Below, piece after piece: positions 1-64,000 of a DNA stretch of 64,000 bases. The stretch spans positions 1 to 64,000 of IMG/VR virus record IMGVR_UViG_3300031994_000071. One strand, written 5' to 3'. This stretch comes from a virus. Its lineage: Duplodnaviria; Caudoviricetes. The notes beneath the pieces were generated by a model that did no database searches, was not told the origin of the DNA, and saw nothing but the letters and a program-made list of their open reading frames with translations. Both the position numbers and the translations under genes were made by a program. Each line of letters opens with the position of its first letter. Position 1 is the first letter of the stretch.

Positions 1-396
1 CTTGCTGCCGCCGGTATCAACATGCGTGCGACCGGCAGCGACCTTTCCGGCATCAGCAAGGACATCGCCGGTGCGTCTGAGGAGAGCATCAACGGCCTGG
101 CGGCAGGCATCAACACGCAGAACTTCTACATGTCGTACATGCCTGCCATCAGCGCGACAGTAGATGCCATCCTCGCGGCCATCGGAGGCTCCACCGGGGA
201 GAACACTGCTGCCGGTCGTGCCATGGCCAGGGCCGCTTCCGCTGATAACCAGACCGGCCAGACCTTCGGTGACGAGACATTCCGTGGACAGATGCAGCGC
301 ATCGACGAGAACATTTCGGAAATACGCTACATGCTCAAGAGCGTGATTACCCCGAAGAGTGCGAATACAAACACTCATGCGGTTGCGACAAAATAA
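1..396 (+). CDS. C-terminal part of probable tail tape-measure protein (5' truncated)
   Basis: Frame open from base 1; Ala/Gly/Ser-rich helical sequence directly upstream of tail genes. Confidence 0.55.
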   Translation, partial: LAAAGINMRATGSDLSGISKDIAGASEESINGLAAGINTQNFYMSYMPAISATVDAILAAIGGSTGENTAAGRAMARAASADNQTGQTFGDETFRGQMQRIDENISEIRYMLKSVITPKSANTNTHAVATK

Positions 397-407
397 AATA
401 CTTTTTG

Positions 408-415
408 TATCTTTG
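408..415 (+). promoter_or_regulatory. Bacteroidota sigmaA -7 box TATCTTTG
   Basis: Matches TAnnTTTG, 4 nt before ATG at 420. Confidence 0.55.
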
Positions 416-419
416 CGCT

Positions 420-911
420 ATGAAGGAGAACCAATGGAAATCAGTCGTAATTGCGGATGCCATCAGTAAGGGCATCTGCAATGAATATGCCGAACTGCTG
501 AGCAGGAGCAAGGATTTAACTCAATTCCTGCACCTGTACCGTCGTGGTGTTGACTGGTCCCTGGAGAATGACTGTCCTTCGATTGCTCTGATGCGTCAGT
601 TTCCGGAAGAGAGGCTTGACTTGCATGGTATTTTCATAGACAAACACTTTGACGGCGATGTCCTGATTGACCGTGGCGTGTATATCTTCCAGCACTGCAC
701 CGGCACCATCAGGACCGGCCTCAATGTGGACCGCAAGGAGATTCCCATGCTGTACTTTGCCAACGGATGTGACATGCGAATCGAGAGCGCGAACGATTTT
801 GTCCTTCCCACCCCCATTAAGGTTCCCCTTTATATCTTCGGAGCCAACAGCGTTACCTGTGAGGCCACCCCGAAGATTCTGGGAGTAACTTATAACAAGG
901 AGGTCAAATAA
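420..911 (+). CDS. hypothetical protein
   Basis: ORF between tape measure and tail genes; start moved to 420, downstream of the -7 box. Confidence 0.75.
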   Translation: MKENQWKSVVIADAISKGICNEYAELLSRSKDLTQFLHLYRRGVDWSLENDCPSIALMRQFPEERLDLHGIFIDKHFDGDVLIDRGVYIFQHCTGTIRTGLNVDRKEIPMLYFANGCDMRIESANDFVLPTPIKVPLYIFGANSVTCEATPKILGVTYNKEVK

Positions 912-912
912 T

Positions 913-1284
913 ATGGAAGGAGGAACCATAATTTTAGATATGATGCGTGATGTTGCGCTGCCTATCGTCACGGCCATCATCGGCTGGTTTGCAAGCATCT
1001 GGCGCTCGAAGCAGAAAAAGGAGAAGGACGTGCTTGAGAACGTCACGCAGATTTTGGACATGCAGAAGAAGTACATCTCCGACCAGGACGAGGAGAACCG
1101 CAAAACACGCGATTTGAACCGCCTGCTGGAAAAGAAACTTGATGACAAGCGCGAGTCCATCCGCCGGGCCAACCACTGTCAGTACACTGCCGAGGGCGAA
1201 GGCTGTCCTGTTCTGGCCCACGAGGACGAGTTGGACGATCAATGTAAAAGATGCGAATTGAAACATGCTCACGGCAAGGATTAA
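913..1284 (+). CDS. membrane-anchored coiled-coil protein, possible holin
   Basis: N-terminal hydrophobic helix (VALPIVTAIIGWFASIW) followed by charged coiled coil. Confidence 0.45.
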   Translation: MEGGTIILDMMRDVALPIVTAIIGWFASIWRSKQKKEKDVLENVTQILDMQKKYISDQDEENRKTRDLNRLLEKKLDDKRESIRRANHCQYTAEGEGCPVLAHEDELDDQCKRCELKHAHGKD

Positions 1285-1735
1285 AATAGGCGATGGAGCC
1301 ATACAGGATTCCCAGGTCCACGGTCTCGTCTTTCTGTCCTCCGATTCCCGGCTTGCGCCGGACTCGAAGGATTTTGACGTTACTGCCTACCCCGAGCAGG
1401 AGGGTGAGAATCTGAGTCCGAAGACCGTTGATGCGCCATTCGATTACAAGGTCAAGTTCTACATCAAGGCCGAAGGTCGCCTGGAGAACGCGAACCAGAA
1501 GGTTGCCGCTTTCAATGCGCTGCTTTACGACCAGGACCATGTTGGTGGAGTCAAGACCTACAAGCAGGTCGAGTTTTACAACGATTATAAGAAGGTGCTT
1601 ATCGTCGGCTATCCTAAGCCCATTGCGACCCCTACGAAATTCTGGCGTGATTCCTCTGGAGAGACCCATGATGTCGTAGTGGTTGAATGGACTATCCGAG
1701 TGAATAAGCCGAGCCTCTGCGATTTCAACTTATGA
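1265..1735 (+). CDS. putative distal tail (Dit-like) protein
   Basis: 156 aa beta-rich ORF between tape measure and large tail protein; positional inference. Confidence 0.45.
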   Translation: MLTARIKIGDGAIQDSQVHGLVFLSSDSRLAPDSKDFDVTAYPEQEGENLSPKTVDAPFDYKVKFYIKAEGRLENANQKVAAFNALLYDQDHVGGVKTYKQVEFYNDYKKVLIVGYPKPIATPTKFWRDSSGETHDVVVVEWTIRVNKPSLCDFNL

Positions 1736-4700
1736 TACCAGGAATAACCGAAGTCAATTTCCCGTCCTATGCGACGTTGAACCAGGCGACCATCTCCTTT
1801 GAGGAGATGGGCGAGCGCGTTATTACGGCCCAGGTACGGATTGACGGCGACATTGTTCCGGACTTCGAGAGTGAGGAGTGGGCGCTTGTGTACGAGGGTG
1901 AGAAGTTCGTGCTGAACACTCACACCCCTCAGGCATCAAAGGACAACACCACAAGGAACTCTCTGGTGGACTTGACCTTCACGTCCTTCCCGATTTCCGA
2001 ACTCAAGCGGTATTTCTTCATCGAACTGTCCGAGGTTGAACTTGGTACGGTCGTTATCAACAAATACATAGCCTCCCTGCGCCTGTCGGCACAGAACTTC
2101 ATCACGGCATTCAATCGGGTACTGGAGTATTACTTCGGCCCGAACAAGTTCGTAATTGAGGTTGAAGACGGCACGGAACTGTCCGACGAGGTGAAGGAGG
2201 TGACTATCGAATACACCTACCTGTGGGATGTGCTCCCGGCGCTCTATGACGTGTACGGCCTGATATGGCATCTCCAGACGGTAGGCAGCACCCACTACAT
2301 CCGCGTAGGCGGCTCAGTGGAGAAGATTCCGAACCATATCTGGCAGTACGGCTATTCCGGTGGCCTTACCCGCATCGAGCGGCAGTTGCAGGATGCGGAC
2401 ATCTACAACCAGTTGCTCGGTCGTGGCGGCGAGAAGAACCTTCCTTACAGGTACTTCAAGAAGCCGGACCCGAACAATACGGCCTTTGCCGGAGATCCTG
2501 ATGCCTGCGCCGAGTTGGCGAACGTCTATTTCGAGCGCCTGCTTGACCTTAACTTCCGTTACTACGTCAAGGGCTGGCTCCGAAACCCGAACAGGCCCGC
2601 GAATCCAGACTACCCTGTCCCGTCCACTCCGGAGAGCGCCGAGATTCAGTCGCATTGGGCCTACCGGAAGGGCCTCACGGACGAGAAGTTCCAGCCGATT
2701 GAGTATGTAGAGGACGCGGCCTCCATAGCCGAATACGGAGTGCGCCAGGGAAAGTTGGATGATGATGATACCATCTTCCCAACCATTCAGGGCATCACCG
2801 TTGCCCCCTACGGCAGAATTGACGAGACGGTGGCCATTGGTACGATTACTGACGGAGACGATGGAGGCGCCACTTCCGAGGTGAGCCTTGGTGACATGGT
2901 GAGGCGCCAGAATTTCAGCGCAGGTTCCTTCCGCCGCTCCTTCCAGTTCACCGGCCCGTCCTTCGAGGTTCCTTCCGGACACCTCGGGCAGATTTCCTAC
3001 AACTGGTATATCAGCAACGATCAGTCCGGCCTTTCCTATCCGAACTATGCCTACGCCTTCTCGCAACTGACCAGCGAGTCCGAGATTGTGGCCGTCCGTG
3101 AGAGGGATAATGTGGAGTTTCCTATCGGCAACATACCCGGAGGTGACGTGTACCATCTGCGCATCAGCATGGTGTTCGACGCCAGACCGGCTGACAAGAT
3201 GACCATCCGTGAGGTTGGATTGAAGAATGTCGTGCTGAAAAACACGGTGGTCACTTCCGATGGCCGCAATCCTCTCACGTTCAACGTATGGGTAAAGAAC
3301 ATCTGGCAGACCGAGCAGGGTGCCAATGAGACCGACCTTGAGTACATGAAGCGTGTCTGGGAGCCTATCCTGGGCGACCGTGTTGGTAACGAGGCCAAGA
3401 TTGTCTTCTCCGACGGCTGGATGTCCGCATCGAGCGACTATGAATTTACCATAGTGGACTGGCCTTCCGTGGACCGCACCAAGAGCATCAATGGCGTTGC
3501 GTCCGAGTGGCGCCTTTGCCTGGCGAAGTCCGACGTGGACTACGAATCCACGGGCAAGTATATCCCGAGCGCTGAGACGGCAAAGCCCGTCGCTGGGGAC
3601 CACTTCTTCTTTATCGGCATCGACATGCCCCATATCTACGTATTGTGGGCGGAGAAGAAACTGAATGAGACGAAGCAGGCCGCTCTGGATGCGAAGGCTT
3701 ACGCCAATCCCACCTGGGCCGTGCAACTCGATACCGTCCGCATCAACACCCTTCATGGTGACGAGGTGGACACGCTGATGAGTGAATTGGCTGTCGGCAA
3801 GGTGATGGAGATTTACGACCCGCGCTTCTCAGGCGGTGAGATACTGCAACTCGCCATCCGGTCCATGACAATCACATGGAGCGAGAGCACGGTGATGTAC
3901 CCCGCCGTCGAGGTTGTCCTTTCCGAGAACGTACTGGGCCGGTCTTCCGGCTCCGCTGCGTTGTCTCCCGAGCAAATCCTTGCGAACGTCAATAACACGG
4001 TGGCCAAGGTGCAGGCAACACAGATGGTCATGCAGAAGCGCTACCTGTCCAGGGAGACTGAGGACACGGCTGTCGGAAAGATCAAGATGGCCAAGGGCAC
4101 GTCCTTTGGTGATTATGCCGAGGGCCTTGCCGGTATGGGCGGTAATATCGACGAACATGGCCGTGGCGAACTTGACGAGTTGAGCATCCGTCACTTCCTT
4201 GAGGTGCCGGAACTGCGCTACAACCGCATCGACATCATCGTTGGCAACAACTGGCGTGCTCCGGGCGGAGGCGTCATTGAGAGGGTGGAACCTGACTACG
4301 ACGGGAACGGCAACATGCTGAATACCGGCGTGGCTTATCTCCACCTGGAGGAAGGTGAGATTGGTAAGTTGGCCCTGGATGACATCTGCATGGGCATCTT
4401 CCACGACGGTATCAACGAGAGCAACAACGCCCTTGCGGATGGTGACGATGGCATCGGGAACTTCCAGTTCTCCGGTTTCTACACCACCTACTTCCGCGTG
4501 ACCGAAATCCTGGCTGAGGACAACCACTGCTTCCGGTATGCCATCCGGCCCGTATCGGCCAGGTGGACCCAGACGCATCACCCGTGCGAGGCTATGCACT
4601 TTGTGGCATACGGCAACTTCTCCGACAAGACCAGGCAGACCAGCCGTTACAGCACCAGAACCTACGAGCGCTACCTTAAGGACGTCAACTCCTGGGAGTT

Positions 4701-5154
4701 CACCGCAGACAACATTGGTGCCCAGTTCGGAGACCTGTCCAACCTCAGCCTGTTCGGGCTGAACATGACCGGCTATTCCGCGTACCTGAACAATATCTAC
4801 ATGTCCGGCACCATCCAGCAGTTCGAGCACCTGCCGTACAGAATCGAGATTGACACGGAGGGCATGGATACCCTGGCCTACGGCGAGACGCTGCATCTGT
4901 CATGCCGCGTTTACAAGGGCTGGGAGGACGTGACGGACAAAGTGGTCGATTGGGATATCATCCGGGATACCGGAGACCCGCAGGCCGATGCCGCATGGGC
5001 GCTGCTCCCGAAGGTGAAGAACTTTGAAGGAAGCATCGACATCGTGCATACAGTGTCTTATACAGACCTCGCAGAGATTGGAGTGAGCACCCTTTTCACC
5101 ATCCAGGCTCTCGTGAACGACGGGGGCGAAGCAGAATATAACTTAACGATATAG
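1732..5154 (+). CDS. large tail/baseplate hub protein
   Basis: 1140 aa; tail-spike/endopeptidase-like N-terminus (LLGRGGEKNLPYRY, YGVRQG), position in tail module. Confidence 0.65.
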   Translation: MIPGITEVNFPSYATLNQATISFEEMGERVITAQVRIDGDIVPDFESEEWALVYEGEKFVLNTHTPQASKDNTTRNSLVDLTFTSFPISELKRYFFIELSEVELGTVVINKYIASLRLSAQNFITAFNRVLEYYFGPNKFVIEVEDGTELSDEVKEVTIEYTYLWDVLPALYDVYGLIWHLQTVGSTHYIRVGGSVEKIPNHIWQYGYSGGLTRIERQLQDADIYNQLLGRGGEKNLPYRYFKKPDPNNTAFAGDPDACAELANVYFERLLDLNFRYYVKGWLRNPNRPANPDYPVPSTPESAEIQSHWAYRKGLTDEKFQPIEYVEDAASIAEYGVRQGKLDDDDTIFPTIQGITVAPYGRIDETVAIGTITDGDDGGATSEVSLGDMVRRQNFSAGSFRRSFQFTGPSFEVPSGHLGQISYNWYISNDQSGLSYPNYAYAFSQLTSESEIVAVRERDNVEFPIGNIPGGDVYHLRISMVFDARPADKMTIREVGLKNVVLKNTVVTSDGRNPLTFNVWVKNIWQTEQGANETDLEYMKRVWEPILGDRVGNEAKIVFSDGWMSASSDYEFTIVDWPSVDRTKSINGVASEWRLCLAKSDVDYESTGKYIPSAETAKPVAGDHFFFIGIDMPHIYVLWAEKKLNETKQAALDAKAYANPTWAVQLDTVRINTLHGDEVDTLMSELAVGKVMEIYDPRFSGGEILQLAIRSMTITWSESTVMYPAVEVVLSENVLGRSSGSAALSPEQILANVNNTVAKVQATQMVMQKRYLSRETEDTAVGKIKMAKGTSFGDYAEGLAGMGGNIDEHGRGELDELSIRHFLEVPELRYNRIDIIVGNNWRAPGGGVIERVEPDYDGNGNMLNTGVAYLHLEEGEIGKLALDDICMGIFHDGINESNNALADGDDGIGNFQFSGFYTTYFRVTEILAEDNHCFRYAIRPVSARWTQTHHPCEAMHFVAYGNFSDKTRQTSRYSTRTYERYLKDVNSWEFTADNIGAQFGDLSNLSLFGLNMTGYSAYLNNIYMSGTIQQFEHLPYRIEIDTEGMDTLAYGETLHLSCRVYKGWEDVTDKVVDWDIIRDTGDPQADAAWALLPKVKNFEGSIDIVHTVSYTDLAEIGVSTLFTIQALVNDGGEAEYNLTI

Positions 5155-5158
5155 TGAT

Positions 5159-6403
5159 ATGCAGAGTAATAAGAAACGAATAAGGATAGACTACGCTCCG
5201 TTGAACGTAGCCGTTTCCATGCAATGCACCACTCCGCTGTCTCCGGCCCTGCAAGTGTTCAATGCTGCACTTGCATCGGGATTGCAGTATGAACCCGACC
5301 GCGAGATTTCTCCTTCCCAGTTCTGGCCGGAGATAATCGCCAACGCGGCGGACGGCTCCTGGCATAACCAGTATGCCAACTCGCTGCTCACCGAAATGCA
5401 CTGGTTCGTGGATGGCGTAGATATCACGCTCCATCCCGACTGGCAGGGAGACAACGGGGCCGGGGACGCGAAGTACGAGATTGACACTTCTGGTTCCAAC
5501 TATCGTGGTGCGCTCACCGTCCGGATGAACATTTCACCGGACAAGCAGTACAGCATCCACTTCGAGGGTGTGATTGCTGATCCTCGCCTTGGTACCAGGA
5601 TTCCCGTCAAGACGGACCCTATCATCCTGTCCACGGAAGACATATCCGAGGATTCATTCTCTATCTCCATCGGGGATGACCAGATTATCCAGTACAATCC
5701 GTTCAAGGACAAACTCCACCTGTACGACTTCAAGGTGGCCCACGGAAAGGTGACTGCAAGCGCATCAGCCGAGGCTGCTGCCACCGACGAGAACGCCTAC
5801 AAGCGCACCATCCCAGTGACGGTACACCAAGGCTCCGAGATTGTCACGACCGGATACACGCTTGAACTTTACAGGGTCAACAGCGCGACTTCCTTCACGA
5901 AACTCGTACCTGGTACGGATAAGGAGGTCCTGTCGGTCAGCAACACGGCCATCGTCCTGGATCTGCGGCTCATCACCAAGGAAGACTTCCTTGTTGTCGC
6001 CGCCCTTACCGACAGCGCCCGTCCGAATCCCCAGGTGCAGTTCTCCGTCAACCGTGTTTACCAGAACTATAACCTGGAACCCACGAACGGGGCCAGCATC
6101 GTACCGAGCGATATCCAGCGCTACGACGAGGTGATGTGCCAGTCTGACGGTCAGGTCGTGGAAGAGCCGGAAAGCATCATCAAGATTGACTGGTACACCG
6201 ACACGGCCACCAAGACGAACCTCCACCACAACGAGGGACAGAAGACCATCTTCACCATAGCCAAGACCGGCATCGGTAAGACCTTCGAGGATGACTGGAT
6301 GGATATCAAGGCCGAGGGTGAGATTAAGCCAGCATACGATGTTGCTACGGACGGTACCGACATCTACGTTGACGAGAACGGTGACACGCTAATCTTCAAT
6401 TAA
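5159..6403 (+). CDS. tail-associated structural protein
   Basis: 414 aa beta-rich ORF in tail operon. Confidence 0.55.
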   Translation: MQSNKKRIRIDYAPLNVAVSMQCTTPLSPALQVFNAALASGLQYEPDREISPSQFWPEIIANAADGSWHNQYANSLLTEMHWFVDGVDITLHPDWQGDNGAGDAKYEIDTSGSNYRGALTVRMNISPDKQYSIHFEGVIADPRLGTRIPVKTDPIILSTEDISEDSFSISIGDDQIIQYNPFKDKLHLYDFKVAHGKVTASASAEAAATDENAYKRTIPVTVHQGSEIVTTGYTLELYRVNSATSFTKLVPGTDKEVLSVSNTAIVLDLRLITKEDFLVVAALTDSARPNPQVQFSVNRVYQNYNLEPTNGASIVPSDIQRYDEVMCQSDGQVVEEPESIIKIDWYTDTATKTNLHHNEGQKTIFTIAKTGIGKTFEDDWMDIKAEGEIKPAYDVATDGTDIYVDENGDTLIFN

Positions 6404-6405
6404 CC

Positions 6406-6615
6406 ATGTTGTACATCATAGCGAACAAACAGAAAGCCGCCGAGGTGGGAATCTCACCTCGCGGCCATCGCGTCAACGGGGACCATATCATCGTCAATGA
6501 GAAGGAACTGAACTACGTGCCGGGTGACACCCTGGAAGAGAGGGCCGGACGCGTTGACGGAAAGGTCTATGACGCCATCGAAATCAAGAAACTAATCATT
6601 AAAGGAGACTGGTAA
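6406..6615 (+). CDS. small hypothetical tail-region protein
   Basis: Tightly coupled ORF (TAATG overlap with next gene). Confidence 0.7.
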   Translation: MLYIIANKQKAAEVGISPRGHRVNGDHIIVNEKELNYVPGDTLEERAGRVDGKVYDAIEIKKLIIKGDW

Positions 6616-7715
6616 TGGATAATTACAGCGCACAAAACAGTATCACGGTCAAGCGCCTCCGCAACGGTGATACCTTCTTCATCTCATTCGGTAACAACGG
6701 AGTGCCGCTCTACCAGGGCGTTGATCCCGTTACCGGCGTTGTCACTCCCTCCTGGGGAACCGGGTCCGGGCAGGTGACTCCTATCATCACACCTCAGGTG
6801 ACTTCCGCACGCGGCAACTCCGTTACGCTCGGCTCTCACCAGTGGAACTACAACGGTCTTGCCCTAAACTTCTCCGGCAGCACCGTGACCATCGGAGGCG
6901 TCGTGTACACCAAGGCTTCCAATGACGGAAGATTTGCCATGGCCAGCACGGGCGCCCTTGCAATCATCGGAGACCTGGCCAGCACGACCAACATCGCATC
7001 CGACTCCCTCACGTACTCCTGCATCGCCACTGTGGCCGGTGTCGAATACTCGCTCACCAAGAGCGTTGACATCCAGATTCAGAGCATCGGCGCATCGTCC
7101 TACTACGGGACGATCAACGCCTCCTCCGAGCAGTTGACCGCAGCCGTCACCCAGACCACCGTCAAGACCGCGCTCTACCTGGGCGGCACCGTGCAGAACT
7201 CCTACTACGTGAAGTGGTACAAGGACGACACGCACTGGAGCGAGAAACTGGGCCAGACCCAGATCACCATTACGCGGGCCGACGTGGACGGCACCCAGTT
7301 GTTTATCGCCGAGTTCTACAAGAGCCAGGCTGATTATGAAGGCGGTGCCGACCCTATCTTCCGTGCGGGTATCCGCATCATCGACACCCTGGACGATTAC
7401 CATGTGGAACACCGTTACGTCAATAGCGACGGAACGACCACGGGCACGCCTAACCGCGAGGTTGACACCGGGAAGCCGGTCTATCTCCAGGCTTATGTGG
7501 TAAACGTCAGGACCAACACGGAACTGACAACCATCAGCGGCTCCTGGGTGTCTCACGTAATGGACCCGGACGGCTGGGTGGAGCGCAAGCGCGTGCCTGC
7601 CTCCGGAACGAATACCGGCGCCACTAACCTGGTGAGCGTGACTGTGGCGGAGACCGACATCAACGGTGTTGAGAAGGATGCCGTGGTTGTATCCGAAGTT
7701 GAATGGACAATGTAA
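6615..7715 (+). CDS. tail-associated structural protein
   Basis: 366 aa Thr/Ser/Gly-rich, Ig-like character, in tail operon. Confidence 0.55.
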   Translation: MDNYSAQNSITVKRLRNGDTFFISFGNNGVPLYQGVDPVTGVVTPSWGTGSGQVTPIITPQVTSARGNSVTLGSHQWNYNGLALNFSGSTVTIGGVVYTKASNDGRFAMASTGALAIIGDLASTTNIASDSLTYSCIATVAGVEYSLTKSVDIQIQSIGASSYYGTINASSEQLTAAVTQTTVKTALYLGGTVQNSYYVKWYKDDTHWSEKLGQTQITITRADVDGTQLFIAEFYKSQADYEGGADPIFRAGIRIIDTLDDYHVEHRYVNSDGTTTGTPNREVDTGKPVYLQAYVVNVRTNTELTTISGSWVSHVMDPDGWVERKRVPASGTNTGATNLVSVTVAETDINGVEKDAVVVSEVEWTM

Positions 7716-7731
7716 ACCAAATCAATAAGTT

Positions 7732-9045
7732 ATGGCAAACAAACCTTTAGCAAACGCTGCTGTCGTTTCGTCCATGCTTAAGTCGAACTGTCTTCTTGTC
7801 GAGATCGGCGGTGCCATCCGCCGTATCTCGATGGAGGACTTTGAGACTGCCATGAACGAAGGGCAGGCAGAACTCCTCCACCAGGTAGCGTGGGGATTCC
7901 CTCTTAAGGATGCTACCCAGACCAGCCCGGCCTGGGGCATGATTGGCAACATCGCAGCCTATCAGTCCTACAAGGCGAAGGTAGGCCGGTATCTCATGGA
8001 TACCAATGGCCGTGCGGCAAAGTTGCACAAGAACAATTCCGGCGTGTTCGCGGACGGAACGGCCCTTGACGAGACGAAGGGATCCGTGGTGGTCATCGCT
8101 CCGCGCCTGTACTTCCTCGTCCAGACCGATGCTGAGACGAACATCCCTTACCTGTGGGCGTCCGAGTTCCCTATCTCCGCTCACTACCTGGCAAACTGCG
8201 ACAACGGAAACCGTATGTGCATCGGCGCCTATAAGGGTTCCATCTCCAGCGGAAAACTTGTGTCTCGCTCCGGTGTTGACTTCGATACTTCGAGCAAGAC
8301 CATCCAGGGCTACTTCAATGCGGCCCAGTCCTTCGGTGTCAACTGGGGCCTGGAAGACTACGACTTCCTCCGCTGGTTTGAGATTATGTGCCTGTCTGAG
8401 GCTAACGGCAATGCCAACGCTCAGGCGAGTCTCGGCCAGGGCCTTGGCGGTGCTGCCGGTTTCGACTGGGGTACGGTCAACTCATCCACTACCCTCAAGA
8501 AGACCGGTGCTACGAAGGGCCTTGGCGACGAATCCGGCACTGTGGCTGTTTCTGGAGCCAATGCTGATTCCACCCATGTCTCCGTGCTCGGCATTGAGGA
8601 TAAGTGGAATCTCCAGTGGGAGTTCGTTCAGGGCATCTTCTTCGGCAACAGCGGCAATGCCGCTCAGGACGGAGACGAGGTGTACATCTACAAGGGCAAC
8701 CGCCTGCCTTCCGCTTCCGAGTTGGCATCACACCCGGACGGTGAGTTCCGCGAACTGACCAGGCTGACCACAAGCGGCTACGCCAAAGTAATGACCAAGG
8801 GCGAATTCTTCGACATCATCGCCACCTCCCTCGACGGAGGCTCCTCGAACGTGTCCTGGTCCGATTACTTTTATGGCAACACCACAGGCCAGGTCTGCCT
8901 TGTCGGCGGTGACTCGGCTGACGGGTCGGGGTCGGGGCCGCTCTCCGTGTACTCGAGCATCGCCTGGTCGTTCGCGTACTCGGACTTCGGCGCCCGCCCT
9001 GCATATTATGGTCCTGTGACCATTGTAGATGGCGCTGACCTATAA
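7732..9045 (+). CDS. DGR target 1: probable receptor-binding/adhesin protein with C-terminal C-type-lectin-like variable region
   Basis: C-terminus (VCLVGGDSADGSGSGPLSVYSSIAWSFAYSDFGARP) is encoded by VR1; IGAYKG and GIEDKWNLQWEFV motifs are typical of CLec-fold DGR targets. Confidence 0.9.
   Translation: MANKPLANAAVVSSMLKSNCLLVEIGGAIRRISMEDFETAMNEGQAELLHQVAWGFPLKDATQTSPAWGMIGNIAAYQSYKAKVGRYLMDTNGRAAKLHKNNSGVFADGTALDETKGSVVVIAPRLYFLVQTDAETNIPYLWASEFPISAHYLANCDNGNRMCIGAYKGSISSGKLVSRSGVDFDTSSKTIQGYFNAAQSFGVNWGLEDYDFLRWFEIMCLSEANGNANAQASLGQGLGGAAGFDWGTVNSSTTLKKTGATKGLGDESGTVAVSGANADSTHVSVLGIEDKWNLQWEFVQGIFFGNSGNAAQDGDEVYIYKGNRLPSASELASHPDGEFRELTRLTTSGYAKVMTKGEFFDIIATSLDGGSSNVSWSDYFYGNTTGQVCLVGGDSADGSGSGPLSVYSSIAWSFAYSDFGARPAYYGPVTIVDGADL
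8892..9005 (+). repeat. DGR variable region VR1
   Basis: 114 nt copy of TR; 17 mismatches counted, all at TR adenines. Confidence 0.97.
9008..9023 (+). promoter_or_regulatory. DGR target-recognition hairpin downstream of VR1
   Basis: ATGGTC-CTGT-GACCAT, 6-bp stem with 4-nt loop starting 3 nt after VR1. Confidence 0.65.
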
Positions 9046-9102
9046 TGTATTAACCAGTTCTTTGAAACACCCTTGCAATTAAGCAAATCCACGAACGATA
9101 AA

Positions 9103-9586
9103 GCGCGGGGCAGTCGCCCCAAAGCGGCTGCAACCGCGCCGAATTCGTGGTAGGTAGGAGGGGGTATAGTACGCTCGGTGGTTCCAGTTCATTCGGTCTG
9201 CCTTGTCGGCGGTAACTCGGATAACGGGTCGAAGTCGGGGCCGCTCTACGTGAACTCGAACAACGCCTGGTCGAACGCGAACTCGAACATCGGCGCCCGC
9301 CATACAAAGTGAATACCCTGGTTTCTCGTTTTGCCGGATAGATACCGGCCAGCGAACCCCCTCAGCCTTGACCCCGGCGGCAGGTCGCGCCGGAGAGTCA
9401 GAACATCTCGAATGCGGGAGAGCGGCCCGGAGTATGGGCCTGCGAGCGGGGCTAATGTAGGTTTGGCCGAGCGTGTAGTGACCGTGAGTAAGCGTTTTGT
9501 AATCGCCGAAGTGTCACTCCGATGGCAACTCTCGAACGTCCCGGGCGGAATCACTATTGCAGGGAACAAAAAAATGCTTACCTTTG
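9103..9586 (+). ncRNA. putative DGR TR-containing RNA with structured flanks
   Basis: Hairpins 9107-9120, 9124-9137 and 9333-9349; long-range pairing of 9488-9498 with 9571-9581. Confidence 0.55.
9195..9308 (+). repeat. DGR template region (TR)
   Basis: Non-coding, AAC-codon-rich master copy of VR1 and VR2, located between target and RT. Confidence 0.97.
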
Positions 9587-9587
9587 T

Positions 9588-10415
9588 ATGACGAAACGTG
9601 TAGGGTACATACTTGAGAAGGTCGCTGACGAGGATAACTTGCGGTTAGCCATCAAGCGGTCCCAGCGGGGAGGGAAGGCGAAGCGGTCCGCACAGATCCG
9701 TGCGGTGAACGCCGATATCGAAGGGACGGTCAAGAGACTGCGCCACATGATACTGGAACTTGACTTCCCGGAGCATGAGAGCCGTAAGATGCAGCGCAGG
9801 ACCGACCGGGGAAAGACCCGTGACCTTGAAGATGAAAAATATGACCCGTGGAAGGTAATGGCTCATGCCATCATGCAGGTCACAGAACCCTACATCAATA
9901 AAAAGATGATTGCAGACACGTCCAGTTGCATCAAGAAACGAGGATGCCTGTACGGAGTTCGGAGAGTGAAGAGGCTGATGCGGCGCTACCCGGACCACAT
10001 CTATTTTTCACAATCCGATTGCAAGAAATACTACCAGGCTTTGGACCCGGAGTATATGGTAAGGGTGTTTCGGCATTGGTTTAAGGACAAGAAATTTATA
10101 AGGCTGATTGAAATATGCGTGCTGGACTACTATTGCGGGGACGAGATAATGCAGATGTTGGAAGATGAACGAGAAAAGAAGACGCGGAGTGCGAATTGGC
10201 TCATACGCAAGCGGGATGATTGGGAACCTCGCCCATTTAGAGATAGACCACATCCTCACAGAAAAGTACGGGGCAAAGATTCAGCGGAACTGCGACGATC
10301 TGATCATCTTCGGGCGCACGAAGGCAGAGGTGCGATTCCTTCTGAACGTGTACAACCATCTGTGCGAGGAGAGGGGAATGGTAGTGAAGGCAAACAGTTT
10401 CTACGGCGCGATTAA
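9588..10415 (+). CDS. DGR reverse transcriptase, part 1 (N-terminal/fingers, motif A)
   Basis: ADEDNLRLA, HAIMQV, DTSSCIKKRG, QSDCKKYY motifs; homology ends near 10140; ATG follows TACCTTTG box at 9579-9586. Confidence 0.9.
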   Translation: MTKRVGYILEKVADEDNLRLAIKRSQRGGKAKRSAQIRAVNADIEGTVKRLRHMILELDFPEHESRKMQRRTDRGKTRDLEDEKYDPWKVMAHAIMQVTEPYINKKMIADTSSCIKKRGCLYGVRRVKRLMRRYPDHIYFSQSDCKKYYQALDPEYMVRVFRHWFKDKKFIRLIEICVLDYYCGDEIMQMLEDEREKKTRSANWLIRKRDDWEPRPFRDRPHPHRKVRGKDSAELRRSDHLRAHEGRGAIPSERVQPSVRGEGNGSEGKQFLRRD

Positions 10416-10584
10416 GGGACATGGGAAGAAAAGACGAAGGAAGCGGCAGAGGGGGCCGGTACATCGACTTTCTGGGCTATCAGTTCAGTCAGGACGATCA
10501 GAGGCTCCGCAAGTCGATAAAGCAAAAATTCGCAAAGAGCATGGCCCGCGTCAAAAGCCGAAAAAGAAAAAAGCAACTCACTGA
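10165..10584 (+). CDS. DGR reverse transcriptase, part 2 (palm, catalytic xCDD)
   Basis: GVRIGSYASGMIGN...DH...RNCDDLIIF in the +1 frame relative to part 1. Confidence 0.9.
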   Translation: MNEKRRRGVRIGSYASGMIGNLAHLEIDHILTEKYGAKIQRNCDDLIIFGRTKAEVRFLLNVYNHLCEERGMVVKANSFYGAIKGHGKKRRRKRQRGPVHRLSGLSVQSGRSEAPQVDKAKIRKEHGPRQKPKKKKATH

Positions 10585-11032
10585 CAGTTACAGAGGCTGG
10601 TGCATGTACGGCAGGTGCCGGAACCTCTGGAAAACAATAACAGGACAACCACTTATGGGATTCGCTGACAAGGGAATATCTATCGAACAGGCCAGCACGA
10701 AGGACGGCAAGAAGTTCTTCGAGTGCCGCAAAGGAACCATTATGGAGGTGCTGAATCAGCGCCTGTCTGTGCTTGACTTTGAGGCTAACGTCCCGACGCC
10801 GGATATTCACGACCCGACGAAGATGAACTACGACCGCTACATGCTCATGGTTCAGAAGGAGGACGGCGAGAAAATCAAGTTCACCATCAGTTCCTTCCAG
10901 ATGAAGAACATTCTGGACGAGTGCCGGAAGGCAGAGGATGCTGGCAACAAGGTGTTCCCGGTCGAAAACGTGGGCATCGCCCGCGTGGATCTTGGTAGAG
11001 GAAAATTCACTTACAAATTCATAGACTTATGA
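10421..11032 (+). CDS. DGR reverse transcriptase, part 3 (thumb) fused to a C-terminal domain of about 125 aa
   Basis: IDFLGY...RLRKSIK...SYRGW thumb motifs in the +1 frame relative to part 2; internal ATG at 10655. Confidence 0.88.
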   Translation: MGRKDEGSGRGGRYIDFLGYQFSQDDQRLRKSIKQKFAKSMARVKSRKRKKQLTDSYRGWCMYGRCRNLWKTITGQPLMGFADKGISIEQASTKDGKKFFECRKGTIMEVLNQRLSVLDFEANVPTPDIHDPTKMNYDRYMLMVQKEDGEKIKFTISSFQMKNILDECRKAEDAGNKVFPVENVGIARVDLGRGKFTYKFIDL

Positions 11033-11379
11033 AAGTTTACGCTGATTACAACGGGGAAGTCCCCTCTGGCGTAGTGGTGGAGCGCGAAGGCGCCATCACG
11101 CGCATCTTCTTTGACTACGGCACTGAAAGCCGCGAGGAAACCGAACTGGAGGAGGCCCGCACCCTCCTGGTGTGCGAGAACGTGGACGTCACTGGTTCGA
11201 CTGAGTATGATGCCATCGTGACGGCCATCGTGCGCGACAAATACTCTCAGGACCGCGTAGAGGCTATCCTGGCCAACGGCTCCGACACGGAGGCCCACGC
11301 GAAGGAACTCCAGGCTTTCCAGGAATGGCGAGCCAAGGCAAAGCGGATTGCTCATGCGGTCATTGATTCTCTGGCTTAA
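11029..11379 (+). CDS. hypothetical protein, possible tail-fibre assembly/chaperone-like
   Basis: ATGA overlap with RT part 3; upstream of tail fibre. Confidence 0.6.
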   Translation: MKVYADYNGEVPSGVVVEREGAITRIFFDYGTESREETELEEARTLLVCENVDVTGSTEYDAIVTAIVRDKYSQDRVEAILANGSDTEAHAKELQAFQEWRAKAKRIAHAVIDSLA

Positions 11380-11392
11380 AAAACTATTCGGT

Positions 11393-12535
11393 ATGGCCAA
11401 CACCGTAAAAGTACAAGGCAGTAAAACCGTAGCAAGAGCGAGGAAAGGTCAAGACGGAAAGGGCATAGTGTCGCAGGTCGATTACTATGGCCTTTCCTCT
11501 GCCTCAGGAACTCGCCCTACGTCATGGGTCGCAGGAACTCCTCCGCTTATGACGCAAACTAACAAGTACCTCTGGAAGTACACCAGAACCACCTATTCTG
11601 ATGGCTCATATACCGACACTACCCCTGGCATCGTTGGCGTGTTCGGGGATAGCGGGCTTTCCTATCGGTATTCCAAGTGGGAGGAGGGATTTGAATATCG
11701 CAACGATAACAACCCTTTTTACAGGGATGATAACGGGAAGGGTATTGTCGATGTTGTCTTCGCTGATGATATCACAATCTGGGACCCCGCGACAGACCCG
11801 AACAACCCTCCGGCAGCCTGGATTTGTCGGCAGACCCACACGTCCGCATCTGCAAGGCCGCTCCCCGCTCAGGGCGCATCGAACATGTATTGGACGGCAA
11901 TGAATTCCATGGCCCCAATTTTAACTGCGCTCGTTCTCGCAAGAAAAATAAGGGCTAATGAAATTGATGTTGACTCTCTCACGGCTAAGCACGTGCAGGT
12001 GAAAGATAGTGGCGACAATGTTATTGCGGATATGGGTGGTAATGTTAATTATCCACTTATGCTTGGCGGATCAAGTCCGTCTAACGCAAAGTCGTATTTT
12101 AATAAAGCAGGCGATCTGTTCTGTAATGGCGGTACTTTTGCAGGAAGATTGAAATTACCATTCGTGGTAATCGTGAATTATCACACTCTTGTTGCAGGCG
12201 ATGGCACGTCTTTTATTTTGCAAGGCTCTATGGGAGACGGAGAATTGTATCTCCCAGCGAATGCTTCTTTCAATGGCTGGCTTATCAATGTTTTCGCATG
12301 GCCGAGATTGAGCAGAATGGATGGTTTGGGCGTTGTTTCAGGACATATTCTATGTCCCAAAAAGGCAACAATTTCAGATAGAATTGCAAACCTTTATTTT
12401 GCATCAAGGATTGAAATGGATGAAGCGGGAGGCTTTATGCAATTTATTTGCGTAGATAAACAATGGGTGCTTATAAACGAGTCGTTTCATAACGCAACTT
12501 ATACGCAAAGTTCCAACTCAAATCCGGATTGGTAA
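11393..12535 (+). CDS. tail fibre / host-specificity protein
   Basis: KGQDGKGI...YLWKYTRTTYSDG segment typical of phage fibre proteins; AT-rich 3' half. Confidence 0.7.
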   Translation: MANTVKVQGSKTVARARKGQDGKGIVSQVDYYGLSSASGTRPTSWVAGTPPLMTQTNKYLWKYTRTTYSDGSYTDTTPGIVGVFGDSGLSYRYSKWEEGFEYRNDNNPFYRDDNGKGIVDVVFADDITIWDPATDPNNPPAAWICRQTHTSASARPLPAQGASNMYWTAMNSMAPILTALVLARKIRANEIDVDSLTAKHVQVKDSGDNVIADMGGNVNYPLMLGGSSPSNAKSYFNKAGDLFCNGGTFAGRLKLPFVVIVNYHTLVAGDGTSFILQGSMGDGELYLPANASFNGWLINVFAWPRLSRMDGLGVVSGHILCPKKATISDRIANLYFASRIEMDEAGGFMQFICVDKQWVLINESFHNATYTQSSNSNPDW

Positions 12536-13149
12536 TGTCAGAAAGAGTAAAAATGTACCCCGGAATGGTGCTTAACATAATCGGTTACGATGCCAGGCTA
12601 CTGCTGTTGACGCTGTGCCTGGCAACGACCGTTCCGTCATGCAGTGTTTGCAAGCACACGCCGTCCGGCTTGCAGCAGAACATCAAGGACTCGACGGCCA
12701 TCAACTTCAAGGACAGTCTCAGGATAAGGGATTCCGTTGCGGTTCGGGATTCCCTTGTCCCTGTCCCAATCCCGGTGGAGCAGTCTGTGTCGAAGTTACC
12801 GGCATTCAAGTTCCCTTCCCACCTGGAGACGTCCATTGCCGAATCGGATGCCTACGTTGATTCCACGGGCGTATTGCATCATACCCTCAAAAACAAGAGC
12901 GACAAGACGCTGAGCGCTCATGTTCCGGTGACGGAGCATTTCCAGTCCACGGAGCACACGCAGCAGGGCAGCACGGTACAATCGTCAGAAAAGGCCGAGA
13001 AGGAGACCATCACGGTAGAGGTGGAGCGAGAGTTCACGCTGTGGGAGAAAGTCCGGCTGCGGGCTTTTTGGCCGCTATTGCTGGCGCTTCTCGCATCACT
13101 CCTCTGGATATTCCGCAAACCAATCTTAAAACTCATAAAATTATGGTAA
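12529..13149 (+). CDS. putative spanin (lipoprotein-like N-terminus, C-terminal transmembrane helix)
   Basis: Hydrophobic LLLLTLCLATTVPSC signal and C-terminal AFWPLLLALLASLLWIF; adjacent to endolysin. Confidence 0.5.
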   Translation: MVMSERVKMYPGMVLNIIGYDARLLLLTLCLATTVPSCSVCKHTPSGLQQNIKDSTAINFKDSLRIRDSVAVRDSLVPVPIPVEQSVSKLPAFKFPSHLETSIAESDAYVDSTGVLHHTLKNKSDKTLSAHVPVTEHFQSTEHTQQGSTVQSSEKAEKETITVEVEREFTLWEKVRLRAFWPLLLALLASLLWIFRKPILKLIKLW

Positions 13150-13439
13150 AGTACAAGTTCTCCAACGACGGCGCCTGCCTTACCATTTACGACAGTTATG
13201 CCGTCCCCAAAGCGGACTTCCAGAAGACGCTCAACCAGATCAAGGCCATCCATGGCCACCAGCCCATCTTCCAGCGGGACGATAACTCCCTCAAGAAAGA
13301 GTGGGCCACCCACAATTTCCTCTACCTTATCGGGTACAAGCGGAGCCAGACCAAGGACACCGACCTGGATATTCCGTGCGACAAGCCCGAATGGCTGTAT
13401 AAGTTCATCGGCTGGCTCGTCTGGCCTTTTATCAAGTAG
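13143..13439 (+). CDS. hypothetical protein in lysis module
   Basis: Coupled ORF between spanin-like gene and amidase. Confidence 0.7.
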   Translation: MVKYKFSNDGACLTIYDSYAVPKADFQKTLNQIKAIHGHQPIFQRDDNSLKKEWATHNFLYLIGYKRSQTKDTDLDIPCDKPEWLYKFIGWLVWPFIK

Positions 13440-13443
13440 TATC

Positions 13444-13989
13444 ATGAGACCGCAAGACATCGACGCCATCGTAATCCACTGCTCGGCCACTCCGGAAGGA
13501 AAGGACTTTCGGGCGGCAGACATTGATATCATGCACAAGGAACGCGGATTCTCCGGAATCGGCTACAACTTTGTCATTGACATTGACGGCACGGTGGAGG
13601 TAGGAAGACCGCTTACCCAGAGCGGTGCCCACTGCAACGAGAAGGGTTTCAGCGGCAAGTCCTACAACCTCCATTCCATCGGCATCTGCTACATCGGCGG
13701 GCTTGAGGCCACTACCGACAAGAAGGGGCAGATTATCGCCAAACTTGACAAGAACGGCAAACCTATCCCGAAGGACACGCGCACTCCGGAGCAGAAAAAG
13801 GCCATGGCCGAACTTGTTTACAACCTGGTGGAGAAGTACCCGATAACCGACATTCTCGGGCACCGTGACACATCTCCGGACAAGAACCATGACGGGAAGA
13901 TCACCAAGAACGAATGGGTGAAGTCCTGTCCATGCTTCGACGTCCGGTCCGAGTTTCCTATTGCCGTCTGTACGGCCAAGAGAAAATGA
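13444..13989 (+). CDS. endolysin, N-acetylmuramoyl-L-alanine amidase (Amidase_2/T7 lysozyme type)
   Basis: IVIHCSAT, GIGYNFVI, GRP...GAH, GICYIGG, GHRD, KSCPCF motifs. Confidence 0.95.
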   Translation: MRPQDIDAIVIHCSATPEGKDFRAADIDIMHKERGFSGIGYNFVIDIDGTVEVGRPLTQSGAHCNEKGFSGKSYNLHSIGICYIGGLEATTDKKGQIIAKLDKNGKPIPKDTRTPEQKKAMAELVYNLVEKYPITDILGHRDTSPDKNHDGKITKNEWVKSCPCFDVRSEFPIAVCTAKRK

Positions 13990-14171
13990 GTAAAGTAAAG
14001 GTTTCCGCCAAATCAGGGAAGCGTGGCACGAAAGTTGCAGAAAGCAAAGTTCGTGTCACGCGCTCTGGTAATGGACGGGGCAAGAGGTTGTTCCAGACCA
14101 CGGCGCAGGTGACGCTCAGGACGTCAACAACGAGAAATGGACAACCGAGACCGAAGAGCAGCGGATCTTAA
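13986..14171 (+). CDS. small basic hypothetical protein
   Basis: ATGA overlap with amidase; Lys/Arg-rich; contains a sigma54 box, so may be partly regulatory. Confidence 0.4.
   Translation: MSKVKVSAKSGKRGTKVAESKVRVTRSGNGRGKRLFQTTAQVTLRTSTTRNGQPRPKSSGS
14024..14038 (+). promoter_or_regulatory. sigma54-type -24/-12 box TGGCAC-GAAAG-TTGC
   Basis: Exact consensus; about 100 nt upstream of the 14137 gene. Confidence 0.55.
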
Positions 14172-14538
14172 ATTCCTTGTAAGCACCCTGCGCCGCGTAA
14201 CGACAGCGGTACAGGTCCTTCCTTTTGTATATTCGGCAATCAGCATCATTATACTCTCGTGCTACAACCTAATCCCGGAGGATGCACAGTATAATATAGA
14301 CATGCTGTTTTATATCTCGCCGGTCACTATTGTCGCATTCCTGTTACTTTCCAAGTTGCTACATCTATGCAAGTGGCATAAAACCGCCTGCATTATACCG
14401 GCCATTCCGCAAGTGGTGAGCCTGGTTGACTATTATATCTACACATTAACGGACCTCGGCGTCAATATCGTGAACATCGTCCTTGTATCCATGACGGTGC
14501 TCCTACTCGTTGCCGCCTACAAAGTATTTTTCAAATGA
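14137..14538 (+). CDS. multi-pass membrane protein
   Basis: About four hydrophobic helices. Confidence 0.75.
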   Translation: MDNRDRRAADLKFLVSTLRRVTTAVQVLPFVYSAISIIILSCYNLIPEDAQYNIDMLFYISPVTIVAFLLLSKLLHLCKWHKTACIIPAIPQVVSLVDYYIYTLTDLGVNIVNIVLVSMTVLLLVAAYKVFFK

Positions 14539-14831
14539 TAAACGAAGAAAATGACATCGTACTGGACGTCCTCGACTTCATCCGGGACCAGTACAAGGAG
14601 GGCAGATGCACGAAGCGCCAGACTGACGTGATTTATGATGCCGCGCTCAACATCGTTGACGCATACGCCACCTCCGACGAACTCGCCAGGCACTTCGGCA
14701 AGACCGTGGAAGCCGTGCATGGCGTCATCAAGCGCAGGATGACCGAAAAGCCCAAGAAGAACATCACCCTTTATTCCTTCCGCGCCTTCCGAAAATGTGT
14801 ACCTAAGGGATGGCTGCATAAGAAACAGTAA
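14535..14831 (+). CDS. small protein with possible HTH
   Basis: ATSDELARHFGKTVEAVHGVIKR resembles a helix-turn-helix; ATGA coupling. Confidence 0.55.
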   Translation: MINEENDIVLDVLDFIRDQYKEGRCTKRQTDVIYDAALNIVDAYATSDELARHFGKTVEAVHGVIKRRMTEKPKKNITLYSFRAFRKCVPKGWLHKKQ

Positions 14832-14924
14832 ATCACCGACATATCTTTATTTCATCCGGCACATTCCGTGTCGGATTTTTGTGCCCAACTTTGCATCGTG
14901 TTTAACCTCTAAAACCAATGCAAA

Positions 14925-15827
14925 ATGGCAGAAGAAAAAACTTATGTCTTTGGTGACGGGAACAACAATGTTCCTCTCGCCTACGCTCTGAACGGCGGCA
15001 ATGGTAACGGCTTCTTCGGCGGAAACGGCGGTGCTTGGGGAGGTGGACTTATCGGCTTCATTCTCGGTATTCTCCTTGGGAATAACGGGAATGGCCTTGG
15101 TGGTATTCTTGGTGGCGGTAACGGCGGCACCCTCGCTGGTGTGACTGGTCGTGAAGCCATCATGAACGCTATCAATGGCACCGATGCCGATGTCCGCTCT
15201 CTGGCGGCCACCATGAATGCCGATGTGAACGAACTCCGTTCCGCTCTCAGCACCATCGCTTCCGGCCTTGCTACCGTCGGCTCCCAGGTTGGCATGTCTG
15301 CCCTCCAGGTTGTCAACGCCATCCAGGCTGGTAACAGCGGCCTCGCCTCTCAACTGGCGCAGTGTTGCTGCGAAAATCGTCTCCTCACTACCCAGCAGGG
15401 TTATGAGGCGCAGATTCGCACCTTGGAGCAGACCAATGCGCTCGGCTCCCAGGCCGACCGGAACACCCGTTCCATCACGGACGCCATCAGCGCCCAGACC
15501 ATCGCCATGAACGACCAGTTCTGCGCACTCAAGAACCGCGAGTACGAGTCCGAGATTGCCCGTCTCAAGACGGAACTCGCCAACTCCGCACGTGCTGCTG
15601 ACAAGGCCGAGATTCTTGGCGGCGTCAACGCTATCGTGGCTCCTCTGGCCGCTCAGGTAGCAGCCATCAAGCAGTCGATGCCTCCGACTGTTGCCGTACC
15701 TTATCCTCAGTTGCAGGCTATTCCGAGTTTCAACACTCTGGAACTGCTCGCCAATCTGAGCATCGTGCGCAACATCTTCGGTGGCAATACGACCGAGACT
15801 CCAACCACAACTCCAGCAACAGCGTAA
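14925..15827 (+). CDS. Gly-rich membrane-associated coiled-coil protein with CCC motif (uncharacterised cassette, gene 1)
   Basis: GNGFFGG...GGLIGFILGILLG, then LAQCCCENRL and coiled coil. Confidence 0.85.
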   Translation: MAEEKTYVFGDGNNNVPLAYALNGGNGNGFFGGNGGAWGGGLIGFILGILLGNNGNGLGGILGGGNGGTLAGVTGREAIMNAINGTDADVRSLAATMNADVNELRSALSTIASGLATVGSQVGMSALQVVNAIQAGNSGLASQLAQCCCENRLLTTQQGYEAQIRTLEQTNALGSQADRNTRSITDAISAQTIAMNDQFCALKNREYESEIARLKTELANSARAADKAEILGGVNAIVAPLAAQVAAIKQSMPPTVAVPYPQLQAIPSFNTLELLANLSIVRNIFGGNTTETPTTTPATA

Positions 15828-15828
15828 T

Positions 15829-16347
15829 ATGTTATCAGGATTGAGACAGGGGGCGCCTATTTATGTCCTCTACAAGAACGAATTGAAGACTGCCATCGGC
15901 GAAGTGGTCGCCGTGAGCAATCCTGTACCGCAGTATGGTACAACCTACAACGCCGGTATTCTGGCCCAGCCAAAGACCGTCGTGGACGTCCGCGTCCGCA
16001 TCGGCTCTGAAACGGTTGACTTCCAGAAGTTACCGGCAGACCAGTCCATCGCTGACTTCGGGCCTAACGGTATCGTAATCAGCGAGACCAGGGACGGTAT
16101 CTTGGCCGAGATTGACGCTTACCAGAAGCGCTCGGAGACCGCCCTGGCCGAGACGCCCAGGCACGAGCAGATTATTGCTGCCTGTAAGAGTATGCGCAGC
16201 GAACTGGACCCGGCCATCCGGAAGGAGGCCGAGCAGACCGCTGAGATAGCAAACCTCAAGAAAGGTATGGCCGACATGCGGGATGACCTTGCAGACATAA
16301 AGGCCCTCCTGTCGAAGTCCCTTAACCGTAAACCAAAGGAGGATTAA
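15829..16347 (+). CDS. cassette gene 2, hypothetical with C-terminal coiled coil
   Basis: Coupled ORF (MLSGLRQGAPIYVLYK...). Confidence 0.8.
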   Translation: MLSGLRQGAPIYVLYKNELKTAIGEVVAVSNPVPQYGTTYNAGILAQPKTVVDVRVRIGSETVDFQKLPADQSIADFGPNGIVISETRDGILAEIDAYQKRSETALAETPRHEQIIAACKSMRSELDPAIRKEAEQTAEIANLKKGMADMRDDLADIKALLSKSLNRKPKED

Positions 16348-16349
16348 CT

Positions 16350-16571
16350 ATGGGTTGGAACATGCTCAAAGAACGCAGCGGAGGTTCGGACGTGTCCGAC
16401 TTCAAGAAGGCTGCCAAGATGGCCAAAAAGGGCCTGGAAATCATGTGCGAAATCGCTGCCGACATGGCCGATGAGTACGATGAGTTCAGCGAACGTGACA
16501 GCGACTGGGATGATGACGAGCCTCACGTGAGGGAACGTCGCCGCCGCAGGAGCAACGGACGCTTCATGTAG
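16350..16571 (+). CDS. cassette gene 3, small charged protein
   Basis: Acidic middle, RERRRRRSNGRFM C-terminus. Confidence 0.75.
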   Translation: MGWNMLKERSGGSDVSDFKKAAKMAKKGLEIMCEIAADMADEYDEFSERDSDWDDDEPHVRERRRRRSNGRFM

Positions 16572-16579
16572 TGGATCGG

Positions 16580-16604
16580 GGGGCGGGGAAACTCGCCCCT
16601 TTTT
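16580..16604 (+). terminator. intrinsic terminator
   Basis: GGGGCGGG-GAAA-CTCGCCCC followed by TTTTT. Confidence 0.8.
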
Positions 16605-16620
16605 AACTTATAAGTTAAGT

Positions 16621-17022
16621 ATGAACAGACTTGATTATTATGACATAACTCCAGCCGGAATGGACGCATATATGTCTAATTACGGTCGGCACTTCTCGAA
16701 GGCGCTCTACGAGTGGGCCGTATCCATGATGAAGGACAGGAACGGCGTTAAAGTTCAGGCAATGTCCAAGCAGGAGGTTGACGAGAAGATGAAAGCGGCA
16801 AGCGTGACCGTTGAGCGCGATATGGGATACGACGTGCCGTACACCTATATGATGGCCAAGGCCGATTATATGGGGTCTTCTATTGCCGACGAGCAACACC
16901 TGGCCAAGTTCGTGAAGGATTACCTTGATGACAAGGACGGCTCTGACACCAGGGCTTTTGACGAGTTCTATGCCAAGACGATAGCGCTCGGCATTCCTAT
17001 CATGTGGGAGGATGTTATTTAG
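16621..17022 (+). CDS. cassette gene 4, hypothetical helical protein
   Basis: ORF with YGRHFSKALYEWAVSMM. Confidence 0.8.
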   Translation: MNRLDYYDITPAGMDAYMSNYGRHFSKALYEWAVSMMKDRNGVKVQAMSKQEVDEKMKAASVTVERDMGYDVPYTYMMAKADYMGSSIADEQHLAKFVKDYLDDKDGSDTRAFDEFYAKTIALGIPIMWEDVI

Positions 17023-17416
17023 GAGGATTGAAATACTCCGGTGGGAGGTGATTTTCCTTTTCGATTACGAGGAGATTAACCGTGGGAGTGTTCTACGGCA
17101 GTTAGTCAACGCCGGTGCTCCCGATTCCGTTCTCCATCGCATCTCCGAGAAAATCGAAGACGGAAATATGGACGAGGGTTTTACCTATCCAAACCCGGAA
17201 CGGCAGATTGCGGTTGTCGGCGTCGGGCACGCATCCTCCGGACCGGAGTTTCTTTCCTCGTTTTGCCACGAATTAAGGCACCTGACAGACGCAATCGCCT
17301 CGGACAAGGGAATTCCCCTCCGAGGCGAGAAAGTGTCTTATTTGACAGGAGAAATATCGCGGAAGGTGGCAGATGCTGTCTGCGTCTTCTCCTGCCCTTA
17401 CTGCCGTCATGAGTAG
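17012..17416 (+). CDS. cassette gene 5, putative zinc metallopeptidase-like protein
   Basis: HExxH motif (CHELRH). Confidence 0.5.
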   Translation: MLFRRIEILRWEVIFLFDYEEINRGSVLRQLVNAGAPDSVLHRISEKIEDGNMDEGFTYPNPERQIAVVGVGHASSGPEFLSSFCHELRHLTDAIASDKGIPLRGEKVSYLTGEISRKVADAVCVFSCPYCRHE

Positions 17417-17625
17417 TCTTCCGGCCCGAGCGCTTCGATGTAGATTCGAGCCGTCGGATAACCGGAGATCATCTGGAAGGCTTCAATGGTCTTCTGCTTC
17501 GGACAGTTCCTTCCTGATTCGATTTTGTAGAGCGCCGTCGGAGTGATTCCGAGCGCCTTGGCCATGGAGCGCTGGGTGATACCCTTGCCCTCCCGGAATT
17601 TCTTGAATACGTTTCCTATGTTCAT
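17407..17625 (-). CDS. XRE-family HTH transcriptional regulator
   Basis: FREGKGITQRSMAKALGITPTALYKIESG. Confidence 0.9.
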   Translation of the reverse strand: MNIGNVFKKFREGKGITQRSMAKALGITPTALYKIESGRNCPKQKTIEAFQMISGYPTARIYIEALGPEDYS

Positions 17626-20133
17626 AGACTGTGCTGGATTTTGCAATCGCGCAGGATGTGCTGCAACTCGTGTACGTAGTTGATATCAATCGACACGTTT
17701 GTATTGTCCTTCGCATATTCGATATGGAAGTACGGAACCTTGGACGGGTATTCGCAGGGCCACCAGGCAATAATCTCCGGCGTGGGGAACTCCATGCCAA
17801 GGCCCTCCTCTGAAAGCGGAATCGGGGCAACATTCTCGCCGTTGCTCACGTATGGACCTGGCTTGTGCGGCCCGGGGTTAAGAGGCTCGTACATGAGCCG
17901 GTCCATCGTGAGACTGACGATACGGGATACGACCATCTTGCCGTAGTACGGAGCAAGAATTAGGTCTCCAAGTTGAAATTCTTCCGGCTTCATTACATCA
18001 TGGCAATTTGCTTGATGACGGCCTCGACAGCATCCTTCTGGTCACGCATTTTCTTCTTGAGGATGCCGTTTGCGTCATTACGGTGGGCCTGCTTTTCAAA
18101 CTGCGGCAGAAGGCGCATTAAGCCCTGGATAATGGCGGGCTTGGAAAGATACTCCACGACCGGCTCTCCTTCCGCGGCCTCGGGCTTCTGGTCATAGGCG
18201 GAGCCGACAAACGTGGACGCCTCATAGGTTCCGGTCAGTTTCACGAAAATCTTGGCCGGTTTCTTCACTTTGGGTTTATCTCCTTGTTCCATAACTTATA
18301 GTTTTTTAAGATAGAATCTGCTCAGCAACTCTTCCGTCACGATGCCCTCACCCTTGAAGGAACGGAGATGCTTGAATATCTCGTTTACGTAGTCCACGTA
18401 GGGCGAGATGTCAGCGAAAAGCAGCGCAAGTCGGGCCATTTCGTTCTCCTGTTCCTGCCAGATCTGCACGTCCTTGTAATTGCGCTTAGATTCGTGCTTG
18501 TAGATGTCCTGCGTCAAGTCCTCATTGAGGATGCAGGCCCTCTTGACGGCTTCCGTCCAACGGTTGAACTTTTGCTTGGTCTCATGGAACATCGGCGTAC
18601 CCCTTCTCGCCAGGCGCCGTTCCGCCTCCCGCAGAACCAGGTCCGTAGCCTGCGACATTATGTAGGCCGTATTCGTGAGGATGCCAATGATATCCTCATC
18701 CGGCAATTTCTCCTGTTCAGTCATTCTCAATAAACTTCCAGCGCAGTATCTGCATGTCATCCGGTAGGCCAAGCCAGCCACCTTCCCATATTCCCGCTAT
18801 CTTCGGAACGTAGATCCACCAGCGTCCGTCGCAGTCGTACATCAGCACAACGTAGCGGCAAAATTCAAGGCCGGAGACCTCACAAAGGTAGTAAAAATTT
18901 CTGGTACTATCGTCCGGTTTCGGAGGATTGTATTCCTTAAAGTTGTGCCATTGATTATTCATGTCTCAGTTCTTTATAGTCTCTGTAAATAATTCCGAGG
19001 CGGGCGCAACGGAGCATCTTATCCTTCGCGCTCAGATACGGGTTATTCTGTTCCACGTCGGCCACAATGCCAAGAGCAACGGCCTCCATGTCAGCCGGGC
19101 TTAATGTTGCTTTTGCCCAGGCGTCTGCTGTTGCTTCAATCATTTTCCCCTCCTATACTCTACTGTAACGAACTCACCGATTCTCAGGTTGTGGCCCGGA
19201 AGGTGTAGCGTGTGGATTATCGAGCCTTCCGGGAAGTTGAAAGACAACTCCACGATGTCATCGTGACACACGTCATACACCATTCCGAGCGCCTTGAAGA
19301 TGGTCTTATCGTCTTCCGGCGCGGCCTTCATCTTCTTACGCCCAAAGAAAAATTCCCTGATACTCATGGCTTCTTGATTCTAAAGATGATATCACATTCT
19401 ACCGGCTCATCCGTCCATTTGACGGCATCGCCAAACATGTCCCGGTGCGGCAATTCCAGTTTGTTGTACGGATTGAAACACCTGCCATGAGGGAACGGGT
19501 TCTCACGGGACCACCAAACGTCGCGGTTACGGGCCGGTTCCTCCCTGAAAAAGTTCTCCTTCTTGTTCCTATCCTTGGCCAGGAAGCCGTGAATCGAGAC
19601 TTCTACGTATTCTTCTTTCTTCTCCTTGTGTGAATGAAAGATGCGGGCAACTGTCTCCTCAGCCCATTCCTTAATCTCCTGTTTCGTCATAAAACGCTTT
19701 TCTTGCGTACCAGGCAGCACGCTCCCGGTACATGTTCGACTTCTTGTTGTAATTGTGCCACGCACGGGCATCGTCTCCGGGGCAGATGCTCCGGTTAACT
19801 CCGTAGCGGATCAGAAGGGCCTCTGCGGCGTAAACTCCAGACAACTCACCCATCTGAAAACAACGGTCCCGGTAATAGCCGGGTTCCTCAATTTTCGCCC
19901 TAAGGCGCGTAACGGTCTTCGGTTTCATCGTCGATAATTTCTACGGTTATTCTTACTCTCTTAAACCGATACTTGTCGAGTTTTGTCGGATCGCCAGGCA
20001 TGGGCATCTTATTAAACGGGAGTGTGATATCACGACCGCTCCGCAAGTGAACTTCCGGACCGATTTGTCTGTCCATGTACTGAAACCCTACAATTTGGGC
20101 TTCACTCTCTGAAATTATTAGTCCTTGACTCAT
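17622..20133 (-). other. array of 9 small coupled hypothetical ORFs (17622-17993, 17993-18292, 18296-18724, 18717-18962, 18955-19143, 19140-19367, 19364-19690, 19671-19928, 19900-20133)
   Basis: Head-to-tail ORFs with overlapping start/stop codons; 17622-17993 resembles 29232-29624 (PIP/VHELQ motifs). Confidence 0.75.
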
Positions 20134-20138
20134 TTTCT

Positions 20139-21206
20139 CTATACCAATGGCGAGTCTATCACGTTGACCCGGCCAAATGTTTTACTGAATTCCGATAACC
20201 TATCCATCTCGTCGCAGTGCGTCACTTCCACCTCAAACGGAATACCCCTCGCGTCCTTGACGATTCTGTCACGCAGCGAATTGATGTCCAGGATGCCGTA
20301 TCGGAAGGCACCCTGGCTGTTGTTGTAGTGGTTCGTCCTGTCCTCCTGGACGGTAGAGGCGATGCTGATCCTGGAGACTTCACCGGCCAGGTGTCCATCT
20401 CCGTGCCTGGTGAGGTACGGTCGTGTCACGTAGTGGGCGGTGATGTCCTGGATGCCCATCTTTTTCGCCATTTCCAGGGCGTATGTTATGCCGGTATCCG
20501 ATGGCGTCGTATCTGGCGTATCCTTGCCCGTATCGCACAGCAGCAAGCCTTGACCGTTCTCGAAGATTACGTTTTCATAGGACAGTGAACTGATGTCGCA
20601 CGGAAATGTGTGCTCGTACATGAACTCGCAGTCGCTTATGAAGTGGAATGCTATGTTGAGATCGTCCCAGGTCTTCTTCCAGTGCGAAGGAATCTCCATG
20701 GACTTCTCGTAATAGTTCTTCACGCGGCCAAGGTACGACAGCCTCTCATGGTCCTCCCGGTACATGAATTCGTCGAAGGTGATGCCAATGGACTTATACC
20801 GCTTGATGGTATTCCAGATGCCCATGCCGCAGGAGCATTGGCGCTTGCGCTGCTCCTCTGAAATGAGGTTGGCCATGACGTCGTAAGGCGTGCTCCACAG
20901 GCAGTCCCGGTCACGATAAATGTAAGCGGGCTTCACGATAAGCGCCTCATACTCCTGCACGAATTGCATGGGATTGAGAATGAAAAAGCGGGAATAGTAA
21001 CTGTCTGCACCATGGTACGTGCCGGATCCGAAATGCTGGAACGTAATGCTTCCATCCTTGGTAAGGATAGAGTGCCCACGTTGGGAGCCTCCGTTGGTCA
21101 GGACGTTAAGGACGCCACCTCCTTTTGCTTTTTTTACATAGGACGCGACTACCGTCCCCTTTCCTTCATCGCCATAGTTGGCGCCAATTACTATTCTCGC
21201 TTTCAT
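20139..21206 (-). CDS. divergent adenylosuccinate-synthetase (PurA)-family protein
   Basis: IGANYGDEGKG, GGSQRGHS, FENGQG, TRPYLTRHGDG and THCD motifs; 355 aa. Confidence 0.88.
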   Translation of the reverse strand: MKARIVIGANYGDEGKGTVVASYVKKAKGGGVLNVLTNGGSQRGHSILTKDGSITFQHFGSGTYHGADSYYSRFFILNPMQFVQEYEALIVKPAYIYRDRDCLWSTPYDVMANLISEEQRKRQCSCGMGIWNTIKRYKSIGITFDEFMYREDHERLSYLGRVKNYYEKSMEIPSHWKKTWDDLNIAFHFISDCEFMYEHTFPCDISSLSYENVIFENGQGLLLCDTGKDTPDTTPSDTGITYALEMAKKMGIQDITAHYVTRPYLTRHGDGHLAGEVSRISIASTVQEDRTNHYNNSQGAFRYGILDINSLRDRIVKDARGIPFEVEVTHCDEMDRLSEFSKTFGRVNVIDSPLV

Positions 21207-21209
21207 ACT

Positions 21210-22070
21210 CTACCATTTAATACCTTCGTTGTCTGCGGTCTTCCGGGAAACGCCTGACTGACGGACGGACTCCGTGATGCAATCCTCGATAACCTGCGCG
21301 AGGGAGTCGATGGTTGCTACCTTGTAACGATCACCGAGGGCCTGCCCGAAACTGTTGTCCACGGCATACTTGTAACGCTGATAGCAGTCACGGGGGCTGT
21401 CAACGGCGATATGGAAGATGTCGAACTTCTTGGAAGCCTCGGCATACAGGGCCGGTGTCTCAACATCGCTCTCCTCCGTACCGTTGATGGCACTGTTAAG
21501 GGCGTGCTGGGGAAGATACGGGTTCAGCGGCTCGTCTCCCATGGTGATGATGATGCCCTTGCGGCCCTGCTTGTCGAAGCAGTCGAGTTTCGTGCGCGTG
21601 AGGCCCATGTACCATGCTGCGGTGTAACTCTCATAGCCGTTTCCGCCGCCACCGTGCTCCATGAAGATTTTGTCCAGGGATTCGGCGATACGGATGTCGC
21701 TTTCAAACTGACTCATCTGGATGGGTGCTTCATCGTAGGCCAGATCACCGATGCCCATCATGCAGAACTCGATATCATCGAACTTCTTGTAGAGGTTCAT
21801 GATAATCGTGCCCAGGGCCGCTGCGGTCTCCTTGCAAGCCTCGCCCATCGAGCCGGTCACGTCCAGACCGAGGATGACGGGGATTGTGTTCGGATGCTCC
21901 TCACTGTTGACACACTCGCGCACGGTGAAATTGCGCGGGTTGAGCGACGGATCAATATGCCTCGCCACAAACTCCTGGCCGGTCGTGCGACCGGTCTTGG
22001 AATCGTAGGTCCTGCCCATTGTGTGAGCATAGTTCTGCATGGAACTATGCGATACGGTTCCGCTTCCCAT
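21210..22070 (-). CDS. von Willebrand factor A (vWA) domain protein
   Basis: VILGLDVTGSMG (MIDAS), GGGNGYESY, IITMGDE. Confidence 0.85.
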   Translation of the reverse strand: MGSGTVSHSSMQNYAHTMGRTYDSKTGRTTGQEFVARHIDPSLNPRNFTVRECVNSEEHPNTIPVILGLDVTGSMGEACKETAAALGTIIMNLYKKFDDIEFCMMGIGDLAYDEAPIQMSQFESDIRIAESLDKIFMEHGGGGNGYESYTAAWYMGLTRTKLDCFDKQGRKGIIITMGDEPLNPYLPQHALNSAINGTEESDVETPALYAEASKKFDIFHIAVDSPRDCYQRYKYAVDNSFGQALGDRYKVATIDSLAQVIEDCITESVRQSGVSRKTADNEGIKW

Positions 22071-22071
22071 A

Positions 22072-22173
22072 CTACTTCTCCTCCTTCTCTTCTTTGGGTT
22101 CTTCCTTGGTCTCTTCCTGAGCAGGCTTTTCCTTTGCGTACTGCTCGAAATCTGTGCTGTTAATCTGTCCCAT
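22072..22173 (-). CDS. 33-aa acidic peptide MGQINSTDFEQYAKEKPAQEETKEEPKEEKEEK
   Basis: Translated by hand; fills the gap between 22176 and 22070 with 1-2 nt spacers. Confidence 0.55.
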   Translation of the reverse strand: MGQINSTDFEQYAKEKPAQEETKEEPKEEKEEK

Positions 22174-22175
22174 AA

Positions 22176-22778
22176 TTATTCTTCTTCTTTGGTTTCAGTT
22201 TCTTCTTCCTCGGCAGCATCAAGGGAAAAATCAAACATGCCCTCGAAGGGGTTTTCCTTGCCGCCGCCCATAAACATAGACATGGCCATCATCTGACCTA
22301 TTCCGCTGTTCTTTCCGTTGTCTCCTTCCATCATCTGAGAGAACATCATCATCTTGATGACGTTGCCCATGCCCTTGCCGCCCTGGAAGGCGTTACCGAA
22401 CATGGAGACAATCTTTCCGTAGAAGTAGGTGCTGCCCATGAACACGTGGCGCTCCGGCACCACCTGGCGCACCTCACTGTTCTCGTAGTCGATGACCGTG
22501 ATGATCTTCTTGTCAACGGCGGTGACGCACTTGGGCTTGTCACCGACGATGATGATGTCACCAACGGCTACCTTGTTGGTAGGGATGACGAAAAACATCT
22601 CGTCACCGATGTTGAAGCAGAAGTTGGTGACGTTCGTGAGCGTCCCCTTCTTCACGTTGTAGGACTTGTACCCGTTGCTGCACTTGACGGCCACATTGCC
22701 GTTCATGGTAAGCCGACACATGCCGGGAGCAATCTTACCGAACATGCCATTGAAGGCATTCTGAATGTTTTCAAACAT
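22176..22778 (-). CDS. hypothetical protein with Met/Gly-rich C-terminus, upstream of vWA gene
   Basis: 200 aa ORF; MMMFSQMM...MMAMSMFMGG. Confidence 0.8.
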   Translation of the reverse strand: MFENIQNAFNGMFGKIAPGMCRLTMNGNVAVKCSNGYKSYNVKKGTLTNVTNFCFNIGDEMFFVIPTNKVAVGDIIIVGDKPKCVTAVDKKIITVIDYENSEVRQVVPERHVFMGSTYFYGKIVSMFGNAFQGGKGMGNVIKMMMFSQMMEGDNGKNSGIGQMMAMSMFMGGGKENPFEGMFDFSLDAAEEEETETKEEE

Positions 22779-22995
22779 GACTCTTTTTAATTTTGGTTTT
22801 TGGTCTCTTAATCTTAATCAGTACGTCCGGCGGGACGATCTTGTCCTCTCCCAGGACGCGGATGATAACCAGCGGAGCGTTCGTAAATACGTCCCTCGTG
22901 AGGCTATCAATGAAAGCGAAGTGGTGTTTTACCCCCCCCTATTGGCCGGGATTTTCACCTTCAATCCTACGGTACATTCTTCAATTTTCATGCCA

Positions 22996-23226
22996 TTATC
23001 TCCTAAATTTGCGAGCAAGCCGCTGCTGCTCCTTCATGTACTCAACATTTTCGTGCTCAGGCGAGTATTTCTCCTCCATTGCACGCTTGTATTTCTCGAT
23101 GTCCTCGGTAATCAGGTCCTGACTGATCGGGTGGTTCCCGACATCCTCAAGTTCGCGCTTGATTTTCAGGTAATCCTCGTCTCCGAACATCTCGGCAAAT
23201 TTTCTAAGCGTAACATCACTGTCCAT
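22996..23226 (-). CDS. hypothetical protein
   Basis: ORF in early arm. Confidence 0.65.
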   Translation of the reverse strand: MDSDVTLRKFAEMFGDEDYLKIKRELEDVGNHPISQDLITEDIEKYKRAMEEKYSPEHENVEYMKEQQRLARKFRR

Positions 23227-23382
23227 CGAACAGCCCTCCTCCCTCTTTCTGGCTCTTTATCTCGGCGTCCACGATTTTCTCCAGGCGCTTCGATTCGTCC
23301 AGGTCAAACTGCTTGTGGAACGTAAAGAAATTGCGCTGATGCGTGCGCATCTTCTCAACCAGGTTAACGAATTCCTTGTAAC

Positions 23383-23646
23383 TCATTGGTCTCTCAGTGA
23401 ATCGGGAAAAACATAGTCACGGAGTTGGTCGAAGGTGTCGCAAAGTTGGTCCTCATGGAACCCCTCATAATTATCAACCCCATCCAGATAATACGTAACG
23501 TGTCCAAAGTTGTTATTTGCCCCGTGCTCGTCTATCTCTGCGCCCTGGACACGAATCTTCTTGATTACCATTCTCGATGGATAACCATTATTCATTATCC
23601 AAACCTTGTCACCAACGTTGTATTTGATTTTGATAGTGAACTCCAT
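23383..23646 (-). CDS. hypothetical protein (SH3-like KYNVGDKVW start)
   Basis: ORF in early arm. Confidence 0.7.
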   Translation of the reverse strand: MEFTIKIKYNVGDKVWIMNNGYPSRMVIKKIRVQGAEIDEHGANNNFGHVTYYLDGVDNYEGFHEDQLCDTFDQLRDYVFPDSLRDQ

Positions 23647-23737
23647 ATCAGATAAATAAAGGGGCCGGTTGTGAGGAACTTACCCGGGAAGTATCATAGG
23701 CAATCACTATTTACCGTTCCACCGGCCCCAGGTTCAA

Positions 23738-24391
23738 CTACTCTCCTTCCGGCTCCTCTTCCATACCGGGAAGGGTGGCCTCGGTCTGGATGGGCATGAT
23801 GATGGCGGAAGGTCCGGCCTTCTGGTCCTCCTCCATCACAGACTTGATGAAAATCTTCCCGTCCGCCTGGGTAAAGTCCATCTGGACGCTATCCATGTTG
23901 AGCGCCTGGGAAATCTTGTGGAGCAGCGCGGTGTTGATGCCCACCTTGTTGAGCGGCTTCCATCCGTCCTCGGTAGCCAGGAACCCTTCAATCTTCTGCA
24001 CGAATTCCTTGTCGGACCGCTCCAGACGGAAGCGCACCTGTTCGCCCTGGTACACGGCCTTGATGTACACGACCGGCTCGGCCTCCTCCAGGAGGTTGTC
24101 GTAGGCGTCCTCAGTGGTGAGCGTCTTTTCGATGGTCACGACGTCGAAGCCGTAGATGAGTTTGAGGATCTTCGCGTGGACGCAGAAGCCGTTGAGTGAA
24201 GCAATCTGTTCGTCATCGAACGGAGTGCAGTAAGTAAGGGGCACCCTGATAATGATGTGCCTGTCGGTTGCGTAGGCATTACCGTGCTCGAAATACACGC
24301 GCTCAGTGTTGCCGTCCGTCGAGGATTCAGCCTTCTCGCAAGCGGCGAAAAGTTTGTAATCCTTTTTGAAGTTAATCCTTTCTTTTGCCAT
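23738..24391 (-). CDS. sliding-clamp (DnaN)-like fold protein
   Basis: YATDRHIII, VGINTALL and AIIMPI motifs resemble beta-clamp domains. Confidence 0.5.
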   Translation of the reverse strand: MAKERINFKKDYKLFAACEKAESSTDGNTERVYFEHGNAYATDRHIIIRVPLTYCTPFDDEQIASLNGFCVHAKILKLIYGFDVVTIEKTLTTEDAYDNLLEEAEPVVYIKAVYQGEQVRFRLERSDKEFVQKIEGFLATEDGWKPLNKVGINTALLHKISQALNMDSVQMDFTQADGKIFIKSVMEEDQKAGPSAIIMPIQTEATLPGMEEEPEGE

Positions 24392-25067
24392 AGATATTGG
24401 GATTTAATTGTTTGATAATATCCACCTCTTCTTTGTGCCGTTTTAAGGCCGCATGAACGCGGCTGTCCTTGTGGATGGTGTATTCCACCAAAACCTTCGG
24501 GATATTGAAAATCTGGCCGTTTTCCGCGCCTTCCAGGAGGCGAATCCAGAATTCCCAGTCCTCGTACAACGTCCCTTCCCTGTAACCGCCCACCCGGAAC
24601 CAGTCGGAACGACGGAAACAGCATGTGTTCGTGAGGGAGTTCCGTTTCAGCAGGGATTCGTACCCGTGCCAGGTGTGCGCCACGATCTTGTCAATTCCCT
24701 CACCCTTCCTGTGATCCTGCGGGACGGCCAGCCTCAGGCCGGGGATGTGAGAGAACGCCATGGCAAACTCATACAGGGCATCCGGGTAAAGCCAGTCATC
24801 CGCATCGAGCGGAACAATCAGCCCGTCACCGGCCCTGTCAATCGCAAGATTCCTGGCAGCAGCCACACCATGATTATCGGTCCTGATGCCGGTGCATCGA
24901 GGATCCGTACCCAGTGCGCGTTCAATAGCGGACCAGGAGCCGTCCGTGGAGCCATCGTCAACAACAATGAGCCGCCAGTTGCGGAATGTCTGCATCTGGA
25001 CGGATCGGATGGCCATAGCCACATATTCTTCTGCATTATAGCAGGGTATAATCACCGATATGAGCAT
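24372..25067 (-). CDS. family 2 glycosyltransferase (GT-A fold)
   Basis: ISVIIPCYNAEEY, VVDDGSTDGS, GVAAARN, LDADD, EDWEFW. Confidence 0.95.
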   Translation of the reverse strand: MLISVIIPCYNAEEYVAMAIRSVQMQTFRNWRLIVVDDGSTDGSWSAIERALGTDPRCTGIRTDNHGVAAARNLAIDRAGDGLIVPLDADDWLYPDALYEFAMAFSHIPGLRLAVPQDHRKGEGIDKIVAHTWHGYESLLKRNSLTNTCCFRRSDWFRVGGYREGTLYEDWEFWIRLLEGAENGQIFNIPKVLVEYTIHKDSRVHAALKRHKEEVDIIKQLNPNIYGKRKD

Positions 25068-25082
25068 AGGTTGGTGCGAATT

Positions 25083-26758
25083 TTATGATGTTCCTGCAAG
25101 TTTCATGCCAGACTTGCTTATTTCGTTTTTAACATACTCACACATGTCGAAGAAATTATTGTATGCCTTGCGGGCCTTCCTGTCCCAGTACCACCTGGTA
25201 AGGAACGTAGCCTTGACTGCCCTTGTGGCATACTTCATGACGGTATTTGCAGAGGACATAACGGCCTCCTTCATTGCCAACTGAAATATGTGCTCAAACA
25301 TGCCGCTGATTTCCTCCGTGCTCTCTAAGCACTTGGCGAAAGCGTCAGCAAGTTCCTGGGCCATCTTCTCGTCCAGGGGCTTGATTTCGCTGCTCAAACT
25401 CGATTCTTGCATTATTGAAAATCTCCTTTTCTATTTCTTTCATCGCCTCTTTGTATTCAGGCGTATTCATTATTTCTTCAAGTGAGGCCTTTTCAACCCA
25501 TTCCACCTTGCACCCTTCCGGAAGCCTCATTATACGCCCTGGTGTCGCCAGGCCATTCTGCAAGGTCGCAAGATCAACCGGCCCCTTAATGATCAGCGTC
25601 GGGTGGATTGCTCTTTCAAGCGCCTTTTGGTAAGCATCGAGCGGACCCGCCAGAGCATTTGCTATGCTCACCAACTCGTCGTGGAATGTATTTAGGAAAG
25701 ACCCCTTAATCTCGTCCGGACTCTGTAAATCCTCGTACATCCAGTTCACATTCTCCGAAACGAAATTGTACAGTTTTTCCTTATCCCACATTTCCTCAAG
25801 GCGGCGCAGAAACATTTTGTTTGACTCACTCATGACGCATCCTCTCCTTAAGGTGGCCGATACGGCGCTTGTGCCATGCTATCTCAGCCTCGTAGATGCT
25901 GTTCCAGCACTCCTTGCTCGCGTCGTAGCGATAGTATTCTGCATCAGCAAGATGCTTGTTGTAGAACTTCGGCATCCCATCATACTTCTCATCCATGAAG
26001 ATGGAATACTCAGAGTTGTGCGGATGCTCGCAGACAAACTCAATGATGTCCGCATTGCCGGTGAACGTGTTAATCGTCCAGATCTTGTCACCAGGCTTCA
26101 ACTGCTTAATTTCTGTAATACGTTCCATGGTTAAAATGGTGATTTTTGCCCAAGCGAGTACGCCTGGAAGTATAACTTCTGCTGCTCGGTCAGGTTTTGG
26201 AACCACTGATCGAACAGGTGCTGATATTTCGGAGCCACGTTGTAACGCCACTCTTTTTGCAGATACTCTTTCATAGAATCCAATCCAAAATTGCGTGGAT
26301 AAGCATGAAGGGGAGCATAAGTATAAGGATTGGCAACATAATCGGCCAGAAAGCACCGGCGATGGTACACATGTCCGTCTCCTCGTCAAGGACAACGCCA
26401 TAAAGGATGCCAGTGACTATGGCTATGAATATGTAGCCAATCACAATGAGAACTATCCAATACCAGGCCATAACGATCAGTTTTGAAGTTGCGTCGCTGC
26501 AAGAATTATGCCATTGGCAAGGTCCTTCGCGGTGTCCACGTCCTCTTTGCAGATATGGCCGAGCGCGTTGATGAGGTCGTGGCGGATAGCCTCGGCCCCG
26601 GAATCCTCCATCACCCAGGATATGCCAACGCCATCCTTGTTGTGGATGAACATCATTCCCTTGTAGCCGTGCTCAGTGAGCCATGTTACCATTTCGTTCA
26701 ATTTTGCGGTGTCTTCCGCTGACGGAGAGAAGCCGTCCTGGTGTTTCATCTGTTCCAT
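25083..26758 (-). other. array of small hypothetical ORFs (25083-25412, 25345-25833, 25826-26128, 26131-26370, 26271-26471 membrane, 26477-26758)
   Basis: Co-oriented tightly packed ORFs. Confidence 0.7.
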
Positions 26759-26759
26759 A

Positions 26760-27242
26760 CTATTCGTGTTTCATAAAACAAATCCAATGCGTGTTTGCTC
26801 TCTTGCCGGAGATATGGCCGAACACCGGCTTCTCCGGAGTGAGTTTCAGAATCTCGGACACTTTAATGTCGGTCTCGTTCCACTTGAAGATGAGGAAGCC
26901 GCCAGGTACCAGGACGCGGAAGCATTCGGCAAAACCCTTTGTCAGAACTTCCTTCCATTGCCCTCTCGGAAGCCAGCCGTATTTCTCCATTTGCCAGCCT
27001 TTTGTCTCCTTCTCGGAGGTGTATTTAAGGTGCGGCGGATCAAAAACGACCATCTTGAAGGTGTTGTCTGGATGTGGCATCGAAGTGAAGTCGGCAACCA
27101 CGTCCGGCTCAACGGAGAAGGTTCGGCCTTTGTAGATGTCCTTATCCTTGAATGAGCGGATGTCCTGGAAAAGTACTCTCGGATCATTCTTATCAAAGTA
27201 GAACATCTTCCCGCCACAGCAGGCATCTAATATAGGTTTCAT
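26760..27242 (-). CDS. SAM-dependent (probably DNA amino-) methyltransferase
   Basis: ILDACCGG SAM-binding loop and VFDPPH catalytic motif. Confidence 0.88.
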   Translation of the reverse strand: MKPILDACCGGKMFYFDKNDPRVLFQDIRSFKDKDIYKGRTFSVEPDVVADFTSMPHPDNTFKMVVFDPPHLKYTSEKETKGWQMEKYGWLPRGQWKEVLTKGFAECFRVLVPGGFLIFKWNETDIKVSEILKLTPEKPVFGHISGKRANTHWICFMKHE

Positions 27243-27270
27243 AAATTATCTCTTTTAGGCTTTCGCCAGG

Positions 27271-30200
27271 TTAATGCTTACTATGCCCTATATGCCACAT
27301 CCCGCAGTCAGGGCAGACGTAGGGATGGTACACGTTTTTGTTAATACCTTTCTTGTCCATGAACGCCAAAGCATCCTCCAAGGTCTTAAACTGAGCCTTC
27401 GGGACCATCTTGCCTTTCTTTGACGTCCAGTGCATTTTCAGCAGGCTGCTCCGGTGAACCTTCTTCACGAATCACCTCCTTTCCTGCACAAATTTCACAC
27501 ACTCGAAAGTGTCATGAGTCTCTCGGAAATCCCTGACGGCCTCTCTGCTTCCAAGGATGTCTTGAAGGTCATCGTTAAGCCAGCAATCCGTCTGATCCGG
27601 ACACGAGCCTTCATCATACGGGTCTCGGCGGTCCAGGTCGTATTGGGCGCACTCCAAGTGGGCCTTGAAGTCACAGAATCCATCGTAGTCATTGACTTGA
27701 TGGAAATACCTTGTGCCAGGCGTAATATCACGCCCGCAAATTGCGCAGATGTGTTTCTTTCTGGCCACTGGCCTTTCGTCTCTGATTATCGTCATTCTGC
27801 ATCCTCCTTTCTTGCGTTAAGTTCCTCTATTCTTTTGAGCCAATATCTTTTTCTTCTCCGATTCCCTGTTGCCATTGCAATACCAAGATAATAGTGGGCA
27901 TCAGCAAGCCTATGGGGTATATCATCATTTTTGACGATTGTTTCCCTGCCTTTATGTTCAATAATCATTTCTTCCTTGCGTTAAGCACCTTGCCGAGTTC
28001 AGCCATATCCCGGCGAACATCATCCATTGTGCCGCCATTCCATGATTCATATACATGCCGAGATGCTTTCTCCAAGTCTGAATCCGGTCGATCCTGCTGG
28101 AGAGAGGGGATATTGAGCAGATCATCCATGTAGGCCCATATAGTATAGTCCGCCTTGTACTTCTTGTTCATAGCCTTCACGAATCCAGACATGTCCTTGA
28201 ATGGAAATGTACATGGAGGACTCATATACTTATCTCCGTCAGAAAGCACAACAGGTCTTGTCAGATTTGCCTCTTCGCTTACCTTATGCCATATTTCTTT
28301 AACAAATTCCGGCTGCTCCTGCTGGAGAGAAGTAATAAAGCCTTCTACTTCCTCCAATGCATCTGGGACAATTCCCCAACTATCGCAACGGTTTCTTTTG
28401 GCCCGCATCTTTAATTCACCAACAAGCCTTTTCAGTTTTTCTGCGTCAATGTATTTGCTCATAACTTTATCCATTCCACGGCCCTCCATGTTTTTTCAGG
28501 TAATCATTACGCATCTTCTCTGCGCAATTCACCAGGCGTCGCGCTTCCGTTTGGACGTCCATTGCATCAATGAAGATGTCGGTACCCTGGCTGCGCACCT
28601 GCAACTCCTCTATGAGATAGTCTGCCAACGCAGACATGTAGTTTGCAGCATCATAAACTCTGTCAATATCAATCGCCGGATCCGCTGTCATCTTGATGCG
28701 GACTATGCCGCCTCCGACCTGGGTAACACTTTTTCTTGCCATATCAGTCAATCTCAAAAAACAATTTTTTCTCGTCAGGCAAATTTTTCCAATAACTATA
28801 ATCAGAAGACTGTTTTTGGTATTCCACCAACTGCTTTTCCTTCTCTGACGCATTTCCGGTGAGACACGCAAGCCTGGCCTTCTCCATAGTAACCCTCATG
28901 TTCCAGTATTCTTCGCTTCTTTTACTGAGAAGATGCCTGCCAGAGTCATTATCGCAGTTTATAGCGTCAATCAAATTACATTCTTCATTGGTTATGAGGA
29001 GGCCATATTTATTCTTTAACATGGTTTATTCCTCCACCGGTTTAGATGAGTAACTGACAACGCCAACCTTGTATTTCACCTTGTCAACATCAGTGACGTT
29101 TCGGTACTGGGCCTCCTCCTTTGCGAGTTCCTTTGCAATAGCCTCATTCTCGGCCTTTACGCATACAATGATTTCCTCATAATGGACAATCTTCTTGACG
29201 CGCATTGAATAAAGATACTTTGCCATAATTATTATAGTTTGATGTCATGTTTGATCCCGCACAAACTGAGGGCGTTCTGGAGTTCATGGACGAAACGAAT
29301 ATATATTACAGAGTTTTCGTTTCTGTTTGTGTCGGCACAAAAACGCCATGTCCCATCGGAACTATAAACGTTCAATCTTAAATTGTTGCACAACCATTTC
29401 TCGGTGCCGTAAGTTACAAGTTTTCTAAACCCGTTCTTCTCCAAGATTTCGGGCGTGATAGGTACGCCATCCACCTTGTCCTCCGAATGATACCTGTCTT
29501 CTGCGAGGGTGTATAACTCATCGTCGGCCATGATTTCGTCATCAACGCCATCTACGGCCTGAATCTTGCGGGGAGTGCCGTTTATCAGCACCCAGTTCCC
29601 GACCATAAGTTCTGTCGCTTTCATGCCTTACCCTCCTTTGGGAGTTTTAACAGGTCCTCGCACTCTATGTAGTAATCCTTGTTGAATAGTTTACCGTTAA
29701 CCACGGTGAACGACATTTCCCCAAAGATGTTAGCCGTTCCAACCGGCTTCCATCTCGGGAGATCCTTGTATGCTACGCGGAGCAGTTGCCCGGCACAGTT
29801 CCGCAGGCCGTCTTCGCTACTAAAATCGTAGCCCATGACCTCGCTTGCCATATCTCTCACAGCATCCTCGAACGGGGTTGACTTCCTTTTAGCCACGCAG
29901 ATTGCTTGCCTGAGATTCTCCATGGCCTGCTCAGCCTCCTCGATCGTGATGCACGATGAGGTGCCGCATGATAAAATCTCAATAGGGTGAGATACGCCCT
30001 TGTTTACTCTGACTTCCATTGTCTTTCCTCCCGAAATAATCGTTTAACACCTTGCAGAAGTCTCCGGCCTCAGCCTTGCACTTCTTCTCGTCTTTATTCC
30101 AGTGCCAGCACTTAGGGCACCAATTTACCCCCCCCCTCATTCCATTTCGCGCAGCCTGCGCTCCTCGTAGTAATCGTCAGGGTCCGGTCCGTTGTCCTCC

Positions 30201-30514
30201 AGGTCCGTCTGGCTCACCACACGGACAACCGCGTCATCCATCGTATCGACCTCCTCGGCATCGCACGGCGTCCTGTGAACCTTCCCGAACTCAATCCCGC
30301 AAACCTCGGACCACTCAAGTTCCGGCCAGCCGTACTCCTCCAGCATCTTCTTCACGGCCTCCAGGTCATTGTGGTAGATCACCACCTCAGCCTCGGCACT
30401 GACCGGCACGTCTATGTCGTAAACCCCGCTGCCCCTCCAGTAAGAGGGGCATTTGGGGTCTTCCATTCTAACGGTCCCCTTTAGGGAGACCTCGATTTCA
30501 AAGCACTCCATCAT
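27271..30514 (-). other. array of small hypothetical ORFs (27271-27468, 27472-27795 Cys/His-rich, 27965-28462, 28467-28742, 28744-29022, 29026-29226, 29232-29624, 29621-30019, 30137-30514)
   Basis: Co-oriented ORFs; partly AT-richer than the rest of the genome. Confidence 0.7.
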
Positions 30515-31043
30515 AATAGAAGTCCTTGAAGATGTCAAAGAACTGCTTGCCAGCGTATCTGGCGAGTTCCCCTGATTTGAATGCAAGGCGGGCGCCGAGG
30601 TGCGAGCTCGCGAGCGACCAGGCGCTGCGCGAGTCCACGTAGAGCGGCCCCGACATCGACCCGCGATCCGAGCAACCGCCGACAAGGCAGACCGAAGGTT
30701 CCAGTTCCTTCCGCCTGGATGCGCTCAGGCTCTCCCACTCGGACTTGGTGTAGGCGTAGTAGTAAGGGTAGTAGCGATACTCATCCTCCTTGAACGTGGG
30801 CTTCCAGCCTTCGTTGAGGGCGGCAACGATGATACGCATCTTGAGGTAGGCCAGGACGTCTTTGTCCATGTTCTCCGTCTCGTTCTCGGCCAGCCACTCC
30901 TCTTCGCTCTTGCCGGTCACTTCGCGACACGCATCGTCAAAGGTCTTGATGCGCTCCATGATGTTATCATCTACCAGGACGTAGGCGCCGTCCTTGAATT
31001 TCAGTGCTTTCCCTTCCGGGATTTCAATGGTAACTTTTTTCAT
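30498..31043 (-). CDS. DGR target 2: 181-aa early protein carrying VR2
   Basis: MKKVTIEIPEG...ERIKTFDDAC...AYLKMRIIVAALNEGWKP...VCLVGGCSDRGSMSGPLYVDSRSAWSLASSHLGARLAF; real start at 31043. Confidence 0.92.
   Translation of the reverse strand: MKKVTIEIPEGKALKFKDGAYVLVDDNIMERIKTFDDACREVTGKSEEEWLAENETENMDKDVLAYLKMRIIVAALNEGWKPTFKEDEYRYYPYYYAYTKSEWESLSASRRKELEPSVCLVGGCSDRGSMSGPLYVDSRSAWSLASSHLGARLAFKSGELARYAGKQFFDIFKDFYYDGVL
30580..30693 (-). repeat. DGR variable region VR2 (remote)
   Basis: 114 nt reverse-strand copy of TR; 18 mismatches counted, all at TR adenines. Confidence 0.97.
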
Positions 31044-31056
31044 GATTGTATTGGTT

Positions 31057-31824
31057 TTAAGACATTTGCCACTCACGCACCCAGACGGAAAGGATGCCTT
31101 TCGTGAGCATCTTTCCCTGCCTGGTGCAGTAAATTTCAGGAGACTTCTGGAAGAGTTTCTCAGCCTCTTCCAGAATCTCCTTTCTTGAACGTTTCTTATA
31201 ATACTGGATTTGTGCCCAGGAGTACAGCGGGGACGAATCCCGCCAGTCAGAAGATTTCTTGTTGGCCACAGCGGCAGCAGCAGCGCGGGCCTTCGACAGG
31301 TCATCGCCCTTCTTGCCGCCCAGGTGCGTACACCAGTTGCCGGACTTGGAGAAGAATCCGCCGTCCCGCTCAATCTGCTTCTTGCGCTCATCGAGGGCTA
31401 CCTTCGTGTTGATGCGGCCCATGATGGCCTGGCGCTCCCACATGGCGAACATCACCGTGAGGATGAAGCGGTCGCAGGACGGAAGGTCGCAGAAAATCAA
31501 GTTCCGCTCCCCAACTGCGTCCAGAATCTCCAGCGCCTCGGATACGTTACGGCAGCGGTCGCTCTTGGCAATCACCAAAACGCAGTCCTCTTCCTTGCAG
31601 TGCTTGATGGCCTCCCAGAGACCGACGCACTCTTTAAGTTTCGTACCGGAATGGACGTCAGTGTAGATGTCCACCGGATCCTTACCCATGAAGGTCTTCG
31701 CGATGGATACCTGGGCCTCAAGGCCGAGTTCCGTCTTCTCTTGGTGCTTGGTCGAAACACGGCGCCAGAGGATGTACGGCCTGCGCTCCTCGATGGTCTT
31801 GATTTCTACTTTCTTCTTTCCCAT
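31057..31824 (-). CDS. small serine recombinase (resolvase/invertase family)
   Basis: WRRVSTKHQ...LEAQ, DVHSG, LVIAKSDR, ERQAIMGR; 255 aa with no large-serine-integrase domain. Confidence 0.9.
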   Translation of the reverse strand: MGKKKVEIKTIEERRPYILWRRVSTKHQEKTELGLEAQVSIAKTFMGKDPVDIYTDVHSGTKLKECVGLWEAIKHCKEEDCVLVIAKSDRCRNVSEALEILDAVGERNLIFCDLPSCDRFILTVMFAMWERQAIMGRINTKVALDERKKQIERDGGFFSKSGNWCTHLGGKKGDDLSKARAAAAAVANKKSSDWRDSSPLYSWAQIQYYKKRSRKEILEEAEKLFQKSPEIYCTRQGKMLTKGILSVWVREWQMS

Positions 31825-31832
31825 GTCTGTGT

Positions 31833-31967
31833 TTATTTCCTACGGGCCAGCATATCATCCAGATACGCCAGCAGCATAACTACAAGAAACATGCCAAATT
31901 ACCTTTTCTCGTTGAATATCTCTGGGATGAAGGCCAGCCCGCAGATGATGAATACTAAGATGTACAT
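31833..31967 (-). other. two tandem hydrophobic micro-ORFs (31899-31967 MYILVFIICGLAFIPEIFNEKR; 31833-31892 MFLVVMLLAYLDDMLARRK)
   Basis: Hand translation; the first overlaps the upstream stop codon (TAATG). Confidence 0.4.
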
Positions 31968-34686
31968 TACTTTTCCTCCCGTGAGAAATAAAAGTCCACC
32001 TCGATTTGATACCTGGTGTTCTCGTGCCACTCGGCCCTCACATTCACCTCCGGATCCTCCATCGTGGCCTTGAAGTCCTTGATGAACTCATCCGGATTGA
32101 ATCTTGCCGTATTGTTAGACTCACAGATGACCGTCAGGCAGTTGTCATCTTCCTTCCACTTTGCAAGGCAGAGATACCCACTCAGGAAGAAGGCCACCTT
32201 ACGGACGCCCATCGCAGTCTTGATCGCAATGGTGTCGCTGTCTGCTATATTGTACAGGACACGGGACATACTCCCGTGAATAGTGTTGATGTATGCTTTG
32301 TTTGCCATAGTCTTACAGTTTTTCGTTTACCTCACGGGGCTTGCACATGTAGTCGGATTGCGGGTTGGTGCAGATGGGGCACTCCTTGATGGTCAGGGAG
32401 TATTTCTTGCCATCACGGCCATTCCACATGAAGTTGGTGAGCGTCGATTCCGGATCGTGGTTTTCCTTGACGATGCGCTGCTTGTTGAGTTCGATATCCG
32501 CAATGGCCAGGCCAAGCGAAGCGAAGACGTTGACGGTCACATTATTCTCGTCAACGATGAGATATACTTTATCCATTATAATCCGTTTTTGAAAGTTGAT
32601 TTCCTTTGTCATCATAGAGAGCAACGCTCTCCAATTTACGTCCGTCCCAGTTGAGGACAACATGCGTCTTCTTGTTTACCGTGTCAACCATCTGGGCATG
32701 AAGTGTGCCATCCGGGTGGATGCTCCTGTCTATGTGGAAAATCGCGGATTTACTGAGAGTATGCGTATTGTCAACCTCAGCAAGTCCCTCCGCAATCATG
32801 CAGGTTATTGCTCCGCCCATACCGTCGCGCTCCATCTTCTTGAGGAGGGCGATGAATCTTTCCTTGTAGTCCATTACAGAAGTCCTTTATAGAAGTTACA
32901 CTTGCGGCGCGTGGCCCTGTTGGTCTTAGGCTCAGTGGAGCCGGTTGTGAACCAGCCCACGTGCTTCTCATAGATAGCCGCCATGATGGCGTAGATGGGA
33001 AGATAGTTGTCTGGCATCTTCTCGATCTCCTCGTCGGAGAGGGCGCCCTTGTCAACGAGTTTCTGCAAGTCATTGAGCACGTCCTGCTCGGAAATGATGC
33101 AGTCGTGAATCATGTTGTAGAATCTTTTCTTATCCATGGCCATTAGATTTTGAAGCGGTTGCCCGCACGGTTGATAGTCTCACGGGTGAAAATCCAGGTG
33201 TCAATGAGAATCATCTGGACGTCAGGGTTCTGCCGGAAGATGAACACGCAGATGTGGCGCACGTCAACCCTGGGCCGGCGCTTCATGTCCAGCCGGATCT
33301 TATCGTCACACCAAGGATAGGCAATGTCCGCCTGGACGTTACCTTTGTTGCTCTTGAAGTGCTTGTCAAGAGCAGCGTTGATTTTTTCAATAATGCTCAT
33401 AATGTTATAGAATTAAGGTTTTTGGAGAGGGAAGGAGCGGTCAGGCTCCAGCCCCCTAATACTCCATGTCGTAGTTGTCATGGCCCCGGCCCCAGTAGAA
33501 GAGAGTGGACCAGTCACGTGTCGTGCTGCCCTCCTCAATCCAATGGCCGTTACGACGGAATGTGTAAATCTTGGTGCAGTGGTAAAGCCCGCAGGCCGTG
33601 ACCTCAATCTTCTTGGGGGAGATAACCTTCGTCACCTTGGCCCTGCTGCTGTCCGAAAACCACCTCATAGTGCCGGTGGCCCCGACCTCTGGAATAACAT
33701 GCTTTTGCATCTCCTCCATCTTATCATCAAGCGCATGTCTCTCGTCCCAGAGTTCGCACCACCGCTTGTGCTGCACCGGATCGCTGTGGTCCGTGTTCTC
33801 TGTCAGCCTTTCAATCTCGTCCCGGCGGTCCAGGATGGCGAGATAGTCTTTCCACGGTACGTTGAGTTCAATCATATCAGCAGAAGTTTATAACCCTGGC
33901 CCACTGGCCGTATGAAAAGTTTCCGTACATATCCCGCAGCGTGTCCCGGTCCTTGCCGGTCTGCGCCTGGGCGATATCGAGCAGGTCCTTGTAGTCCCAA
34001 CTCAGCGGCAGGTAAGGCTCCAGCCTTCTCAGCCTTTCTTGAAGTTCCTGTCTCATAGGGCGTCATTTTTGGTCATGATGAAGGTATCAATCTCGTTGTA
34101 GTAGTCTCCGCTCCACTCGTGGCCCTCATGCTCTTTCTCGAACTCCTTGCCCCACTCCTCGAACAGATTGAATATCTGGTCGCGGGACATGTCTTTCTCG
34201 TCCTGGAGCCTGCGGTAGATACCGAAGTCGTAGGCTTGCAGGGTAATTTCTTGGATGGTTGTGATGGTGTTAATCATTTCTTTATGAAGGTGTCTAAAAG
34301 TTCCTGAACTTTCTTTTTCTCATCGAGGCAGTCTTTCTGGCACTCCGTGAAGTTTGTGCTCTTGTACTGCTCCGACATGTCGTAGAGTTTTCCGATGCGG
34401 TCACGCAGGGCGTCAATGATGATCTGCTCCTGCTCAGGTGTGATGTTGAGTGTCATGGCTATCCCAGTGCTTGTTTCGTTTCACGATACACCGTCTTCTT
34501 CCATCCACGGCCATACTCCTCCGTCACGGTGTTCTCATCAACCTGCACCTCAATTACATCTTTGTGGGACAGGAGTTTCTGCGCGTGCCTTTTTGCGCTT
34601 TCCTCGGTTGGATAAATGTTGTCGAGGTCTTGGCTGTAATCCTCGTATGTGAGAATCACAGCATAAACGATAAGTTCTTTCGCCAT
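31967..34686 (-). other. array of small hypothetical ORFs (31967-32308, 32313-32576, 32569-32874, 32874-33143, 33143-33400, 33456-33875, 34053-34277, 34274-34456, 34459-34686)
   Basis: Coupled co-oriented ORFs. Confidence 0.72.
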
Positions 34687-34688
34687 GG

Positions 34689-34991
34689 CTATCCCTCCAC
34701 ACTGACGAGGTTGGCAACTGCGAACTGGCGCCACCACTGGGCCTCGATGTCGAAGTAATCGACCTTGGTCAGGTCCTCCGGCTTAGGGTCTCCCTTGGGC
34801 GTCCACAGGCTCCCGTCCTTGAGTTTCATAAGGTCACGGCGGAGGGTGCCCACGGCCTCACGAACCGTCCCGTCCTTCTTCTTGAAGGAGAACTTAACGG
34901 CCCGCTTGAGCATTTCTTCCTTGAGGGTGATAACATTCTCGGCTTCCTTTTCCGTCAGGCCGAGGCTGACAAGTTTAACTTTCTGTTCCAT
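34689..34991 (-). CDS. SH3/WYL-like beta-barrel protein (DUF2693-like)
   Basis: VKFSFKKKDGTVREAVGTL...YFDIEAQWWRQF. Confidence 0.65.
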   Translation of the reverse strand: MEQKVKLVSLGLTEKEAENVITLKEEMLKRAVKFSFKKKDGTVREAVGTLRRDLMKLKDGSLWTPKGDPKPEDLTKVDYFDIEAQWWRQFAVANLVSVEG

Positions 34992-35025
34992 GATTTTGTA
35001 AGTTTGTGTGTGTGATTGTATTATT

Positions 35026-35040
35026 GCAAATATCGTGCCA
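35026..35040 (-). promoter_or_regulatory. sigma54-type box TGGCAC-GATAT-TTGC
   Basis: Exact consensus, 35 nt from the ATG at 34991. Confidence 0.7.
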
Positions 35041-35049
35041 AAGTGAGCA

Positions 35050-36954
35050 CTATTTAACCTGTTCAATTACCGAGCAGGGTGCGGACATATCGTCCCGGCC
35101 CTTGCCGAACATCTCGTCGTGCCAGAAGATAGCATTGTCTATCCTCTCTATGGCTGCATTCATGTTCTCCTTGATCTTACGCTCAGTGGAGCACGGGGCC
35201 GGGCTGGCGAAGGGCCAGTAGCCGCTGTTCTTGACTTCCATGAGGAGGCGCTTGGCCTCGGTCATCTTTTCTCTTGCGTTCATTTCTTGACGAATTTAAG
35301 GATTGTTTCGAGGTCCTGATTGTCTGCGATGTGCATCAGGTAGTTATAGGCATGTTCTTGCCAGTTTGTTTGCAGGTCAGAGAACGCCTCATCATTATCG
35401 TACCAACCGCAAAGAAATGCAGGGGAATTGAAGATTTCATCGAGGTCCCTATCATAGAGGGCGATGAGGATGGTGCGGAACCGGTCGCTTCCGAGTGTCC
35501 ACGCCACGTTGATTGCATCCACCAGGCCCTGATCATGCGAGTTGGTGGTGTCCATAACTGTAAGGAGGTGGCGAAGTTCGCCATATTTAACAGCCACGTC
35601 ACGAGGAAGGACAGTCTTGGAGTCCGCAACGGCGCCACCAACATAAGTGTTGATTTCGTCTATCTGCTCCGGAGTAAGGTCCGCAGTCTTCGGGTACGTC
35701 ATCATAATGCCAGCCTTGTCACTTACCGCAAAGCCGTCATAGATACGGAAGTTGACAACCATAGTGGCATCAATCAGGCCGGGTTTCTGAACCTCAAGTT
35801 CATACTCCTCCGCAAAGGTAGAGCGCTCAATCTCCTTGGTCCAGTCAAGGTCCCAGATAACCTCATTTCCGTGCTCATCGAACCAAGCGTCCGGGAACTC
35901 CTGCTGTGTCTCAAACCCAAGCGAATTGCCCTGGGTCTCGATGATGTTCGTCACTGCCAACTCAGCCCCGTCCGTGTCCACGATAACAAGGGCGGCATTC
36001 TTATCCTTGAACCCGGCCAGGAAAGCCTCAAGGTCCTTTACTTTCATTCTTTTCATAACATTTCCTCCATAAAGTCCAACATGATGCGGTTGTACTTGTC
36101 ATCGTAGCGGGCACCGCTGATCCCGCAGGTCTGCCATTTAACGTCGCAGACCACGACGTTTGCATCCTTGTGCTCCTGGAGCAACTGGATGAGTTCTTCT
36201 GCCTTCATACTTTGTACCTGTTAACATGATTACGTAGTCAACCCATGACATCACGCTGACGAAGTGTTTCACATCACCCCGCACGTTGCACTGGTATCCA
36301 TGAGGGCCGTCCTCAAGGACGAACCCTCCGAACTTCAAAAGTTTCATAGCCGGTCCGCGCCCTCCAGAGCGTCAACCGCCTCCTGCATGGCGTCTATCCA
36401 ATCGGACGAGTTCTCTCCCTTCTCATCCTCCTGCCACGCGTCCGAATGGCTGTCGTAGAACTTCTGTTCCTCCTCGATGCACGTCTTGAGCGTGTCGATG
36501 CAGTTGTCAATCTTTCTAAGCCTTTCCTTGTTCATTATCCTGAGATTTTAAGCGTTTCACCCTTTCCTCCCACGACTCTCCCGTCCGAAACTCGTACATG
36601 TCCATGATGGACGTGGCCAGCAGGCACAGGATGAGGAACACTGCACCCACGGCCACAACGATGTTAATCAACGTCTCCATCCTCAATCCTCCACAGATAG
36701 ATTTTGTCATCGTCAGTCCGGACCACGGCATCTGCCGGGTGCTTCTCGACGAATCCGTAGGTGCGGTCCACACTCTCATAGATTGCGAGGTAGTCGGAAT
36801 CATAATCATCAATCCGGATGGAACCGGCCACCAACTTGGCACTCTCACCGAACCAGTGCGTAATGCTCATGTCGGCGCTAATCGTCACGATGTCACCGTA
36901 AGCAGCCAAATCAGCATCGGCGAACACCAGTTTCAAAAGTTCTTTTGCTTTCAT
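35050..36954 (-). other. hypothetical ORFs (35050-35283, 35280-36056, 36344-36535, 36664-36954 and others)
   Basis: Co-oriented ORFs. Confidence 0.7.
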
Positions 36955-36958
36955 GTTA

Positions 36959-37723
36959 TTAAAGTGTTACAGATTCATATCTATCTTCAATCAGGACCGG
37001 CATGAGAATGCACTGGCCCTTGTCGCCCTGCACGAGCGCTGCATGGCGCCCGTCCTCGTGAAGGTAAACCTCCGTCGCGCCGATGAAGTCCATAGCCTCG
37101 ATGAACCTGGCGAACCACTCGGCCTTGAACCCACAAGGACCGACCTTGCACAGCCAGTTGGGACTCCACTTGATACCCTTGCCGGTCTCAGCCTTGTATG
37201 CCGTCCGCTTTTCGTCAACCCACGAGTAGAACTTCTCGCGGTCGAACTTGTAAGGACGATAACCGCCTGCGCTCACATTGGGAATCACGGACTCCCACTT
37301 GGGATAGATGGGATGGTTGTGGCCTTCCTTGTCAACCCATGACGTCCGGTGCTGTATGGTCACACTCTTATTGTTTTCGGCATCCCAAACGGTCTCCTGT
37401 GACTCCACGTAACTGCCGTCCTTGAGCAGCACGGCACCCTCATACTCTGCCGGATAGTCCTCCTTGATGGCAATCAGGATGTGAGCATCGGATGCAACCT
37501 TGTTTCCTCGGTCGTGGAAGACTCCGTTCATTGCAGGACGAATCTCATCGTTGGCCACGTAGTTGTAGATATTGAACTTGCCAACCTTGGCCGGTGTCAT
37601 AGCCTCGGCGCGGATGACCTGCTGAATCATCTCAGCGGCCTGCTCATTACTGATTCTTGCATTCTCCGGGTCGCGGAGGGCGTTGTAAACCTCGGAAAGT
37701 TTGTTGATGCTTGTCTGTTTCAT
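36959..37723 (-). CDS. second sliding-clamp (DnaN)-like protein
   Basis: RPAMNGVF...VASDAHIL...YPKWESVIP...ILMPV. Confidence 0.55.
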   Translation of the reverse strand: MKQTSINKLSEVYNALRDPENARISNEQAAEMIQQVIRAEAMTPAKVGKFNIYNYVANDEIRPAMNGVFHDRGNKVASDAHILIAIKEDYPAEYEGAVLLKDGSYVESQETVWDAENNKSVTIQHRTSWVDKEGHNHPIYPKWESVIPNVSAGGYRPYKFDREKFYSWVDEKRTAYKAETGKGIKWSPNWLCKVGPCGFKAEWFARFIEAMDFIGATEVYLHEDGRHAALVQGDKGQCILMPVLIEDRYESVTL

Positions 37724-37753
37724 ATTCTTGTAAGTTTTTGTTGTTATGCTACT

Positions 37754-37768
37754 GCAATTATTGTGCCA
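37754..37768 (-). promoter_or_regulatory. sigma54-type box TGGCAC-AATAA-TTGC
   Basis: Exact consensus, 31 nt from the ATG at 37723. Confidence 0.7.
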
Positions 37769-37938
37769 TACTCGGCACAGGATGGAGGAGCCTGCGGGCT
37801 GGATAGCGAGGGTCGCGCTTATCGAGCCAGATAAGACCGATGCAGGTCTTCTCTATCTCCTCCTTGGACGGGTCCAATTCGACCTCCGTCATCTTGCCAT
37901 CTGGGTCAGTGAAAGGAGTGCCCAGGCGAATCAGATAC

Positions 37939-39680
37939 TTACACATAGGCCCAAATGGAATTGAAGTCCTGACATACGAAGGCCGCTGCAATCTCCTTGG
38001 CATTGGCCCTCACTTTCTCTACGAATTCGTTGAGGCGCTTGGCACTCTTGCGCTCAGCACCCTCAAGGAAGAAGGTCGTGCTCCCACGATCAGCACCACC
38101 GAAACTAATCATATCCATGTCGCCATCCTTGAAGTGCATCGGGGTGATGTTGATTGGACGGATGGAGAGGTAGTAGCCCCTCTTCTTGTAAAGGTTGGAC
38201 CATGCCTCACCTTTCTGGTAATGCACGTCAAGTTCGATGTGGTTGGCGCCTCCGATTTCGAGGCAGGGTATTCTTACTTTCTGTTCCTGTGTCTTATTCA
38301 TAATCATCACAATAGTATTTGTTATCTATGCTTACTAAAATAGCCATTCCGTTACTTTTAACATGTTCGTACCAGTTTCAGGCAAAGTTCCTTGAACTTC
38401 TTCCCCTGATACTTTATTCTTGTCATGCCGGAATCGCTCTTAATACTGGCGCTCCCTTGGAGAACCAGTCTGTACGATAGCGCAGCGCCCCGGTGAACCT
38501 GCGGGCATCGCCATTGTCAATGAGCATCTGTGCATACTCGCGCAGATCCTCAACGTTGTCCTTGCAGAACTGGACGAACTTATCATCATCGGGCTGCGTG
38601 CCTGCCTCCTTGCATCGGTCCTCATATAAGGCCCACATCTCATCTTGCAGGGCGTGAGCATTCATAACATAGCCATGCCACACAACCTCTGGGTCGCTCC
38701 AGTCGCCATGATAGACGAAACGGAACCCTCGGATGCCCATCCAAAGGGGCCAAATGTCAGATGTCTTTCTCATTGTCGTATTTGTAATTAGGGTTTACCA
38801 TGTGGTCACTCATGTAGCCATCCAAAATGCTCCATGATACTTTCTCACCACTCCGCGTCACTCCGCTCATGGTATATTCTTCAATTCCTTTCGCAGGAAG
38901 AAATCTCCGGTCGGTCTTTATCTCACCCCACAACCCCACCTTCCGACCGGCGTCCACGTCCTGCAACATGCACTTCTCGGCATTGCACCAAGATTCAAAG
39001 TACGTTGAATGAACTCTGTCACCAACGACTTTCCTAACGATGTAAAAATGTGGTGTCATACTATCTCAAGTCAAAGTATAAATCCGCTTTGTCAATGGCA
39101 TCCTCGATGGTGGTTGCACCCTCTATGTGCCACCCTTCGTGCTGCTCAATGAAATCCATCACCTCCATACTGGACGGGTCCACCAGGCAGTGAACCTCAT
39201 CCAAATCAGGACTGATGGCCAAGGATATTTCATTCGGAACCTCGTCCGGCTCGTAGCATCCGTACATCGCCGACTCAATCTCTTCCGAAATCAAGTCACG
39301 CAACGCACGCCACCTGGTCGCATCTCTTAATTTTGCCATATCTCTTTTGCTCTATTGATTATTTTCTCAATCTCCCATTCGACGAAAGCCCCAAACCTGT
39401 CAATGTTGAATTCCGCATCATCCACCCAGCCCTCGTCTTTTCCGTAGTTCCAGATGAAGGCAACCTCCATTTTTCCGCCCTCAGTCACATACACGGCCCA
39501 AATTGCTACCGACTGGTCATTCCGCTCATCGTAATAACTCAGCCCGCCATTGTTGAAAAAGTCCAGGCCCTTTTCGGCGTCATCGCATCCAAGCATTTCC
39601 CTTAAATCGTCCGTGAAATACTTTCCATACTGCTCTACGATCGCCCTGAGTTCCTTTAATTTCTCTTCCATGTTACTCAA
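37939..39680 (-). other. hypothetical ORFs (37939-38310, 38423-38773, 38757-39059, 39061-39339, 39327-39680)
   Basis: Co-oriented ORFs; several are acidic. Confidence 0.72.
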
Positions 39681-39867
39681 ACTTAATCGTTACACGCAGC
39701 CCCAGCGCCTCCGCCCATCTGTACATCATCTTCAAAGTCAGACCGCCACGACCGTTCTCTATCTCACTCAAGCGGGCACGCTCAGCACCCATCCTGCGGG
39801 CCAACTCGCCCAAGGTCACACCGGCATCCAACCGGCGGTCCTTCAATTCCTGTATTACTTGCTCCAT
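39673..39867 (-). CDS. XRE-family HTH protein
   Basis: LKDRRLDAGVTLGELARRMG...RLSEIENG. Confidence 0.9.
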   Translation of the reverse strand: MEQVIQELKDRRLDAGVTLGELARRMGAERARLSEIENGRGGLTLKMMYRWAEALGLRVTIKFE

Positions 39868-39870
39868 GGC

Positions 39871-42800
39871 TCAATAATTTAGATTGTTTGGCATTTCACC
39901 TTCGCTATACAAGTCGTAGGCGAAAACTCTATACTCAAAGAAGTCCGCCCCTATGCGCACGTTGATGGTCTGGCTATCCAAACCGGGACCAGCCCAGGTG
40001 ACGCTATCACGAAACACCTTCAAGAGTTTCACTTCCTCACCGTCACGCCTTGCATCCATAATCAGTTTCGCAACCACCCGTCTCATGTGCTTAACCGCAT
40101 CGGCTACATTCTTGAAAGAATAGTAGCCATCGTGCCAGCCGTGGTCGTTGACCTCAAGCCGGATTTTGTAGATTTGTTGTTTCATATCACAAAGTGTATT
40201 TCACCATACTGGTGCTTAAAATTGTACTTGTCAATTTCCCATATCTCGTCATAGGTGTGACGCAGGCTGTTCTCCGGATACCTGCTCATGCTGTGGAACA
40301 TCGTTCCGGCTCCAGCCCTAAGGTTTTTCACGTTCTGCTCCAAGTCATCGACCGGCTCAGGCAGCGCCCTTGCATGGATGATGATGCTTTTACCTTGGAG
40401 CCACAAATCCTTCGCCATCTTCTCGTCTATCTCGGTCAGTGTCGTGTGTCCTTTGGTCTCCATCGGGCCTCCGGTCACAACGTCATTAACAACAGAAGGA
40501 ATCATGTAGAAGTGCTGCTGCACCTCGCGGTATTCGTGCGTGTACCCGCTCGCCTTCACCTCTCCGCTTTCAATCCTCGGAGCGACGGTTTCTTGTACCG
40601 CTTTCAGAAAGTCCTTTACTTCTTTTTCGGTCGAGAAATAATCCTCGATACCAATAATCCGCCCGTCACTCTTACGGACGAGAACCATTGCAAACTTTTT
40701 CATATTCTCTTGTCAATTCGTTAAATATAATCCAGTTGATTCCGTCGGACCGTCTCGTCTTTGGATAATCACCATTACTTGCACGCTTCAAGATATAAAG
40801 TGCCTCGCCCTCATCCTTGCACTTGAGCGCCTTCATGTCCTCAAGCAGGATTCCAAATTCACGATTCGGATCCGGCTTGGCCAGTGGAATATATCCTTCA
40901 TGCGGGAAATTATGCCTGCCGATATTCCATACCACATACCCGGGAGGGAACGTGTCCACAATCTCGAACTCATCGACACGTCCCCACTTGCTGTCCCTGA
41001 ATTTTTCCATATCAGTAGATGTTTACTATCATTTGTTTGTACGGATAACCGCCAGTGGCCTGCCTGACGCATTCCATCGCCTGCGTCCAGAAGTCACGCA
41101 CCTTCTTCGCAAGGTCCTCGGAATCCTTGAACTTGCTCTTGCGCATCCACTTGCCACCCATCCGCTCGACCGCCTTACGCATGGAGCACATGCACAGGTA
41201 TGATTTCTTTTGGTCTGCATCGGTCAGCCAAATGTGACCACAACTCGACACCTCGAACTTATGTTCTTTCATGTCTATCTTGAGGTCCACATAAATAGAA
41301 TTCTCTGCAATCCCGTTTGGATAGTCGCTTGCATTCAGCGCGTCCAGGCGCACATGTTGCAGATACGGGACGAATGAACCGAACCCGCCACGGACCGGGA
41401 GGGTTTTCAGCCTCATGGCCGCCTTGATGAGTTCAAATTCACTCTTGTACTTTGCGCATTCAACCTCGTGCGCGTCCAGGGCCTGCTTGCTCGGGAAAAC
41501 CTCGCTCAGGCAAATGCTGTGTTGCTTTACGTATTCCATCTTTCTTTTAGTTATTTGTTATCCTTACGCCTCTTTGCAGCCTTTCTTTCTCGTTTCGCTT
41601 TGGCCTTCTCAATGGCCATCTGTTCGCATCGCTCACGACGCGCCCTATCCTCCGGGCTTTCTTTATTCTCAATCACTCTGCCTCGGCCCGAATCGAAATA
41701 ATGCTGGGACTCTGCGAGCATCATTGCGCCCATCAAAGCCAGTTGTTTCATTGCTTGGCGTCCCATAGTCTTAACTGTTAAAATATAACGTTTCTGCCTG
41801 GTTGCTCTCAGCCTCTAAAAAATCATCCTCCGTATAATCGTCCTCGTACTCTTCCGGTTCTTCGTCGCCATCGTACTTATAGTCGTCCGGCATGCCTCCA
41901 CCAAAATAGGTGTCGTCGTCAATATCATGTGCCATCTTTCTTTCAGTTAGTTGTGAAACTCAATCTTTGCATAGTACGGTTTGAAACACCCGTCCAAATA
42001 GAAACTGCACCGGTACTCACCCTTCACCGCGTACACCTTCACGCACCCGCTCTGCCAGCCGTGTGCAAACTCCGGGCATACGAATCCGCCCACCTCCCGG
42101 TAACTCTTAGGCGTCGCACTCTTGGGACCAATCCTACGACGGTTGCCCAGGCTGCTCATGGTCGCTTTGCCATAAGCAACACCGGCCAGGACAAAACCAC
42201 GACCGGTGCTCACTTCGATTCGTGCCATACCCTACGCCTCCACCTTTTCGGTGCTCACCTGCACCTGCCATCTGTCCTCGCTAAAGGTGCGCACGCTCTC
42301 AACCTCGCCCGCCTTCACCATCTCCACGAGGTCGCCCAGAGCAATCTCGCTCTTCGGAATGTAATAGTACGAATAGTCCTTGTTGATGCTTTCAAGGTAC
42401 TTGCTGTCAATCTTTTTCATGATACTTTGTTTTTAGATGGTTTATAACTACCAGAGCACAACGCCCTGTTTTTCTACTATCAGCCGATGATCCGGGGCAC
42501 TCACATACCAGCCAAAGCGCTTGTGGTGCTCCTCGTTCAACGCGTTCTGCATCTCCACGCAATGCCGTTTCCATTGCCTGCGCTCGGCCTCGATGCTCTT
42601 GCCGAATACGGCGTAAATCGCCTTTGCTAAAATCTTTTTCATGGTTCGATAAATACTTTCTTTGTTCCCTTGTAAAATGCCTCGTGGTTCACGTCATCGT
42701 ACTTGTAGCACTCGTACACCTTGTCCGGGGCGTAATAGTACCCACGCACCCACAGCGGGGCATTCTCGTTGTTCGTCAGGCGGAAAAAGTCGCCCTTCTT

Positions 42801-43441
42801 CACCTGCCTGATGGTCGTTGCAGTCATGCCCAGGCCCTCCCGTTCTTGTGGTTCATCCGTTTCTGCCGTTTGTCCCTCCGCCTCATCCGTCCGTCAATCT
42901 CGTTCAAAAGCCGTTCTTCCTCGTCGGCCCACTGAACGCGTGCCATCCGGTCACTCGCCCAGTCAAATTGTGTGTAAGTTTTGCTCATGATTGTACATAT
43001 TTGCTACCGCCCCGGGCCGGGTATAGTTACCCAGCCCAGAGCACGCACTAAGCCTAAAGCCTTTTTATCCTCGCTTAGTCGAGTTTACTTGCTATTGATA
43101 GCCTTCCAATGGGCAGCGCTCGCCCGGCGGAGGTAGTCAAGCACGCGCCCGGGGGTCCATGTGTCCCATGCACGGAATTCCTTTTCGCCCGTTTCGGCGT
43201 TCTTGACCATGCGACCTAATACGCCGTTCTGGCAGTAGTTCGAGCCGTCAAGCCACTGCACGAGGTACGCGGGCGTTACGTCCTTGAACGTAAGGCCATC
43301 TTTGCGGGCTACCTTTTGCAGTTCGGATTTGCCCCAATTCTCGCGGAGCGTGCGCATGCAGGAAGACAAACTTTTGTGCTCGGCGTTGATAAAAGCCTTG
43401 AAATCCTTAACAGAAGCGGAGGTAAACTGAATCTTTGCCAT
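39871..43441 (-). other. first genes of the leftward arm (39871-40185, 40182-40703, 40672-41010, 41012-41539, 41551-41766, 41947-42228, 42232-42420, 42448-42642, 42639-42827, 43085-43441)
   Basis: Co-oriented small ORFs. Confidence 0.72.
41771..41935 (-). CDS. 54-aa highly acidic peptide
   Basis: Hand translation MAHDIDDDTYFGGGMPDDYKYDGDEEPEEYEDDYTEDDFLEAESNQAETLYFNS; fills the gap between neighbours. Confidence 0.65.
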   Translation of the reverse strand: MAHDIDDDTYFGGGMPDDYKYDGDEEPEEYEDDYTEDDFLEAESNQAETLYFNS

Positions 43442-44017
43442 AATTGTAAATGTTTAATTGTTAATTGTTTATAGTTACTAAATTATTTGATTTGTTCAGC
43501 CGTTCGGAGTCGAACCAAACCACTGAATTTGAAGCCGTTCACGCCTAATTGCTTTGCACACTTGAAGCCGTTCAAATGCTGCTGCGAAACCCACTTTTAG
43601 ACGTCGTAAGCCGTTCATTTTACCGCTTTTTCCGGCCCCCGTGAGCGTGTCACTCGCTCACCGCTGCACCAAATGCACCCCCGGGGCCGTTCAGGCGTTG
43701 TTTTTGCGCGGTCGCTCTCCCCGCGTTCGCCCTCCCGGGCTTATTGTAAGCCGTTTTTGTCGGTCCGTGGTGCACTGACTTCCCAAATTTTGAGAAAGTG
43801 CCTAAAGGCATTCGCCCATAGCAAAAGAGCATTTCGCTCGCCCCGTTCGGGTACACTTCGCCTCAAAACCAGGTATCACCCTTTCCGTTCGGCTCGTTCC
43901 AGACTTTTCAAAGACCTATTTTTGGCGTCCTCAGATAACGCCCCCCCCTGAATGGGGGCTATATGTGGGGGAGAATCCCCCCGGGGGCCTCTCTTGCCCG
44001 CCGTCACTGCTATAAAT

Positions 44018-44032
44018 GCAAACGGCGTGCCA
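44018..44032 (-). promoter_or_regulatory. leftward sigma54-type box TGGCAC-GCCGT-TTGC
   Basis: Exact consensus in the non-coding control region. Confidence 0.7.
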
Positions 44033-44118
44033 CAAACGGCACAATATGCCAAAAATAGCGCAAATCTTACACTTTGAAAGAAAAATCTAACATATAATTA
44101 CATATTATAACTAAAATC

Positions 44119-44131
44119 TAACATATTGATT
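44119..44131 (-). promoter_or_regulatory. IHF-consensus site (AATCAA-TATG-TTA)
   Basis: Exact WATCAANNNNTTR on the minus strand. Confidence 0.5.
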
Positions 44132-44166
44132 ATAATTTGTAAGTTTGGCACACCCATTTACTAACA

Positions 44167-44219
44167 CTGACAAAATGGCAGGAACCTGACAATATGGCAG
44201 AAAACTGACAAAATGGCAG
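44167..44219 (+). repeat. three direct repeats CTGACAA(A/T)ATGGCAG, 19-bp period
   Basis: 44167-44181, 44186-44200, 44205-44219; each an imperfect palindrome. Confidence 0.9.
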
Positions 44220-44258
44220 CACTTCTTAAAAAATTTTAAGAACTCGCAACTATTTGAT

Positions 44259-44336
44259 AATCAAGCACTTACAAAGGGCGTAAAAAAGTTACTACGACCG
44301 TCGCAGATACATAACTAATTGATTTTCAAGGGGTTA
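44259..44336 (+). promoter_or_regulatory. two IHF-consensus-like sites (44259-44271 exact; 44324-44336 one mismatch)
   Basis: AATCAA-GCAC-TTA and TTTCAA-GGGG-TTA within the repeat AACTAnTTGATnnTCAAGnnnTTAC; third copy at 44676-44688. Confidence 0.5.
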
Positions 44337-44410
44337 CGGGGGTTTTGAGGCAAAAAAGGGGCGCACCCACATGGGACTATCGTTTATTTTTTTTATTTTT
44401 TTTCTGAGCC

Positions 44411-44425
44411 TGGCACGCTTTTTGC
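44411..44425 (+). promoter_or_regulatory. rightward sigma54-type box TGGCAC-GCTTT-TTGC
   Basis: Exact consensus preceded by T-tracts. Confidence 0.7.
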
Positions 44426-44782
44426 ATTATAAGGCCCCTAGCTGTACCAAAACAGGCACGGATGAATGTTTTTTCTTGGGTTGTATAGAACTACACCACC
44501 CCACCCGACCTTTATCTATTTATTTATCATATACTTGACCCGCTCAATGAAGAAATGTAGTATTATACAAGTTAGGAAATAGGTGCTTATCTGGAGAGGG
44601 GGTAAATGTGTGAATTCTGGGGTATATATAGGGAAATTTTTTACATTTTTTCATCGGGCCTATTCCGCCCTTGATTATCAGCGACTTACGGAATGTAGTT
44701 TTATACCGAATAGGAAACTTTTTGTCATTTTCGTGCCGTTTTCGGTACGTTTTCGGAATCTGCCGCTTGGAATCGTCCAGAA

Positions 44783-45181
44783 TTGGCCCTAAATTTGCAG
44801 GCGGAAAAACGCAAAATTAGGCGCATGGCAAAACAGGTAATTGTGGCCCCAGGTCACGTCTTTGAGAATCTGGAGGAAGCAGCAGCCTTCCTCAACGTCA
44901 CTCCCGGAACTGTTTCGAGGGCGATCCGCGATGTCCGTCCAATCAGCGGAGTCCCGCTCAGGTATGCGCAACGCGTGTACGTGGTGAAGATGAAGAAGCA
45001 GGAGGAATGGGTGGCAGCAGTTATGGACAGCAGCAACAGGCGATACGTGACGGTCGGCCAGTCCCTCAGGAAGATTCCGAAAAAGGATGTGGCCCAGGTG
45101 AAGGACATCACCGCCTCCTGGTACTTCAACTCTGGCACGGAACTTGCAGGGAGGGACGATTCAAAACGAAGTGAATTATGA
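44783..45181 (+). CDS. NUMOD1/HTH-like DNA-binding protein
   Basis: FENLEEAAAFLNVTPGTVSRAIR. Confidence 0.55.
   Translation: MALNLQAEKRKIRRMAKQVIVAPGHVFENLEEAAAFLNVTPGTVSRAIRDVRPISGVPLRYAQRVYVVKMKKQEEWVAAVMDSSNRRYVTVGQSLRKIPKKDVAQVKDITASWYFNSGTELAGRDDSKRSEL
45133..45147 (+). promoter_or_regulatory. sigma54-type box TGGCAC-GGAAC-TTGC
   Basis: Exact consensus, 31 nt from the ATG at 45178. Confidence 0.65.
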
Positions 45182-45768
45182 CGTACCTATTTTTCGACAC
45201 AGAGACAACAGGGCTTCCGAAGAACTACTCGGCGCCCACTACCGACCTCGACAACTGGGGTGCCGCACGACTGGTGCAACTCGGATACATCCTGGAGGAT
45301 GACAAGCAGGGAGTGATATCAAAGGGAAACCTCATCGTCAGGCCGGAAGGATTCGTGATCCCGGAGGCGGCGAGCAACGTGCATGGCATCACGACCGAGG
45401 TGGCCACCGAGAAGGGACTTCCGGCAAAGAAGGTCGTGTACGCCTTCCTCGGACAGGCACGGATTGCCGATGTCCTGGTCGGACACAATGTTGACTACGA
45501 TACTCATGTGGTAGGCTCCGAACTGGTGCGCCACTGGGGAAAGGACTATATCGAGGGGATGCCGGTCGTTGATACCATGAAGTCCAGCGTGGATTTCTGC
45601 AAGATCCCCTCGGCCCGTGGGTACAAGTGGCCCAAACTGATTGAACTCCACAACAAACTCTTCGGGTGCGACTTCGAGGATGCCCATGATGCCATGGCCG
45701 ACATCAGCGCCACCCGGAAGTGCTTCTGGGAGTTGGTGAGACTGGGTATTATCAAGTTAAACCGTTAA
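45178..45768 (+). CDS. DEDDh 3'-5' exonuclease (DnaQ-like)
   Basis: FFDTETTG, GHNVDYD, AHDAMAD. Confidence 0.93.
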   Translation: MTYLFFDTETTGLPKNYSAPTTDLDNWGAARLVQLGYILEDDKQGVISKGNLIVRPEGFVIPEAASNVHGITTEVATEKGLPAKKVVYAFLGQARIADVLVGHNVDYDTHVVGSELVRHWGKDYIEGMPVVDTMKSSVDFCKIPSARGYKWPKLIELHNKLFGCDFEDAHDAMADISATRKCFWELVRLGIIKLNR

Positions 45769-45779
45769 CTATCAAGAAT

Positions 45780-47160
45780 ATGGATAAGACAAAGTTCCAT
45801 TTGGGCCAGGTCCTGACCTATGACGGACAGAAGGCTATCGTTGATGCTCTGACGCAGACCATGATTGCTCTCCGGGTAGGAGGGCAATATATCGTAGAGA
45901 GTTATGACAACCTGCCGCTGCTGGTGAGCCATGTCGGGGCTTGAGCGCATACGGGAGAAGCAGTTGGATGAGCGCTATTCGGTCCGCGAGGACGGGACGG
46001 TGCTCAGCAACGGCATGGCCCTCTCCCCCGTGAGGGGGGTGTGGGTGTCCCTGCACGGGGAGCGCCGGTACGTGTCGTACCTGGTGGCCCGCGCTTTCGT
46101 CCCGAACCCGGAAGGGAGACCCTATGTGGTCCACAAGGACGGGGACCCGGAGAACAATGTGGCCGACAACCTGGAGTGGAGCGAGGAGAAGGAGCCGGAC
46201 CGGAAGGCCGGGCCGAAACCGAGGATGGTGATCTTCGGGCAGTTCGACGTGGACGGCAGCATGGTGAACCGGTGGGGGAGCGTGAAGGAGGCGGCGGCTG
46301 CTACCGGCCTGGCCCCGCAGGCCATCCGGGCGGCGTTGCAGCGGCGCAATGGAAAGAGTGGAAAGTGGTATTGGATGTACTTGTAGTATGAATACTGGTA
46401 TTTTTGAATGTTACGAGAAGTATCGGCACGCCCTGAGGTGGCCGTTTTTCGAGTTGGCGCACAGTGACATCGTGGACTGGCGTCTGTATATCGTCGAGAG
46501 GCCGGATGGCATCGGGGAAGGTGCGCCTGAGATAGAGATACTGGACGTGCAGTATCCTGATTTGGATTACGTGCTGGCCAAGGCTGAGGTGGAATTCAAG
46601 AAATGGCTCTGGGAGCACAAGAATATCAAGGAATTCAGACCAAAAGAATCATGTGTGAAAAAATAGGCTTGTTTCATGATGATGGGACTCCTCTTGAAAA
46701 AGAAGAACTCCCAATCCCCGGCGCCCCCATGGAATTGAATGTTCTCGCCGGTGCGCTCGGTTTGCTTCGGTACGCCCAGGAGCAGCACATGCCCGTGCTC
46801 ATAAAGAATGAAGATGAAACACGAGCGCTGTTAATCAAGGATGCAAACAGCATAAAGTGCAAAATGAGCGTTGAAATTATAGAAGCAAAAAAGTAGAAAT
46901 TTCCAATTTATGTGCTAAAAATGCAGAAAAATGTATTTTTTTGCCGAAAAATGTGCTAAAATTTCCATTTTATGTACGATATAAAGGAAATACGTTGTGA
47001 CGAGAAGCCCGATATAGGGCACAAATTGCCTCTTGTGGAGGTAGAATTTACGCCCGGGAAGTTCTGGGCGCTCACTCCGGCCTTCAATCTCAACTTTGCC
47101 GTCGGCGAGTTTGAGTTTGAGTGGCTTTGCGTTGGAATTTACATCAGGTGGAAGAGATAA
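45780..47160 (+). other. small hypothetical ORFs (45780-45944, 46388-46666, 46651-46896, 46972-47160)
   Basis: Co-oriented ORFs. Confidence 0.65.
45931..46386 (+). CDS. HNH/NUMOD-type endonuclease-like protein, probably degenerate
   Basis: LVARAFVPNPEGRPYVVHKDGDPENNVADNLEW. Confidence 0.75.
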   Translation: MSGLERIREKQLDERYSVREDGTVLSNGMALSPVRGVWVSLHGERRYVSYLVARAFVPNPEGRPYVVHKDGDPENNVADNLEWSEEKEPDRKAGPKPRMVIFGQFDVDGSMVNRWGSVKEAAAATGLAPQAIRAALQRRNGKSGKWYWMYL

Positions 47161-47666
47161 TGGATACGAGTTTTCAGAAAACAAAGGCCACTGACGAATG
47201 GTTCACCCCGAAGGAGTTGGTGGATGCCCTGGGCGAGTTTGACCTGGACCCCTGCGAGCCGGTGAGGCTGCTGTGGCGTCTGGCGAAGCGCGGATTCAAC
47301 AAGTATGATGACGGCCTGGCCCAAAATTGGGGGGGGCAAGATGTGCGTGTGTGGCTTAACCCGCCATACAGCCAGCCTTTGTTGGACCAGTTCGTTAAGA
47401 AGATGGTGGAACATGGAAATGGCATCATGCTGACGTTCGCGAGAGTGGATAACCGTCTCTTCCAGGGCACGATCCTGCCGAACTGTGACGGCATCCTGTT
47501 CCTCCGGCACCGCGTCCGGTTCTACATGCCGGATGGTACCATGGGCGGCAGTCCCGGGAGCGGCAGTTGCCTGATAGCCTTCGGGAAGGAGAACGTGGAT
47601 GCACTCCGCAACTCCGGCCTGGAAGGGTTTTTGATGGAGAAGGATGGTCCTTGGCACAACATTTGA
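47160..47666 (+). CDS. phage N6-adenine DNA methyltransferase (Dam-like)
   Basis: TDEWFTP, FDLDPC, VWLNPPYS. Confidence 0.9.
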   Translation: MDTSFQKTKATDEWFTPKELVDALGEFDLDPCEPVRLLWRLAKRGFNKYDDGLAQNWGGQDVRVWLNPPYSQPLLDQFVKKMVEHGNGIMLTFARVDNRLFQGTILPNCDGILFLRHRVRFYMPDGTMGGSPGSGSCLIAFGKENVDALRNSGLEGFLMEKDGPWHNI

Positions 47667-47669
47667 AGT

Positions 47670-48630
47670 ATGTTCGTAACAGTGTGGACGCCAGAGAAGG
47701 TGGCGGTGTTTGTGGAGAAGTATGCAGATACCAGGAACGAGGACCTGGTGGCCGAACTCGGGGTGAGCATGAGGACGATAGAGCGGAAGGCGAAGGCACT
47801 GGGCCTCAAGAAGAGCGAGCGTTTCCTTCGGGATGCGAGCCAGAGGGGCTTGATGGAGATTGAGTACCGGCGCATGATGGGTGAGCAGGTAGGCGGCTTC
47901 AAGAAGGGTGACGGCCATAAAGGCACGCCAGGCAGTTTCAAGAAGGGCCACCGGTTCACTGGGGAGATTGAGGAGAAGCGGGTGAAGGCATGTAGGGACA
48001 GGGCATGGGATGAGCGGGTGCGCCTGATCCGTGGGTTTCCGAGGTTGACGAAGTGGAAAATGAAAAATTATTAGTATATTTGCGACCAATGATGCAGGTG
48101 AGTAAAATAGCGTGTGGAGAGGAGGAACTTTCTTCCGTCAAGAAGCAGGCCGTTGAGGAACTGAAAGAGAAGATGTGGAAGGAGGTCTGGAAGGAGAACA
48201 TTGATCTCCCTCAGGCGAAGGTGAAAGTTGTCTCCCTGGGAGAAGGCATCTATCAAGTAACGGCAAAGATATGAATGCAGAAGAATTGGCACAAAGGAGC
48301 GCTGACGAAATACTACGGTCACTCGGCAGGGACGAGGATACGCTGAATCGTATGCTTCATGAGAAGCAGCGTGGCGGTTGGCGCTGGACGGAGGAGGAGT
48401 TGCAGAAGGAATTGGTTCTGGCCGGAGTTGTACGGATTTTGAAGGGACAGGACCCTGCGAAGGGCGGAAAGCCGGAGGAGCCTGGGAGCATGAACCCGGC
48501 CCAGTTGCAGAAGGAGATAGAAAAGACCATGAATAGGCTCTTTTCACTGCGCCAGGCTTTGAGCCGGAAGACTGGCGACGTCCCGAACAGTAGGAAGGAT
48601 ATTAACTTTGAAAAATACGTAACTGAATGA
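47670..48630 (+). other. hypothetical ORFs (47670-48074, 48089-48274, 48271-48630)
   Basis: Coupled ORFs; TATATTTG -7 box at 48075-48082. Confidence 0.7.
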
Positions 48631-49064
48631 TAGTCAAGATTAAAAAACTGCGCGATAACGCCGTTATTCCGGTTAAGGCTCACCCGAGCGATGCCGGTTT
48701 TGACCTGGTGGCGGCTACTGACTTTAAGACGGACGAAGACGGAAACGCCGTGTATTACACCGGCCTTGCTTTCGAGATCCCGGAAGGGTATGTCGGCCTC
48801 ATCTTCCCGAGAAGCAGCATTACCAAGAAGGACCAGATGATAGCGAACGGCGTCGGGGTGGTGGATTCCAACTATCGCGGCGAGGTATCGGTGAAGTGCA
48901 AGATGATTTCCCCTCTCGCGCACGAAAAGTATCATGTGTACCGTATTGGTGAGCGTGTTGCCCAGATGATTATTGTTCCATATCCGGAGATTGAGTTCCA
49001 GGAGGCGGACGAACTGAGCGAGACCGACAGGGGCGCCAACGGCTACGGCTCTACCGGAAAATAA
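48627..49064 (+). CDS. dut: dUTP diphosphatase
   Basis: AGFDL, PRSS, GVVDSNYRGE, RVAQ, RGANGYGSTG motifs. Confidence 0.97.
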   Translation: MIVKIKKLRDNAVIPVKAHPSDAGFDLVAATDFKTDEDGNAVYYTGLAFEIPEGYVGLIFPRSSITKKDQMIANGVGVVDSNYRGEVSVKCKMISPLAHEKYHVYRIGERVAQMIIVPYPEIEFQEADELSETDRGANGYGSTGK

Positions 49065-49068
49065 AGTT

Positions 49069-49083
49069 TGGCACGCTTTTTGA
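49069..49083 (+). promoter_or_regulatory. sigma54-like box variant TGGCAC-GCTTT-TTGA
   Basis: Same first 14 nt as 44411 and 59319; 28 nt from the ATG at 49111. Confidence 0.5.
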
Positions 49084-49110
49084 AAGACATTCTGTAAATT
49101 TTTAACAAAT

Positions 49111-49365
49111 ATGGAGACTAAGTACAACGTTTGCGACAAAGTGTCGTATTTCAACGATGCCTCTCAGAAGGTTGAGACCAGCACCGTGCAGGGCATCAAG
49201 ATTATCGCCACCAAGGTCCACGCCAATCAGGATGGCGTCGATGTGTGCGATGAGCAGATTGCCATCTACACCCTCAAGAACGGCATCAACACGCCCGAGA
49301 ATACCCTGTTCCCGAGTGAAGCGGCGTGCGTAGAGCACTACAAGGCGCTGTTCGCGTCTATGTAA
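49111..49365 (+). CDS. hypothetical protein
   Basis: KYNVCDKV start; precedes tRNA cluster. Confidence 0.75.
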   Translation: METKYNVCDKVSYFNDASQKVETSTVQGIKIIATKVHANQDGVDVCDEQIAIYTLKNGINTPENTLFPSEAACVEHYKALFASM

Positions 49366-49385
49366 AGAGGCCCTGGGAAGCCCAA

Positions 49386-49459
49386 TCCCGGTTCGTCTAA
49401 CGGTTAGGACGCTTAGCGATTCGCACATAGCAATAGGGGTTCGATTCCTCTACCGGGAG
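49386..49459 (+). tRNA. tRNA-like element with Glu-type acceptor/D/T arms and a non-canonical anticodon arm
   Basis: TCCCGGT/ACCGGGA acceptor, GTCT...GGAC D arm, AGGGG-TTCGATT-CCTCT T arm; no 5-bp anticodon stem. Confidence 0.6.
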
Positions 49460-49504
49460 CAAGTTCGCAGTGATGCGGTAATTTTGTAAGTTTTTGTGTT
49501 GGAA

Positions 49505-49575
49505 AGTCCCGTACCTCAGTGGGAGAGGGGGTGTCGGAAAGATGCCGGTCGCGAGTTCGATTCTCGCCGGGACTT
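49505..49575 (+). tRNA. tRNA-Phe(GAA)-like, atypical (G33)
   Basis: Full cloverleaf; anticodon loop CGGAAAG. Confidence 0.65.
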
Positions 49576-49774
49576 CGAGGTTTCCTGGTAGAAAACGGAG
49601 GTTGCAACCGTCAACACCTTGTCAATTAGGCCAATAATATGGAGCCACGTGGGTCCCTCAAGGTCTGTTGAAACCTACAATCACCCACCGGCCCCGGATG
49701 AAAGCGGACCAGGAGTAATTGTTCATAGCCGCAATTACGGGCATCGGTGACACTCTGGAGAGACGGAGACACAT

Positions 49775-49848
49775 CGCGGGGTAGAGCAGTTGGTAGCACG
49801 CCTGGCTCATAACCAGGACAGTCGCAGGTTCGAGTCCTGCCCCCGCTA
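49775..49848 (+). tRNA. tRNA-Met(CAT) with initiator-like acceptor stem
   Basis: CGCGGGG...CCCCGCTA, loop CTCATAA, anticodon stem CCTGG/CCAGG. Confidence 0.85.
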
Positions 49849-49853
49849 CTAAA

Positions 49854-49936
49854 GCCCTTGTGGCGGAATTGGCAGACGCAACGGACTAAGGATCCGTTTC
49901 CGTAATGGAGTGGGAGTTCGATTCTCCCCGAGGGCA
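49854..49936 (+). tRNA. tRNA-Leu(AAG)
   Basis: Class II cloverleaf with long variable arm; ACGGA-CTAAGGA-TCCGT. Confidence 0.85.
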
Positions 49937-49941
49937 CAAGG

Positions 49942-49972
49942 TTTGCACAGTCAGAAAAAATGACTACCTTTG
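49942..49972 (+). promoter_or_regulatory. Bacteroidota sigmaA promoter (TTTG-19 nt-TACCTTTG)
   Basis: Canonical -33/-7 spacing upstream of the helicase-primase genes. Confidence 0.6.
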
Positions 49973-50091
49973 CAATCCGCGACCTCAGTTTTGGCACGCT
50001 GAGCGAAGAACTTTACCCCACTGAAAGAGAGATGTGCCAACGCCCGGAAACGGGTGCTCTCTGGATGTGGGGTTTTTGTTAAAAACCGCAA

Positions 50092-51564
50092 ATGAAGTAT
50101 CAGCATATAATTGACTATCTTGTCGAAACGGTAGGCCCATCCATCGAGGATGCCGGCCTCAGCGATGAGAGAGTCAACAAGCGCACCGAGGCCGGGCTGT
50201 GCAAGTCCTTCCGCCGGTACGTTTGCGGTGTTGACGGTGACGAGGGATGCGATTACTTCAAGGTGGATGAGGAAGGGATGCTGTACGTCTTCAATGGCAT
50301 GTACTTCGAGTTGATGCTGGAGGAGACGCTGCTGGAGATGATCATCGAGGTGATGGAGAAGAAGAACGTGGGTATTGTGTACCAGACCGGCAGTGCGAAG
50401 ATTGTGCGGGATTACTGCCTCAACCGCCTGAAAGGCGACGAGAGGTGCCGCTTCGTCCCGAATCGCCAGTTCGTATGCTTCAAGAATGGCGTTTTTGACC
50501 TCAAGACAATGAAACTCAATCCGTTTGACGTCAAATACAAGACCGACATCATCCTGGATTTCGATTACCTGGCAGGAGTGCGATCGGCCCTCTGGGATAA
50601 GGTCCTCGGAATGACCATCCCGGACGAGAACATGCGCGAGACCTTCCATCAGTATTGCGGGTGCTTCCTTGCGAACCGCAACGAGTACAAGATTGAGTAC
50701 ATTACCTTTGTGGTTGGTGAAGGCCAGAACGGTAAGAGTATCATCTGCAAGGCCGTGGTGAACATGCTTGGTCACAATGTGGCCAGTTCATACTCACCGG
50801 AGCAATTATTCAAGAGCAGCCAGATGGAATACCACCTGGCAGATGTCAACGGAAAAATAGTCAATTACTGCGATGAGGTCTCAAACAAGGACTTTTCAGG
50901 AGGAGATTTCAAGCAGTTCGTATCTGGCGGCGCCTTTACCGGGCGTCATCCTTATTCTAAGAGGCCGACAAAGGTCGATAAGATTCCACTGATGCTTTGC
51001 TGCGCCAACGCCATTCCTCCGACCACCGACGATACAGAAGGTTACTTCCGCCGCTTCCTCATCATCCTGGCCCCCAACCATATTGACGATAGAGACAAGG
51101 ATCCGATGCTTGAAATGAAACTCCAGGCGCCGGAGGTGAAGTCCGCTATCTTCAACTGGGTCCTGGAAGGGTACAAGAGTTTCGTGGAGAACGGTGGTAA
51201 GATTGATATCGCAGGGTCCGTGAAAGAGGTCGTGGAGGAGATGCGCAATAATGCCAACTCCCTGCGCCGCTGGATTGACTCCATGGGCTACGTTGCGGCC
51301 ACTCCTCCGTCCACCACCGGATACGGCTGGAAGTCCAAGAGAGAGTGGGTACAGGAGTATGTCCGGTACTGCAACGACTGGAACGAGACGCCGAAGAACC
51401 AGAAGAGCCTCATTGACCTGTTCAAGAAAATGGGCGTTGCGAGCCATCGCCGCTCCGATGGCCTCTGGTATTACATGGAGCAGAATTTATCTACCGAGAA
51501 GGAGCCTGCTGAGCAGGATGATGATCTGCCGAAAGCAGATAACGAACCAGATCTTCCCTTTTAA
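50092..51564 (+). CDS. D5-like SF3 helicase (phage/plasmid primase P4 family)
   Basis: FKNGVFDL, Walker A GEGQNGKS, Walker B NYCDE, CANAIP, FRRFLII. Confidence 0.92.
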   Translation: MKYQHIIDYLVETVGPSIEDAGLSDERVNKRTEAGLCKSFRRYVCGVDGDEGCDYFKVDEEGMLYVFNGMYFELMLEETLLEMIIEVMEKKNVGIVYQTGSAKIVRDYCLNRLKGDERCRFVPNRQFVCFKNGVFDLKTMKLNPFDVKYKTDIILDFDYLAGVRSALWDKVLGMTIPDENMRETFHQYCGCFLANRNEYKIEYITFVVGEGQNGKSIICKAVVNMLGHNVASSYSPEQLFKSSQMEYHLADVNGKIVNYCDEVSNKDFSGGDFKQFVSGGAFTGRHPYSKRPTKVDKIPLMLCCANAIPPTTDDTEGYFRRFLIILAPNHIDDRDKDPMLEMKLQAPEVKSAIFNWVLEGYKSFVENGGKIDIAGSVKEVVEEMRNNANSLRRWIDSMGYVAATPPSTTGYGWKSKREWVQEYVRYCNDWNETPKNQKSLIDLFKKMGVASHRRSDGLWYYMEQNLSTEKEPAEQDDDLPKADNEPDLPF

Positions 51565-51566
51565 TC

Positions 51567-52496
51567 ATGAGTAAGGAACATTTTCGCTTTGAGTACGACC
51601 CGGTTGTGGCCTTGAAGAACTGTCCCAAGTTGCTTGGGATGGAACTGACTCAGCATGGGCGTAAATTGGAGGGCGGTTACTACCTCAACGGTGACAGGCA
51701 TCAGTGGCGCAAGGACAAACTCAAAATCTTCATCAGCCAGGGTACTGTCTGGCTTTCCGAGGAGGGCGGTCCTTCCATGAGCCTCCAGACATGGCTCATC
51801 AACTACGGCGGTGCCGCCGATTACAAGGAGGCCATCAGCATGATCAACGGCCAGAAGCAGTCCATTACCTACAACCGCGAGGTCCGGCAGAAGGATGAGG
51901 TGGCCGTGAAGTATGTTCCGAGGGAGGCCGTTGATGGGGCCGCGAACTACGACTTGAGGAAATGTTCCCTCTTCAACTGGATGTGTACCTTGTTTCCTGA
52001 GGAGAAGGTGCGCGAGGTGTGGAAGGAGTACAATGTGACCACCGATTCCCACGGGAACGTGGTGTATTGGTACGTCAATCAGCAGAACAAGGTCCTTTTT
52101 GACAAGCGCATCTTCTACAAGGATGACGGGCACCGTGACAAGACATTCTTCCCAGGGCGGCAGTACAGGGTCCGTGACGGATACTCTGAACACTGCTTAT
52201 TCGGTGACTGCATTCCGGATGACGGAAAGAGGGCCTTTGTCTGCGAGTCCGAGAAAACGGCGCTTCTGGGCCGGTTGTACTATGGGCGCCGGTTCCTTGC
52301 CACCGGCGGCAAGTCGAATATCCGTGACGTGAAGGAGGGCGTGCTGCTGTTGCCGGATATGGACGCCAGGGATAAGTGGGCACAGAGGGGAGAAGTATGG
52401 CCATGGTGGGAGAAGTGGGGTTTGCCGATTGAGCAGATACCCGACCATTCGGATATTGGAGACATGATAGTATGGAAACAATCAAACCACAAGTGA
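51567..52496 (+). CDS. TOPRIM-like primase (DUF6371-like)
   Basis: CLFG...VCESEKTA...LATGG...LLPDMD...DIGD. Confidence 0.75.
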   Translation: MSKEHFRFEYDPVVALKNCPKLLGMELTQHGRKLEGGYYLNGDRHQWRKDKLKIFISQGTVWLSEEGGPSMSLQTWLINYGGAADYKEAISMINGQKQSITYNREVRQKDEVAVKYVPREAVDGAANYDLRKCSLFNWMCTLFPEEKVREVWKEYNVTTDSHGNVVYWYVNQQNKVLFDKRIFYKDDGHRDKTFFPGRQYRVRDGYSEHCLFGDCIPDDGKRAFVCESEKTALLGRLYYGRRFLATGGKSNIRDVKEGVLLLPDMDARDKWAQRGEVWPWWEKWGLPIEQIPDHSDIGDMIVWKQSNHK

Positions 52497-52497
52497 T

Positions 52498-52992
52498 ATG
52501 AAAAAGATTTGGTCAAAAATTCAAATGTTCTGGTTCTTCCATTTCGCAAACCCGGTTGTTTGGATGGGAGAAAACGTCGGCTTCAAGTACACCTTCAGTA
52601 AGTTCTGGCTGGACATTTCCACGAAATCCGGCAACTGGAAGATGCGTGTGATGGCCGATGAGCACCCATACGCGTACCTGCTTGCTGGAGTGCAGCAGGG
52701 AAACGAAAAAAACGTTTTCGGCTTCGCCGAAACGTTGTACATGCAGGTCTTCACCCTCACCCGTGATCAGGGCCTCGTGAACGACGTCCAGAAGGCCATC
52801 AAGAAGTACCAGGCCCGGCTCGTTAAGTCGAATCCGGCTTCGCCGGACGAGGAGCGGGAGGCTCTTGAGGAAGTAAAGGCCGTCCAGGAATACGTGGACG
52901 CAACGCCGAAGGAGCGCAGGAAGATGGAGCGCGGCATCAATCGCCGCTTCAAAAAGGCCGTTAAGGCACAGAATTTGCAGGAGACAAAGTAA
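52498..52992 (+). CDS. hypothetical protein
   Basis: ORF in replication operon. Confidence 0.75.
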   Translation: MKKIWSKIQMFWFFHFANPVVWMGENVGFKYTFSKFWLDISTKSGNWKMRVMADEHPYAYLLAGVQQGNEKNVFGFAETLYMQVFTLTRDQGLVNDVQKAIKKYQARLVKSNPASPDEEREALEEVKAVQEYVDATPKERRKMERGINRRFKKAVKAQNLQETK

Positions 52993-53004
52993 AAATTTCG
53001 CGTT

Positions 53005-53613
53005 ATGGAAGAAGGAATTTATTACAAGAGAGGCTCCAAGTCAGATTTCGCTGGCGTGGAGATTCTTGGGGACGCAATGGTAATCCCCAGGGCGATTATC
53101 GAAGAGATTGCTTTCCATGAGAACTTGAAGGTCCAGGGAAAGAACGAACGTGAGCGCTGGACGTGCAAACTCCAGGGCATCGACAAGCCCATGCTGCTCA
53201 ATGCCACGAACCGTAAGAGGCTTGCAAAGCGCTTCTGGGATACTCCCGTGGCGGACGGCACTCCGTGCCATGGCCGTCTGAATCTGCTGAGCGGCCTCGG
53301 CCTGGCTATCCGTCTGGATTCCGAGCCTTGCCGCGATCCGAGTGACGGTGAAATGACTGTCGGTCTTCGTGTGTCGAAGTTCGACCCGGACCCCGCTCCC
53401 GCTGCACCGGCCCCTGCGGCCAAGAAGGTCATCACCGAGGAGGTGATTGAGAAGACCGTGAAGTGGGCCAAGGAGAAGGGCCTTACCTTTGAACAGGTGG
53501 CCGAGAAGTTCGATTTCGCCAACGAGACCGTAAAGGATGCCGTGCAGGATGCCATGACTCCCGAACCCCAGGCGCCTGCCGAGGAAAAGAAAGAGGACGA
53601 TTTACCCGTATAA
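53005..53613 (+). CDS. putative ssDNA-binding/annealing partner of the exonuclease
   Basis: KPMLLNATN motif, acidic DDLPV tail, adjacent to YqaJ-like gene. Confidence 0.5.
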   Translation: MEEGIYYKRGSKSDFAGVEILGDAMVIPRAIIEEIAFHENLKVQGKNERERWTCKLQGIDKPMLLNATNRKRLAKRFWDTPVADGTPCHGRLNLLSGLGLAIRLDSEPCRDPSDGEMTVGLRVSKFDPDPAPAAPAPAAKKVITEEVIEKTVKWAKEKGLTFEQVAEKFDFANETVKDAVQDAMTPEPQAPAEEKKEDDLPV

Positions 53614-53616
53614 CCT

Positions 53617-54375
53617 ATGGATAAGGAATTTGAATGGAAGCAGAAGCGGTGCGGAATGATTACCGCTTCCGAACTTGGCTCAATCACGAGCAAAAGTGGA
53701 AAGATTATTGACGGATGCCTGTCTTACATCCGCTCCAAGCGCTTCGAGCGCAAGCATGGCTACACTCTGCCGGTTTCGGCGAAGACCATGGATATCGGCA
53801 ACGAGCAGGAGCCGTATATCTATCAGTGGGCCGTTGCGAACCTCGGCCTTCCCGGCCTGATTTACTCCAAGGACCTCGAAGAGATTCCTTTCTGGGTTGC
53901 TCCGGACTGCCCCATGGGCGCATCACCGGATTCTTATACTCCGGACGAGCGCATTGTGGTTGAGTTCAAGTGCCTGGTGGGAAACACTGCCACCGAGTTC
54001 TTTGATGATGACTATACGTCCTATCTTGAGAAGAAGGAGGCGGTATGGGACGACCATGGCCCACAGATACTCGGCCAGTTCATTTCCCGTCCCTCTGTTG
54101 AGGAAATTTGGCTCGTGAAGTACATCTATCAGAACGATGACATCATCGAGGATAACGACGATCCGAACGAGCATTGGCGTGGCACCGTATTCAAGTTCGC
54201 CAGGAAGGACTACGTGGAGTCCATTAAGGCTATGAAGGAGCGCATCCGTCTGTTTGACGCGATGATTGACGCCAAGATCAATCCTTCCGAGTTCAAGGTT
54301 GGCGAGTGGTCTGTTATTGACGGTGAGTTGAAGCAGAGCATCGTCGAGAAGCCTGAAAAACCGAAGAAGAAATGA
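53617..54375 (+). CDS. YqaJ/lambda-exonuclease family recombinase nuclease
   Basis: ITASELG, GNEQEP, GASPD, EFKC, QILGQ. Confidence 0.88.
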   Translation: MDKEFEWKQKRCGMITASELGSITSKSGKIIDGCLSYIRSKRFERKHGYTLPVSAKTMDIGNEQEPYIYQWAVANLGLPGLIYSKDLEEIPFWVAPDCPMGASPDSYTPDERIVVEFKCLVGNTATEFFDDDYTSYLEKKEAVWDDHGPQILGQFISRPSVEEIWLVKYIYQNDDIIEDNDDPNEHWRGTVFKFARKDYVESIKAMKERIRLFDAMIDAKINPSEFKVGEWSVIDGELKQSIVEKPEKPKKK

Positions 54376-56072
54376 GTACCCCTTGGACAGTAGAAGAACT
54401 GCTCGATCTTGATGCGAATTACATCCGTGTCAATGACGTAAGGGCCGTTAAACTCCGTGAAATCCGTGATGGCGTTTATCGCGCCATCCGGATGCCCGGA
54501 TGTTCGCTTGGCGATTATTTCCGTGTCCTATCTTGGGCGCATGACAAAGGATATGATGTGATATGAGACAGTTGCTGAACAGAACTTCCGCGCCTACTGT
54601 GGTGCGCTTTTTTGACGTATGCTTCAAGCAGGGCGTTATTGATGCCTGCGTATTCGCAGACGATTACGGCGCACAGGAGTTTCTGAAACAGCATCGTGAA
54701 AAATGGGACTTCGGCGTCCTTGGCGAGCCAGACGATTACGACTGGGAGATGTGGCGGTTTACACTGTACAGGTGGGCACGGCAGCATCACTACATGAAGT
54801 TCTCGTCCGACTTCATTTATCGCATCGTAAACAAGACGTACCTTTGGTATTTCCTGCCGTATTGTATGCAGTTCTACCTGATGGGTATAGAGGAGTGGCT
54901 TGAGTACCCGAATCCCGTCAAGATGGAGATTTTCAAGGGTGAAAACCGTATCCATTGGAAGCCGGTGGAGCGGCATCTTCGGAAGATAACCACGGATGAC
55001 ACCATCTCGTACATGCAGGAGTTCTGTTACAACTTCCGCAGAAGTCCGCTCTCCGAGGGCGACGATAGGGTTATGAATCCGAACGCCCTGGACGCCTTCT
55101 GTCAGGCCATTCACGATTTAACAAGGAAGTATGACACGAGGAAAAGGCTACGAATTAAGGAGTTCGCCAAAAAAGACCTTTAAGCCCCAGCACGATTTCC
55201 CTGGCGATCCGTGGCTTGATTATATCCTGCTGCCATACGGTGCCTTCTATGAGAAGACGAGGGTTTTCCTGGAGGCGAAGAACGGTGACGTGATGCAGTT
55301 CTCGGATGGGCCTGAGGTGCTGATTGACTCAGTGACCTTGGTGGAGGGCGAAAGGATGTGTGACGTATTGTGCCGGATTAGGTACGGAGTGAAATTTAAG
55401 GTTGCCTTCAACCAATGGCTGAGATACGCGAGGATTGAAGGCCATGGTAAGGATATTTTGGTTCCAGATAAGTGCATAATGGTTGTGTATGGCAAAAAGA
55501 AGTGAAGAATGGAAGAGACGCAGGGCCGACGTGTTGCCAGGGCGTCTTGATTGGGCAAAGAAGCGGTTTGCGCAGGCCGGGATTCCTCTTGTGAAGGAAA
55601 GCGACATGGCGCTGATTGTAAGGGTGCGGTGTCACAATGTAACGTACTATCCGTTTACGGGCTGGTTCTTTGGCAAGGGCATCAAGGATGGTCGTGGCCT
55701 CGAAAATCTGATTAAGCAATGCCAAGCAGGAGATCATCAGTAAAGCAGGCACCCGCCGTGGTGCCGCCGACGTATTACAGGATCCAAGCGAAGTTCGCTC
55801 CGGACATCTTCTTCCCGTCCAATGCTCTGGAGGATAGGTTCTGGAAGCGGTCTGGCAACGAGAACGTGCGGTTTACGACCTTGGACGATAAGAACTGCAT
55901 TCCGAAATTCATAAGAACAACCAACAACCGGGATGGAGAATACGATAGTGATTTTGACAATTTTTGTCAACGGATGTTCGGCCTGCCGTTCGTGAACATC
56001 AAATCAATGTGGATATCACGTTTGGGGAAGGTGGATTACTATTGGCATTGGGTGAAACTTGTTGAGGAATAA
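54372..56072 (+). other. hypothetical ORFs (54372-54566, 54563-55183, 55131-55505, 55489-55743, 55719-56072)
   Basis: Coupled ORFs. Confidence 0.72.
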
Positions 56073-57559
56073 TGGAATTACGAGACTATCAGAAGGAAAG
56101 TGTTGACGAACTGCGGGTTGCTCTCAGGAGTTACCGGCATGTAATCTTTCAGTTACCCACCGGAGGAGGGAAGGGTGTCGTGATTGGTGCCGTATCGTCC
56201 ATGGCGCTGAGCAAGGGGAATCGCATCCTTATCCTTGCCCACAGTGAGGAAATCATAAAGCAGGATGCCGCCCACTGCGGAAGATGGGGTGCCGAAACGG
56301 CTGTTGTGTTGTCCAAGACAAAGAAGGCCCCCGGTGCGCCATGCGTGTGTATGATGGCCCAGACGGCCCGGCAGCGCGTGAAGAAGGATGACTGGCTGCG
56401 GTGGTTCCGTGGTTTCAAGATGATCATTCTGGATGAGTGCCACAGGGCTGAATTTGACTTTGTTTTTGATATCGTGTTGTCAGAAACATACGTAATCGGC
56501 CTGTCGGCCTCACCGGCCAGATATGGGAGCCAGCGTCAACTCGGCTTGGACTATGAGGCCATCGTTACCGGCCCGACAGTGCAAAATCTGATAGATCTTG
56601 GCTTCCTTTGTAAATGCCGCCTCTTCTCGCTTGATGCCCCGAGGATGGATGATGTCGAGTGGTCCGCTGGCCGTGGCGACTACAATCTGAGCCAGATGGC
56701 CGACAAGTTCAAATCACAGGCCAGGTATGTCGGCGCCGTGGAAAACTACCAGCGCATCTGTCCGGGCGAGAAGTGTCTGGTGTTCTGCTGTTCCTCCGAG
56801 CAGACTATCCAGGTGACAAAGGCATTCTGTGAGGCCGGGATTGATGCCAGGTATTGCTTGTCGGGAGACTTTGATGAGGATGAGGAGTACAGCGGCGAGC
56901 GTAAGGACGTCATAGATGGGTTTGCGCGTGGCGATTTTCCGGTCCTGGTCAACTTTGGCCTGTTTACTACCGGCCTGGACATACCGGATATCAAAGTCGT
57001 GATGCTCATGTTTTCCACTACCTCCCTCGTCAAGTACCTCCAGTGCCTTGGTCGTGCCAGCCGTCCTGCTCCTGGGAAGAACGGTGAGTTTATCTGCATG
57101 GACTTCGGCTTGAATTTCGAGCGCCTTGGCCGATACGAGGATGACAGGGAGTGGGGCGTGTGGCATAAGCCAGGGGCCGGTGGCGGAGTGGCGCCAACGA
57201 AGATATGCCCGCAGTGCCAGAAGATGATTGCGGTTCAGTATTCGGACTGCCCATTCTGCGGCTACCACTTCCCCACGAAGCAGGAGACTTTCCGGGCCGA
57301 GTTGCAGGAGATTGTTGACAAGAGGAATTACGATCGAAAGCAGACCGTGGAAGAGTATGTGGCCCAGATGAAGTTGCAGGGGAAGAATACGAACTGGATT
57401 CTTGTGCAGGTCTGCATACTGAACAGCAAGGAGAAGAAGGCCGCATTCCAGAGGGCCGCAAAGGTCCTGGGATTGAATCCCAAATACTACTACTTTTTCA
57501 GCAAGAATATATTAAGCAAGGTGAAAATCACCGAAGATTCAGATCCAAAATTATTGTAA
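56072..57559 (+). CDS. SF2 DEAD/DEAH-box helicase with C-terminal zinc finger
   Basis: LRDYQ, PTGGGKG, DECH, SAS, GLDIPD, QCLGRASR, CPQC...CPFC. Confidence 0.95.
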   Translation: MELRDYQKESVDELRVALRSYRHVIFQLPTGGGKGVVIGAVSSMALSKGNRILILAHSEEIIKQDAAHCGRWGAETAVVLSKTKKAPGAPCVCMMAQTARQRVKKDDWLRWFRGFKMIILDECHRAEFDFVFDIVLSETYVIGLSASPARYGSQRQLGLDYEAIVTGPTVQNLIDLGFLCKCRLFSLDAPRMDDVEWSAGRGDYNLSQMADKFKSQARYVGAVENYQRICPGEKCLVFCCSSEQTIQVTKAFCEAGIDARYCLSGDFDEDEEYSGERKDVIDGFARGDFPVLVNFGLFTTGLDIPDIKVVMLMFSTTSLVKYLQCLGRASRPAPGKNGEFICMDFGLNFERLGRYEDDREWGVWHKPGAGGGVAPTKICPQCQKMIAVQYSDCPFCGYHFPTKQETFRAELQEIVDKRNYDRKQTVEEYVAQMKLQGKNTNWILVQVCILNSKEKKAAFQRAAKVLGLNPKYYYFFSKNILSKVKITEDSDPKLL

Positions 57560-57560
57560 T

Positions 57561-57890
57561 ATGGTAGTTCATGAAAACACATGGCCATGGGGCCAAAGTC
57601 TTGATTTCATAGCCGATGGCGGACATGGCTGTGTATCAGTATCGTTTGAAAAATCGAATCCTGGAGTTGCGTATATTTCTGGACTCAGCGTGATTCCACA
57701 GTACAGAAGGAACGGCATCGCCACGAGGCTTTTGGAGCGTTGTGAGGACGAGTGTAAAAGTCGTGGAATTTTCCGGATAGACCTCAACTCGGTCATGGAG
57801 CCTTTCGTTGTATCGTTCTATGAAAAGCATGGCTTCACGAGGATTCGCGAGCAGGATGACATGATTCTTATGTACAAAATCATAAGGTAA
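57561..57890 (+). CDS. GNAT-family acetyltransferase
   Basis: LSVIPQYRRNGIATRLL...FYEKHGF. Confidence 0.92.
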   Translation: MVVHENTWPWGQSLDFIADGGHGCVSVSFEKSNPGVAYISGLSVIPQYRRNGIATRLLERCEDECKSRGIFRIDLNSVMEPFVVSFYEKHGFTRIREQDDMILMYKIIR

Positions 57891-58294
57891 TGGCAACGAC
57901 ACCGACACCGCCGAATCCGTACAATAAGAGGCACCGGCAGGCGCCAGAAATGATAATCCAGGCCGCTTGCGTCAAGGCGGCTTGGAATGATTTTCCCGAG
58001 ACCAGGAACCTCCTGTTTCATGTCGCAAACGAGATGGACGATGGCGGAAGCGGCTACCTGGGTGCCAGGCGTCGTGCGGAAGGCATCGTCAGGGGCGTTT
58101 CCGACCTCATCCTGCTCATTCCTCGCGGTGGATATCACGGTCTCTGTATCGAATTGAAGACGGATACCGGCTATCAGTCACCATACCAAAAGGCTTGGGA
58201 GGCTGCTGTTAAAGCACAGGGGTACATGTATGTTGTTGTGCGGTCCGAAGAGGAATTTCGCAGGGTGTTAAGGGATTATCTCAGTAAAAAGTAG
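57890..58294 (+). CDS. VRR-NUC domain nuclease
   Basis: GVSDLIL...CIELKT...QSPYQKAW. Confidence 0.9.
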   Translation: MATTPTPPNPYNKRHRQAPEMIIQAACVKAAWNDFPETRNLLFHVANEMDDGGSGYLGARRRAEGIVRGVSDLILLIPRGGYHGLCIELKTDTGYQSPYQKAWEAAVKAQGYMYVVVRSEEEFRRVLRDYLSKK

Positions 58295-58309
58295 TATCTT
58301 TGTCGCACT

Positions 58310-58936
58310 ATGGCTAAAGGAATGATACCGTTAAGGCCGGAGAACTATGCTGCAACCGGCCTCACCCAAGAAGAACAGACGTGCTTAACCTGGCACGTTA
58401 TTTCTGGCTGTACGCGCAGGGATGCTTTCATCGCCTTCGCCCGTCCAGACATGCTCAACTCCAGAGCGCAGGCTGCTATTGACGAGTATGTCCGTCAGTT
58501 CTTCGCCAGGAAGGAGGTAAAGGAATACCTGGTGGCCTACCAGACCACGCTGGATAATTTCCTGAACCCAGCCAAGGACTTGAAGCCGTTTGCCCCAGAG
58601 TTATCCCTGGAGGAGAGGAAGGCGAAGTCCAAGGAAAAACTCACCGAATTCTCCATGTCCCTTATCCAGAACATCGACCAGGCAAAGGACCCTGAGATGG
58701 TCATGAAGTTGGCCGATAAAATCGGACTACTGGACATTGACGAGAAGGCGCCGGAGGAACCTCGCCGGTATCTTCCCGTCTCCTGCGGCCAGTGTGCATA
58801 CCGTCAATTCTGCGAGGAAAATACGGAGGACATGTGCAAATTCTGTAAATATCACCATGAATGCGAGCAGCATGGCATACATTTTGATAAAGAAGAGATG
58901 TTAGACATTCAAATAAAAACCGAAGATGAAAAATGA
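58310..58936 (+). CDS. hypothetical protein with Cys-rich C-terminus (possible small terminase-like)
   Basis: CGQC...CKFC; TATCTTTG -7 box at 58295-58302. Confidence 0.6.
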   Translation: MAKGMIPLRPENYAATGLTQEEQTCLTWHVISGCTRRDAFIAFARPDMLNSRAQAAIDEYVRQFFARKEVKEYLVAYQTTLDNFLNPAKDLKPFAPELSLEERKAKSKEKLTEFSMSLIQNIDQAKDPEMVMKLADKIGLLDIDEKAPEEPRRYLPVSCGQCAYRQFCEENTEDMCKFCKYHHECEQHGIHFDKEEMLDIQIKTEDEK

Positions 58937-59279
58937 AGTAACAGGGCGAATTACCCAAGTCCTCCCGCTTGAACGGGGAACGAGTCAGCGTGGAGAATGG
59001 CTCTCCGCAAAAGTTGTAATCGAGTATGAGTCTGGGCGCTATAACAGCACTTTGTGCCTTGAGTGCCGCAACAACCGTGCCGAGGAATTCTCGAAACTCC
59101 GCGCTGGTCAGAAGGGTACCTTCTACTACGATGTGACGAGCCGTGAATACAACGGAAAGTGGTATCACAACGTGAACTGCTTCGACTGGAAGATTGAGGG
59201 CGCTGCCGCTCCTGCACCTGCTCCCGCTCCGGCGCCTGGCAACAACGGTGCCGCATCCACTGACGGCGATCCGTTCTAA
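58926..59279 (+). CDS. DUF3127-like OB-fold ssDNA-binding protein
   Basis: GRITQVLPLERG...SREYNGKWY...DGDPF. Confidence 0.8.
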   Translation: MKNEVTGRITQVLPLERGTSQRGEWLSAKVVIEYESGRYNSTLCLECRNNRAEEFSKLRAGQKGTFYYDVTSREYNGKWYHNVNCFDWKIEGAAAPAPAPAPAPGNNGAASTDGDPF

Positions 59280-59298
59280 ACGTTCTAAAACCTTGCTT

Positions 59299-59333
59299 GC
59301 GTGTCATTCTTTTTGGAATGGCACGCTTTTTGC
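59299..59333 (+). terminator. intrinsic terminator whose 3' arm is a sigma54 box (59319-59333)
   Basis: GCGTGTCATTC-TTTTTG-GAATGGCACGC then TTTTT; contains TGGCAC-GCTTT-TTGC. Confidence 0.65.
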
Positions 59334-59379
59334 TTATATTTGTATCGGATTTTCTAAAATGGTTATAGAATTAGGAATG

Positions 59380-59409
59380 AAAAAGGGCCGCTGTGAAGCG
59401 CCCCTTTTT
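59380..59409. terminator. bidirectional intrinsic terminator
   Basis: AAAAAGGGCCGCT-GTGA-AGCGCCCCTTTTT between convergent units. Confidence 0.8.
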
Positions 59410-59411
59410 CT

Positions 59412-60998
59412 TTACTCCTGGATTGTCCGTCCAGCGCTGCTGTTGCTGACTCCCGGTTTACTTGGGTTGGTCTCCTCACCGGATGTCCCGGTATCAACTC
59501 CATATTGTGCCTTGACCTTCGCGGGAATCTCGGACTTGATTTGCAGTTCATATTCCCACTCTTCCTTGATCTTGCCGTAGTCACCGACATGCTGGGAGCC
59601 GAGGTCTTCCATAGCGGCCTCGCGGGATTTGATGCGGGCGTACACCTGGTCGCATTCATTCTTGACCTGCTCGGCGACATTCTGCGGCATCCAGATGTTC
59701 GGCCCGACGGAAACGCGGAGTTTCGCGTAACGGTCGGGATTTCCTTCCTCAACACCCACCAATGCTATGATGACATTGATAAGGTCGCGGACACCCTTAA
59801 AGAACTGGGGCCATACGTTCTGGCACCACTGAATCTCCGGAGCGAACATAATCTTGATGGTCGTGCTGGAGTCTGCGCCCTGCTTGAGCACGTCCGGCTC
59901 CACGAATACAGACATGCAGGTACGGACGATGTTGTTCCAGAGGTTTTCCAGGTGGATGGTCGCAACGTTGCTGGCATCCGGCGGGTCCAGGAACTTCGCA
60001 TCGCTATGGGCGAGCGCGTCTGCGCTGCCCTTCACGCCGATGGTCTTGCCGTTCATTTCGGAAGGCGGCAGACTTACCAGTTTCTCGGTCTTGAGGAACA
60101 GGATCGGGAAGGCGGTGTTCTTCATTTCCTCGGACATGTAGGAACAGGCATCCTCCAGGGCCTCGATGGAGAGTTGGGCCGGGCCGGTAGGAATATCGTC
60201 AACGCGGAAATAGATGCACTGAACGCGCCGCCCGGCCTGGTTGGCTACCTTCTTCACGAGGACGTAATCATCCTCGCTTTTGGTGCGGCCTTCCTTCGGG
60301 ATGATGGAATCGTCATCATCGTCGAGGACCATCCACGTTTCCATGCCGTCCGGCGTGAAGATGTCAACGGCTGCGTGGTTGTCGAACGTGTACTTCCTGG
60401 CCACGATGGTTTTTCCGTTGATGTCGGTCTTCGGGTAGAGTACGGAACCCTCCTCGTATCCGAATACCTGGTAATCAATGCCGTTCTCGTCACGGTACAC
60501 ATAGATGGCGCCGTCTCCTGTGCGGAATACCGAGCGGACGAGTTGGATCCAAGCGGCCTTGTTGATACCGGACATGTCAAGCCAGGATATTACCTTGTCA
60601 AAAGCCTCCTTATCCTCGGTCTCATTGGCAATCCAGAATCCGTCACCGGCGAAGTGGGAGATCTTCTTTCCGATGATGCACTCCTGGATGCCGAGGGCAA
60701 CCGTCTCGACGTCATCATATCCGACGAGTTCCCATTTGGTCCTTCCCTTGGAATCCTTGATGCCGGTGTCCTTGAAGATAGGGCGCTTGGACATGTACTT
60801 GGAGTTTATGTCGTGGGCGCTTGGAGTGATCTCATTAAGGAAGTCCTCCTGCCGCAGAGTGATAAATGTACCGGCTGGCGGTACCACTGTGCGGCGCTTG
60901 TTCCTTCCTTTCTGATTCTGCTCCAAGACGGGTGCCCCGACAAGGCGGCGAGTCCACAACCGCTTTTTCGAGTCGTTAATGTAATCAGAAATTCGCAT
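59412..60998 (-). CDS. portal protein
   Basis: 528 aa helical protein directly downstream of the large terminase. Confidence 0.7.
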   Translation of the reverse strand: MRISDYINDSKKRLWTRRLVGAPVLEQNQKGRNKRRTVVPPAGTFITLRQEDFLNEITPSAHDINSKYMSKRPIFKDTGIKDSKGRTKWELVGYDDVETVALGIQECIIGKKISHFAGDGFWIANETEDKEAFDKVISWLDMSGINKAAWIQLVRSVFRTGDGAIYVYRDENGIDYQVFGYEEGSVLYPKTDINGKTIVARKYTFDNHAAVDIFTPDGMETWMVLDDDDDSIIPKEGRTKSEDDYVLVKKVANQAGRRVQCIYFRVDDIPTGPAQLSIEALEDACSYMSEEMKNTAFPILFLKTEKLVSLPPSEMNGKTIGVKGSADALAHSDAKFLDPPDASNVATIHLENLWNNIVRTCMSVFVEPDVLKQGADSSTTIKIMFAPEIQWCQNVWPQFFKGVRDLINVIIALVGVEEGNPDRYAKLRVSVGPNIWMPQNVAEQVKNECDQVYARIKSREAAMEDLGSQHVGDYGKIKEEWEYELQIKSEIPAKVKAQYGVDTGTSGEETNPSKPGVSNSSAGRTIQE

Positions 60999-61010
60999 AG
61001 CCTATGTAAA

Positions 61011-62753
61011 TTAAATCCAAACGACGGAGCGTCCTCCGCCATAATCTTGAAATAGTCCTGAGTACGCCGAATCGTCAATTTCCTTTTCCGGCTGCTTCTT
61101 CGGCCTCGCGTCAAGTTCAAAGACTGCGCGATAAGTGAACGGGTCCATGAGGCCGGGGGATTCGTGGAACCTGGCGATATACTCGTCCTTGCTCCGGTAG
61201 AGGATCTTCTTGTTTTTCTGCCCCTTGATGAACACGTTTTTCTCGTTGTAGAGAATATCTATGATGCGGCGCTTGCCGCCCTTTTTTCCATAGGGAATCT
61301 GCATATTGAGGTCCAGGGTCGTGCAGAAGAATCCGGTCTTGAACAGGACCTCGGTTTTCGCAAGGAGTTGCGAGCGCAGGTTGAAGTATTGTTCGATGGT
61401 GACAGGGTTTCCCTGCTCATCGTATTCCTGCATCGGCGTTTTGTTCGGAGTGATTGGAATGCCCTCCTTGAATGCGGTGAGGTAGTATCCGATGCCGGTG
61501 GCATCAAACGCAAAGTTCTGTCTCGGCACGCCCCAGTGGTCCAATTTTTGGTCAATCCAGTCGAGCAGTTGCTTCGGGTCCCCACGGAATGCCTCAACGC
61601 CTACCCAGCAGTTGCCCTGGAAGATGAGCATGAGGTTATCATCGCTCTTGAGTTTACCGCCAGACACGTCCATGGTGGCGTACATGTTCTCATCGCTATT
61701 TCTCGGGTTGGTCTCCATGGCCCGGAAGTCTGCGTCCGCGACGCCAACGGACTCATCGTCGGTCGGCCCGAAATAAGCCTCAGCAAGGACGGCACGCTGA
61801 GCGGCGCCTACGTTGTGAAGGTTCGCCACGGATTGTCCCCTGGTTGCGGCCACAAGTTTTCTGTTGCCTGCGGCGGAGCCGGTGAACAGGACGAAGGATT
61901 TCACCATGTCGGCCTCGGTCAGTCCTGCTGCGCGGTCATCGTCGCTGATTCTGATGTGGGCGGCCTCAACCACTTCCTCCTTGGAATCTCCCCAGACAAC
62001 CGCCGTCGGATCATCACCCTTGATATAGAAGTAGCGCTTTTTGCCATCCATTTCCGGGATGATGTACCAGGTCTTCGGGTTGATGTATCCGCCGGTGATG
62101 AGGAACTGGGTTGTCCAGTGTCCGTATTTCGGGTTGAAGGACAGTACCATGCAAGGCTCTACGCCTGACGCATCACGGTTACGCGAGAACATGTATGCGA
62201 ACATCCTGAACTGCTCGATGGCCGTGGCCTCGTCGATTCCGATGTAAGCGGCCTGCTGCTTTTTGATGTACTCCTGGAACTCGTCCCACTCCTTCGGATT
62301 CTCCGGATTAAAGTTCGCGTGAATCATCTGGATAGCGTTGTTCCAGATTGGCCATGCGAACGTAGGTAGTTCTCCGGTTGTTGTTTCGCAATGTGAGAAT
62401 TCGCCCCAGACGAATGAGGCGTCACGGTGCATGGACGTACCCTTGGCGGAGTCCAACTTACGCACGTTGATGAGACGCCCGGTGTATCCATACTTACCGA
62501 CACCGTTTAATCCCTTGAGCATCATGCCGAACGTCTTCCCGGAAGTTGCCTGTCCGCAAATAAATATAAGATTCGCCTCGCACTTGCACAGGTTTTCCTG
62601 GAGGCCCTCCTGCGGGATGAGGTCGATTCCGTCCCTCAGCACGAAATCTCCCACTTTGTCCCATCCCTTATCTTTGACTGTGGCTATTTTCCGCTCGACG
62701 TGTTCGTATCGCTCGGGAAATGCTATATCGGTATGGATCAGTTTGAACATCAC
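61011..62753 (-). CDS. terL: terminase large subunit
   Basis: Walker A GQATSGKT, Walker B IGIDEAT, nuclease ATMDVSG, FDATGIG. Confidence 0.92.
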   Translation of the reverse strand: MMFKLIHTDIAFPERYEHVERKIATVKDKGWDKVGDFVLRDGIDLIPQEGLQENLCKCEANLIFICGQATSGKTFGMMLKGLNGVGKYGYTGRLINVRKLDSAKGTSMHRDASFVWGEFSHCETTTGELPTFAWPIWNNAIQMIHANFNPENPKEWDEFQEYIKKQQAAYIGIDEATAIEQFRMFAYMFSRNRDASGVEPCMVLSFNPKYGHWTTQFLITGGYINPKTWYIIPEMDGKKRYFYIKGDDPTAVVWGDSKEEVVEAAHIRISDDDRAAGLTEADMVKSFVLFTGSAAGNRKLVAATRGQSVANLHNVGAAQRAVLAEAYFGPTDDESVGVADADFRAMETNPRNSDENMYATMDVSGGKLKSDDNLMLIFQGNCWVGVEAFRGDPKQLLDWIDQKLDHWGVPRQNFAFDATGIGYYLTAFKEGIPITPNKTPMQEYDEQGNPVTIEQYFNLRSQLLAKTEVLFKTGFFCTTLDLNMQIPYGKKGGKRRIIDILYNEKNVFIKGQKNKKILYRSKDEYIARFHESPGLMDPFTYRAVFELDARPKKQPEKEIDDSAYSGLFQDYGGGRSVVWI

Positions 62754-62755
62754 CG

Positions 62756-62798
62756 CAAAGATACGAAAAAGGGGCGATTATTTGCAAAATGTGTGCCG
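62756..62798 (-). promoter_or_regulatory. terminase promoter: sigmaA (-7 TATCTTTG, -33 TTTG) overlapping a sigma54-like CGGCAC-ACATT-TTGC
   Basis: -7 at 62756-62763, -33 at 62785-62788, sigma54-like box at 62784-62798. Confidence 0.55.
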
Positions 62799-62801
62799 AA
62801 C

Positions 62802-62833
62802 TTTGCAGAATTGAAAAAAATCTTCTATTTTTG
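62802..62833 (+). promoter_or_regulatory. sigmaA promoter for head genes (TTTG-20 nt-TATTTTTG)
   Basis: Canonical spacing upstream of the ATG at 62865. Confidence 0.6.
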
Positions 62834-62864
62834 CGGCAGAATATCAATTCTAAATCACACATAT

Positions 62865-63602
62865 ATGTTCAAAGAAAAAATCGTAGAAGGACTCAGGGCG
62901 AAATCTGAAATAAAGCGTTTCGGGCTGAGTAACGAGGCTATTGATCGGATTGCCTCAGCGAGAGAAAAGACGATCACAGAAGAGTCCCAGGTTGAAGCAG
63001 CCCTTACGGACGCAGAGACCATGAGGCTCGTTGCCGAGGAGTTGATGAAGCATCGCGACCAGGAAATCACTAAGAGGACCGAGACGCAGAGTGCTTTTGA
63101 CGCTTACAAGGCGAATCATCCGGAGGGTAATTCCGGGAGTGGTACTGGCAGTGGCAGTGGCTCCGGCCACGGCGACAGTGGTTCTGGCCATGGCGACATC
63201 GCCGCCATCGTACAGGCCGCAGTAGCAGCAGCAGTCAAACCTCTCCAGGACAAGATCAACGGATTCGAGTCGAATCAGTCAGCGAAACTCGCTCTTGAAA
63301 CCGCGAAGGCCAAGTTCTTTGGCGGCGATTACGCCAAGAAGTACAAAGACCAGGCCGAAGACGCATGGGAACGGGCGGTTGAGATGAATGAGGCGACCGG
63401 AAGCAAGAAGAATGCCGACCAACTCTTCGAGAGCGCCAGCGGCTATTTCACGAAGGCTGTTGCCAGAATTGGCGTGGATACGAGCAAGCCCTTTGTGGCT
63501 GACCCGGACCCTGAGCACAAGGTTGGCACGACCGACTGGAAGGCTGAGGCTGCTCGCCAGAAGGCGCGTCATGGCATCAAAGAACCTGCTTCACAACAGT
63601 AG
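62865..63602 (+). CDS. putative capsid scaffolding protein
   Basis: Helical, with a Gly/Ser/His linker; first gene of the head operon. Confidence 0.55.
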   Translation: MFKEKIVEGLRAKSEIKRFGLSNEAIDRIASAREKTITEESQVEAALTDAETMRLVAEELMKHRDQEITKRTETQSAFDAYKANHPEGNSGSGTGSGSGSGHGDSGSGHGDIAAIVQAAVAAAVKPLQDKINGFESNQSAKLALETAKAKFFGGDYAKKYKDQAEDAWERAVEMNEATGSKKNADQLFESASGYFTKAVARIGVDTSKPFVADPDPEHKVGTTDWKAEAARQKARHGIKEPASQQ

Positions 63603-63629
63603 TTTTTAACCAATTAACCTTTCACGAAA

Positions 63630-64000
63630 ATGGGAAGCAATTTAGGAAACGTCCATTTCAAGCCGGTCGTAACCAAGTATCCCGCCGAACGGATGCCTGT
63701 TTGGATCGAGGTGAAAGAGCGTAAACTTGCCGGTGGTACCGTCAGCCTGATCGGTCTGCCCAAGGGCACGCAGATTCCTCTCGCCCTTCCGGTTTACCTG
63801 CCTGTGATGGGTGGTAGGGCTATTTTCCTGGACTCCTACGAGGTTCAGGAGGCCGTGACCGCCGCATCCACCTCCATCAAACTGAAAGGAACCAATAACG
63901 CCGTTCCCGAGGAAGGTTTCATCCTCGGTATCCTGAACGATGCTGGCAACGGCCTGACCAAGGCCGCTGCTCTTGGCGCATACGACGCCGAGAACGGTTC
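63630..64000 (+). CDS. head-associated protein (decoration or capsid), 3' truncated
   Basis: Frame open from ATG 63630 to the window end (MGSNLGNVHFKP...). Confidence 0.55.
   Translation, partial: MGSNLGNVHFKPVVTKYPAERMPVWIEVKERKLAGGTVSLIGLPKGTQIPLALPVYLPVMGGRAIFLDSYEVQEAVTAASTSIKLKGTNNAVPEEGFILGILNDAGNGLTKAAALGAYDAENG

Follow-up and report, generated by a model that had tools for sequence, protein, structure and literature searches.

A phage DGR reverse transcriptase in three overlapping reading frames: programmed frameshifting or a naturally split enzyme?

How does a phage make one reverse transcriptase (RT) from a gene that is written in three overlapping reading frames? The question is raised by a DGR locus in the window, which is the whole stretch of DNA analyzed here: 64,000 nucleotides, positions 1 to 64,000 of the IMG/VR phage record IMGVR_UViG_3300031994_000071, a complete record of 75,221 bp. 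An earlier note on this DNA had placed the RT at 9588-11032 as three ORFs, each in the +1 frame relative to the preceding one, and asked whether they are read by frameshifting or encode a split, three-subunit enzyme. The coordinates and the frames hold. The RT and the elements around it are the following:

7732-9045, plus strand: DGR target gene 1, a tail protein (437-aa ORF; phrog_5302 match, E 7e-34)
8892-9005, plus strand: variable repeat 1 (VR1), with 17 mismatches against the template repeat, 17/17 at its adenines
9195-9308, plus strand: template repeat (TR), 114 nt with 26 A, which pairs with VR1 and VR2
9588-10415, plus strand: RT part 1, frame 0, fingers and motif A (phrog_1423 positions 95-274)
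10165-10584, plus strand: RT part 2, frame +1, motif B, catalytic DD and motif D (phrog_1423 positions 282-356)
10165-10167, plus strand: junction 1 ATG, proposed start of part 2
10421-11032, plus strand: RT part 3, frame +2, motif E, thumb and C-terminal domain (phrog_1423 positions 366-518)
10421-10423, plus strand: junction 2 ATG, proposed start of part 3
30580-30693, minus strand: variable repeat 2 (VR2), remote second target, with 18/18 mismatches at TR adenines

The three RT parts match one RT profile, phrog_1423, over successive stretches, in line with the order of RT motifs that had been read over parts 1 to 3. Part 1 has its ATG at 9588, in the same frame as the ORF 9522-10415, and ends at the stop TAA 10413-10415. 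It is under selection up to about 10173-10180, and the remainder is an unconserved out-of-frame tail. Part 2 also matches RVT_1 weakly; its selected region closes with a conserved basic KRQRG (10441-10455), and an unconserved tail follows. In part 3, motif E is GR-IDFLGY from 10454, and the C-terminal domain (~125 aa) is common to the Hankyphage RT.

The locus is the RT of an active DGR. VR1 is placed at the 3′ end of target gene 1, and VR1 and VR2 both present the adenine-only differences from TR expected of a DGR. Since all the changes fall at TR adenines, the RT worked recently, as had been proposed from the letters. The RT itself belongs to the DGR clade: phrog_1423 matches over all parts, and the structural model of P0004, the nearest single-ORF relative, best matches bRT (8ub7). 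The DGR motif B signature [LIV]GxxxSQ is not found in the clade of the window, which has IGSYASG or IGAYISG, with SG and not SQ. The SQ is kept in deeper lineages with the gene split over three frames (L025, L033, L040, L043; split lineages hereafter). Concerning avd, there is no ORF between VR1 and TR, and the neighboring ORFs had no Pfam or PHROG match to Avd in a search that used sequence profiles only.

To what extent is the layout shared? The comparison took in relatives of viral, metagenomic, MAG and assembly origin, ~45 contigs of 20 lineages whose part 1 is 28-90% identical; these lineages share ancestry, so their counts overstate independence. All the intact relatives examined have the +1, +1 frame order, even where part 1 is only 28% identical, which confirms a three-frame layout far beyond chance. 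Bacteroidales MAGs contain relatives, and the nearest relatives come from other metagenomes. A blastn search of the RT region against GenBank phages gave no match; the protein-level search did give matches. The wider set of related proteins numbers 844. The tree did not settle the deep order of split and unsplit forms, nor therefore a single origin of the split.

This conservation bears directly on the reading of the locus as a decaying pseudogene or an assembly artefact. Dead RTs do exist in some relatives, with core deletions (L026, L046/47) or a truncated part 3 (L019). However, independently assembled contigs of 28-90% identity have the same frames, codon phase reveals purifying selection in all three parts, and VRs differ from their own TRs only at adenines in the window and almost only at adenines in the relatives. 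The same frames in ~45 contigs from 20 lineages point to neither decay nor assembly error; assembly indels are a very unlikely cause given that many independent contigs with identical frames, and frame recurrence, codon-phase selection and adenine-only VRs together effectively refute this reading. The earlier note had named loss of the junctions among relatives as the outcome that would indicate simple pseudogenization, and the junctions are kept. A single contig among the ~45 carries a frame-changing variant: L014 lost one G from a GGGG run when compared to near-identical relatives, which fuses parts 1 and 2 in frame, in a contig with 2x coverage. Another candidate exception, L052, seemed to have non-overlapping RT ORFs and was rejected, as it is a single frame with an in-frame TAG.

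Selection changes frame at two well-defined points. We computed across 12 clades the codon phase with the most nucleotide variability. The most variable phase is the third position of frame 0 up to relative position ~585 (window ~10173), the third position of frame +1 from ~590 to ~865 (window ~10453), and the third position of frame +2 from ~866 onward. This is purifying selection in each of the three parts, in a different frame each time. At junction 1, selection leaves frame 0 (…ER-x-KK) and takes up frame +1 (RRG-V-R-I-G) over a span of ~4 codons, and the RG is also found in single-ORF relatives. At junction 2, frame +1 is selected through KRQRG, which varies synonymously, and frame +2 selection starts at the G-R before IDFLGY. 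KRQRG is in every split lineage examined, sometimes as a variant, and is absent from unsplit relatives.

The position of KRQRG has a consequence for one of the mechanisms suggested before, a +1 slip on AAA-AGA directly downstream of the junction 2 ATG. The old frame is still selected ~11 codons past that ATG in the window (7-17 across lineages), where KRQRG ends, so a slip at AAA-AGA cannot be the main route. We also considered whether the frame-0 tail …CANW is homologous to the YCxW of some unsplit relatives, and rejected it: the position of the C is the free third base of a frame +1 Gly codon, and the residue varies among S/G/R/C.

The ATGs at both junctions are conserved among the homologues. 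ATGs in the +1 frame occur in 50 alignment columns, and only three of these are kept in at least 6/12 clades. Two of the three are the junction ATGs, the most conserved out-of-frame ATGs of the gene, with junction 1 in 11/12 clades and junction 2 in 10/12. A new-frame ATG within the open stretch just 5′ of the conserved core was found in 18 of the 20 lineages at junction 1 and in all 20 at junction 2; the same measure at 7121 control positions of the same genes gave 20%. Each fragment has its own conserved candidate start codon and a frame that is open through its core, as in a split gene.

Moreover, selection acts on the ATG itself. The junction ATGs are embedded in old-frame NAT-GNN codons (NAT-GAR at junction 1) with a variable residue, D/N/Y at junction 1 and H/Y/N at junction 2, and NAT codons are the minority choice in the phage genome (35-45%). 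In six lineages junction 1 reads TAG ATG or TGA ATG, with the new-frame stop abutting the ATG, and new-frame stops are never found between the junction ATG and the core. Two lineages without the usual junction 2 ATG (L016, L018) have a substitute ATG six codons upstream, created by TAC to TAT, which leaves the old-frame residue unchanged. L020/21/22 and L033 are without the junction 1 ATG; their VR changes are adenine-only and they look active. Among them, L020 and L033 present longer open frames at junction 1 with an upstream GTG or TTG. With separately started pieces, all of these would need GTG/TTG starts or other mechanism at junction 1, an observation that speaks against a split enzyme.

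The earlier note had pointed to the motif GAAAAGA at 10173-10179 and 10428-10434, and this placement, 5 and 4 nt after the junction ATGs, is right. As a junction element it failed: the motif is not conserved, relatives keep just a purine-rich, weakly structured tract, and its 12 copies in the window are close to the 11.4 expected. The proposed stop/start coupling between part 1 and part 3 did not survive either. The part 1 stop does lie 5 nt before the part 3 ATG in the window; among relatives it is found from relative position 624 to 876, often distant from the part 3 ATG, and because old-frame stops drift in this way the idea falls. Both junction ATG regions are within the four least structured 40-nt windows among those listed for the gene. 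An SD-like motif is present upstream in 9/53 phage ORFs, and initiation in Bacteroidota is largely Shine-Dalgarno-independent. Thus, an unstructured purine tract, in a phage with few SD-like motifs, makes an internal start site plausible.

We lean slightly toward the reading that the RT is a naturally split enzyme of three polypeptides. The piece with the fingers and motif A would be started from ATG 9588, the palm piece (motifs B-D, catalytic DD) from ATG 10165, and the piece with motif E, the thumb and the C-terminal domain from ATG 10421, each initiated independently at its own ATG. The internal ATGs, in their purine-rich and weakly structured tracts, would suit the largely SD-independent initiation of Bacteroidota. 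The three pieces would assemble non-covalently into one polymerase, and parts 1 and 2 would each end in an out-of-frame tail that is free of selection. Independent initiation and assembly are what we infer from comparing sequences, and they would account for all the observations, including the ATGs. Concerning the question as the earlier note had put it, the conservation of the junction ATGs favors the split side, while the stop/start coupling, the GAAAAGA motif and the AAA-AGA slip dropped out of the argument.

At the structural level, the unsplit relative P0004 (477 aa) gives an idea of where the breaks would fall. Its predicted model has a mean pLDDT of 82.5, and its best structural match is the Bordetella DGR RT 8ub7 (E 8e-18, target TM-score 0.86, 25% identity). 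Junction 1 comes after helix 183-198, where the chain enters the loop with the lowest confidence in the RT core (block 201-210, pLDDT 68), and the whole junction 1 excursion is absent from some homologues. Junction 2 maps between strands 287-291 and 300-302. In this model, both breaks are outside helices and strands, as in a split gene. The junctions would be places where a chain break is easily tolerated, which fits a split enzyme and a frameshifted one alike and suggests that a split is feasible. In a three-chain enzyme the catalytic Asp residues would be on two different chains, a feature that speaks against it.

The published reading of such an RT is different: ribosomes would make two programmed +1 frameshifts (-2 slips or short hops would be equivalent), here near 10173-10183 and 10453-10457, and so produce one RT of ~480 aa (Benler et al. 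2021). We consider it rather unlikely for this locus. The three parts are colinear with the single-ORF RTs of P0004 and Hankyphage, and at each junction the frame under selection switches abruptly, the two frames overlapping little. Both changes are +1, as a single shared frameshift mechanism predicts and as speaks against a split. At both switches a new-frame Gly codon is overlapped by old-frame NGG codons, KRQRG right before the junction 2 switch could be a nascent-peptide signal given its absence from unsplit relatives, and L014 indicates that parts 1 and 2 can at least be encoded as a fusion. However, the two marks of a programmed +1 frameshift that we tested, a conserved shift site and a conserved stimulator, were both lacking. 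The 20 lineages have no shift site in common, no conserved stop codon where either shift would occur and no SD-like element at a fixed distance, and old-frame stops are found 8 to 93 codons past junction 1, drifting by lineage. The consensus folding energy downstream of junction 2 was 0.0 kcal/mol; for junction 1 it was -2.7 to -3.9, with a weak 4-bp stem, and an Rfam scan of 8800-11200 had no match. The purine-rich tracts offer many lineage-specific sites for tRNA re-pairing, so the absent shared motif does not exclude frameshifting. Three specific signals were rejected. AGG and CGG, considered as hungry codons, are common in this phage, each 17% of Arg codons, and many are in frame within the same tracts. 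A frameshift-suppressor or odd tRNA was not found, as the whole genome has only Phe(GAA), Met(CAT) and Leu(AAG). A prfB-like shift would use the TGA that motif E contains within ATT-GAC, but only about half of the lineages have it, according to their Ile codon. Besides, spontaneous frameshift errors occur at a low rate, from which two unstimulated shifts in series would be expected to give almost no product. Frameshifting also leaves no role for new-frame ATGs that are strongly conserved and replaced when lost, nor for a junction 2 ATG that lies 7-17 codons upstream of the switch.

Two further readings combine or displace these mechanisms. Internal initiation could give the parts along with occasional frameshift fusions, or a different mechanism could act at each junction. 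This would suit a junction 2 ATG that is universal next to a junction 1 ATG that is missing in two lineages with active-looking VRs, and also the in-frame part 1-2 fusion of L014; yet it is less economical, there is no positive evidence of a shift site, and we regard it as improbable. In the other reading, the frames would be restored at the DNA or RNA level in a subpopulation, by slipped-strand indels in short A or G runs or by transcriptional slippage, acting as an on/off switch. Both junctions do lie in purine runs, and L014 differs by one G in its GGGG run. Against this, the runs are short (2-7) and not conserved, a frame-changing variant is seen in just that one low-coverage contig, and two simultaneous events would be needed, all of which makes it very improbable. 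The three-polypeptide enzyme stays our preferred reading, at slightly better than even odds.

Natural splits are known in other polymerases: Methanothermobacter PolB, the cyanobacterial rpoC1/rpoC2 and the archaeal RpoA′/A″. As proposed for the RT described here, one fold is laid out as adjacent ORFs with their own starts and with breaks outside helices and strands. In contrast, none of them is known to have out-of-frame overlaps with long junk tails, none is an RT, and none separates the catalytic palm from motif A; we know of no naturally split RT. The comparison can also be made with programmed +1 sites, which include CUU-UGA-C with an upstream SD in prfB, CUU-AGG-C in Ty1 and GCG-AGU-U in Ty3. 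The RT of the window shares with these the +1 change and an old-frame AGG or CGG at the switch points, whereas the slippery P-site codon, the slow A-site codon or stop and the fixed-distance stimulator are unconserved in the split RTs.

Among single-chain RTs, those of Hankyphage (Bacteroides phage p00, BK010646) and P0004 are of the same clade and share both the extra C-terminal domain and the cassette order of target, TR, RT and small ORF; part 3 is 37% identical to the Hankyphage RT. They differ in having a single ORF, no KRQRG at junction 2, and a junction 1 loop of 33-36 residues vs. ~18 in the split RT. The DGR of Bordetella phage BPP-1 (bRT-Avd-TR RNA; PDB 8ub7) shares the adenine-specific TR-to-VR changes. 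Its bRT, a single chain of 328 aa, acts together with Avd, whereas no avd-like ORF was seen here, and the RT of the window has the extra C-terminal domain and SG where DGR RTs have SQ.

The closest described systems are Quimbyvirus and LoVEphage. The earlier note had mentioned a three-frame RT in Quimbyviridae that was read as programmed frameshifting. The paper exists and says so: Benler et al. (2021, Microbiome 9:78, PMC8008677) described the Quimbyvirus DGR RT in three frames and read it as two programmed frameshifts. The same work demonstrated adenine-specific VR variation and proposed the frameshifts without a test (PMC8008677), and our literature search did not find a later paper testing the RT mechanism. 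The three-frame layout is therefore already published; what is new here is the comparative case for separate initiation, which the comparative data favor over the two frameshifts of that study.

Like Quimbyvirus and LoVEphage, the phage of the window has its RT spread over three overlapping frames, with a +1 step at each junction, and carries two VRs, of which one belongs to a tail gene and the other lies far off on the opposite strand. It also shares with them a genome of ~75 kb and a Bacteroidales host. This combination of three overlapping RT frames, a structural VR and a remote VR is the Quimbyviridae type. The relationship is a distant one, with part 3 of LoVEphage/Quimbyvirus only 45% identical to that of the window phage. 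Indirect evidence (the 75,221-bp genome, part 3 at 45% to LoVEphage and relatives in Bacteroidales MAGs) suggests that the phage is Quimbyviridae-like and infects Bacteroidales. The LoVEphage-type Bacteroides phage BI-TP1 (PQ571265) also has its RT in three frames, with ATGs at both junctions.

LoVEphage and Quimbyvirus are among the most prevalent human gut phages, DGR RTs are being developed as targeted-mutagenesis tools, and how these phages produce their RT has been a side remark in the literature since 2021. Extended to a whole clade of gut-phage DGR RTs, LoVEphage/Quimbyvirus included, we give an even chance to the claim that the RT would be a natural three-chain enzyme, with fingers, palm and thumb each translated from its own overlapping frame and with the catalytic aspartates across two chains. 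If three chains are made, an RT active site could be built from separate polypeptides, in what would be, to our knowledge, the first naturally split RT; engineers would gain natural positions at which to split the enzyme, and a means of adjusting how much of it is made would suggest itself. If instead two signal-less +1 frameshifts are used, they would represent an unusual recoding mechanism of Bacteroidota. Prophages of the LoVEphage type have been induced in Bacteroides and Phocaeicola strains grown in culture (PMC12629997), so that split and frameshift are directly testable in them. Cultured lysogens of this type include BI-TP1 in Bacteroides intestinalis BG4 and PV4-TP1 in Phocaeicola vulgatus BM8. 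Finally, Quimbyvirus and LoVEphage are both ~95% identical to the prophage of one Bacteroides dorei genome, CP011531.1.

At the level of the split itself, the boundary between parts 2 and 3 of the reverse transcriptase (RT), junction 2, was marked by a basic frame +1 motif, KRQRG, lying immediately upstream of it (window 10441-10455). It was present, in places as a variant, in all the lineages with an RT split over three frames and in none of the unsplit, single-ORF relatives. This motif might help the parts to dock, bind nucleic acid, or act as a signal in translation. Consensus folding retrieved a single conserved RNA hairpin in the RT gene, at window ~10591-10635 (-8.5 kcal/mol). Since it is located within a sequence encoding a highly conserved part 3 peptide, the hairpin may simply follow from what the protein encodes at this place.

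In one related contig (L014:950-990, RT-relative position ~596), a GGGG run was shorter by one G, which joined parts 1 and 2 in one frame. This contig had a coverage of 2x and diverged by 1.1% from its relative L015; the G loss could be a true variant or a read error.

Motif B of the window clade was IGSYASG (window 10186-10220), with SG where the usual motif B of DGR RTs, [LIV]GxxxSQ, has SQ; deeper split lineages retained SQ. Despite this change, the DGR is active. A relative with a single-frame RT (L052:2001-3314) presented an in-frame TAG precisely at the Q of the motif B S-Q, and this position suggests that the phage would decode TAG as glutamine.

Regarding the C-terminal end, the RT carried an additional domain:

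Window 10660-11029: extra C-terminal domain of the RT, beta-rich, ~125 aa, matching phrog_19665.

The Hankyphage RT has this same domain, whereas Bordetella bRT (328 aa) is without it. Downstream of the RT, every relative, whether split or unsplit, had a conserved ORF of ~116-133 aa with no family match, and no avd-like ORF was found in the cassette (window 9046-9194 and 11029-11379).

Finally, some relatives presented a damaged RT. Three of them (L026, L046, and L047) retained both ends of the gene and lost the catalytic core, and because of this loss their DGR copies are predicted to be either dead or served by an RT in trans. In another one, L019, part 3 was interrupted by a stop.

Follow-up and report, generated by a model that had tools for sequence, protein, structure and literature searches.

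Textbook phages use the main sigma factor of their host, sigma factors of their own or their own polymerases. Late transcription in phage T4 depends on gp55/gp33, and the sliding clamp gp45 serves there as a mobile enhancer. Classical sigma-54 promoters have activator sites about 100-200 bp upstream with bent DNA between, and PspF, the activator of the psp system, lacks a sensory domain. The glnAp2, nifH and pspA promoters share a GG-N10-GC core, need an AAA+ activator and have very low basal activity (reviewed in PMC4987338). Sigma-54 promoters have been predicted at Bacteroidota chaperone genes (PMC12316311). In the literature searched, sigma-54 has been linked to a phage only once, through gp2 of Pectobacterium phage Q19, a putative sigma-54-like protein (HHpred probability 94%, E 0.67; PMC7693777), and that literature yielded no phage with a programme driven by host sigma-54.

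The phage studied here is a gut phage of Bacteroidales with a 75,221-bp genome, analyzed as a window of 64,000 nt (the whole stretch under study) plus the last 11 kb. Judged from its DNA alone, in the absence of binding or transcription data, about a dozen of its genes or operons seem to be placed behind sigma-54-type promoters. These are most like the Bacteroidota chaperone-gene promoters (groES, grpE-dnaJ, dnaK, lon, clpB), with the same -24/-12 box and G/A after TGGCAC. Boxes of the host lon/clpB class, like the internal boxes of the phage, carry the full TTGC but lack a palindrome, and the host groES/grpE class carries a palindrome, TGNCA-W3-TGNCA, of which the phage has three copies. Unlike the host promoters, however, the phage elements lie on a virus encoding neither sigma-54 nor an activator, three tandem palindromes are present for two divergent promoters, and the palindrome is combined with a complete TTGC, the -12 element of host groES boxes being mostly ATGC or GTGC. 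Classical sigma-54 promoters belong to regulons of the cell, and the gene for their cognate activator lies close by; in the phage such a gene is absent, and at most of the boxes no activator site can be seen. T4 late genes resemble this phage in forming a transcription class that needs an activation step beyond promoter binding, but T4 supplies its own sigma-like proteins and the motif TATAAATA, whereas the phage described here seems to rely on the sigma-54 system of its host, taken over intact. For Q19 gp2 the evidence is a weak prediction at the protein level, and promoters were not described; the present phage has the promoters but lacks such a protein. We consider it probable that the boxes are host sigma-54 promoters, the central pair being served by an enhancer captured from the chaperone regulon, with both binding and transcription inferred.

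Sigma-54-type boxes in the phage genome

Seven exact matches to TGGCAC-N5-TTGCW are present in the window, and the last 11 kb of the genome contain no further exact site.

14024-14039, plus strand: exact box within a small basic ORF (13914-14171)
35025-35040, minus strand: exact box; a WYL_2 (Sm-like SH3) gene (34689-34991) has its ATG 33 nt downstream
37753-37768, minus strand: exact box; a 254-aa gene (36959-37723) has its ATG 29 nt downstream
44017-44032, minus strand: leftward exact box TGGCACGCCGTTTGCA, by pattern match
44411-44426, plus strand: rightward exact box TGGCACGCTTTTTGCA, by pattern match
45133-45148, plus strand: exact box; an RNase_T/DnaQ-like exonuclease gene (45178-45768) has its ATG 29 nt downstream
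59319-59334, plus strand: exact box in a gap between convergent genes, beyond the replication arm

The same seven sites had been picked out in a sequence-only reading, with correct sites but minus-strand positions 1 nt too high because the final W of the 16-nt pattern was left out of the match. For the window, 100 dinucleotide-preserving shuffles yielded a mean of 0.09 exact boxes (maximum 1) against the seven observed. With one mismatch allowed there are 20 matches vs 4.6 expected, including the near matches already pointed out at 47652 and 49069 (TTGA) and at 62784 (CGGCAC). Chance or composition as the source of the boxes is ruled out by the shuffles and by reversed-pattern controls. The 121 Bacteroidales genomes, of ~3.7 Mb each, hold 308 exact boxes in total, a mean of ~2.5 per genome; the box density of the phage is therefore >100 times higher. 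The possibility that the box-rich genomes G053, G065 and G050 carry a prophage cluster was rejected, as their boxes are dispersed.

On the gene map all seven exact boxes point in the direction of the local genes, as the sequence-only reading had held. Counting every site with no more than one mismatch, 13 of 22 have an ATG-led ORF beginning 20-40 nt downstream vs a background of 14% (p = 0.01 among exact and 5e-5 among near sites), and the box-to-ATG gaps at 13 sites span 24-36 nt, which suits a transcription start about 11 nt past the box. Five sites previously put at 28-35 nt from a start codon measure 33, 29, 29, 26 and 32 nt (35025, 37753, 45133, 49069 and 62783, respectively), which is close. 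Boxes 44017 and 44411 stand before long leaders and box 14024 is intragenic.

Within the pattern the GG and GC doublets are exactly 10 bp apart, meeting the sigma-54 -24/-12 criterion. Across 30 sites of the clade, GG, C at -23 and T-14 plus G-13 are each invariant (30/30), T at -15 occurs in 29/30 and C at -12 in 26/30, and the internal phage boxes have the full TTGC -12 element. A G directly follows TGGCAC in 20 of the 30 clade sites and in 20 of 27 host groES boxes. A phage DNA-binding protein or unrecognized sigma-like factor might instead read the boxes, making the sigma-54 likeness superficial: the phage has numerous small genes whose function is not known, its box also fits a direct repeat TKGCA-N6-TKGCA, and an HTH gene adjoins the control region. 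We regard this as very improbable, since 11/11 consensus positions, the spacing and the preference for G after TGGCAC fit sigma-54, the same box stands before bacterial groES, lon and clpB, where the reader must be a host factor, and no sigma-54 DNA-binding domain was found in the phage.

Boxes are kept in relatives of about 70-80% DNA identity while the flanks diverge, with homologous boxes in G001, G004, G002, G003 and G006 and additional boxes 24-36 nt before ATGs in G002. They are missing in relatives beyond about genus level, and the isolated Parabacteroides phage PF672P1 and LoVEphage are without them. Conservation in homologous promoters, on which the sequence-only reading had staked its inference, thus holds for close relatives and fails at greater distance. 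Megablast and tblastn searches against a phage collection gave, as the closest annotated match, a portal protein 30% identical. Enrichment, orientation, the fixed start-codon distance, conservation with diverged flanks and the invariant positions all favor RpoN promoters, as does the presence of the same box before groES, lon and clpB in candidate hosts that encode RpoN.

Sigma-54 machinery in the phage and in candidate hosts

No phage gene matched the sigma-54 (PF04552) or activator (PF00158) profile, and when GAFTGA and Walker A motifs were searched for as well, none was found in a plausible gene. A tyrosine integrase was not found in the phage either, only a small resolvase-type recombinase. 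Evidence from the host side comes from genomes carrying only distantly related prophages and not from an identified host: G020 and G021 are Bacteroidales MAGs that contain a prophage (portal 37% identical to that of the phage), each with one rpoN and with the bacterial enhancer-binding protein (bEBP) domain PF00158. Two true bEBPs were confirmed in G020, one of 417 aa with AAA+ and HTH_8 domains only, which lacks a sensory domain as PspF does, and a second of REC-AAA-HTH architecture adjoining a hybrid kinase. A sigma-54 box precedes lon and clpB in G020, and among 30 genomes of its Bacteroidales family such a box is found before groES in 27 and before lon in 23.

The central control region and its candidate enhancer

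The two divergent boxes at 44017 and 44411 enclose two further elements and are followed by a third.

44040-44140, no strand: AT-rich DNA in which AAAATCTAACATAT recurs, with the leftward box on one side and the palindromes on the other, read from the sequence
44167-44219, no strand: three imperfect 15-bp palindromes CTGACAAWATGGCAG with a 19-bp period, a candidate enhancer (UAS) without binding data
44784-44799, plus strand: near box TGGCCCTAAATTTGCA (TGGCCC), 25 nt before the HTH gene (44825-45181)

The leftward box is followed by a ~565-nt leader, a 118-aa gene (43085-43441), a Pistol ribozyme and the long minus-strand arm, and the rightward box by a ~370-nt leader and then the replication arm (the HTH gene, the exonuclease and following genes). 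The palindromes occur nowhere else in the genome (3 vs 0.18 expected), lie 134 and 191 nt from the divergent boxes and are kept in G001, where box 44411 is identical and the homologue of box 44017 is TGGCACGGGTTGTGCA. In the absence of binding data, the AT-rich stretch might represent bendable DNA or a site of the IHF/HU type. A match to WATCAANNNNTTR was noted by eye at about 44122-44134.

New in this analysis is that the three palindromes match, in their sequence, the host groES/grpE palindrome; the sequence-only reading made no connection from the boxes to the control-region palindromes or to the host chaperone regulon. In the family of G020, palindromes of this kind are found upstream of the sigma-54 boxes of groES (16/30 genomes, 10-45 nt from the box) and of grpE (19/30), mostly 90-145 nt upstream of a sigma-54-like box where a box is also found (8 genomes), and in none of 30 lon regions. 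The exact phage 15-mer is present in one genome, L139. Across Bacteroidales the exact 13-mer palindrome is only 1.6 times over control (about 99 vs 161, counted by hand from control columns) and mostly away from chaperone genes, with 27 of 30 sampled loci not near one; the enhancer link is therefore limited to one family. In that family the palindrome is a candidate enhancer for a little-studied chaperone regulon, pending any binding data.

A weakness is that the palindromes could instead be a repressor operator or origin iterons. The sigma-54 promoters could be real while the palindromes are the operator of a repressor shared with chaperone genes, or replication-origin iterons, and the activator is a different bEBP, such as a two-component regulator of the NtrC type. 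The groES palindrome, only 10-45 nt from its box, is close for an enhancer, the phage palindromes lie in a 1.4-kb AT-rich region without genes that is a possible origin, and the REC-AAA-HTH bEBP of G020 is next to a hybrid kinase. This alternative remains unlikely in our judgement, if the least unlikely of those considered: the grpE palindrome-box distance is classic enhancer spacing, an activator site is required at sigma-54 promoters and no conserved element besides the palindromes was seen, and a hexameric activator assembly would suit three tandem dimer sites.

Under the preferred reading of a captured enhancer, host RNA polymerase with sigma-54 (RpoN) would read the boxes and the phage would contribute DNA only, the divergent promoters at 44017 (leftward) and 44411 (rightward) flanking an enhancer of three palindromes. 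Binding of the sigma-54 holoenzyme, like the role of the palindromes as activator site, is inferred, and so is the identity of the activator, most likely the host bEBP that would drive the chaperone or protein-quality-control regulon. A sigma-54 promoter does not open before an AAA+ activator has hydrolysed ATP; phage expression would therefore track host bEBP activity, and phage development would be tied to a host signal, most likely protein-folding stress in abundant gut Bacteroidales. From the combination of sigma-54 boxes and chaperone-gene palindromes, the phage therefore seems to plug its expression into the protein-stress circuit of its host, an inferred link. More tentatively, and with somewhat less than even confidence, we suggest that the phage lineage gave both non-structural arms to the host sigma-54 chaperone circuit by capturing the enhancer palindrome and consensus -24/-12 promoters. 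If this is true, expression would be silent until the activator fires, for example when unfolded proteins accumulate, giving a stress-gated, repressor-free switch with no described phage counterpart. Twelve short promoters and one 53-bp enhancer make a compact test set, and tight, orthogonal promoter-enhancer parts would be useful tools for Bacteroidales.

Internal boxes and sigmaA promoters

The following near boxes also precede genes.

25095-25110, minus strand: near box TGGCATGAAACTTGCA (TGGCAT), 27 nt before a GT2 glycosyltransferase gene (24372-25067)
26498-26513, minus strand: near box TGGCATAATTCTTGCA (TGGCAT), 26 nt before a 66-aa hydrophobic ORF
49069-49084, plus strand: near box TGGCACGCTTTTTGAA (TTGA), 26 nt before an 84-aa gene (49111-49365)
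52964-52979, plus strand: near box AGGCACAGAATTTGCA (AGGCAC), 25 nt before a gene at 53005-53613
62783-62798, minus strand: near box CGGCACACATTTTGCA (CGGCAC), 32 nt before the ATG of a 579-aa gene

Four promoter-like near matches 25-27 nt before an ATG had not been listed before, namely 52964(+), 25095(-), 26498(-) and 44784(+). The near match at 47652 was set aside; only 2 nt separate its end from an ATG and relatives have not preserved it, and it is for these reasons probably a chance occurrence. Box 52964 is identical in G003, G004 and G001 with different flanks, and box 49069, whose 84-aa gene is followed by three tRNA genes, reads TGGCACAGTATTTGTG in G001 and G004. Box 45133 is kept in G001 and, with diverged flanks, in G002; box 37753 is kept in G001, whose upstream sequence is unalignable; box 35025 is degenerate there (TGGCATGGAAATTGTA) and box 62783 reads TGGCACGTAATTTGTA. 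The earlier labels of WYL/SH3-like gene, exonuclease and tRNA cluster were borne out. 'Clamp-like', given to the gene at 36959-37723, was not: without a Pfam, PHROG or PDB match and with a low-confidence fold (single-sequence AlphaFold pLDDT 44), its label is left open.

Box 14024 lies just 5' of small-protein genes (14137-14831), one with a faint membrane-protein match; 14137-14538 has a sub-threshold match to DUF4418. An imperfect inverted partner of the box is found at 14043-14058. All 16 nt of the box are identical in G001 and G004 despite 69% regional identity, and protein constraint may explain part of this, the site being in coding sequence. The preceding gene (13198-13989) looks like an amidase-type endolysin by its translation, without a database search.

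About ten internal promoters 25-33 nt before start codons would, without an enhancer, restart or boost transcription on both arms; like the enhancer-less host lon/clpB promoters, their full-TTGC boxes are predicted to bind holoenzyme tightly and to be opened by activator from solution. That ten of twelve or so boxes have no recognizable enhancer is a weakness: no shared enhancer was found upstream of the internal boxes, the palindrome pattern being confined in the phage genome to 44167-44219.

The Bacteroidota sigmaA promoter pattern was taken as a -33 TTTG followed 17-23 nt downstream by TAnnTTTG (-7), and the phage genome has five full matches vs 0.8 expected. Whether sigmaA promoters might explain the boxes entirely, as the sequence-only reading had allowed, can be answered for most of them: six of the seven exact boxes have no -7 element downstream, so that disguised sigmaA promoters are ruled out there. 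The exceptions overlap. Box 59319 lies within TTTG-19-TAtaTTTG, and the TTTG of box 62783 is also, as had been suspected, the -33 element of a promoter (TTTG-21-TAtcTTTG) for the 579-aa gene. SigmaA-type promoters could explain transcription at both sites.

A closed complex at these two sites would compete with the main polymerase, and this suits the view that the boxes bind sigma-54 holoenzyme as silent docking sites and not as working promoters, either as a sponge draining scarce host sigma-54 and lowering the stress response or as roadblocks or insulators. The lack of an activator gene, the many sites without an enhancer, a box density far above that of host genomes and the intragenic position of 14024 agree with it. 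We think it improbable, as neither the strict co-orientation with genes nor the fixed distance of 25-33 nt to the start codon would be expected of a sponge, and the central pair has an enhancer-like element common to host genes.

Box 59319 is kept in G003, G004, G001 and G006, overlaps a hairpin (59299-59326) and has a terminator ~60 nt downstream, from which a short transcript is inferred.

59345-59412, plus strand: predicted short transcript of ~65 nt, ending at the bidirectional terminator

The sequence of this interval folds at -28.3 kcal/mol (z -3.3).

Box set and its conservation

The phage record (75,221 bp, single, GC 52%, without terminal repeat), of which the window covers the first 64 kb, is rated 100% complete by CheckV. 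Its layout was taken from an ORF map and Pfam/PHROG scans:

up to ~17 kb, + strand: virion and DGR genes
17.0-43.4 kb, - strand: long arm, mainly small unknown genes
43,442-44,824: gene-free region, 1.4 kb
44.8-59.3 kb, + strand: replication arm
past the replication arm, - strand: portal gene and a 579-aa gene
past the portal and 579-aa genes: further virion genes

The replication arm carries an HTH protein, an RNase_T exonuclease, HNH, Dam, dUTPase and three tRNAs, together with a D5-type primase-helicase, a YqaJ-like nuclease and an SF2 helicase. With those of Parabacteroides phages PF672P1/P2 the portal shares 30% identity, with that of Bacteroides LoVEphage 24% and with prophage portals of two Bacteroidales MAGs 37%. 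Shine-Dalgarno-like motifs were seen for only 24 of 123 phage genes (background 12.6%), gene leaders are 38% A and there are four good TTTG/TAnnTTTG promoters. Taken together, these sequence features point to a Bacteroidales host.

The sequence-only reading had claimed a genome-wide set of sigma-54 (RpoN) promoter boxes, TGGCAC-N5-TTGCW, oriented with local transcription. Both parts are borne out, with seven exact sites where 0.09 are expected and all seven running with nearby genes. One-mismatch sites are also in excess (20 vs 4.6 expected), and no further exact box was found in the last 11 kb of the phage genome. Of the 22 sites across the genome with no more than one mismatch, 13 are followed 20-40 nt downstream by the start of an ATG-led ORF (45 codons or longer), against a background rate of 14%. 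Promoter-like near matches that had not been listed lie at 52964(+), 25095(-), 26498(-) and 44784(+), each with a start codon 25-27 nt further on; if the usual sigma-54 geometry holds (C of GC at -12), the implied leaders are ~14-26 nt. The previously listed site at 47652 is probably a chance match, and the label of a 'clamp-like' gene obtained no support.

A sponge or roadblock function remains possible for the boxes that overlap sigmaA promoters (59319 and 62783), but would not predict the co-orientation or the fixed start-codon spacing. The 59319 box sits within a 12-bp hairpin (59299-59326), in which the -24 element of the box forms the 3' arm, and within a sigmaA-type promoter, TTTG-19-TAtaTTTG. 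Because a strong bidirectional terminator follows ~60 nt downstream (window 59299-59412, + strand), a short RNA of ~65 nt may be made here between convergent operons.

Bacterial chromosomes carry few exact boxes: compared with the seven in 75 kb of phage DNA, 121 Bacteroidales genomes hold ~308 (~2.5 per 3.7 Mb), and a reversed-pattern control reaches roughly half of that count. Two Bacteroidales genomes, G065 (2.0 Mb) and G053 (2.7 Mb), have unusually many, 15 and 13, scattered over many contigs and often of the TGGCACG type; the sigma-54 regulon may be larger than usual in these lineages.

Conservation was followed in a small clade of relatives from IMG/VR:

G001: 76.6 kb, ~78% DNA identity, 5 exact boxes vs 0 for the reversed pattern
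G004: 54 kb
G003: 98% identical
G006: clade relative
G002: ~69% identity, most diverged member

In alignments of homologous sites the boxes are islands of identity. The 14024 box is identical at 16/16 nt in a region of 69% identity, the 37753 box is kept where the sequence upstream cannot be aligned, and the 45133 box is present in G002 with different flanks. The boxes at 52964 and 59319 are likewise kept in relatives, those at 35025 and 44017 persist in weakened form in G001, and boxes particular to G002 lie 24-36 nt ahead of start codons. Across 30 clade sites the GG, the following C, T-14 and G-13 are invariant, with C-12 kept in 26 and a G after TGGCAC in 20, a profile that is characteristic of sigma-54 promoters. 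Since no boxes were found in more distant relatives, among them those whose portal is 37% identical or whose exonuclease is at most 65% identical, and PF672P1 and LoVEphage, the trait is confined to a narrow lineage.

Central palindromes and host chaperone promoters

The divergent boxes 44017(-) and 44411(+) flank a set of palindromes, and a ribozyme lies further to the left:

44167-44219: three palindromes, CTGACAAAATGGCAG, CTGACAATATGGCAG and CTGACAAAATGGCAG, with a 19-bp period, in the gene-free region
43002-43084, - strand: Pistol self-cleaving ribozyme (Rfam RF02679, 56.6 bits vs a gathering score of 34.5)

From the leftward box, on whose side the DNA is AT-rich, the palindromes are 134 nt away, and from the rightward one 191 nt. 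Their pattern is limited to this region of the phage (3 found vs 0.18 expected) and is kept in G001. The control region of G002 (L003:4060-4210) has CTGATTTTTAGGCAG-like repeats, 58-65 nt apart, in their place, which may reflect a different host regulator. In the leader of the leftward operon (~565 nt), AGCCGTTCA recurs about six times (plus strand, window 43500-43900) among GC-rich hairpins. The ribozyme directly follows the first gene of this operon, where it would cleave RNA that starts from the 44017 box.

A six-frame search of the phage genome found no sigma-54 DNA-binding domain, sigma-54 activator domain or GAFTGA loop. A phage-encoded reader of the boxes is unlikely, since bacteria themselves make use of this box, at groES, lon and clpB. 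The related-prophage MAGs G020 and G021 each encode one RpoN and match PF00158, the domain of AAA+ sigma-54 activators (bEBPs). Two true bEBPs were confirmed in G020, one of 417 aa (AAA+/HTH_8) without an N-terminal sensory domain and the other a REC-AAA-HTH response regulator. In G020, the two boxes with a real intergenic promoter context are those ahead of lon and clpB.

Sigma-54 promoters have been predicted on chaperone and protease genes of Bacteroidota (PMC12316311). We checked G020 and 40 further genomes of its family, and found a groES box, TGGCAC(G/A)-N4-(A/G/T)TGC, 58-126 nt ahead of the ATG in 27/30 genomes and a lon box, TGGCA(C/T)-N5-TTTGC(A/T), in 23/30. Upstream of the groES box, a palindrome TGNCA-W3-TGNCA, often TGACAAAATGTCA or TGACAAAATGGCA, is present in 16/30 genomes by a strict pattern (chance ~0.001 per region). 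It also occurs upstream of grpE in 19/30 genomes, eight genomes having a sigma-54-like grpE box, TGGCAA-N5-TTTG(C/T), as well; it was found in 0/30 lon regions. In one family genome (L139) the exact phage 15-mer stands 12 nt ahead of a groES box with a difference at one position from the phage TGGCACGCTTTTTGCA.

The palindromes could instead be a repressor operator or origin iterons. The distance to the groES box (10-45 nt) is ambiguous in this respect, but that at grpE, mostly 90-145 nt upstream of the box in the eight genomes, favors an enhancer. Two sigma-54 promoter classes emerge in the family (groES, L091 and L127-L155; grpE, L186-L215; lon, L156-L185). The groES/grpE class has the upstream palindrome, with a groES -12 element that is mostly not TTGC (ATGC or GTGC), and the lon class has a full TTTGC without it. 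We consider TGNCA-W3-TGNCA a candidate enhancer of an uncharacterized chaperone regulon. Its link to chaperone genes is limited to one Bacteroidales family, since order-wide the exact 13-mer is only ~1.6x over control and mostly at other places.

Proposed mechanism and novelty

We propose that host sigma-54 holoenzyme would dock on the boxes as a closed complex, to be opened by a host AAA+ activator. For the central divergent pair, the three palindromes would be where the activator assembles, three dimer sites being a fit for a hexamer, and looping would bring it to both promoters. With a full TTGC, no palindrome and T at -15 in 29/30 clade sites, the internal boxes are like those of the host lon/clpB class and would be opened by activator from solution. 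In nifH promoters of Rhizobium and Klebsiella, T at -17 to -14 gives tight holoenzyme binding and easier activation without a nearby enhancer, a parallel that we regard as a lead. A likely consequence of this mechanism is that both non-structural arms would remain silent until the chaperone-regulon activator is active, possibly in stressed cells or when unfolded protein accumulates through the infection itself. The evidence is all at sequence level; binding, activation, activator identity and timing are inferred.

In full-text literature searches, no description of a phage that relies on host sigma-54 promoters came up. Sigma factors and promoters both go unmentioned in the work of Benler et al. 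(2021) on Quimby-like phages, and the nearest published item is a sigma-54-like protein of Pectobacterium phage Q19, hinted at only weakly by HHpred (PMC7693777). We rate the boxes as a promoter class that is itself ordinary, in a viral role not described before; what is new here is the putative enhancer palindrome common to phage and host.

Additional features of individual boxes

At window 14024-14058 the exact box and an opposite-strand one-mismatch copy (TGACACGAACTTTGC) form an imperfect inverted repeat, which is kept in G001 and G004. A small basic ORF contains it, and small-protein genes (one with a faint membrane-protein match) follow just downstream. The leaders 34991-35024 and 37723-37752 (-) have AAACTTACAA(A/G)AAT in common immediately ahead of the ATG, with nearly identical counterparts in G001; this sequence may be a translation or RNA signal.

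Follow-up and report, generated by a model that had tools for sequence, protein, structure and literature searches.

The 75-kb phage genome is complete and its host group is read as rumen Bacteroidales; the window analysed here is a stretch of 64,000 nt. Its two divergent gene arms are separated by a 1.3-kb gap that holds two outward-facing sigma-54-type boxes flanking three palindromes, and that is best explained as the divergent early control region of the phage. The features of this gap and the genes on either side of it are:

43085-43441, minus strand: first gene of the leftward arm, 118 aa, no family
43442-44006, minus strand: leftward leader or non-coding RNA, ~565 nt, with six GCCGTT repeats (AACGGC in the RNA)
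44032->44017, minus strand: leftward -24/-12 box TGGCACGCCGTTTGCA, perfect TGGCACG-N4-TTGCA, predicted start near 44006
44067-44145, unstranded: AT-rich spacer holding a pair of 29-nt direct repeats (family D4) and one degenerate motif B copy
44167-44219, plus strand: three tandem palindromes CTGACAAWATGGCAG starting at 44167, 44186 and 44205 (19-bp period)
44220-44253, unstranded: AT-rich palindrome block TTAAAAAATTTTAA, immediately following the array
44254-44272, plus strand: motif B copy 1 TTGATAATCAAGCACTTAC, containing the IHF match 44259-44271
44319-44337, plus strand: motif B copy 2 TTGATTTTCAAGGGGTTAC, containing the IHF match 44324-44336
44386-44410, plus strand: T-rich block ATTTTTTTTATTTTTTTTCTGAG, just 5' of the rightward box
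44411-44426, plus strand: rightward -24/-12 box TGGCACGCTTTTTGCA, perfect TGGCACG-N4-TTGCA, predicted start near 44437
44437-44824, plus strand: rightward untranslated leader, ~388 nt, with GTATAnAACTACA-type repeats and motif B copy 3 (44671-44689)
44784-44799, plus strand: second rightward box TGGCCCTAAATTTGCA, 26 nt 5' of an ATG
44825-45181, plus strand: first gene of the rightward replication arm, a 118-aa helix-turn-helix (HTH) protein

An earlier, sequence-only reading of this DNA had drawn attention to two boxes facing away from each other, and both are indeed present, each matching all 11 specified positions of TGGCAC-N5-TTGCW with its GG-N10-GC core. Sequences within one mismatch of TGGCAC-N5-TTGC are found 20 times in the window compared to 4.6 +/- 2.2 times in shuffled versions of it (~4-fold), a count that no shuffle matched, while exact TGGCAY-N5-TTGCW boxes are found nine times in the 75-kb genome, when base counting predicts ~0.14, and a reversed-pattern control gave none. 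All nine exact boxes lie on the coding strand genome-wide and six of them stand 20-40 nt 5' of an ATG-initiated ORF, a position shared by 5% of random positions (P ~1e-6); box-to-start spacings of 25-38 nt are also found in three related phages (G001, G002 and G003). Shuffles, reversed-pattern control and start-codon positioning all reject a chance origin of these boxes and support their prediction as a real, genome-wide class of sigma-54-type promoters. At 59319, a hairpin and T-run terminator probably accounts for the exact box. A domain search detected neither a sigma-54 DNA-binding domain nor a bEBP AAA+ domain in the complete 75-kb genome, so that the lack of a bEBP gene noted earlier for the window holds for the rest of the genome, as does the lack of a sigma-54 gene.

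The two divergent boxes are exceptions to the 20-40 nt rule: considering their long predicted untranslated leaders (~565 and ~388 nt), they do not stand directly at the first genes of the arms. The leftward leader contains no credible ORF, no Rfam match at E<=1, no DNA homolog in G001-G003 and no protein-level trace of the first leftward gene of G003; its RNA fold gives z = -2.8 and its GCCGTT cluster is the densest of the genome. The rightward leader, with repeat families D7, I2 and I14, shows no significant RNA structure (z = -0.7) and its DNA is 0.75-0.88 identical to that of G001; ATGTAGT is found in many copies in G003. The HTH protein encoded downstream displays weak HTH_1/HTH_17 matches and has homologs in G001 (88%), G002 (44%) and G003 (46%). 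Rfam models searched against 42500-45500 matched nothing inside the gap, the sole match being a Pistol ribozyme that lies outside it.

The three palindromes reported between the boxes were confirmed, each as a 15-bp TGACA-N3-TGGCA site, and no further ones exist in the 75-kb genome, a genome-wide search having found no palindromes near the other phage sigma-54 boxes. The array is separated from the leftward box by 134 bp and from the rightward one by 191 bp. Its site centres are at -168, -187 and -206 relative to the leftward predicted start and at -225, -244 and -263 relative to the rightward predicted start, a layout like that of a bEBP enhancer, whose tandem dyad sites precede a sigma-54 promoter by ~80-250 bp. 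The NorR enhancer of E. coli, in the divergent norR-norVW intergenic region, seats three activator dimers on as many tandem dyad sites and also has an IHF site. Like this enhancer, the phage array comprises three tandem dyad sites that could seat a hexamer, in a divergent intergenic region and with bendable AT-rich DNA before the promoter; unlike it, the phage element is viral, its binder is a predicted one and a role of IHF is not supported, as described below.

Palindromes of this type are also found in bacteria. In Bacteroidales genomes examined here, TGACA-N3-TGKCA is present in two to four tandem copies, ~19-23 bp apart, upstream of chaperone genes. The host-like genome G269 contains 61 such palindromes compared to 10 for a reversed control, with tandem sites upstream of hsp20, htpG, dnaK, grpE and groES; at hsp20, htpG, grpE and groES, the arrays end 10-25 bp from a box of the TGGCAN-N5-TTGR type, while no sigma-54-type box was found at dnaK. 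At the groES gene of a second host-like genome, G016, two sites are followed 10 bp later by TGGCACTTCTTTTGCC, so that in both genomes sigma-54-type boxes are preceded by the same sites as those of the phage array. The phage 15-mer CTGACAAAATGGCAG is itself the hsp20 site of G269 and of G413. Seen from the leftward phage box, the asymmetric site is oriented as at the host hsp20 and htpG genes. The strict 15-bp form CTGACA-WWW-TGTCAG was found in only 4 of 31 evenly sampled Bacteroidales genomes, which weighs against the enhancer reading. The exact 15-mer was found in 7 of 25 genomes of the G269 family (control: 0); since the matches beyond the orthologous hsp20 site mostly look intragenic or like orthologous duplicates, only chaperone-gene loci were used as evidence.

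In Flavobacterium psychrophilum, groESL, lon, dnaK and grpE-dnaJ are transcribed from sigma-54 promoters whose starts have been mapped (PMC9723704), and the predicted Bacteroidota sigma-54 regulon is enriched in chaperone genes (PMC12316311). The phage shares the -24/-12 box of these chaperone and protein-quality-control promoters (motif SM4; Guerin et al. 2021, PMC9723704; PMC12316311), and it shares with Bacteroidales chaperone promoters the upstream tandem palindromes, which neither article describes. It differs from them in being viral, with no sigma-54 or activator of its own, and in having its array between two divergent boxes, at 134 and 191 bp rather than 10-25 bp from the -24 box, a spacing that argues against an enhancer. 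Because the phage array shares both site and period with those that precede sigma-54-type chaperone promoters, its likely binder on comparative grounds is a host stress regulator, which lends partial support to the earlier proposal that a host signal-sensing activator controls the phage.

Repeats next to AT-rich DNA could also point to a replication origin, in which they would be iterons for a phage initiator, with the AT-rich palindrome and the T-rich block unwinding and the divergent transcripts activating the origin. In phage lambda, the origin has tandem dyad-symmetric iterons beside an AT-rich tract, and the OR region has three operators between divergent promoters. As in the lambda origin, the tandem dyad repeats of the gap are ~19 bp apart and adjoin AT-rich DNA: there are three direct repeats, the replication module begins directly beside the gap, more co-oriented repeat families lie in it (motif B and ACTACA motifs), the cumulative GC skew reaches its minimum at ~44 kb and the array persists in G003 without sigma-54 boxes. 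The GC skew flips at this place anyway, however, because transcription direction flips at the gap, and an array is missing from G002 although its D5-type primase-helicase is the same one (78% identity). In addition, the repeats are intergenic, unlike those of the lambda origin, which lie within the initiator gene, and the palindrome recurs, tandem layout included, in front of host chaperone genes, which is unexpected for a site specific to the phage's own initiator. We thus consider an origin to be quite unlikely.

The likeness to lambda OR, with three dyad sites between divergent promoters, would rather suggest an operator at which a phage HTH repressor or Cro sets the balance of the two arms, all the more as two phage genes, at 39673-39867 and 17407-17646, code for Cro/CI-type HTH_3 proteins, in addition to the HTH protein that is the first rightward gene. 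Unlike lambda operators, however, the sites are clear of the promoter cores (134 and 191 bp away, with no overlap) and have the very sequence of host regulatory sites, a search of the phage found no tyrosine-integrase gene, and the HTH protein of the first rightward gene has diverged to the same degree in G003 (array present) and G002 (array absent), making an operator of this type highly improbable. As its divergence does not track array presence, this small HTH protein (44825-45181) was also rejected as array binder.

The gap had also been described as carrying symmetric IHF sites on each side of the repeats. Matches to the IHF consensus WATCAANNNNTTR are present, with seven exact ones in the window when 1.9 are expected, four of which fall in 44119-44324 and thus between enhancer and promoter. 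These matches derive from a longer, partly palindromic motif of 19 bp, motif B (TTGATWWTCAA-N4-TTAC), which fits the IHF consensus on both strands. All good copies of motif B are co-oriented on the plus strand, showing that the symmetry is not real. Motif B is specific to the control region in G000, G001 and G003; its copy 2 is 0.89 identical in G001, where the IHF core carries one or two mismatches, so that the recurring unit is the 19-bp motif. An IHF alpha/beta pair is absent from the host-like genomes G269 and G016, which have a single PF00216 (HU-family) gene each, and no PF00216 gene was found in the phage. With a phage-specific, co-oriented motif and one HU-type gene per host-like genome tested (n=2), a role of IHF is not supported.

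Comparison with the related phages showed which elements of the gap are kept. In G001, identity is 0.96 for the array, 0.97 for the AT-rich palindrome block, 0.96 for the T-rich block and 1.00 (16/16) for the rightward box, while spacers are at 0.35-0.65 only (0.37 for the AT-rich spacer 44067-44145); the second rightward box is also identical (16/16). The leftward box of G001, TGGCACGGGTTGTGCA, is at the equivalent position, with the array 78 bp away compared to 134 bp here. G002 has a perfect leftward box, TGGCACAGATATTGCA, at the equivalent position, but neither array nor rightward box. G003 retains the array and the core of the AT-rich palindrome block, with a degenerate leftward box (TTGCCG-N5-TTGCA) and TAGCAC-N5-TTGT as rightward box. 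The T-rich block is common to the four phages, including G002 and G003 in which the rightward box is lost or degenerate. Array and intact flanking boxes do not co-occur in G002 and G003, which counts against the enhancer reading. That one shared enhancer would serve both arms, as first suggested, is thus not shown, since G003 has an array with degenerate boxes, G002 a box without array, and other phage sigma-54 boxes are also without one.

This separability of array and flanking sigma-54 boxes among relatives, together with the identity of the array to host sites and an array-box distance unlike the host layout, would also fit a regulator sponge, which would bind the host chaperone-regulon regulator without controlling the flanking promoters, replicating phage genomes titrating it away. 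A repressor drawn away in this manner would lead to induction of host chaperones; an activator would be concentrated on phage DNA. Sigma-54 promoters are silent without an activator, and a repressor is therefore not their expected partner; moreover, the place and orientation of the array between the promoters are fixed in three phages, and we consider a sponge unlikely.

Turning back to the array as an enhancer for the chaperone-regulon activator of the host, a reading to which we give a probability of about 0.5, we searched for such activators on the host side. Sigma-54 (PF04552) is encoded by five of five rumen Bacteroidales MAGs with the nearest bacterial-bin relatives; the bacteria with palindrome sites presumably include the true phage host. 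G269 and G016 encode three activators each: a REC-AAA+ protein without DNA-binding domain, an AAA+-HTH_8 protein and a REC-AAA+-HTH_8 protein. The two HTH_8-bearing activators in each genome are candidate array binders. Autoregulation by a host activator was considered and rejected, as the three activator genes of G269 have no palindrome next to them and as the one found in G016 is inside a neighbouring ORF. The AAA+-HTH_8 gene is merely in an operon with lptE.

Since the flanking sigma-54 boxes surround host-type chaperone-promoter sites, the early genes of the phage are probably plugged into a host stress regulator. Host sigma-54 RNA polymerase would read both outward-facing -24/-12 promoters, and the array binder, which we infer to be an activator acting on these promoters and most likely one of the two HTH-bearing sigma-54 activators of the host, would assemble on the array, loop over 130-260 bp of AT-rich DNA and switch on one or both of them. 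As a result, early transcription of the phage would track the host protein-stress signal. A broader and more doubtful scenario is that much of the phage programme runs on host sigma-54 RNA polymerase, with one central enhancer capturing the chaperone-regulon activator, the protein stress of infection itself triggering and timing early transcription, and the many enhancer-less boxes being fired by the host activator without DNA-binding domain.

Phages are known to use the main sigma factor of the host or to bring sigma factors or polymerases of their own. Our literature search found no published phage with genes behind sigma-54 promoters plus host-activator binding sites, and a DNA search of the phage GenBank collection gave no match. 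If the enhancer reading is true, phage genes are expressed under the gating of a host protein-stress pathway in a phylum dominant in gut and rumen, and the 53-bp triple site would be a compact, high-affinity bait for the Bacteroidota chaperone-regulon regulator.

The relatives also suggest how such control may change. The Bacteroidota sigma-A -7 consensus is TAnnTTTG (PMC9723704), and the second rightward box doubles as such a -7 box (TAAATTTG). In G003, the GG is gone from both flanking boxes, which read as sigma-A -7 boxes. If the enhancer reading is right, promoters at homologous positions change from one type to the other, sigma-54 or sigma-A, among close relatives, showing how easily phage control is rewired.

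The sequence-only reading had proposed a divergent sigma-54 control region with enhancer-like repeats, and every element that it described there is present where it was placed. The leftward and rightward boxes are each a perfect TGGCACG-N4-TTGCA, and the genome contains no such palindrome besides the three between them (starting at 44167, 44186 and 44205). Its source record, of which the window covers bases 1-64000, is an IMG/VR virus of 75,221 bp with a completeness rating of 100%. The elements are listed here with their identity to G001, a related phage whose homology to this genome spans 44119 rightward.

Elements of the control region, with identity to G001
44032-44017 (-): leftward box
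44167-44219: triple palindrome array, 0.96
3' of the array: AT palindrome, 0.97
T-rich block: 0.96
44411-44426 (+): rightward box, 16/16
44784-44799: second box, 16/16
Spacers: 0.35-0.65
44254-44272, 44319-44337 and 44671-44689: copies of a 19-bp motif, TTGATWWTCAA-N4-TTAC

With at most one mismatch, the box motif occurs 20 times in the window versus 4.6 +/- 2.2 times in shuffles, and the nine exact TGGCAY-N5-TTGCW copies in the genome all lie on the strand of their own gene block. Six of these nine end 20-40 nt 5' of the ATG of an ORF, as compared to 5% of random positions (P ~1e-6). A box-to-start spacing of 25-38 nt is also seen in the related phages G001, G002 and G003, which carry 5, 5 and 2 exact boxes, respectively, and no reversed pattern; around the exonuclease gene in its more distant relatives, no boxes were seen. 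Altogether, these boxes are a real promoter class, of which the leftward and rightward boxes are atypical members in that they head leaders of ~565 nt and 388 nt. At the exact box at 59319, an 11-bp-stem hairpin followed by TTTTTG lies between convergent gene blocks (window 59290-59340), and this box is probably a by-product of an intrinsic terminator. At three leftward boxes (window 44028-44043 and the 37768 and 35040 regions, all on the minus strand), the -24 element sits within an inverted repeat, GTGCY-N6-GGCAC, which the leftward box of G001 likewise bears.

The nearest relatives of the phage among bacterial bins are rumen Bacteroidales MAGs. When 401 Bacteroidales genomes were searched for two such palindromes 19 bp apart from start to start, a single match was obtained, in a chromosomal gap 5' of the Hsp20 gene of the host-type genome G269, and an orthologous hsp20 site is present in G413. 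In the G269 gap, AAAA and then more palindromes come after the phage 15-mer CTGACAAAATGGCAG, with a TGGCAC-N5-TTGA box 23 bp to the gene side. G269 holds 61 palindromes versus 10 for the reversed control, and intergenic tandem palindromes are also found upstream of its htpG, dnaK, grpE and groES genes. At hsp20, htpG, grpE and groES they stop 10-25 bp 5' of a sigma-54-type box; no such box was found near the dnaK palindromes. Two sites precede groES in G016, another host-type genome, and are followed 10 bp later by the canonical TGGCACTTCTTTTGCC. These arrays fit with published work: in F. psychrophilum, groESL, lon, dnaK and grpE-dnaJ are transcribed from sigma-54 promoters whose starts have been mapped (PMC9723704), and the predicted Bacteroidota sigma-54 regulon is enriched in chaperone genes (PMC12316311). 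The palindromes are described in neither paper. The presence of such palindromes at host chaperone genes with sigma-54-type boxes indicates that the phage array is, as judged from sequence comparison, a copy of host-type chaperone-regulon arrays in sequence, period and orientation. The TTGA box form of the host hsp20, htpG and grpE promoters also occurs in the phage (TGGCACGCTTTTTGA, window 49069-49083, +, 28 nt 5' of the ATG at 49111).

Promoter opening by sigma-54 polymerase requires an AAA+ activator, and we therefore infer that the conserved dyad array upstream is most simply the predicted site of that activator. The earlier observation that the window encodes no such activator extends to the whole genome, which also lacks any sigma-54 DNA-binding or sigma-54 interaction domain. 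Three canonical activators are found in each of G269 and G016.

Canonical sigma-54 activators of G269 and G016
Activator 1: REC-AAA+, without DNA-binding domain
Activator 2: AAA+-HTH_8, without receiver domain (PspF-like layout)
Activator 3: REC-AAA+-HTH_8

Either HTH-bearing activator could be the array binder; the AAA+-HTH_8 protein shares a conserved operon with lptE. The activator without a DNA-binding domain could act at enhancer-less promoters, and the many array-less phage boxes could be fired by it. That the array is an operator for a phage repressor seems improbable.

The array would be a host-activator enhancer between two sigma-54 promoters, a reading to which we assign a probability of about 0.5. 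The main doubts come from the array-box distances (134 and 191 bp), which are unlike those of the host, and from the related phages. G003 retains the array, with a perfect palindrome as first copy (TGACAAAATGTCA), together with the AT palindrome and T block, and both its flanking boxes have lost the GG and fit the Bacteroidota sigma-A -7 pattern (TAACTTTG and GATTTTTG). A leftward box stands at the equivalent place in G001 (one mismatch) and G002 (perfect), and neither array nor rightward box was found in G002. Since G003 has the array without intact boxes and G002 the leftward box without the array, the two are separable. A regulator sponge, in which the array has no action on the flanking promoters, appears rather unlikely. 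We found no published description of a phage combining sigma-54 promoters with host-activator sites. Among close relatives, a homologous promoter position can hold a sigma-54 box in one phage and a Bacteroidota sigma-A -7 box (TAnnTTTG) in another, a switch explained by the TTTGCA ending that the two box types share; the box at 44784-44799 is readable as both.

The symmetric IHF sites of the sequence-only reading do not justify that label. The IHF-consensus matches are strongly clustered and fall within the 19-bp TTGATWWTCAA-N4-TTAC, a real and conserved phage motif that is confined to the control region in this phage, G001 and G003 (2-4 copies per phage). Its good copies are all co-oriented in this phage and G001, and it is absent from the fetched host chaperone promoters. 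G269 and G016 each have one HU-family gene, and none was found in the phage.

The region separates a leftward gene block (~43.4 kb down to 17.4 kb), dominated by small genes without known function and including one Cro/CI-type HTH, from a rightward block (~44.8 to 58.9 kb) that forms the replication module (small HTH protein, RNase T-type exonuclease, HNH endonuclease, Dam, dUTPase, three tRNAs, D5-type primase-helicase and helicase). A search of the phage for a tyrosine-integrase domain (PF00589) found none. The adjoining replication genes, the GC-skew minimum at 44 kb and the AT-rich blocks would suit a replication origin at the array, but this unlikely alternative leaves the same sites 5' of host chaperone genes unexplained. 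The rightward leader (window 44437-44824) has no RNA structure, yet its DNA is conserved and rich in repeated motifs; among these, GTATAnAACTACA / ATGTAGT motifs (3 copies here, many in the G003 control region) could be the iteron array of the real origin. The leftward leader (window 43442-44006, -), present in this phage and not in its relatives, is non-coding and moderately structured (fold z = -2.8), with 6 co-oriented GCCGTT repeats that include three exact AAGCCGTTCA copies. Immediately 3' of the first leftward gene lies a Pistol self-cleaving ribozyme (window 43002-43084, -; Rfam RF02679, 56.6 bits versus a gathering score of 34.5, E = 5.7e-9). Within the replication arm, tRNA-Phe, tRNA-Met and tRNA-Leu(AAG) are clustered at window 49505-49937 (+), and a near-consensus box, GGGCAC-N5-TTGCA, overlaps the 3' end of tRNA-Leu.
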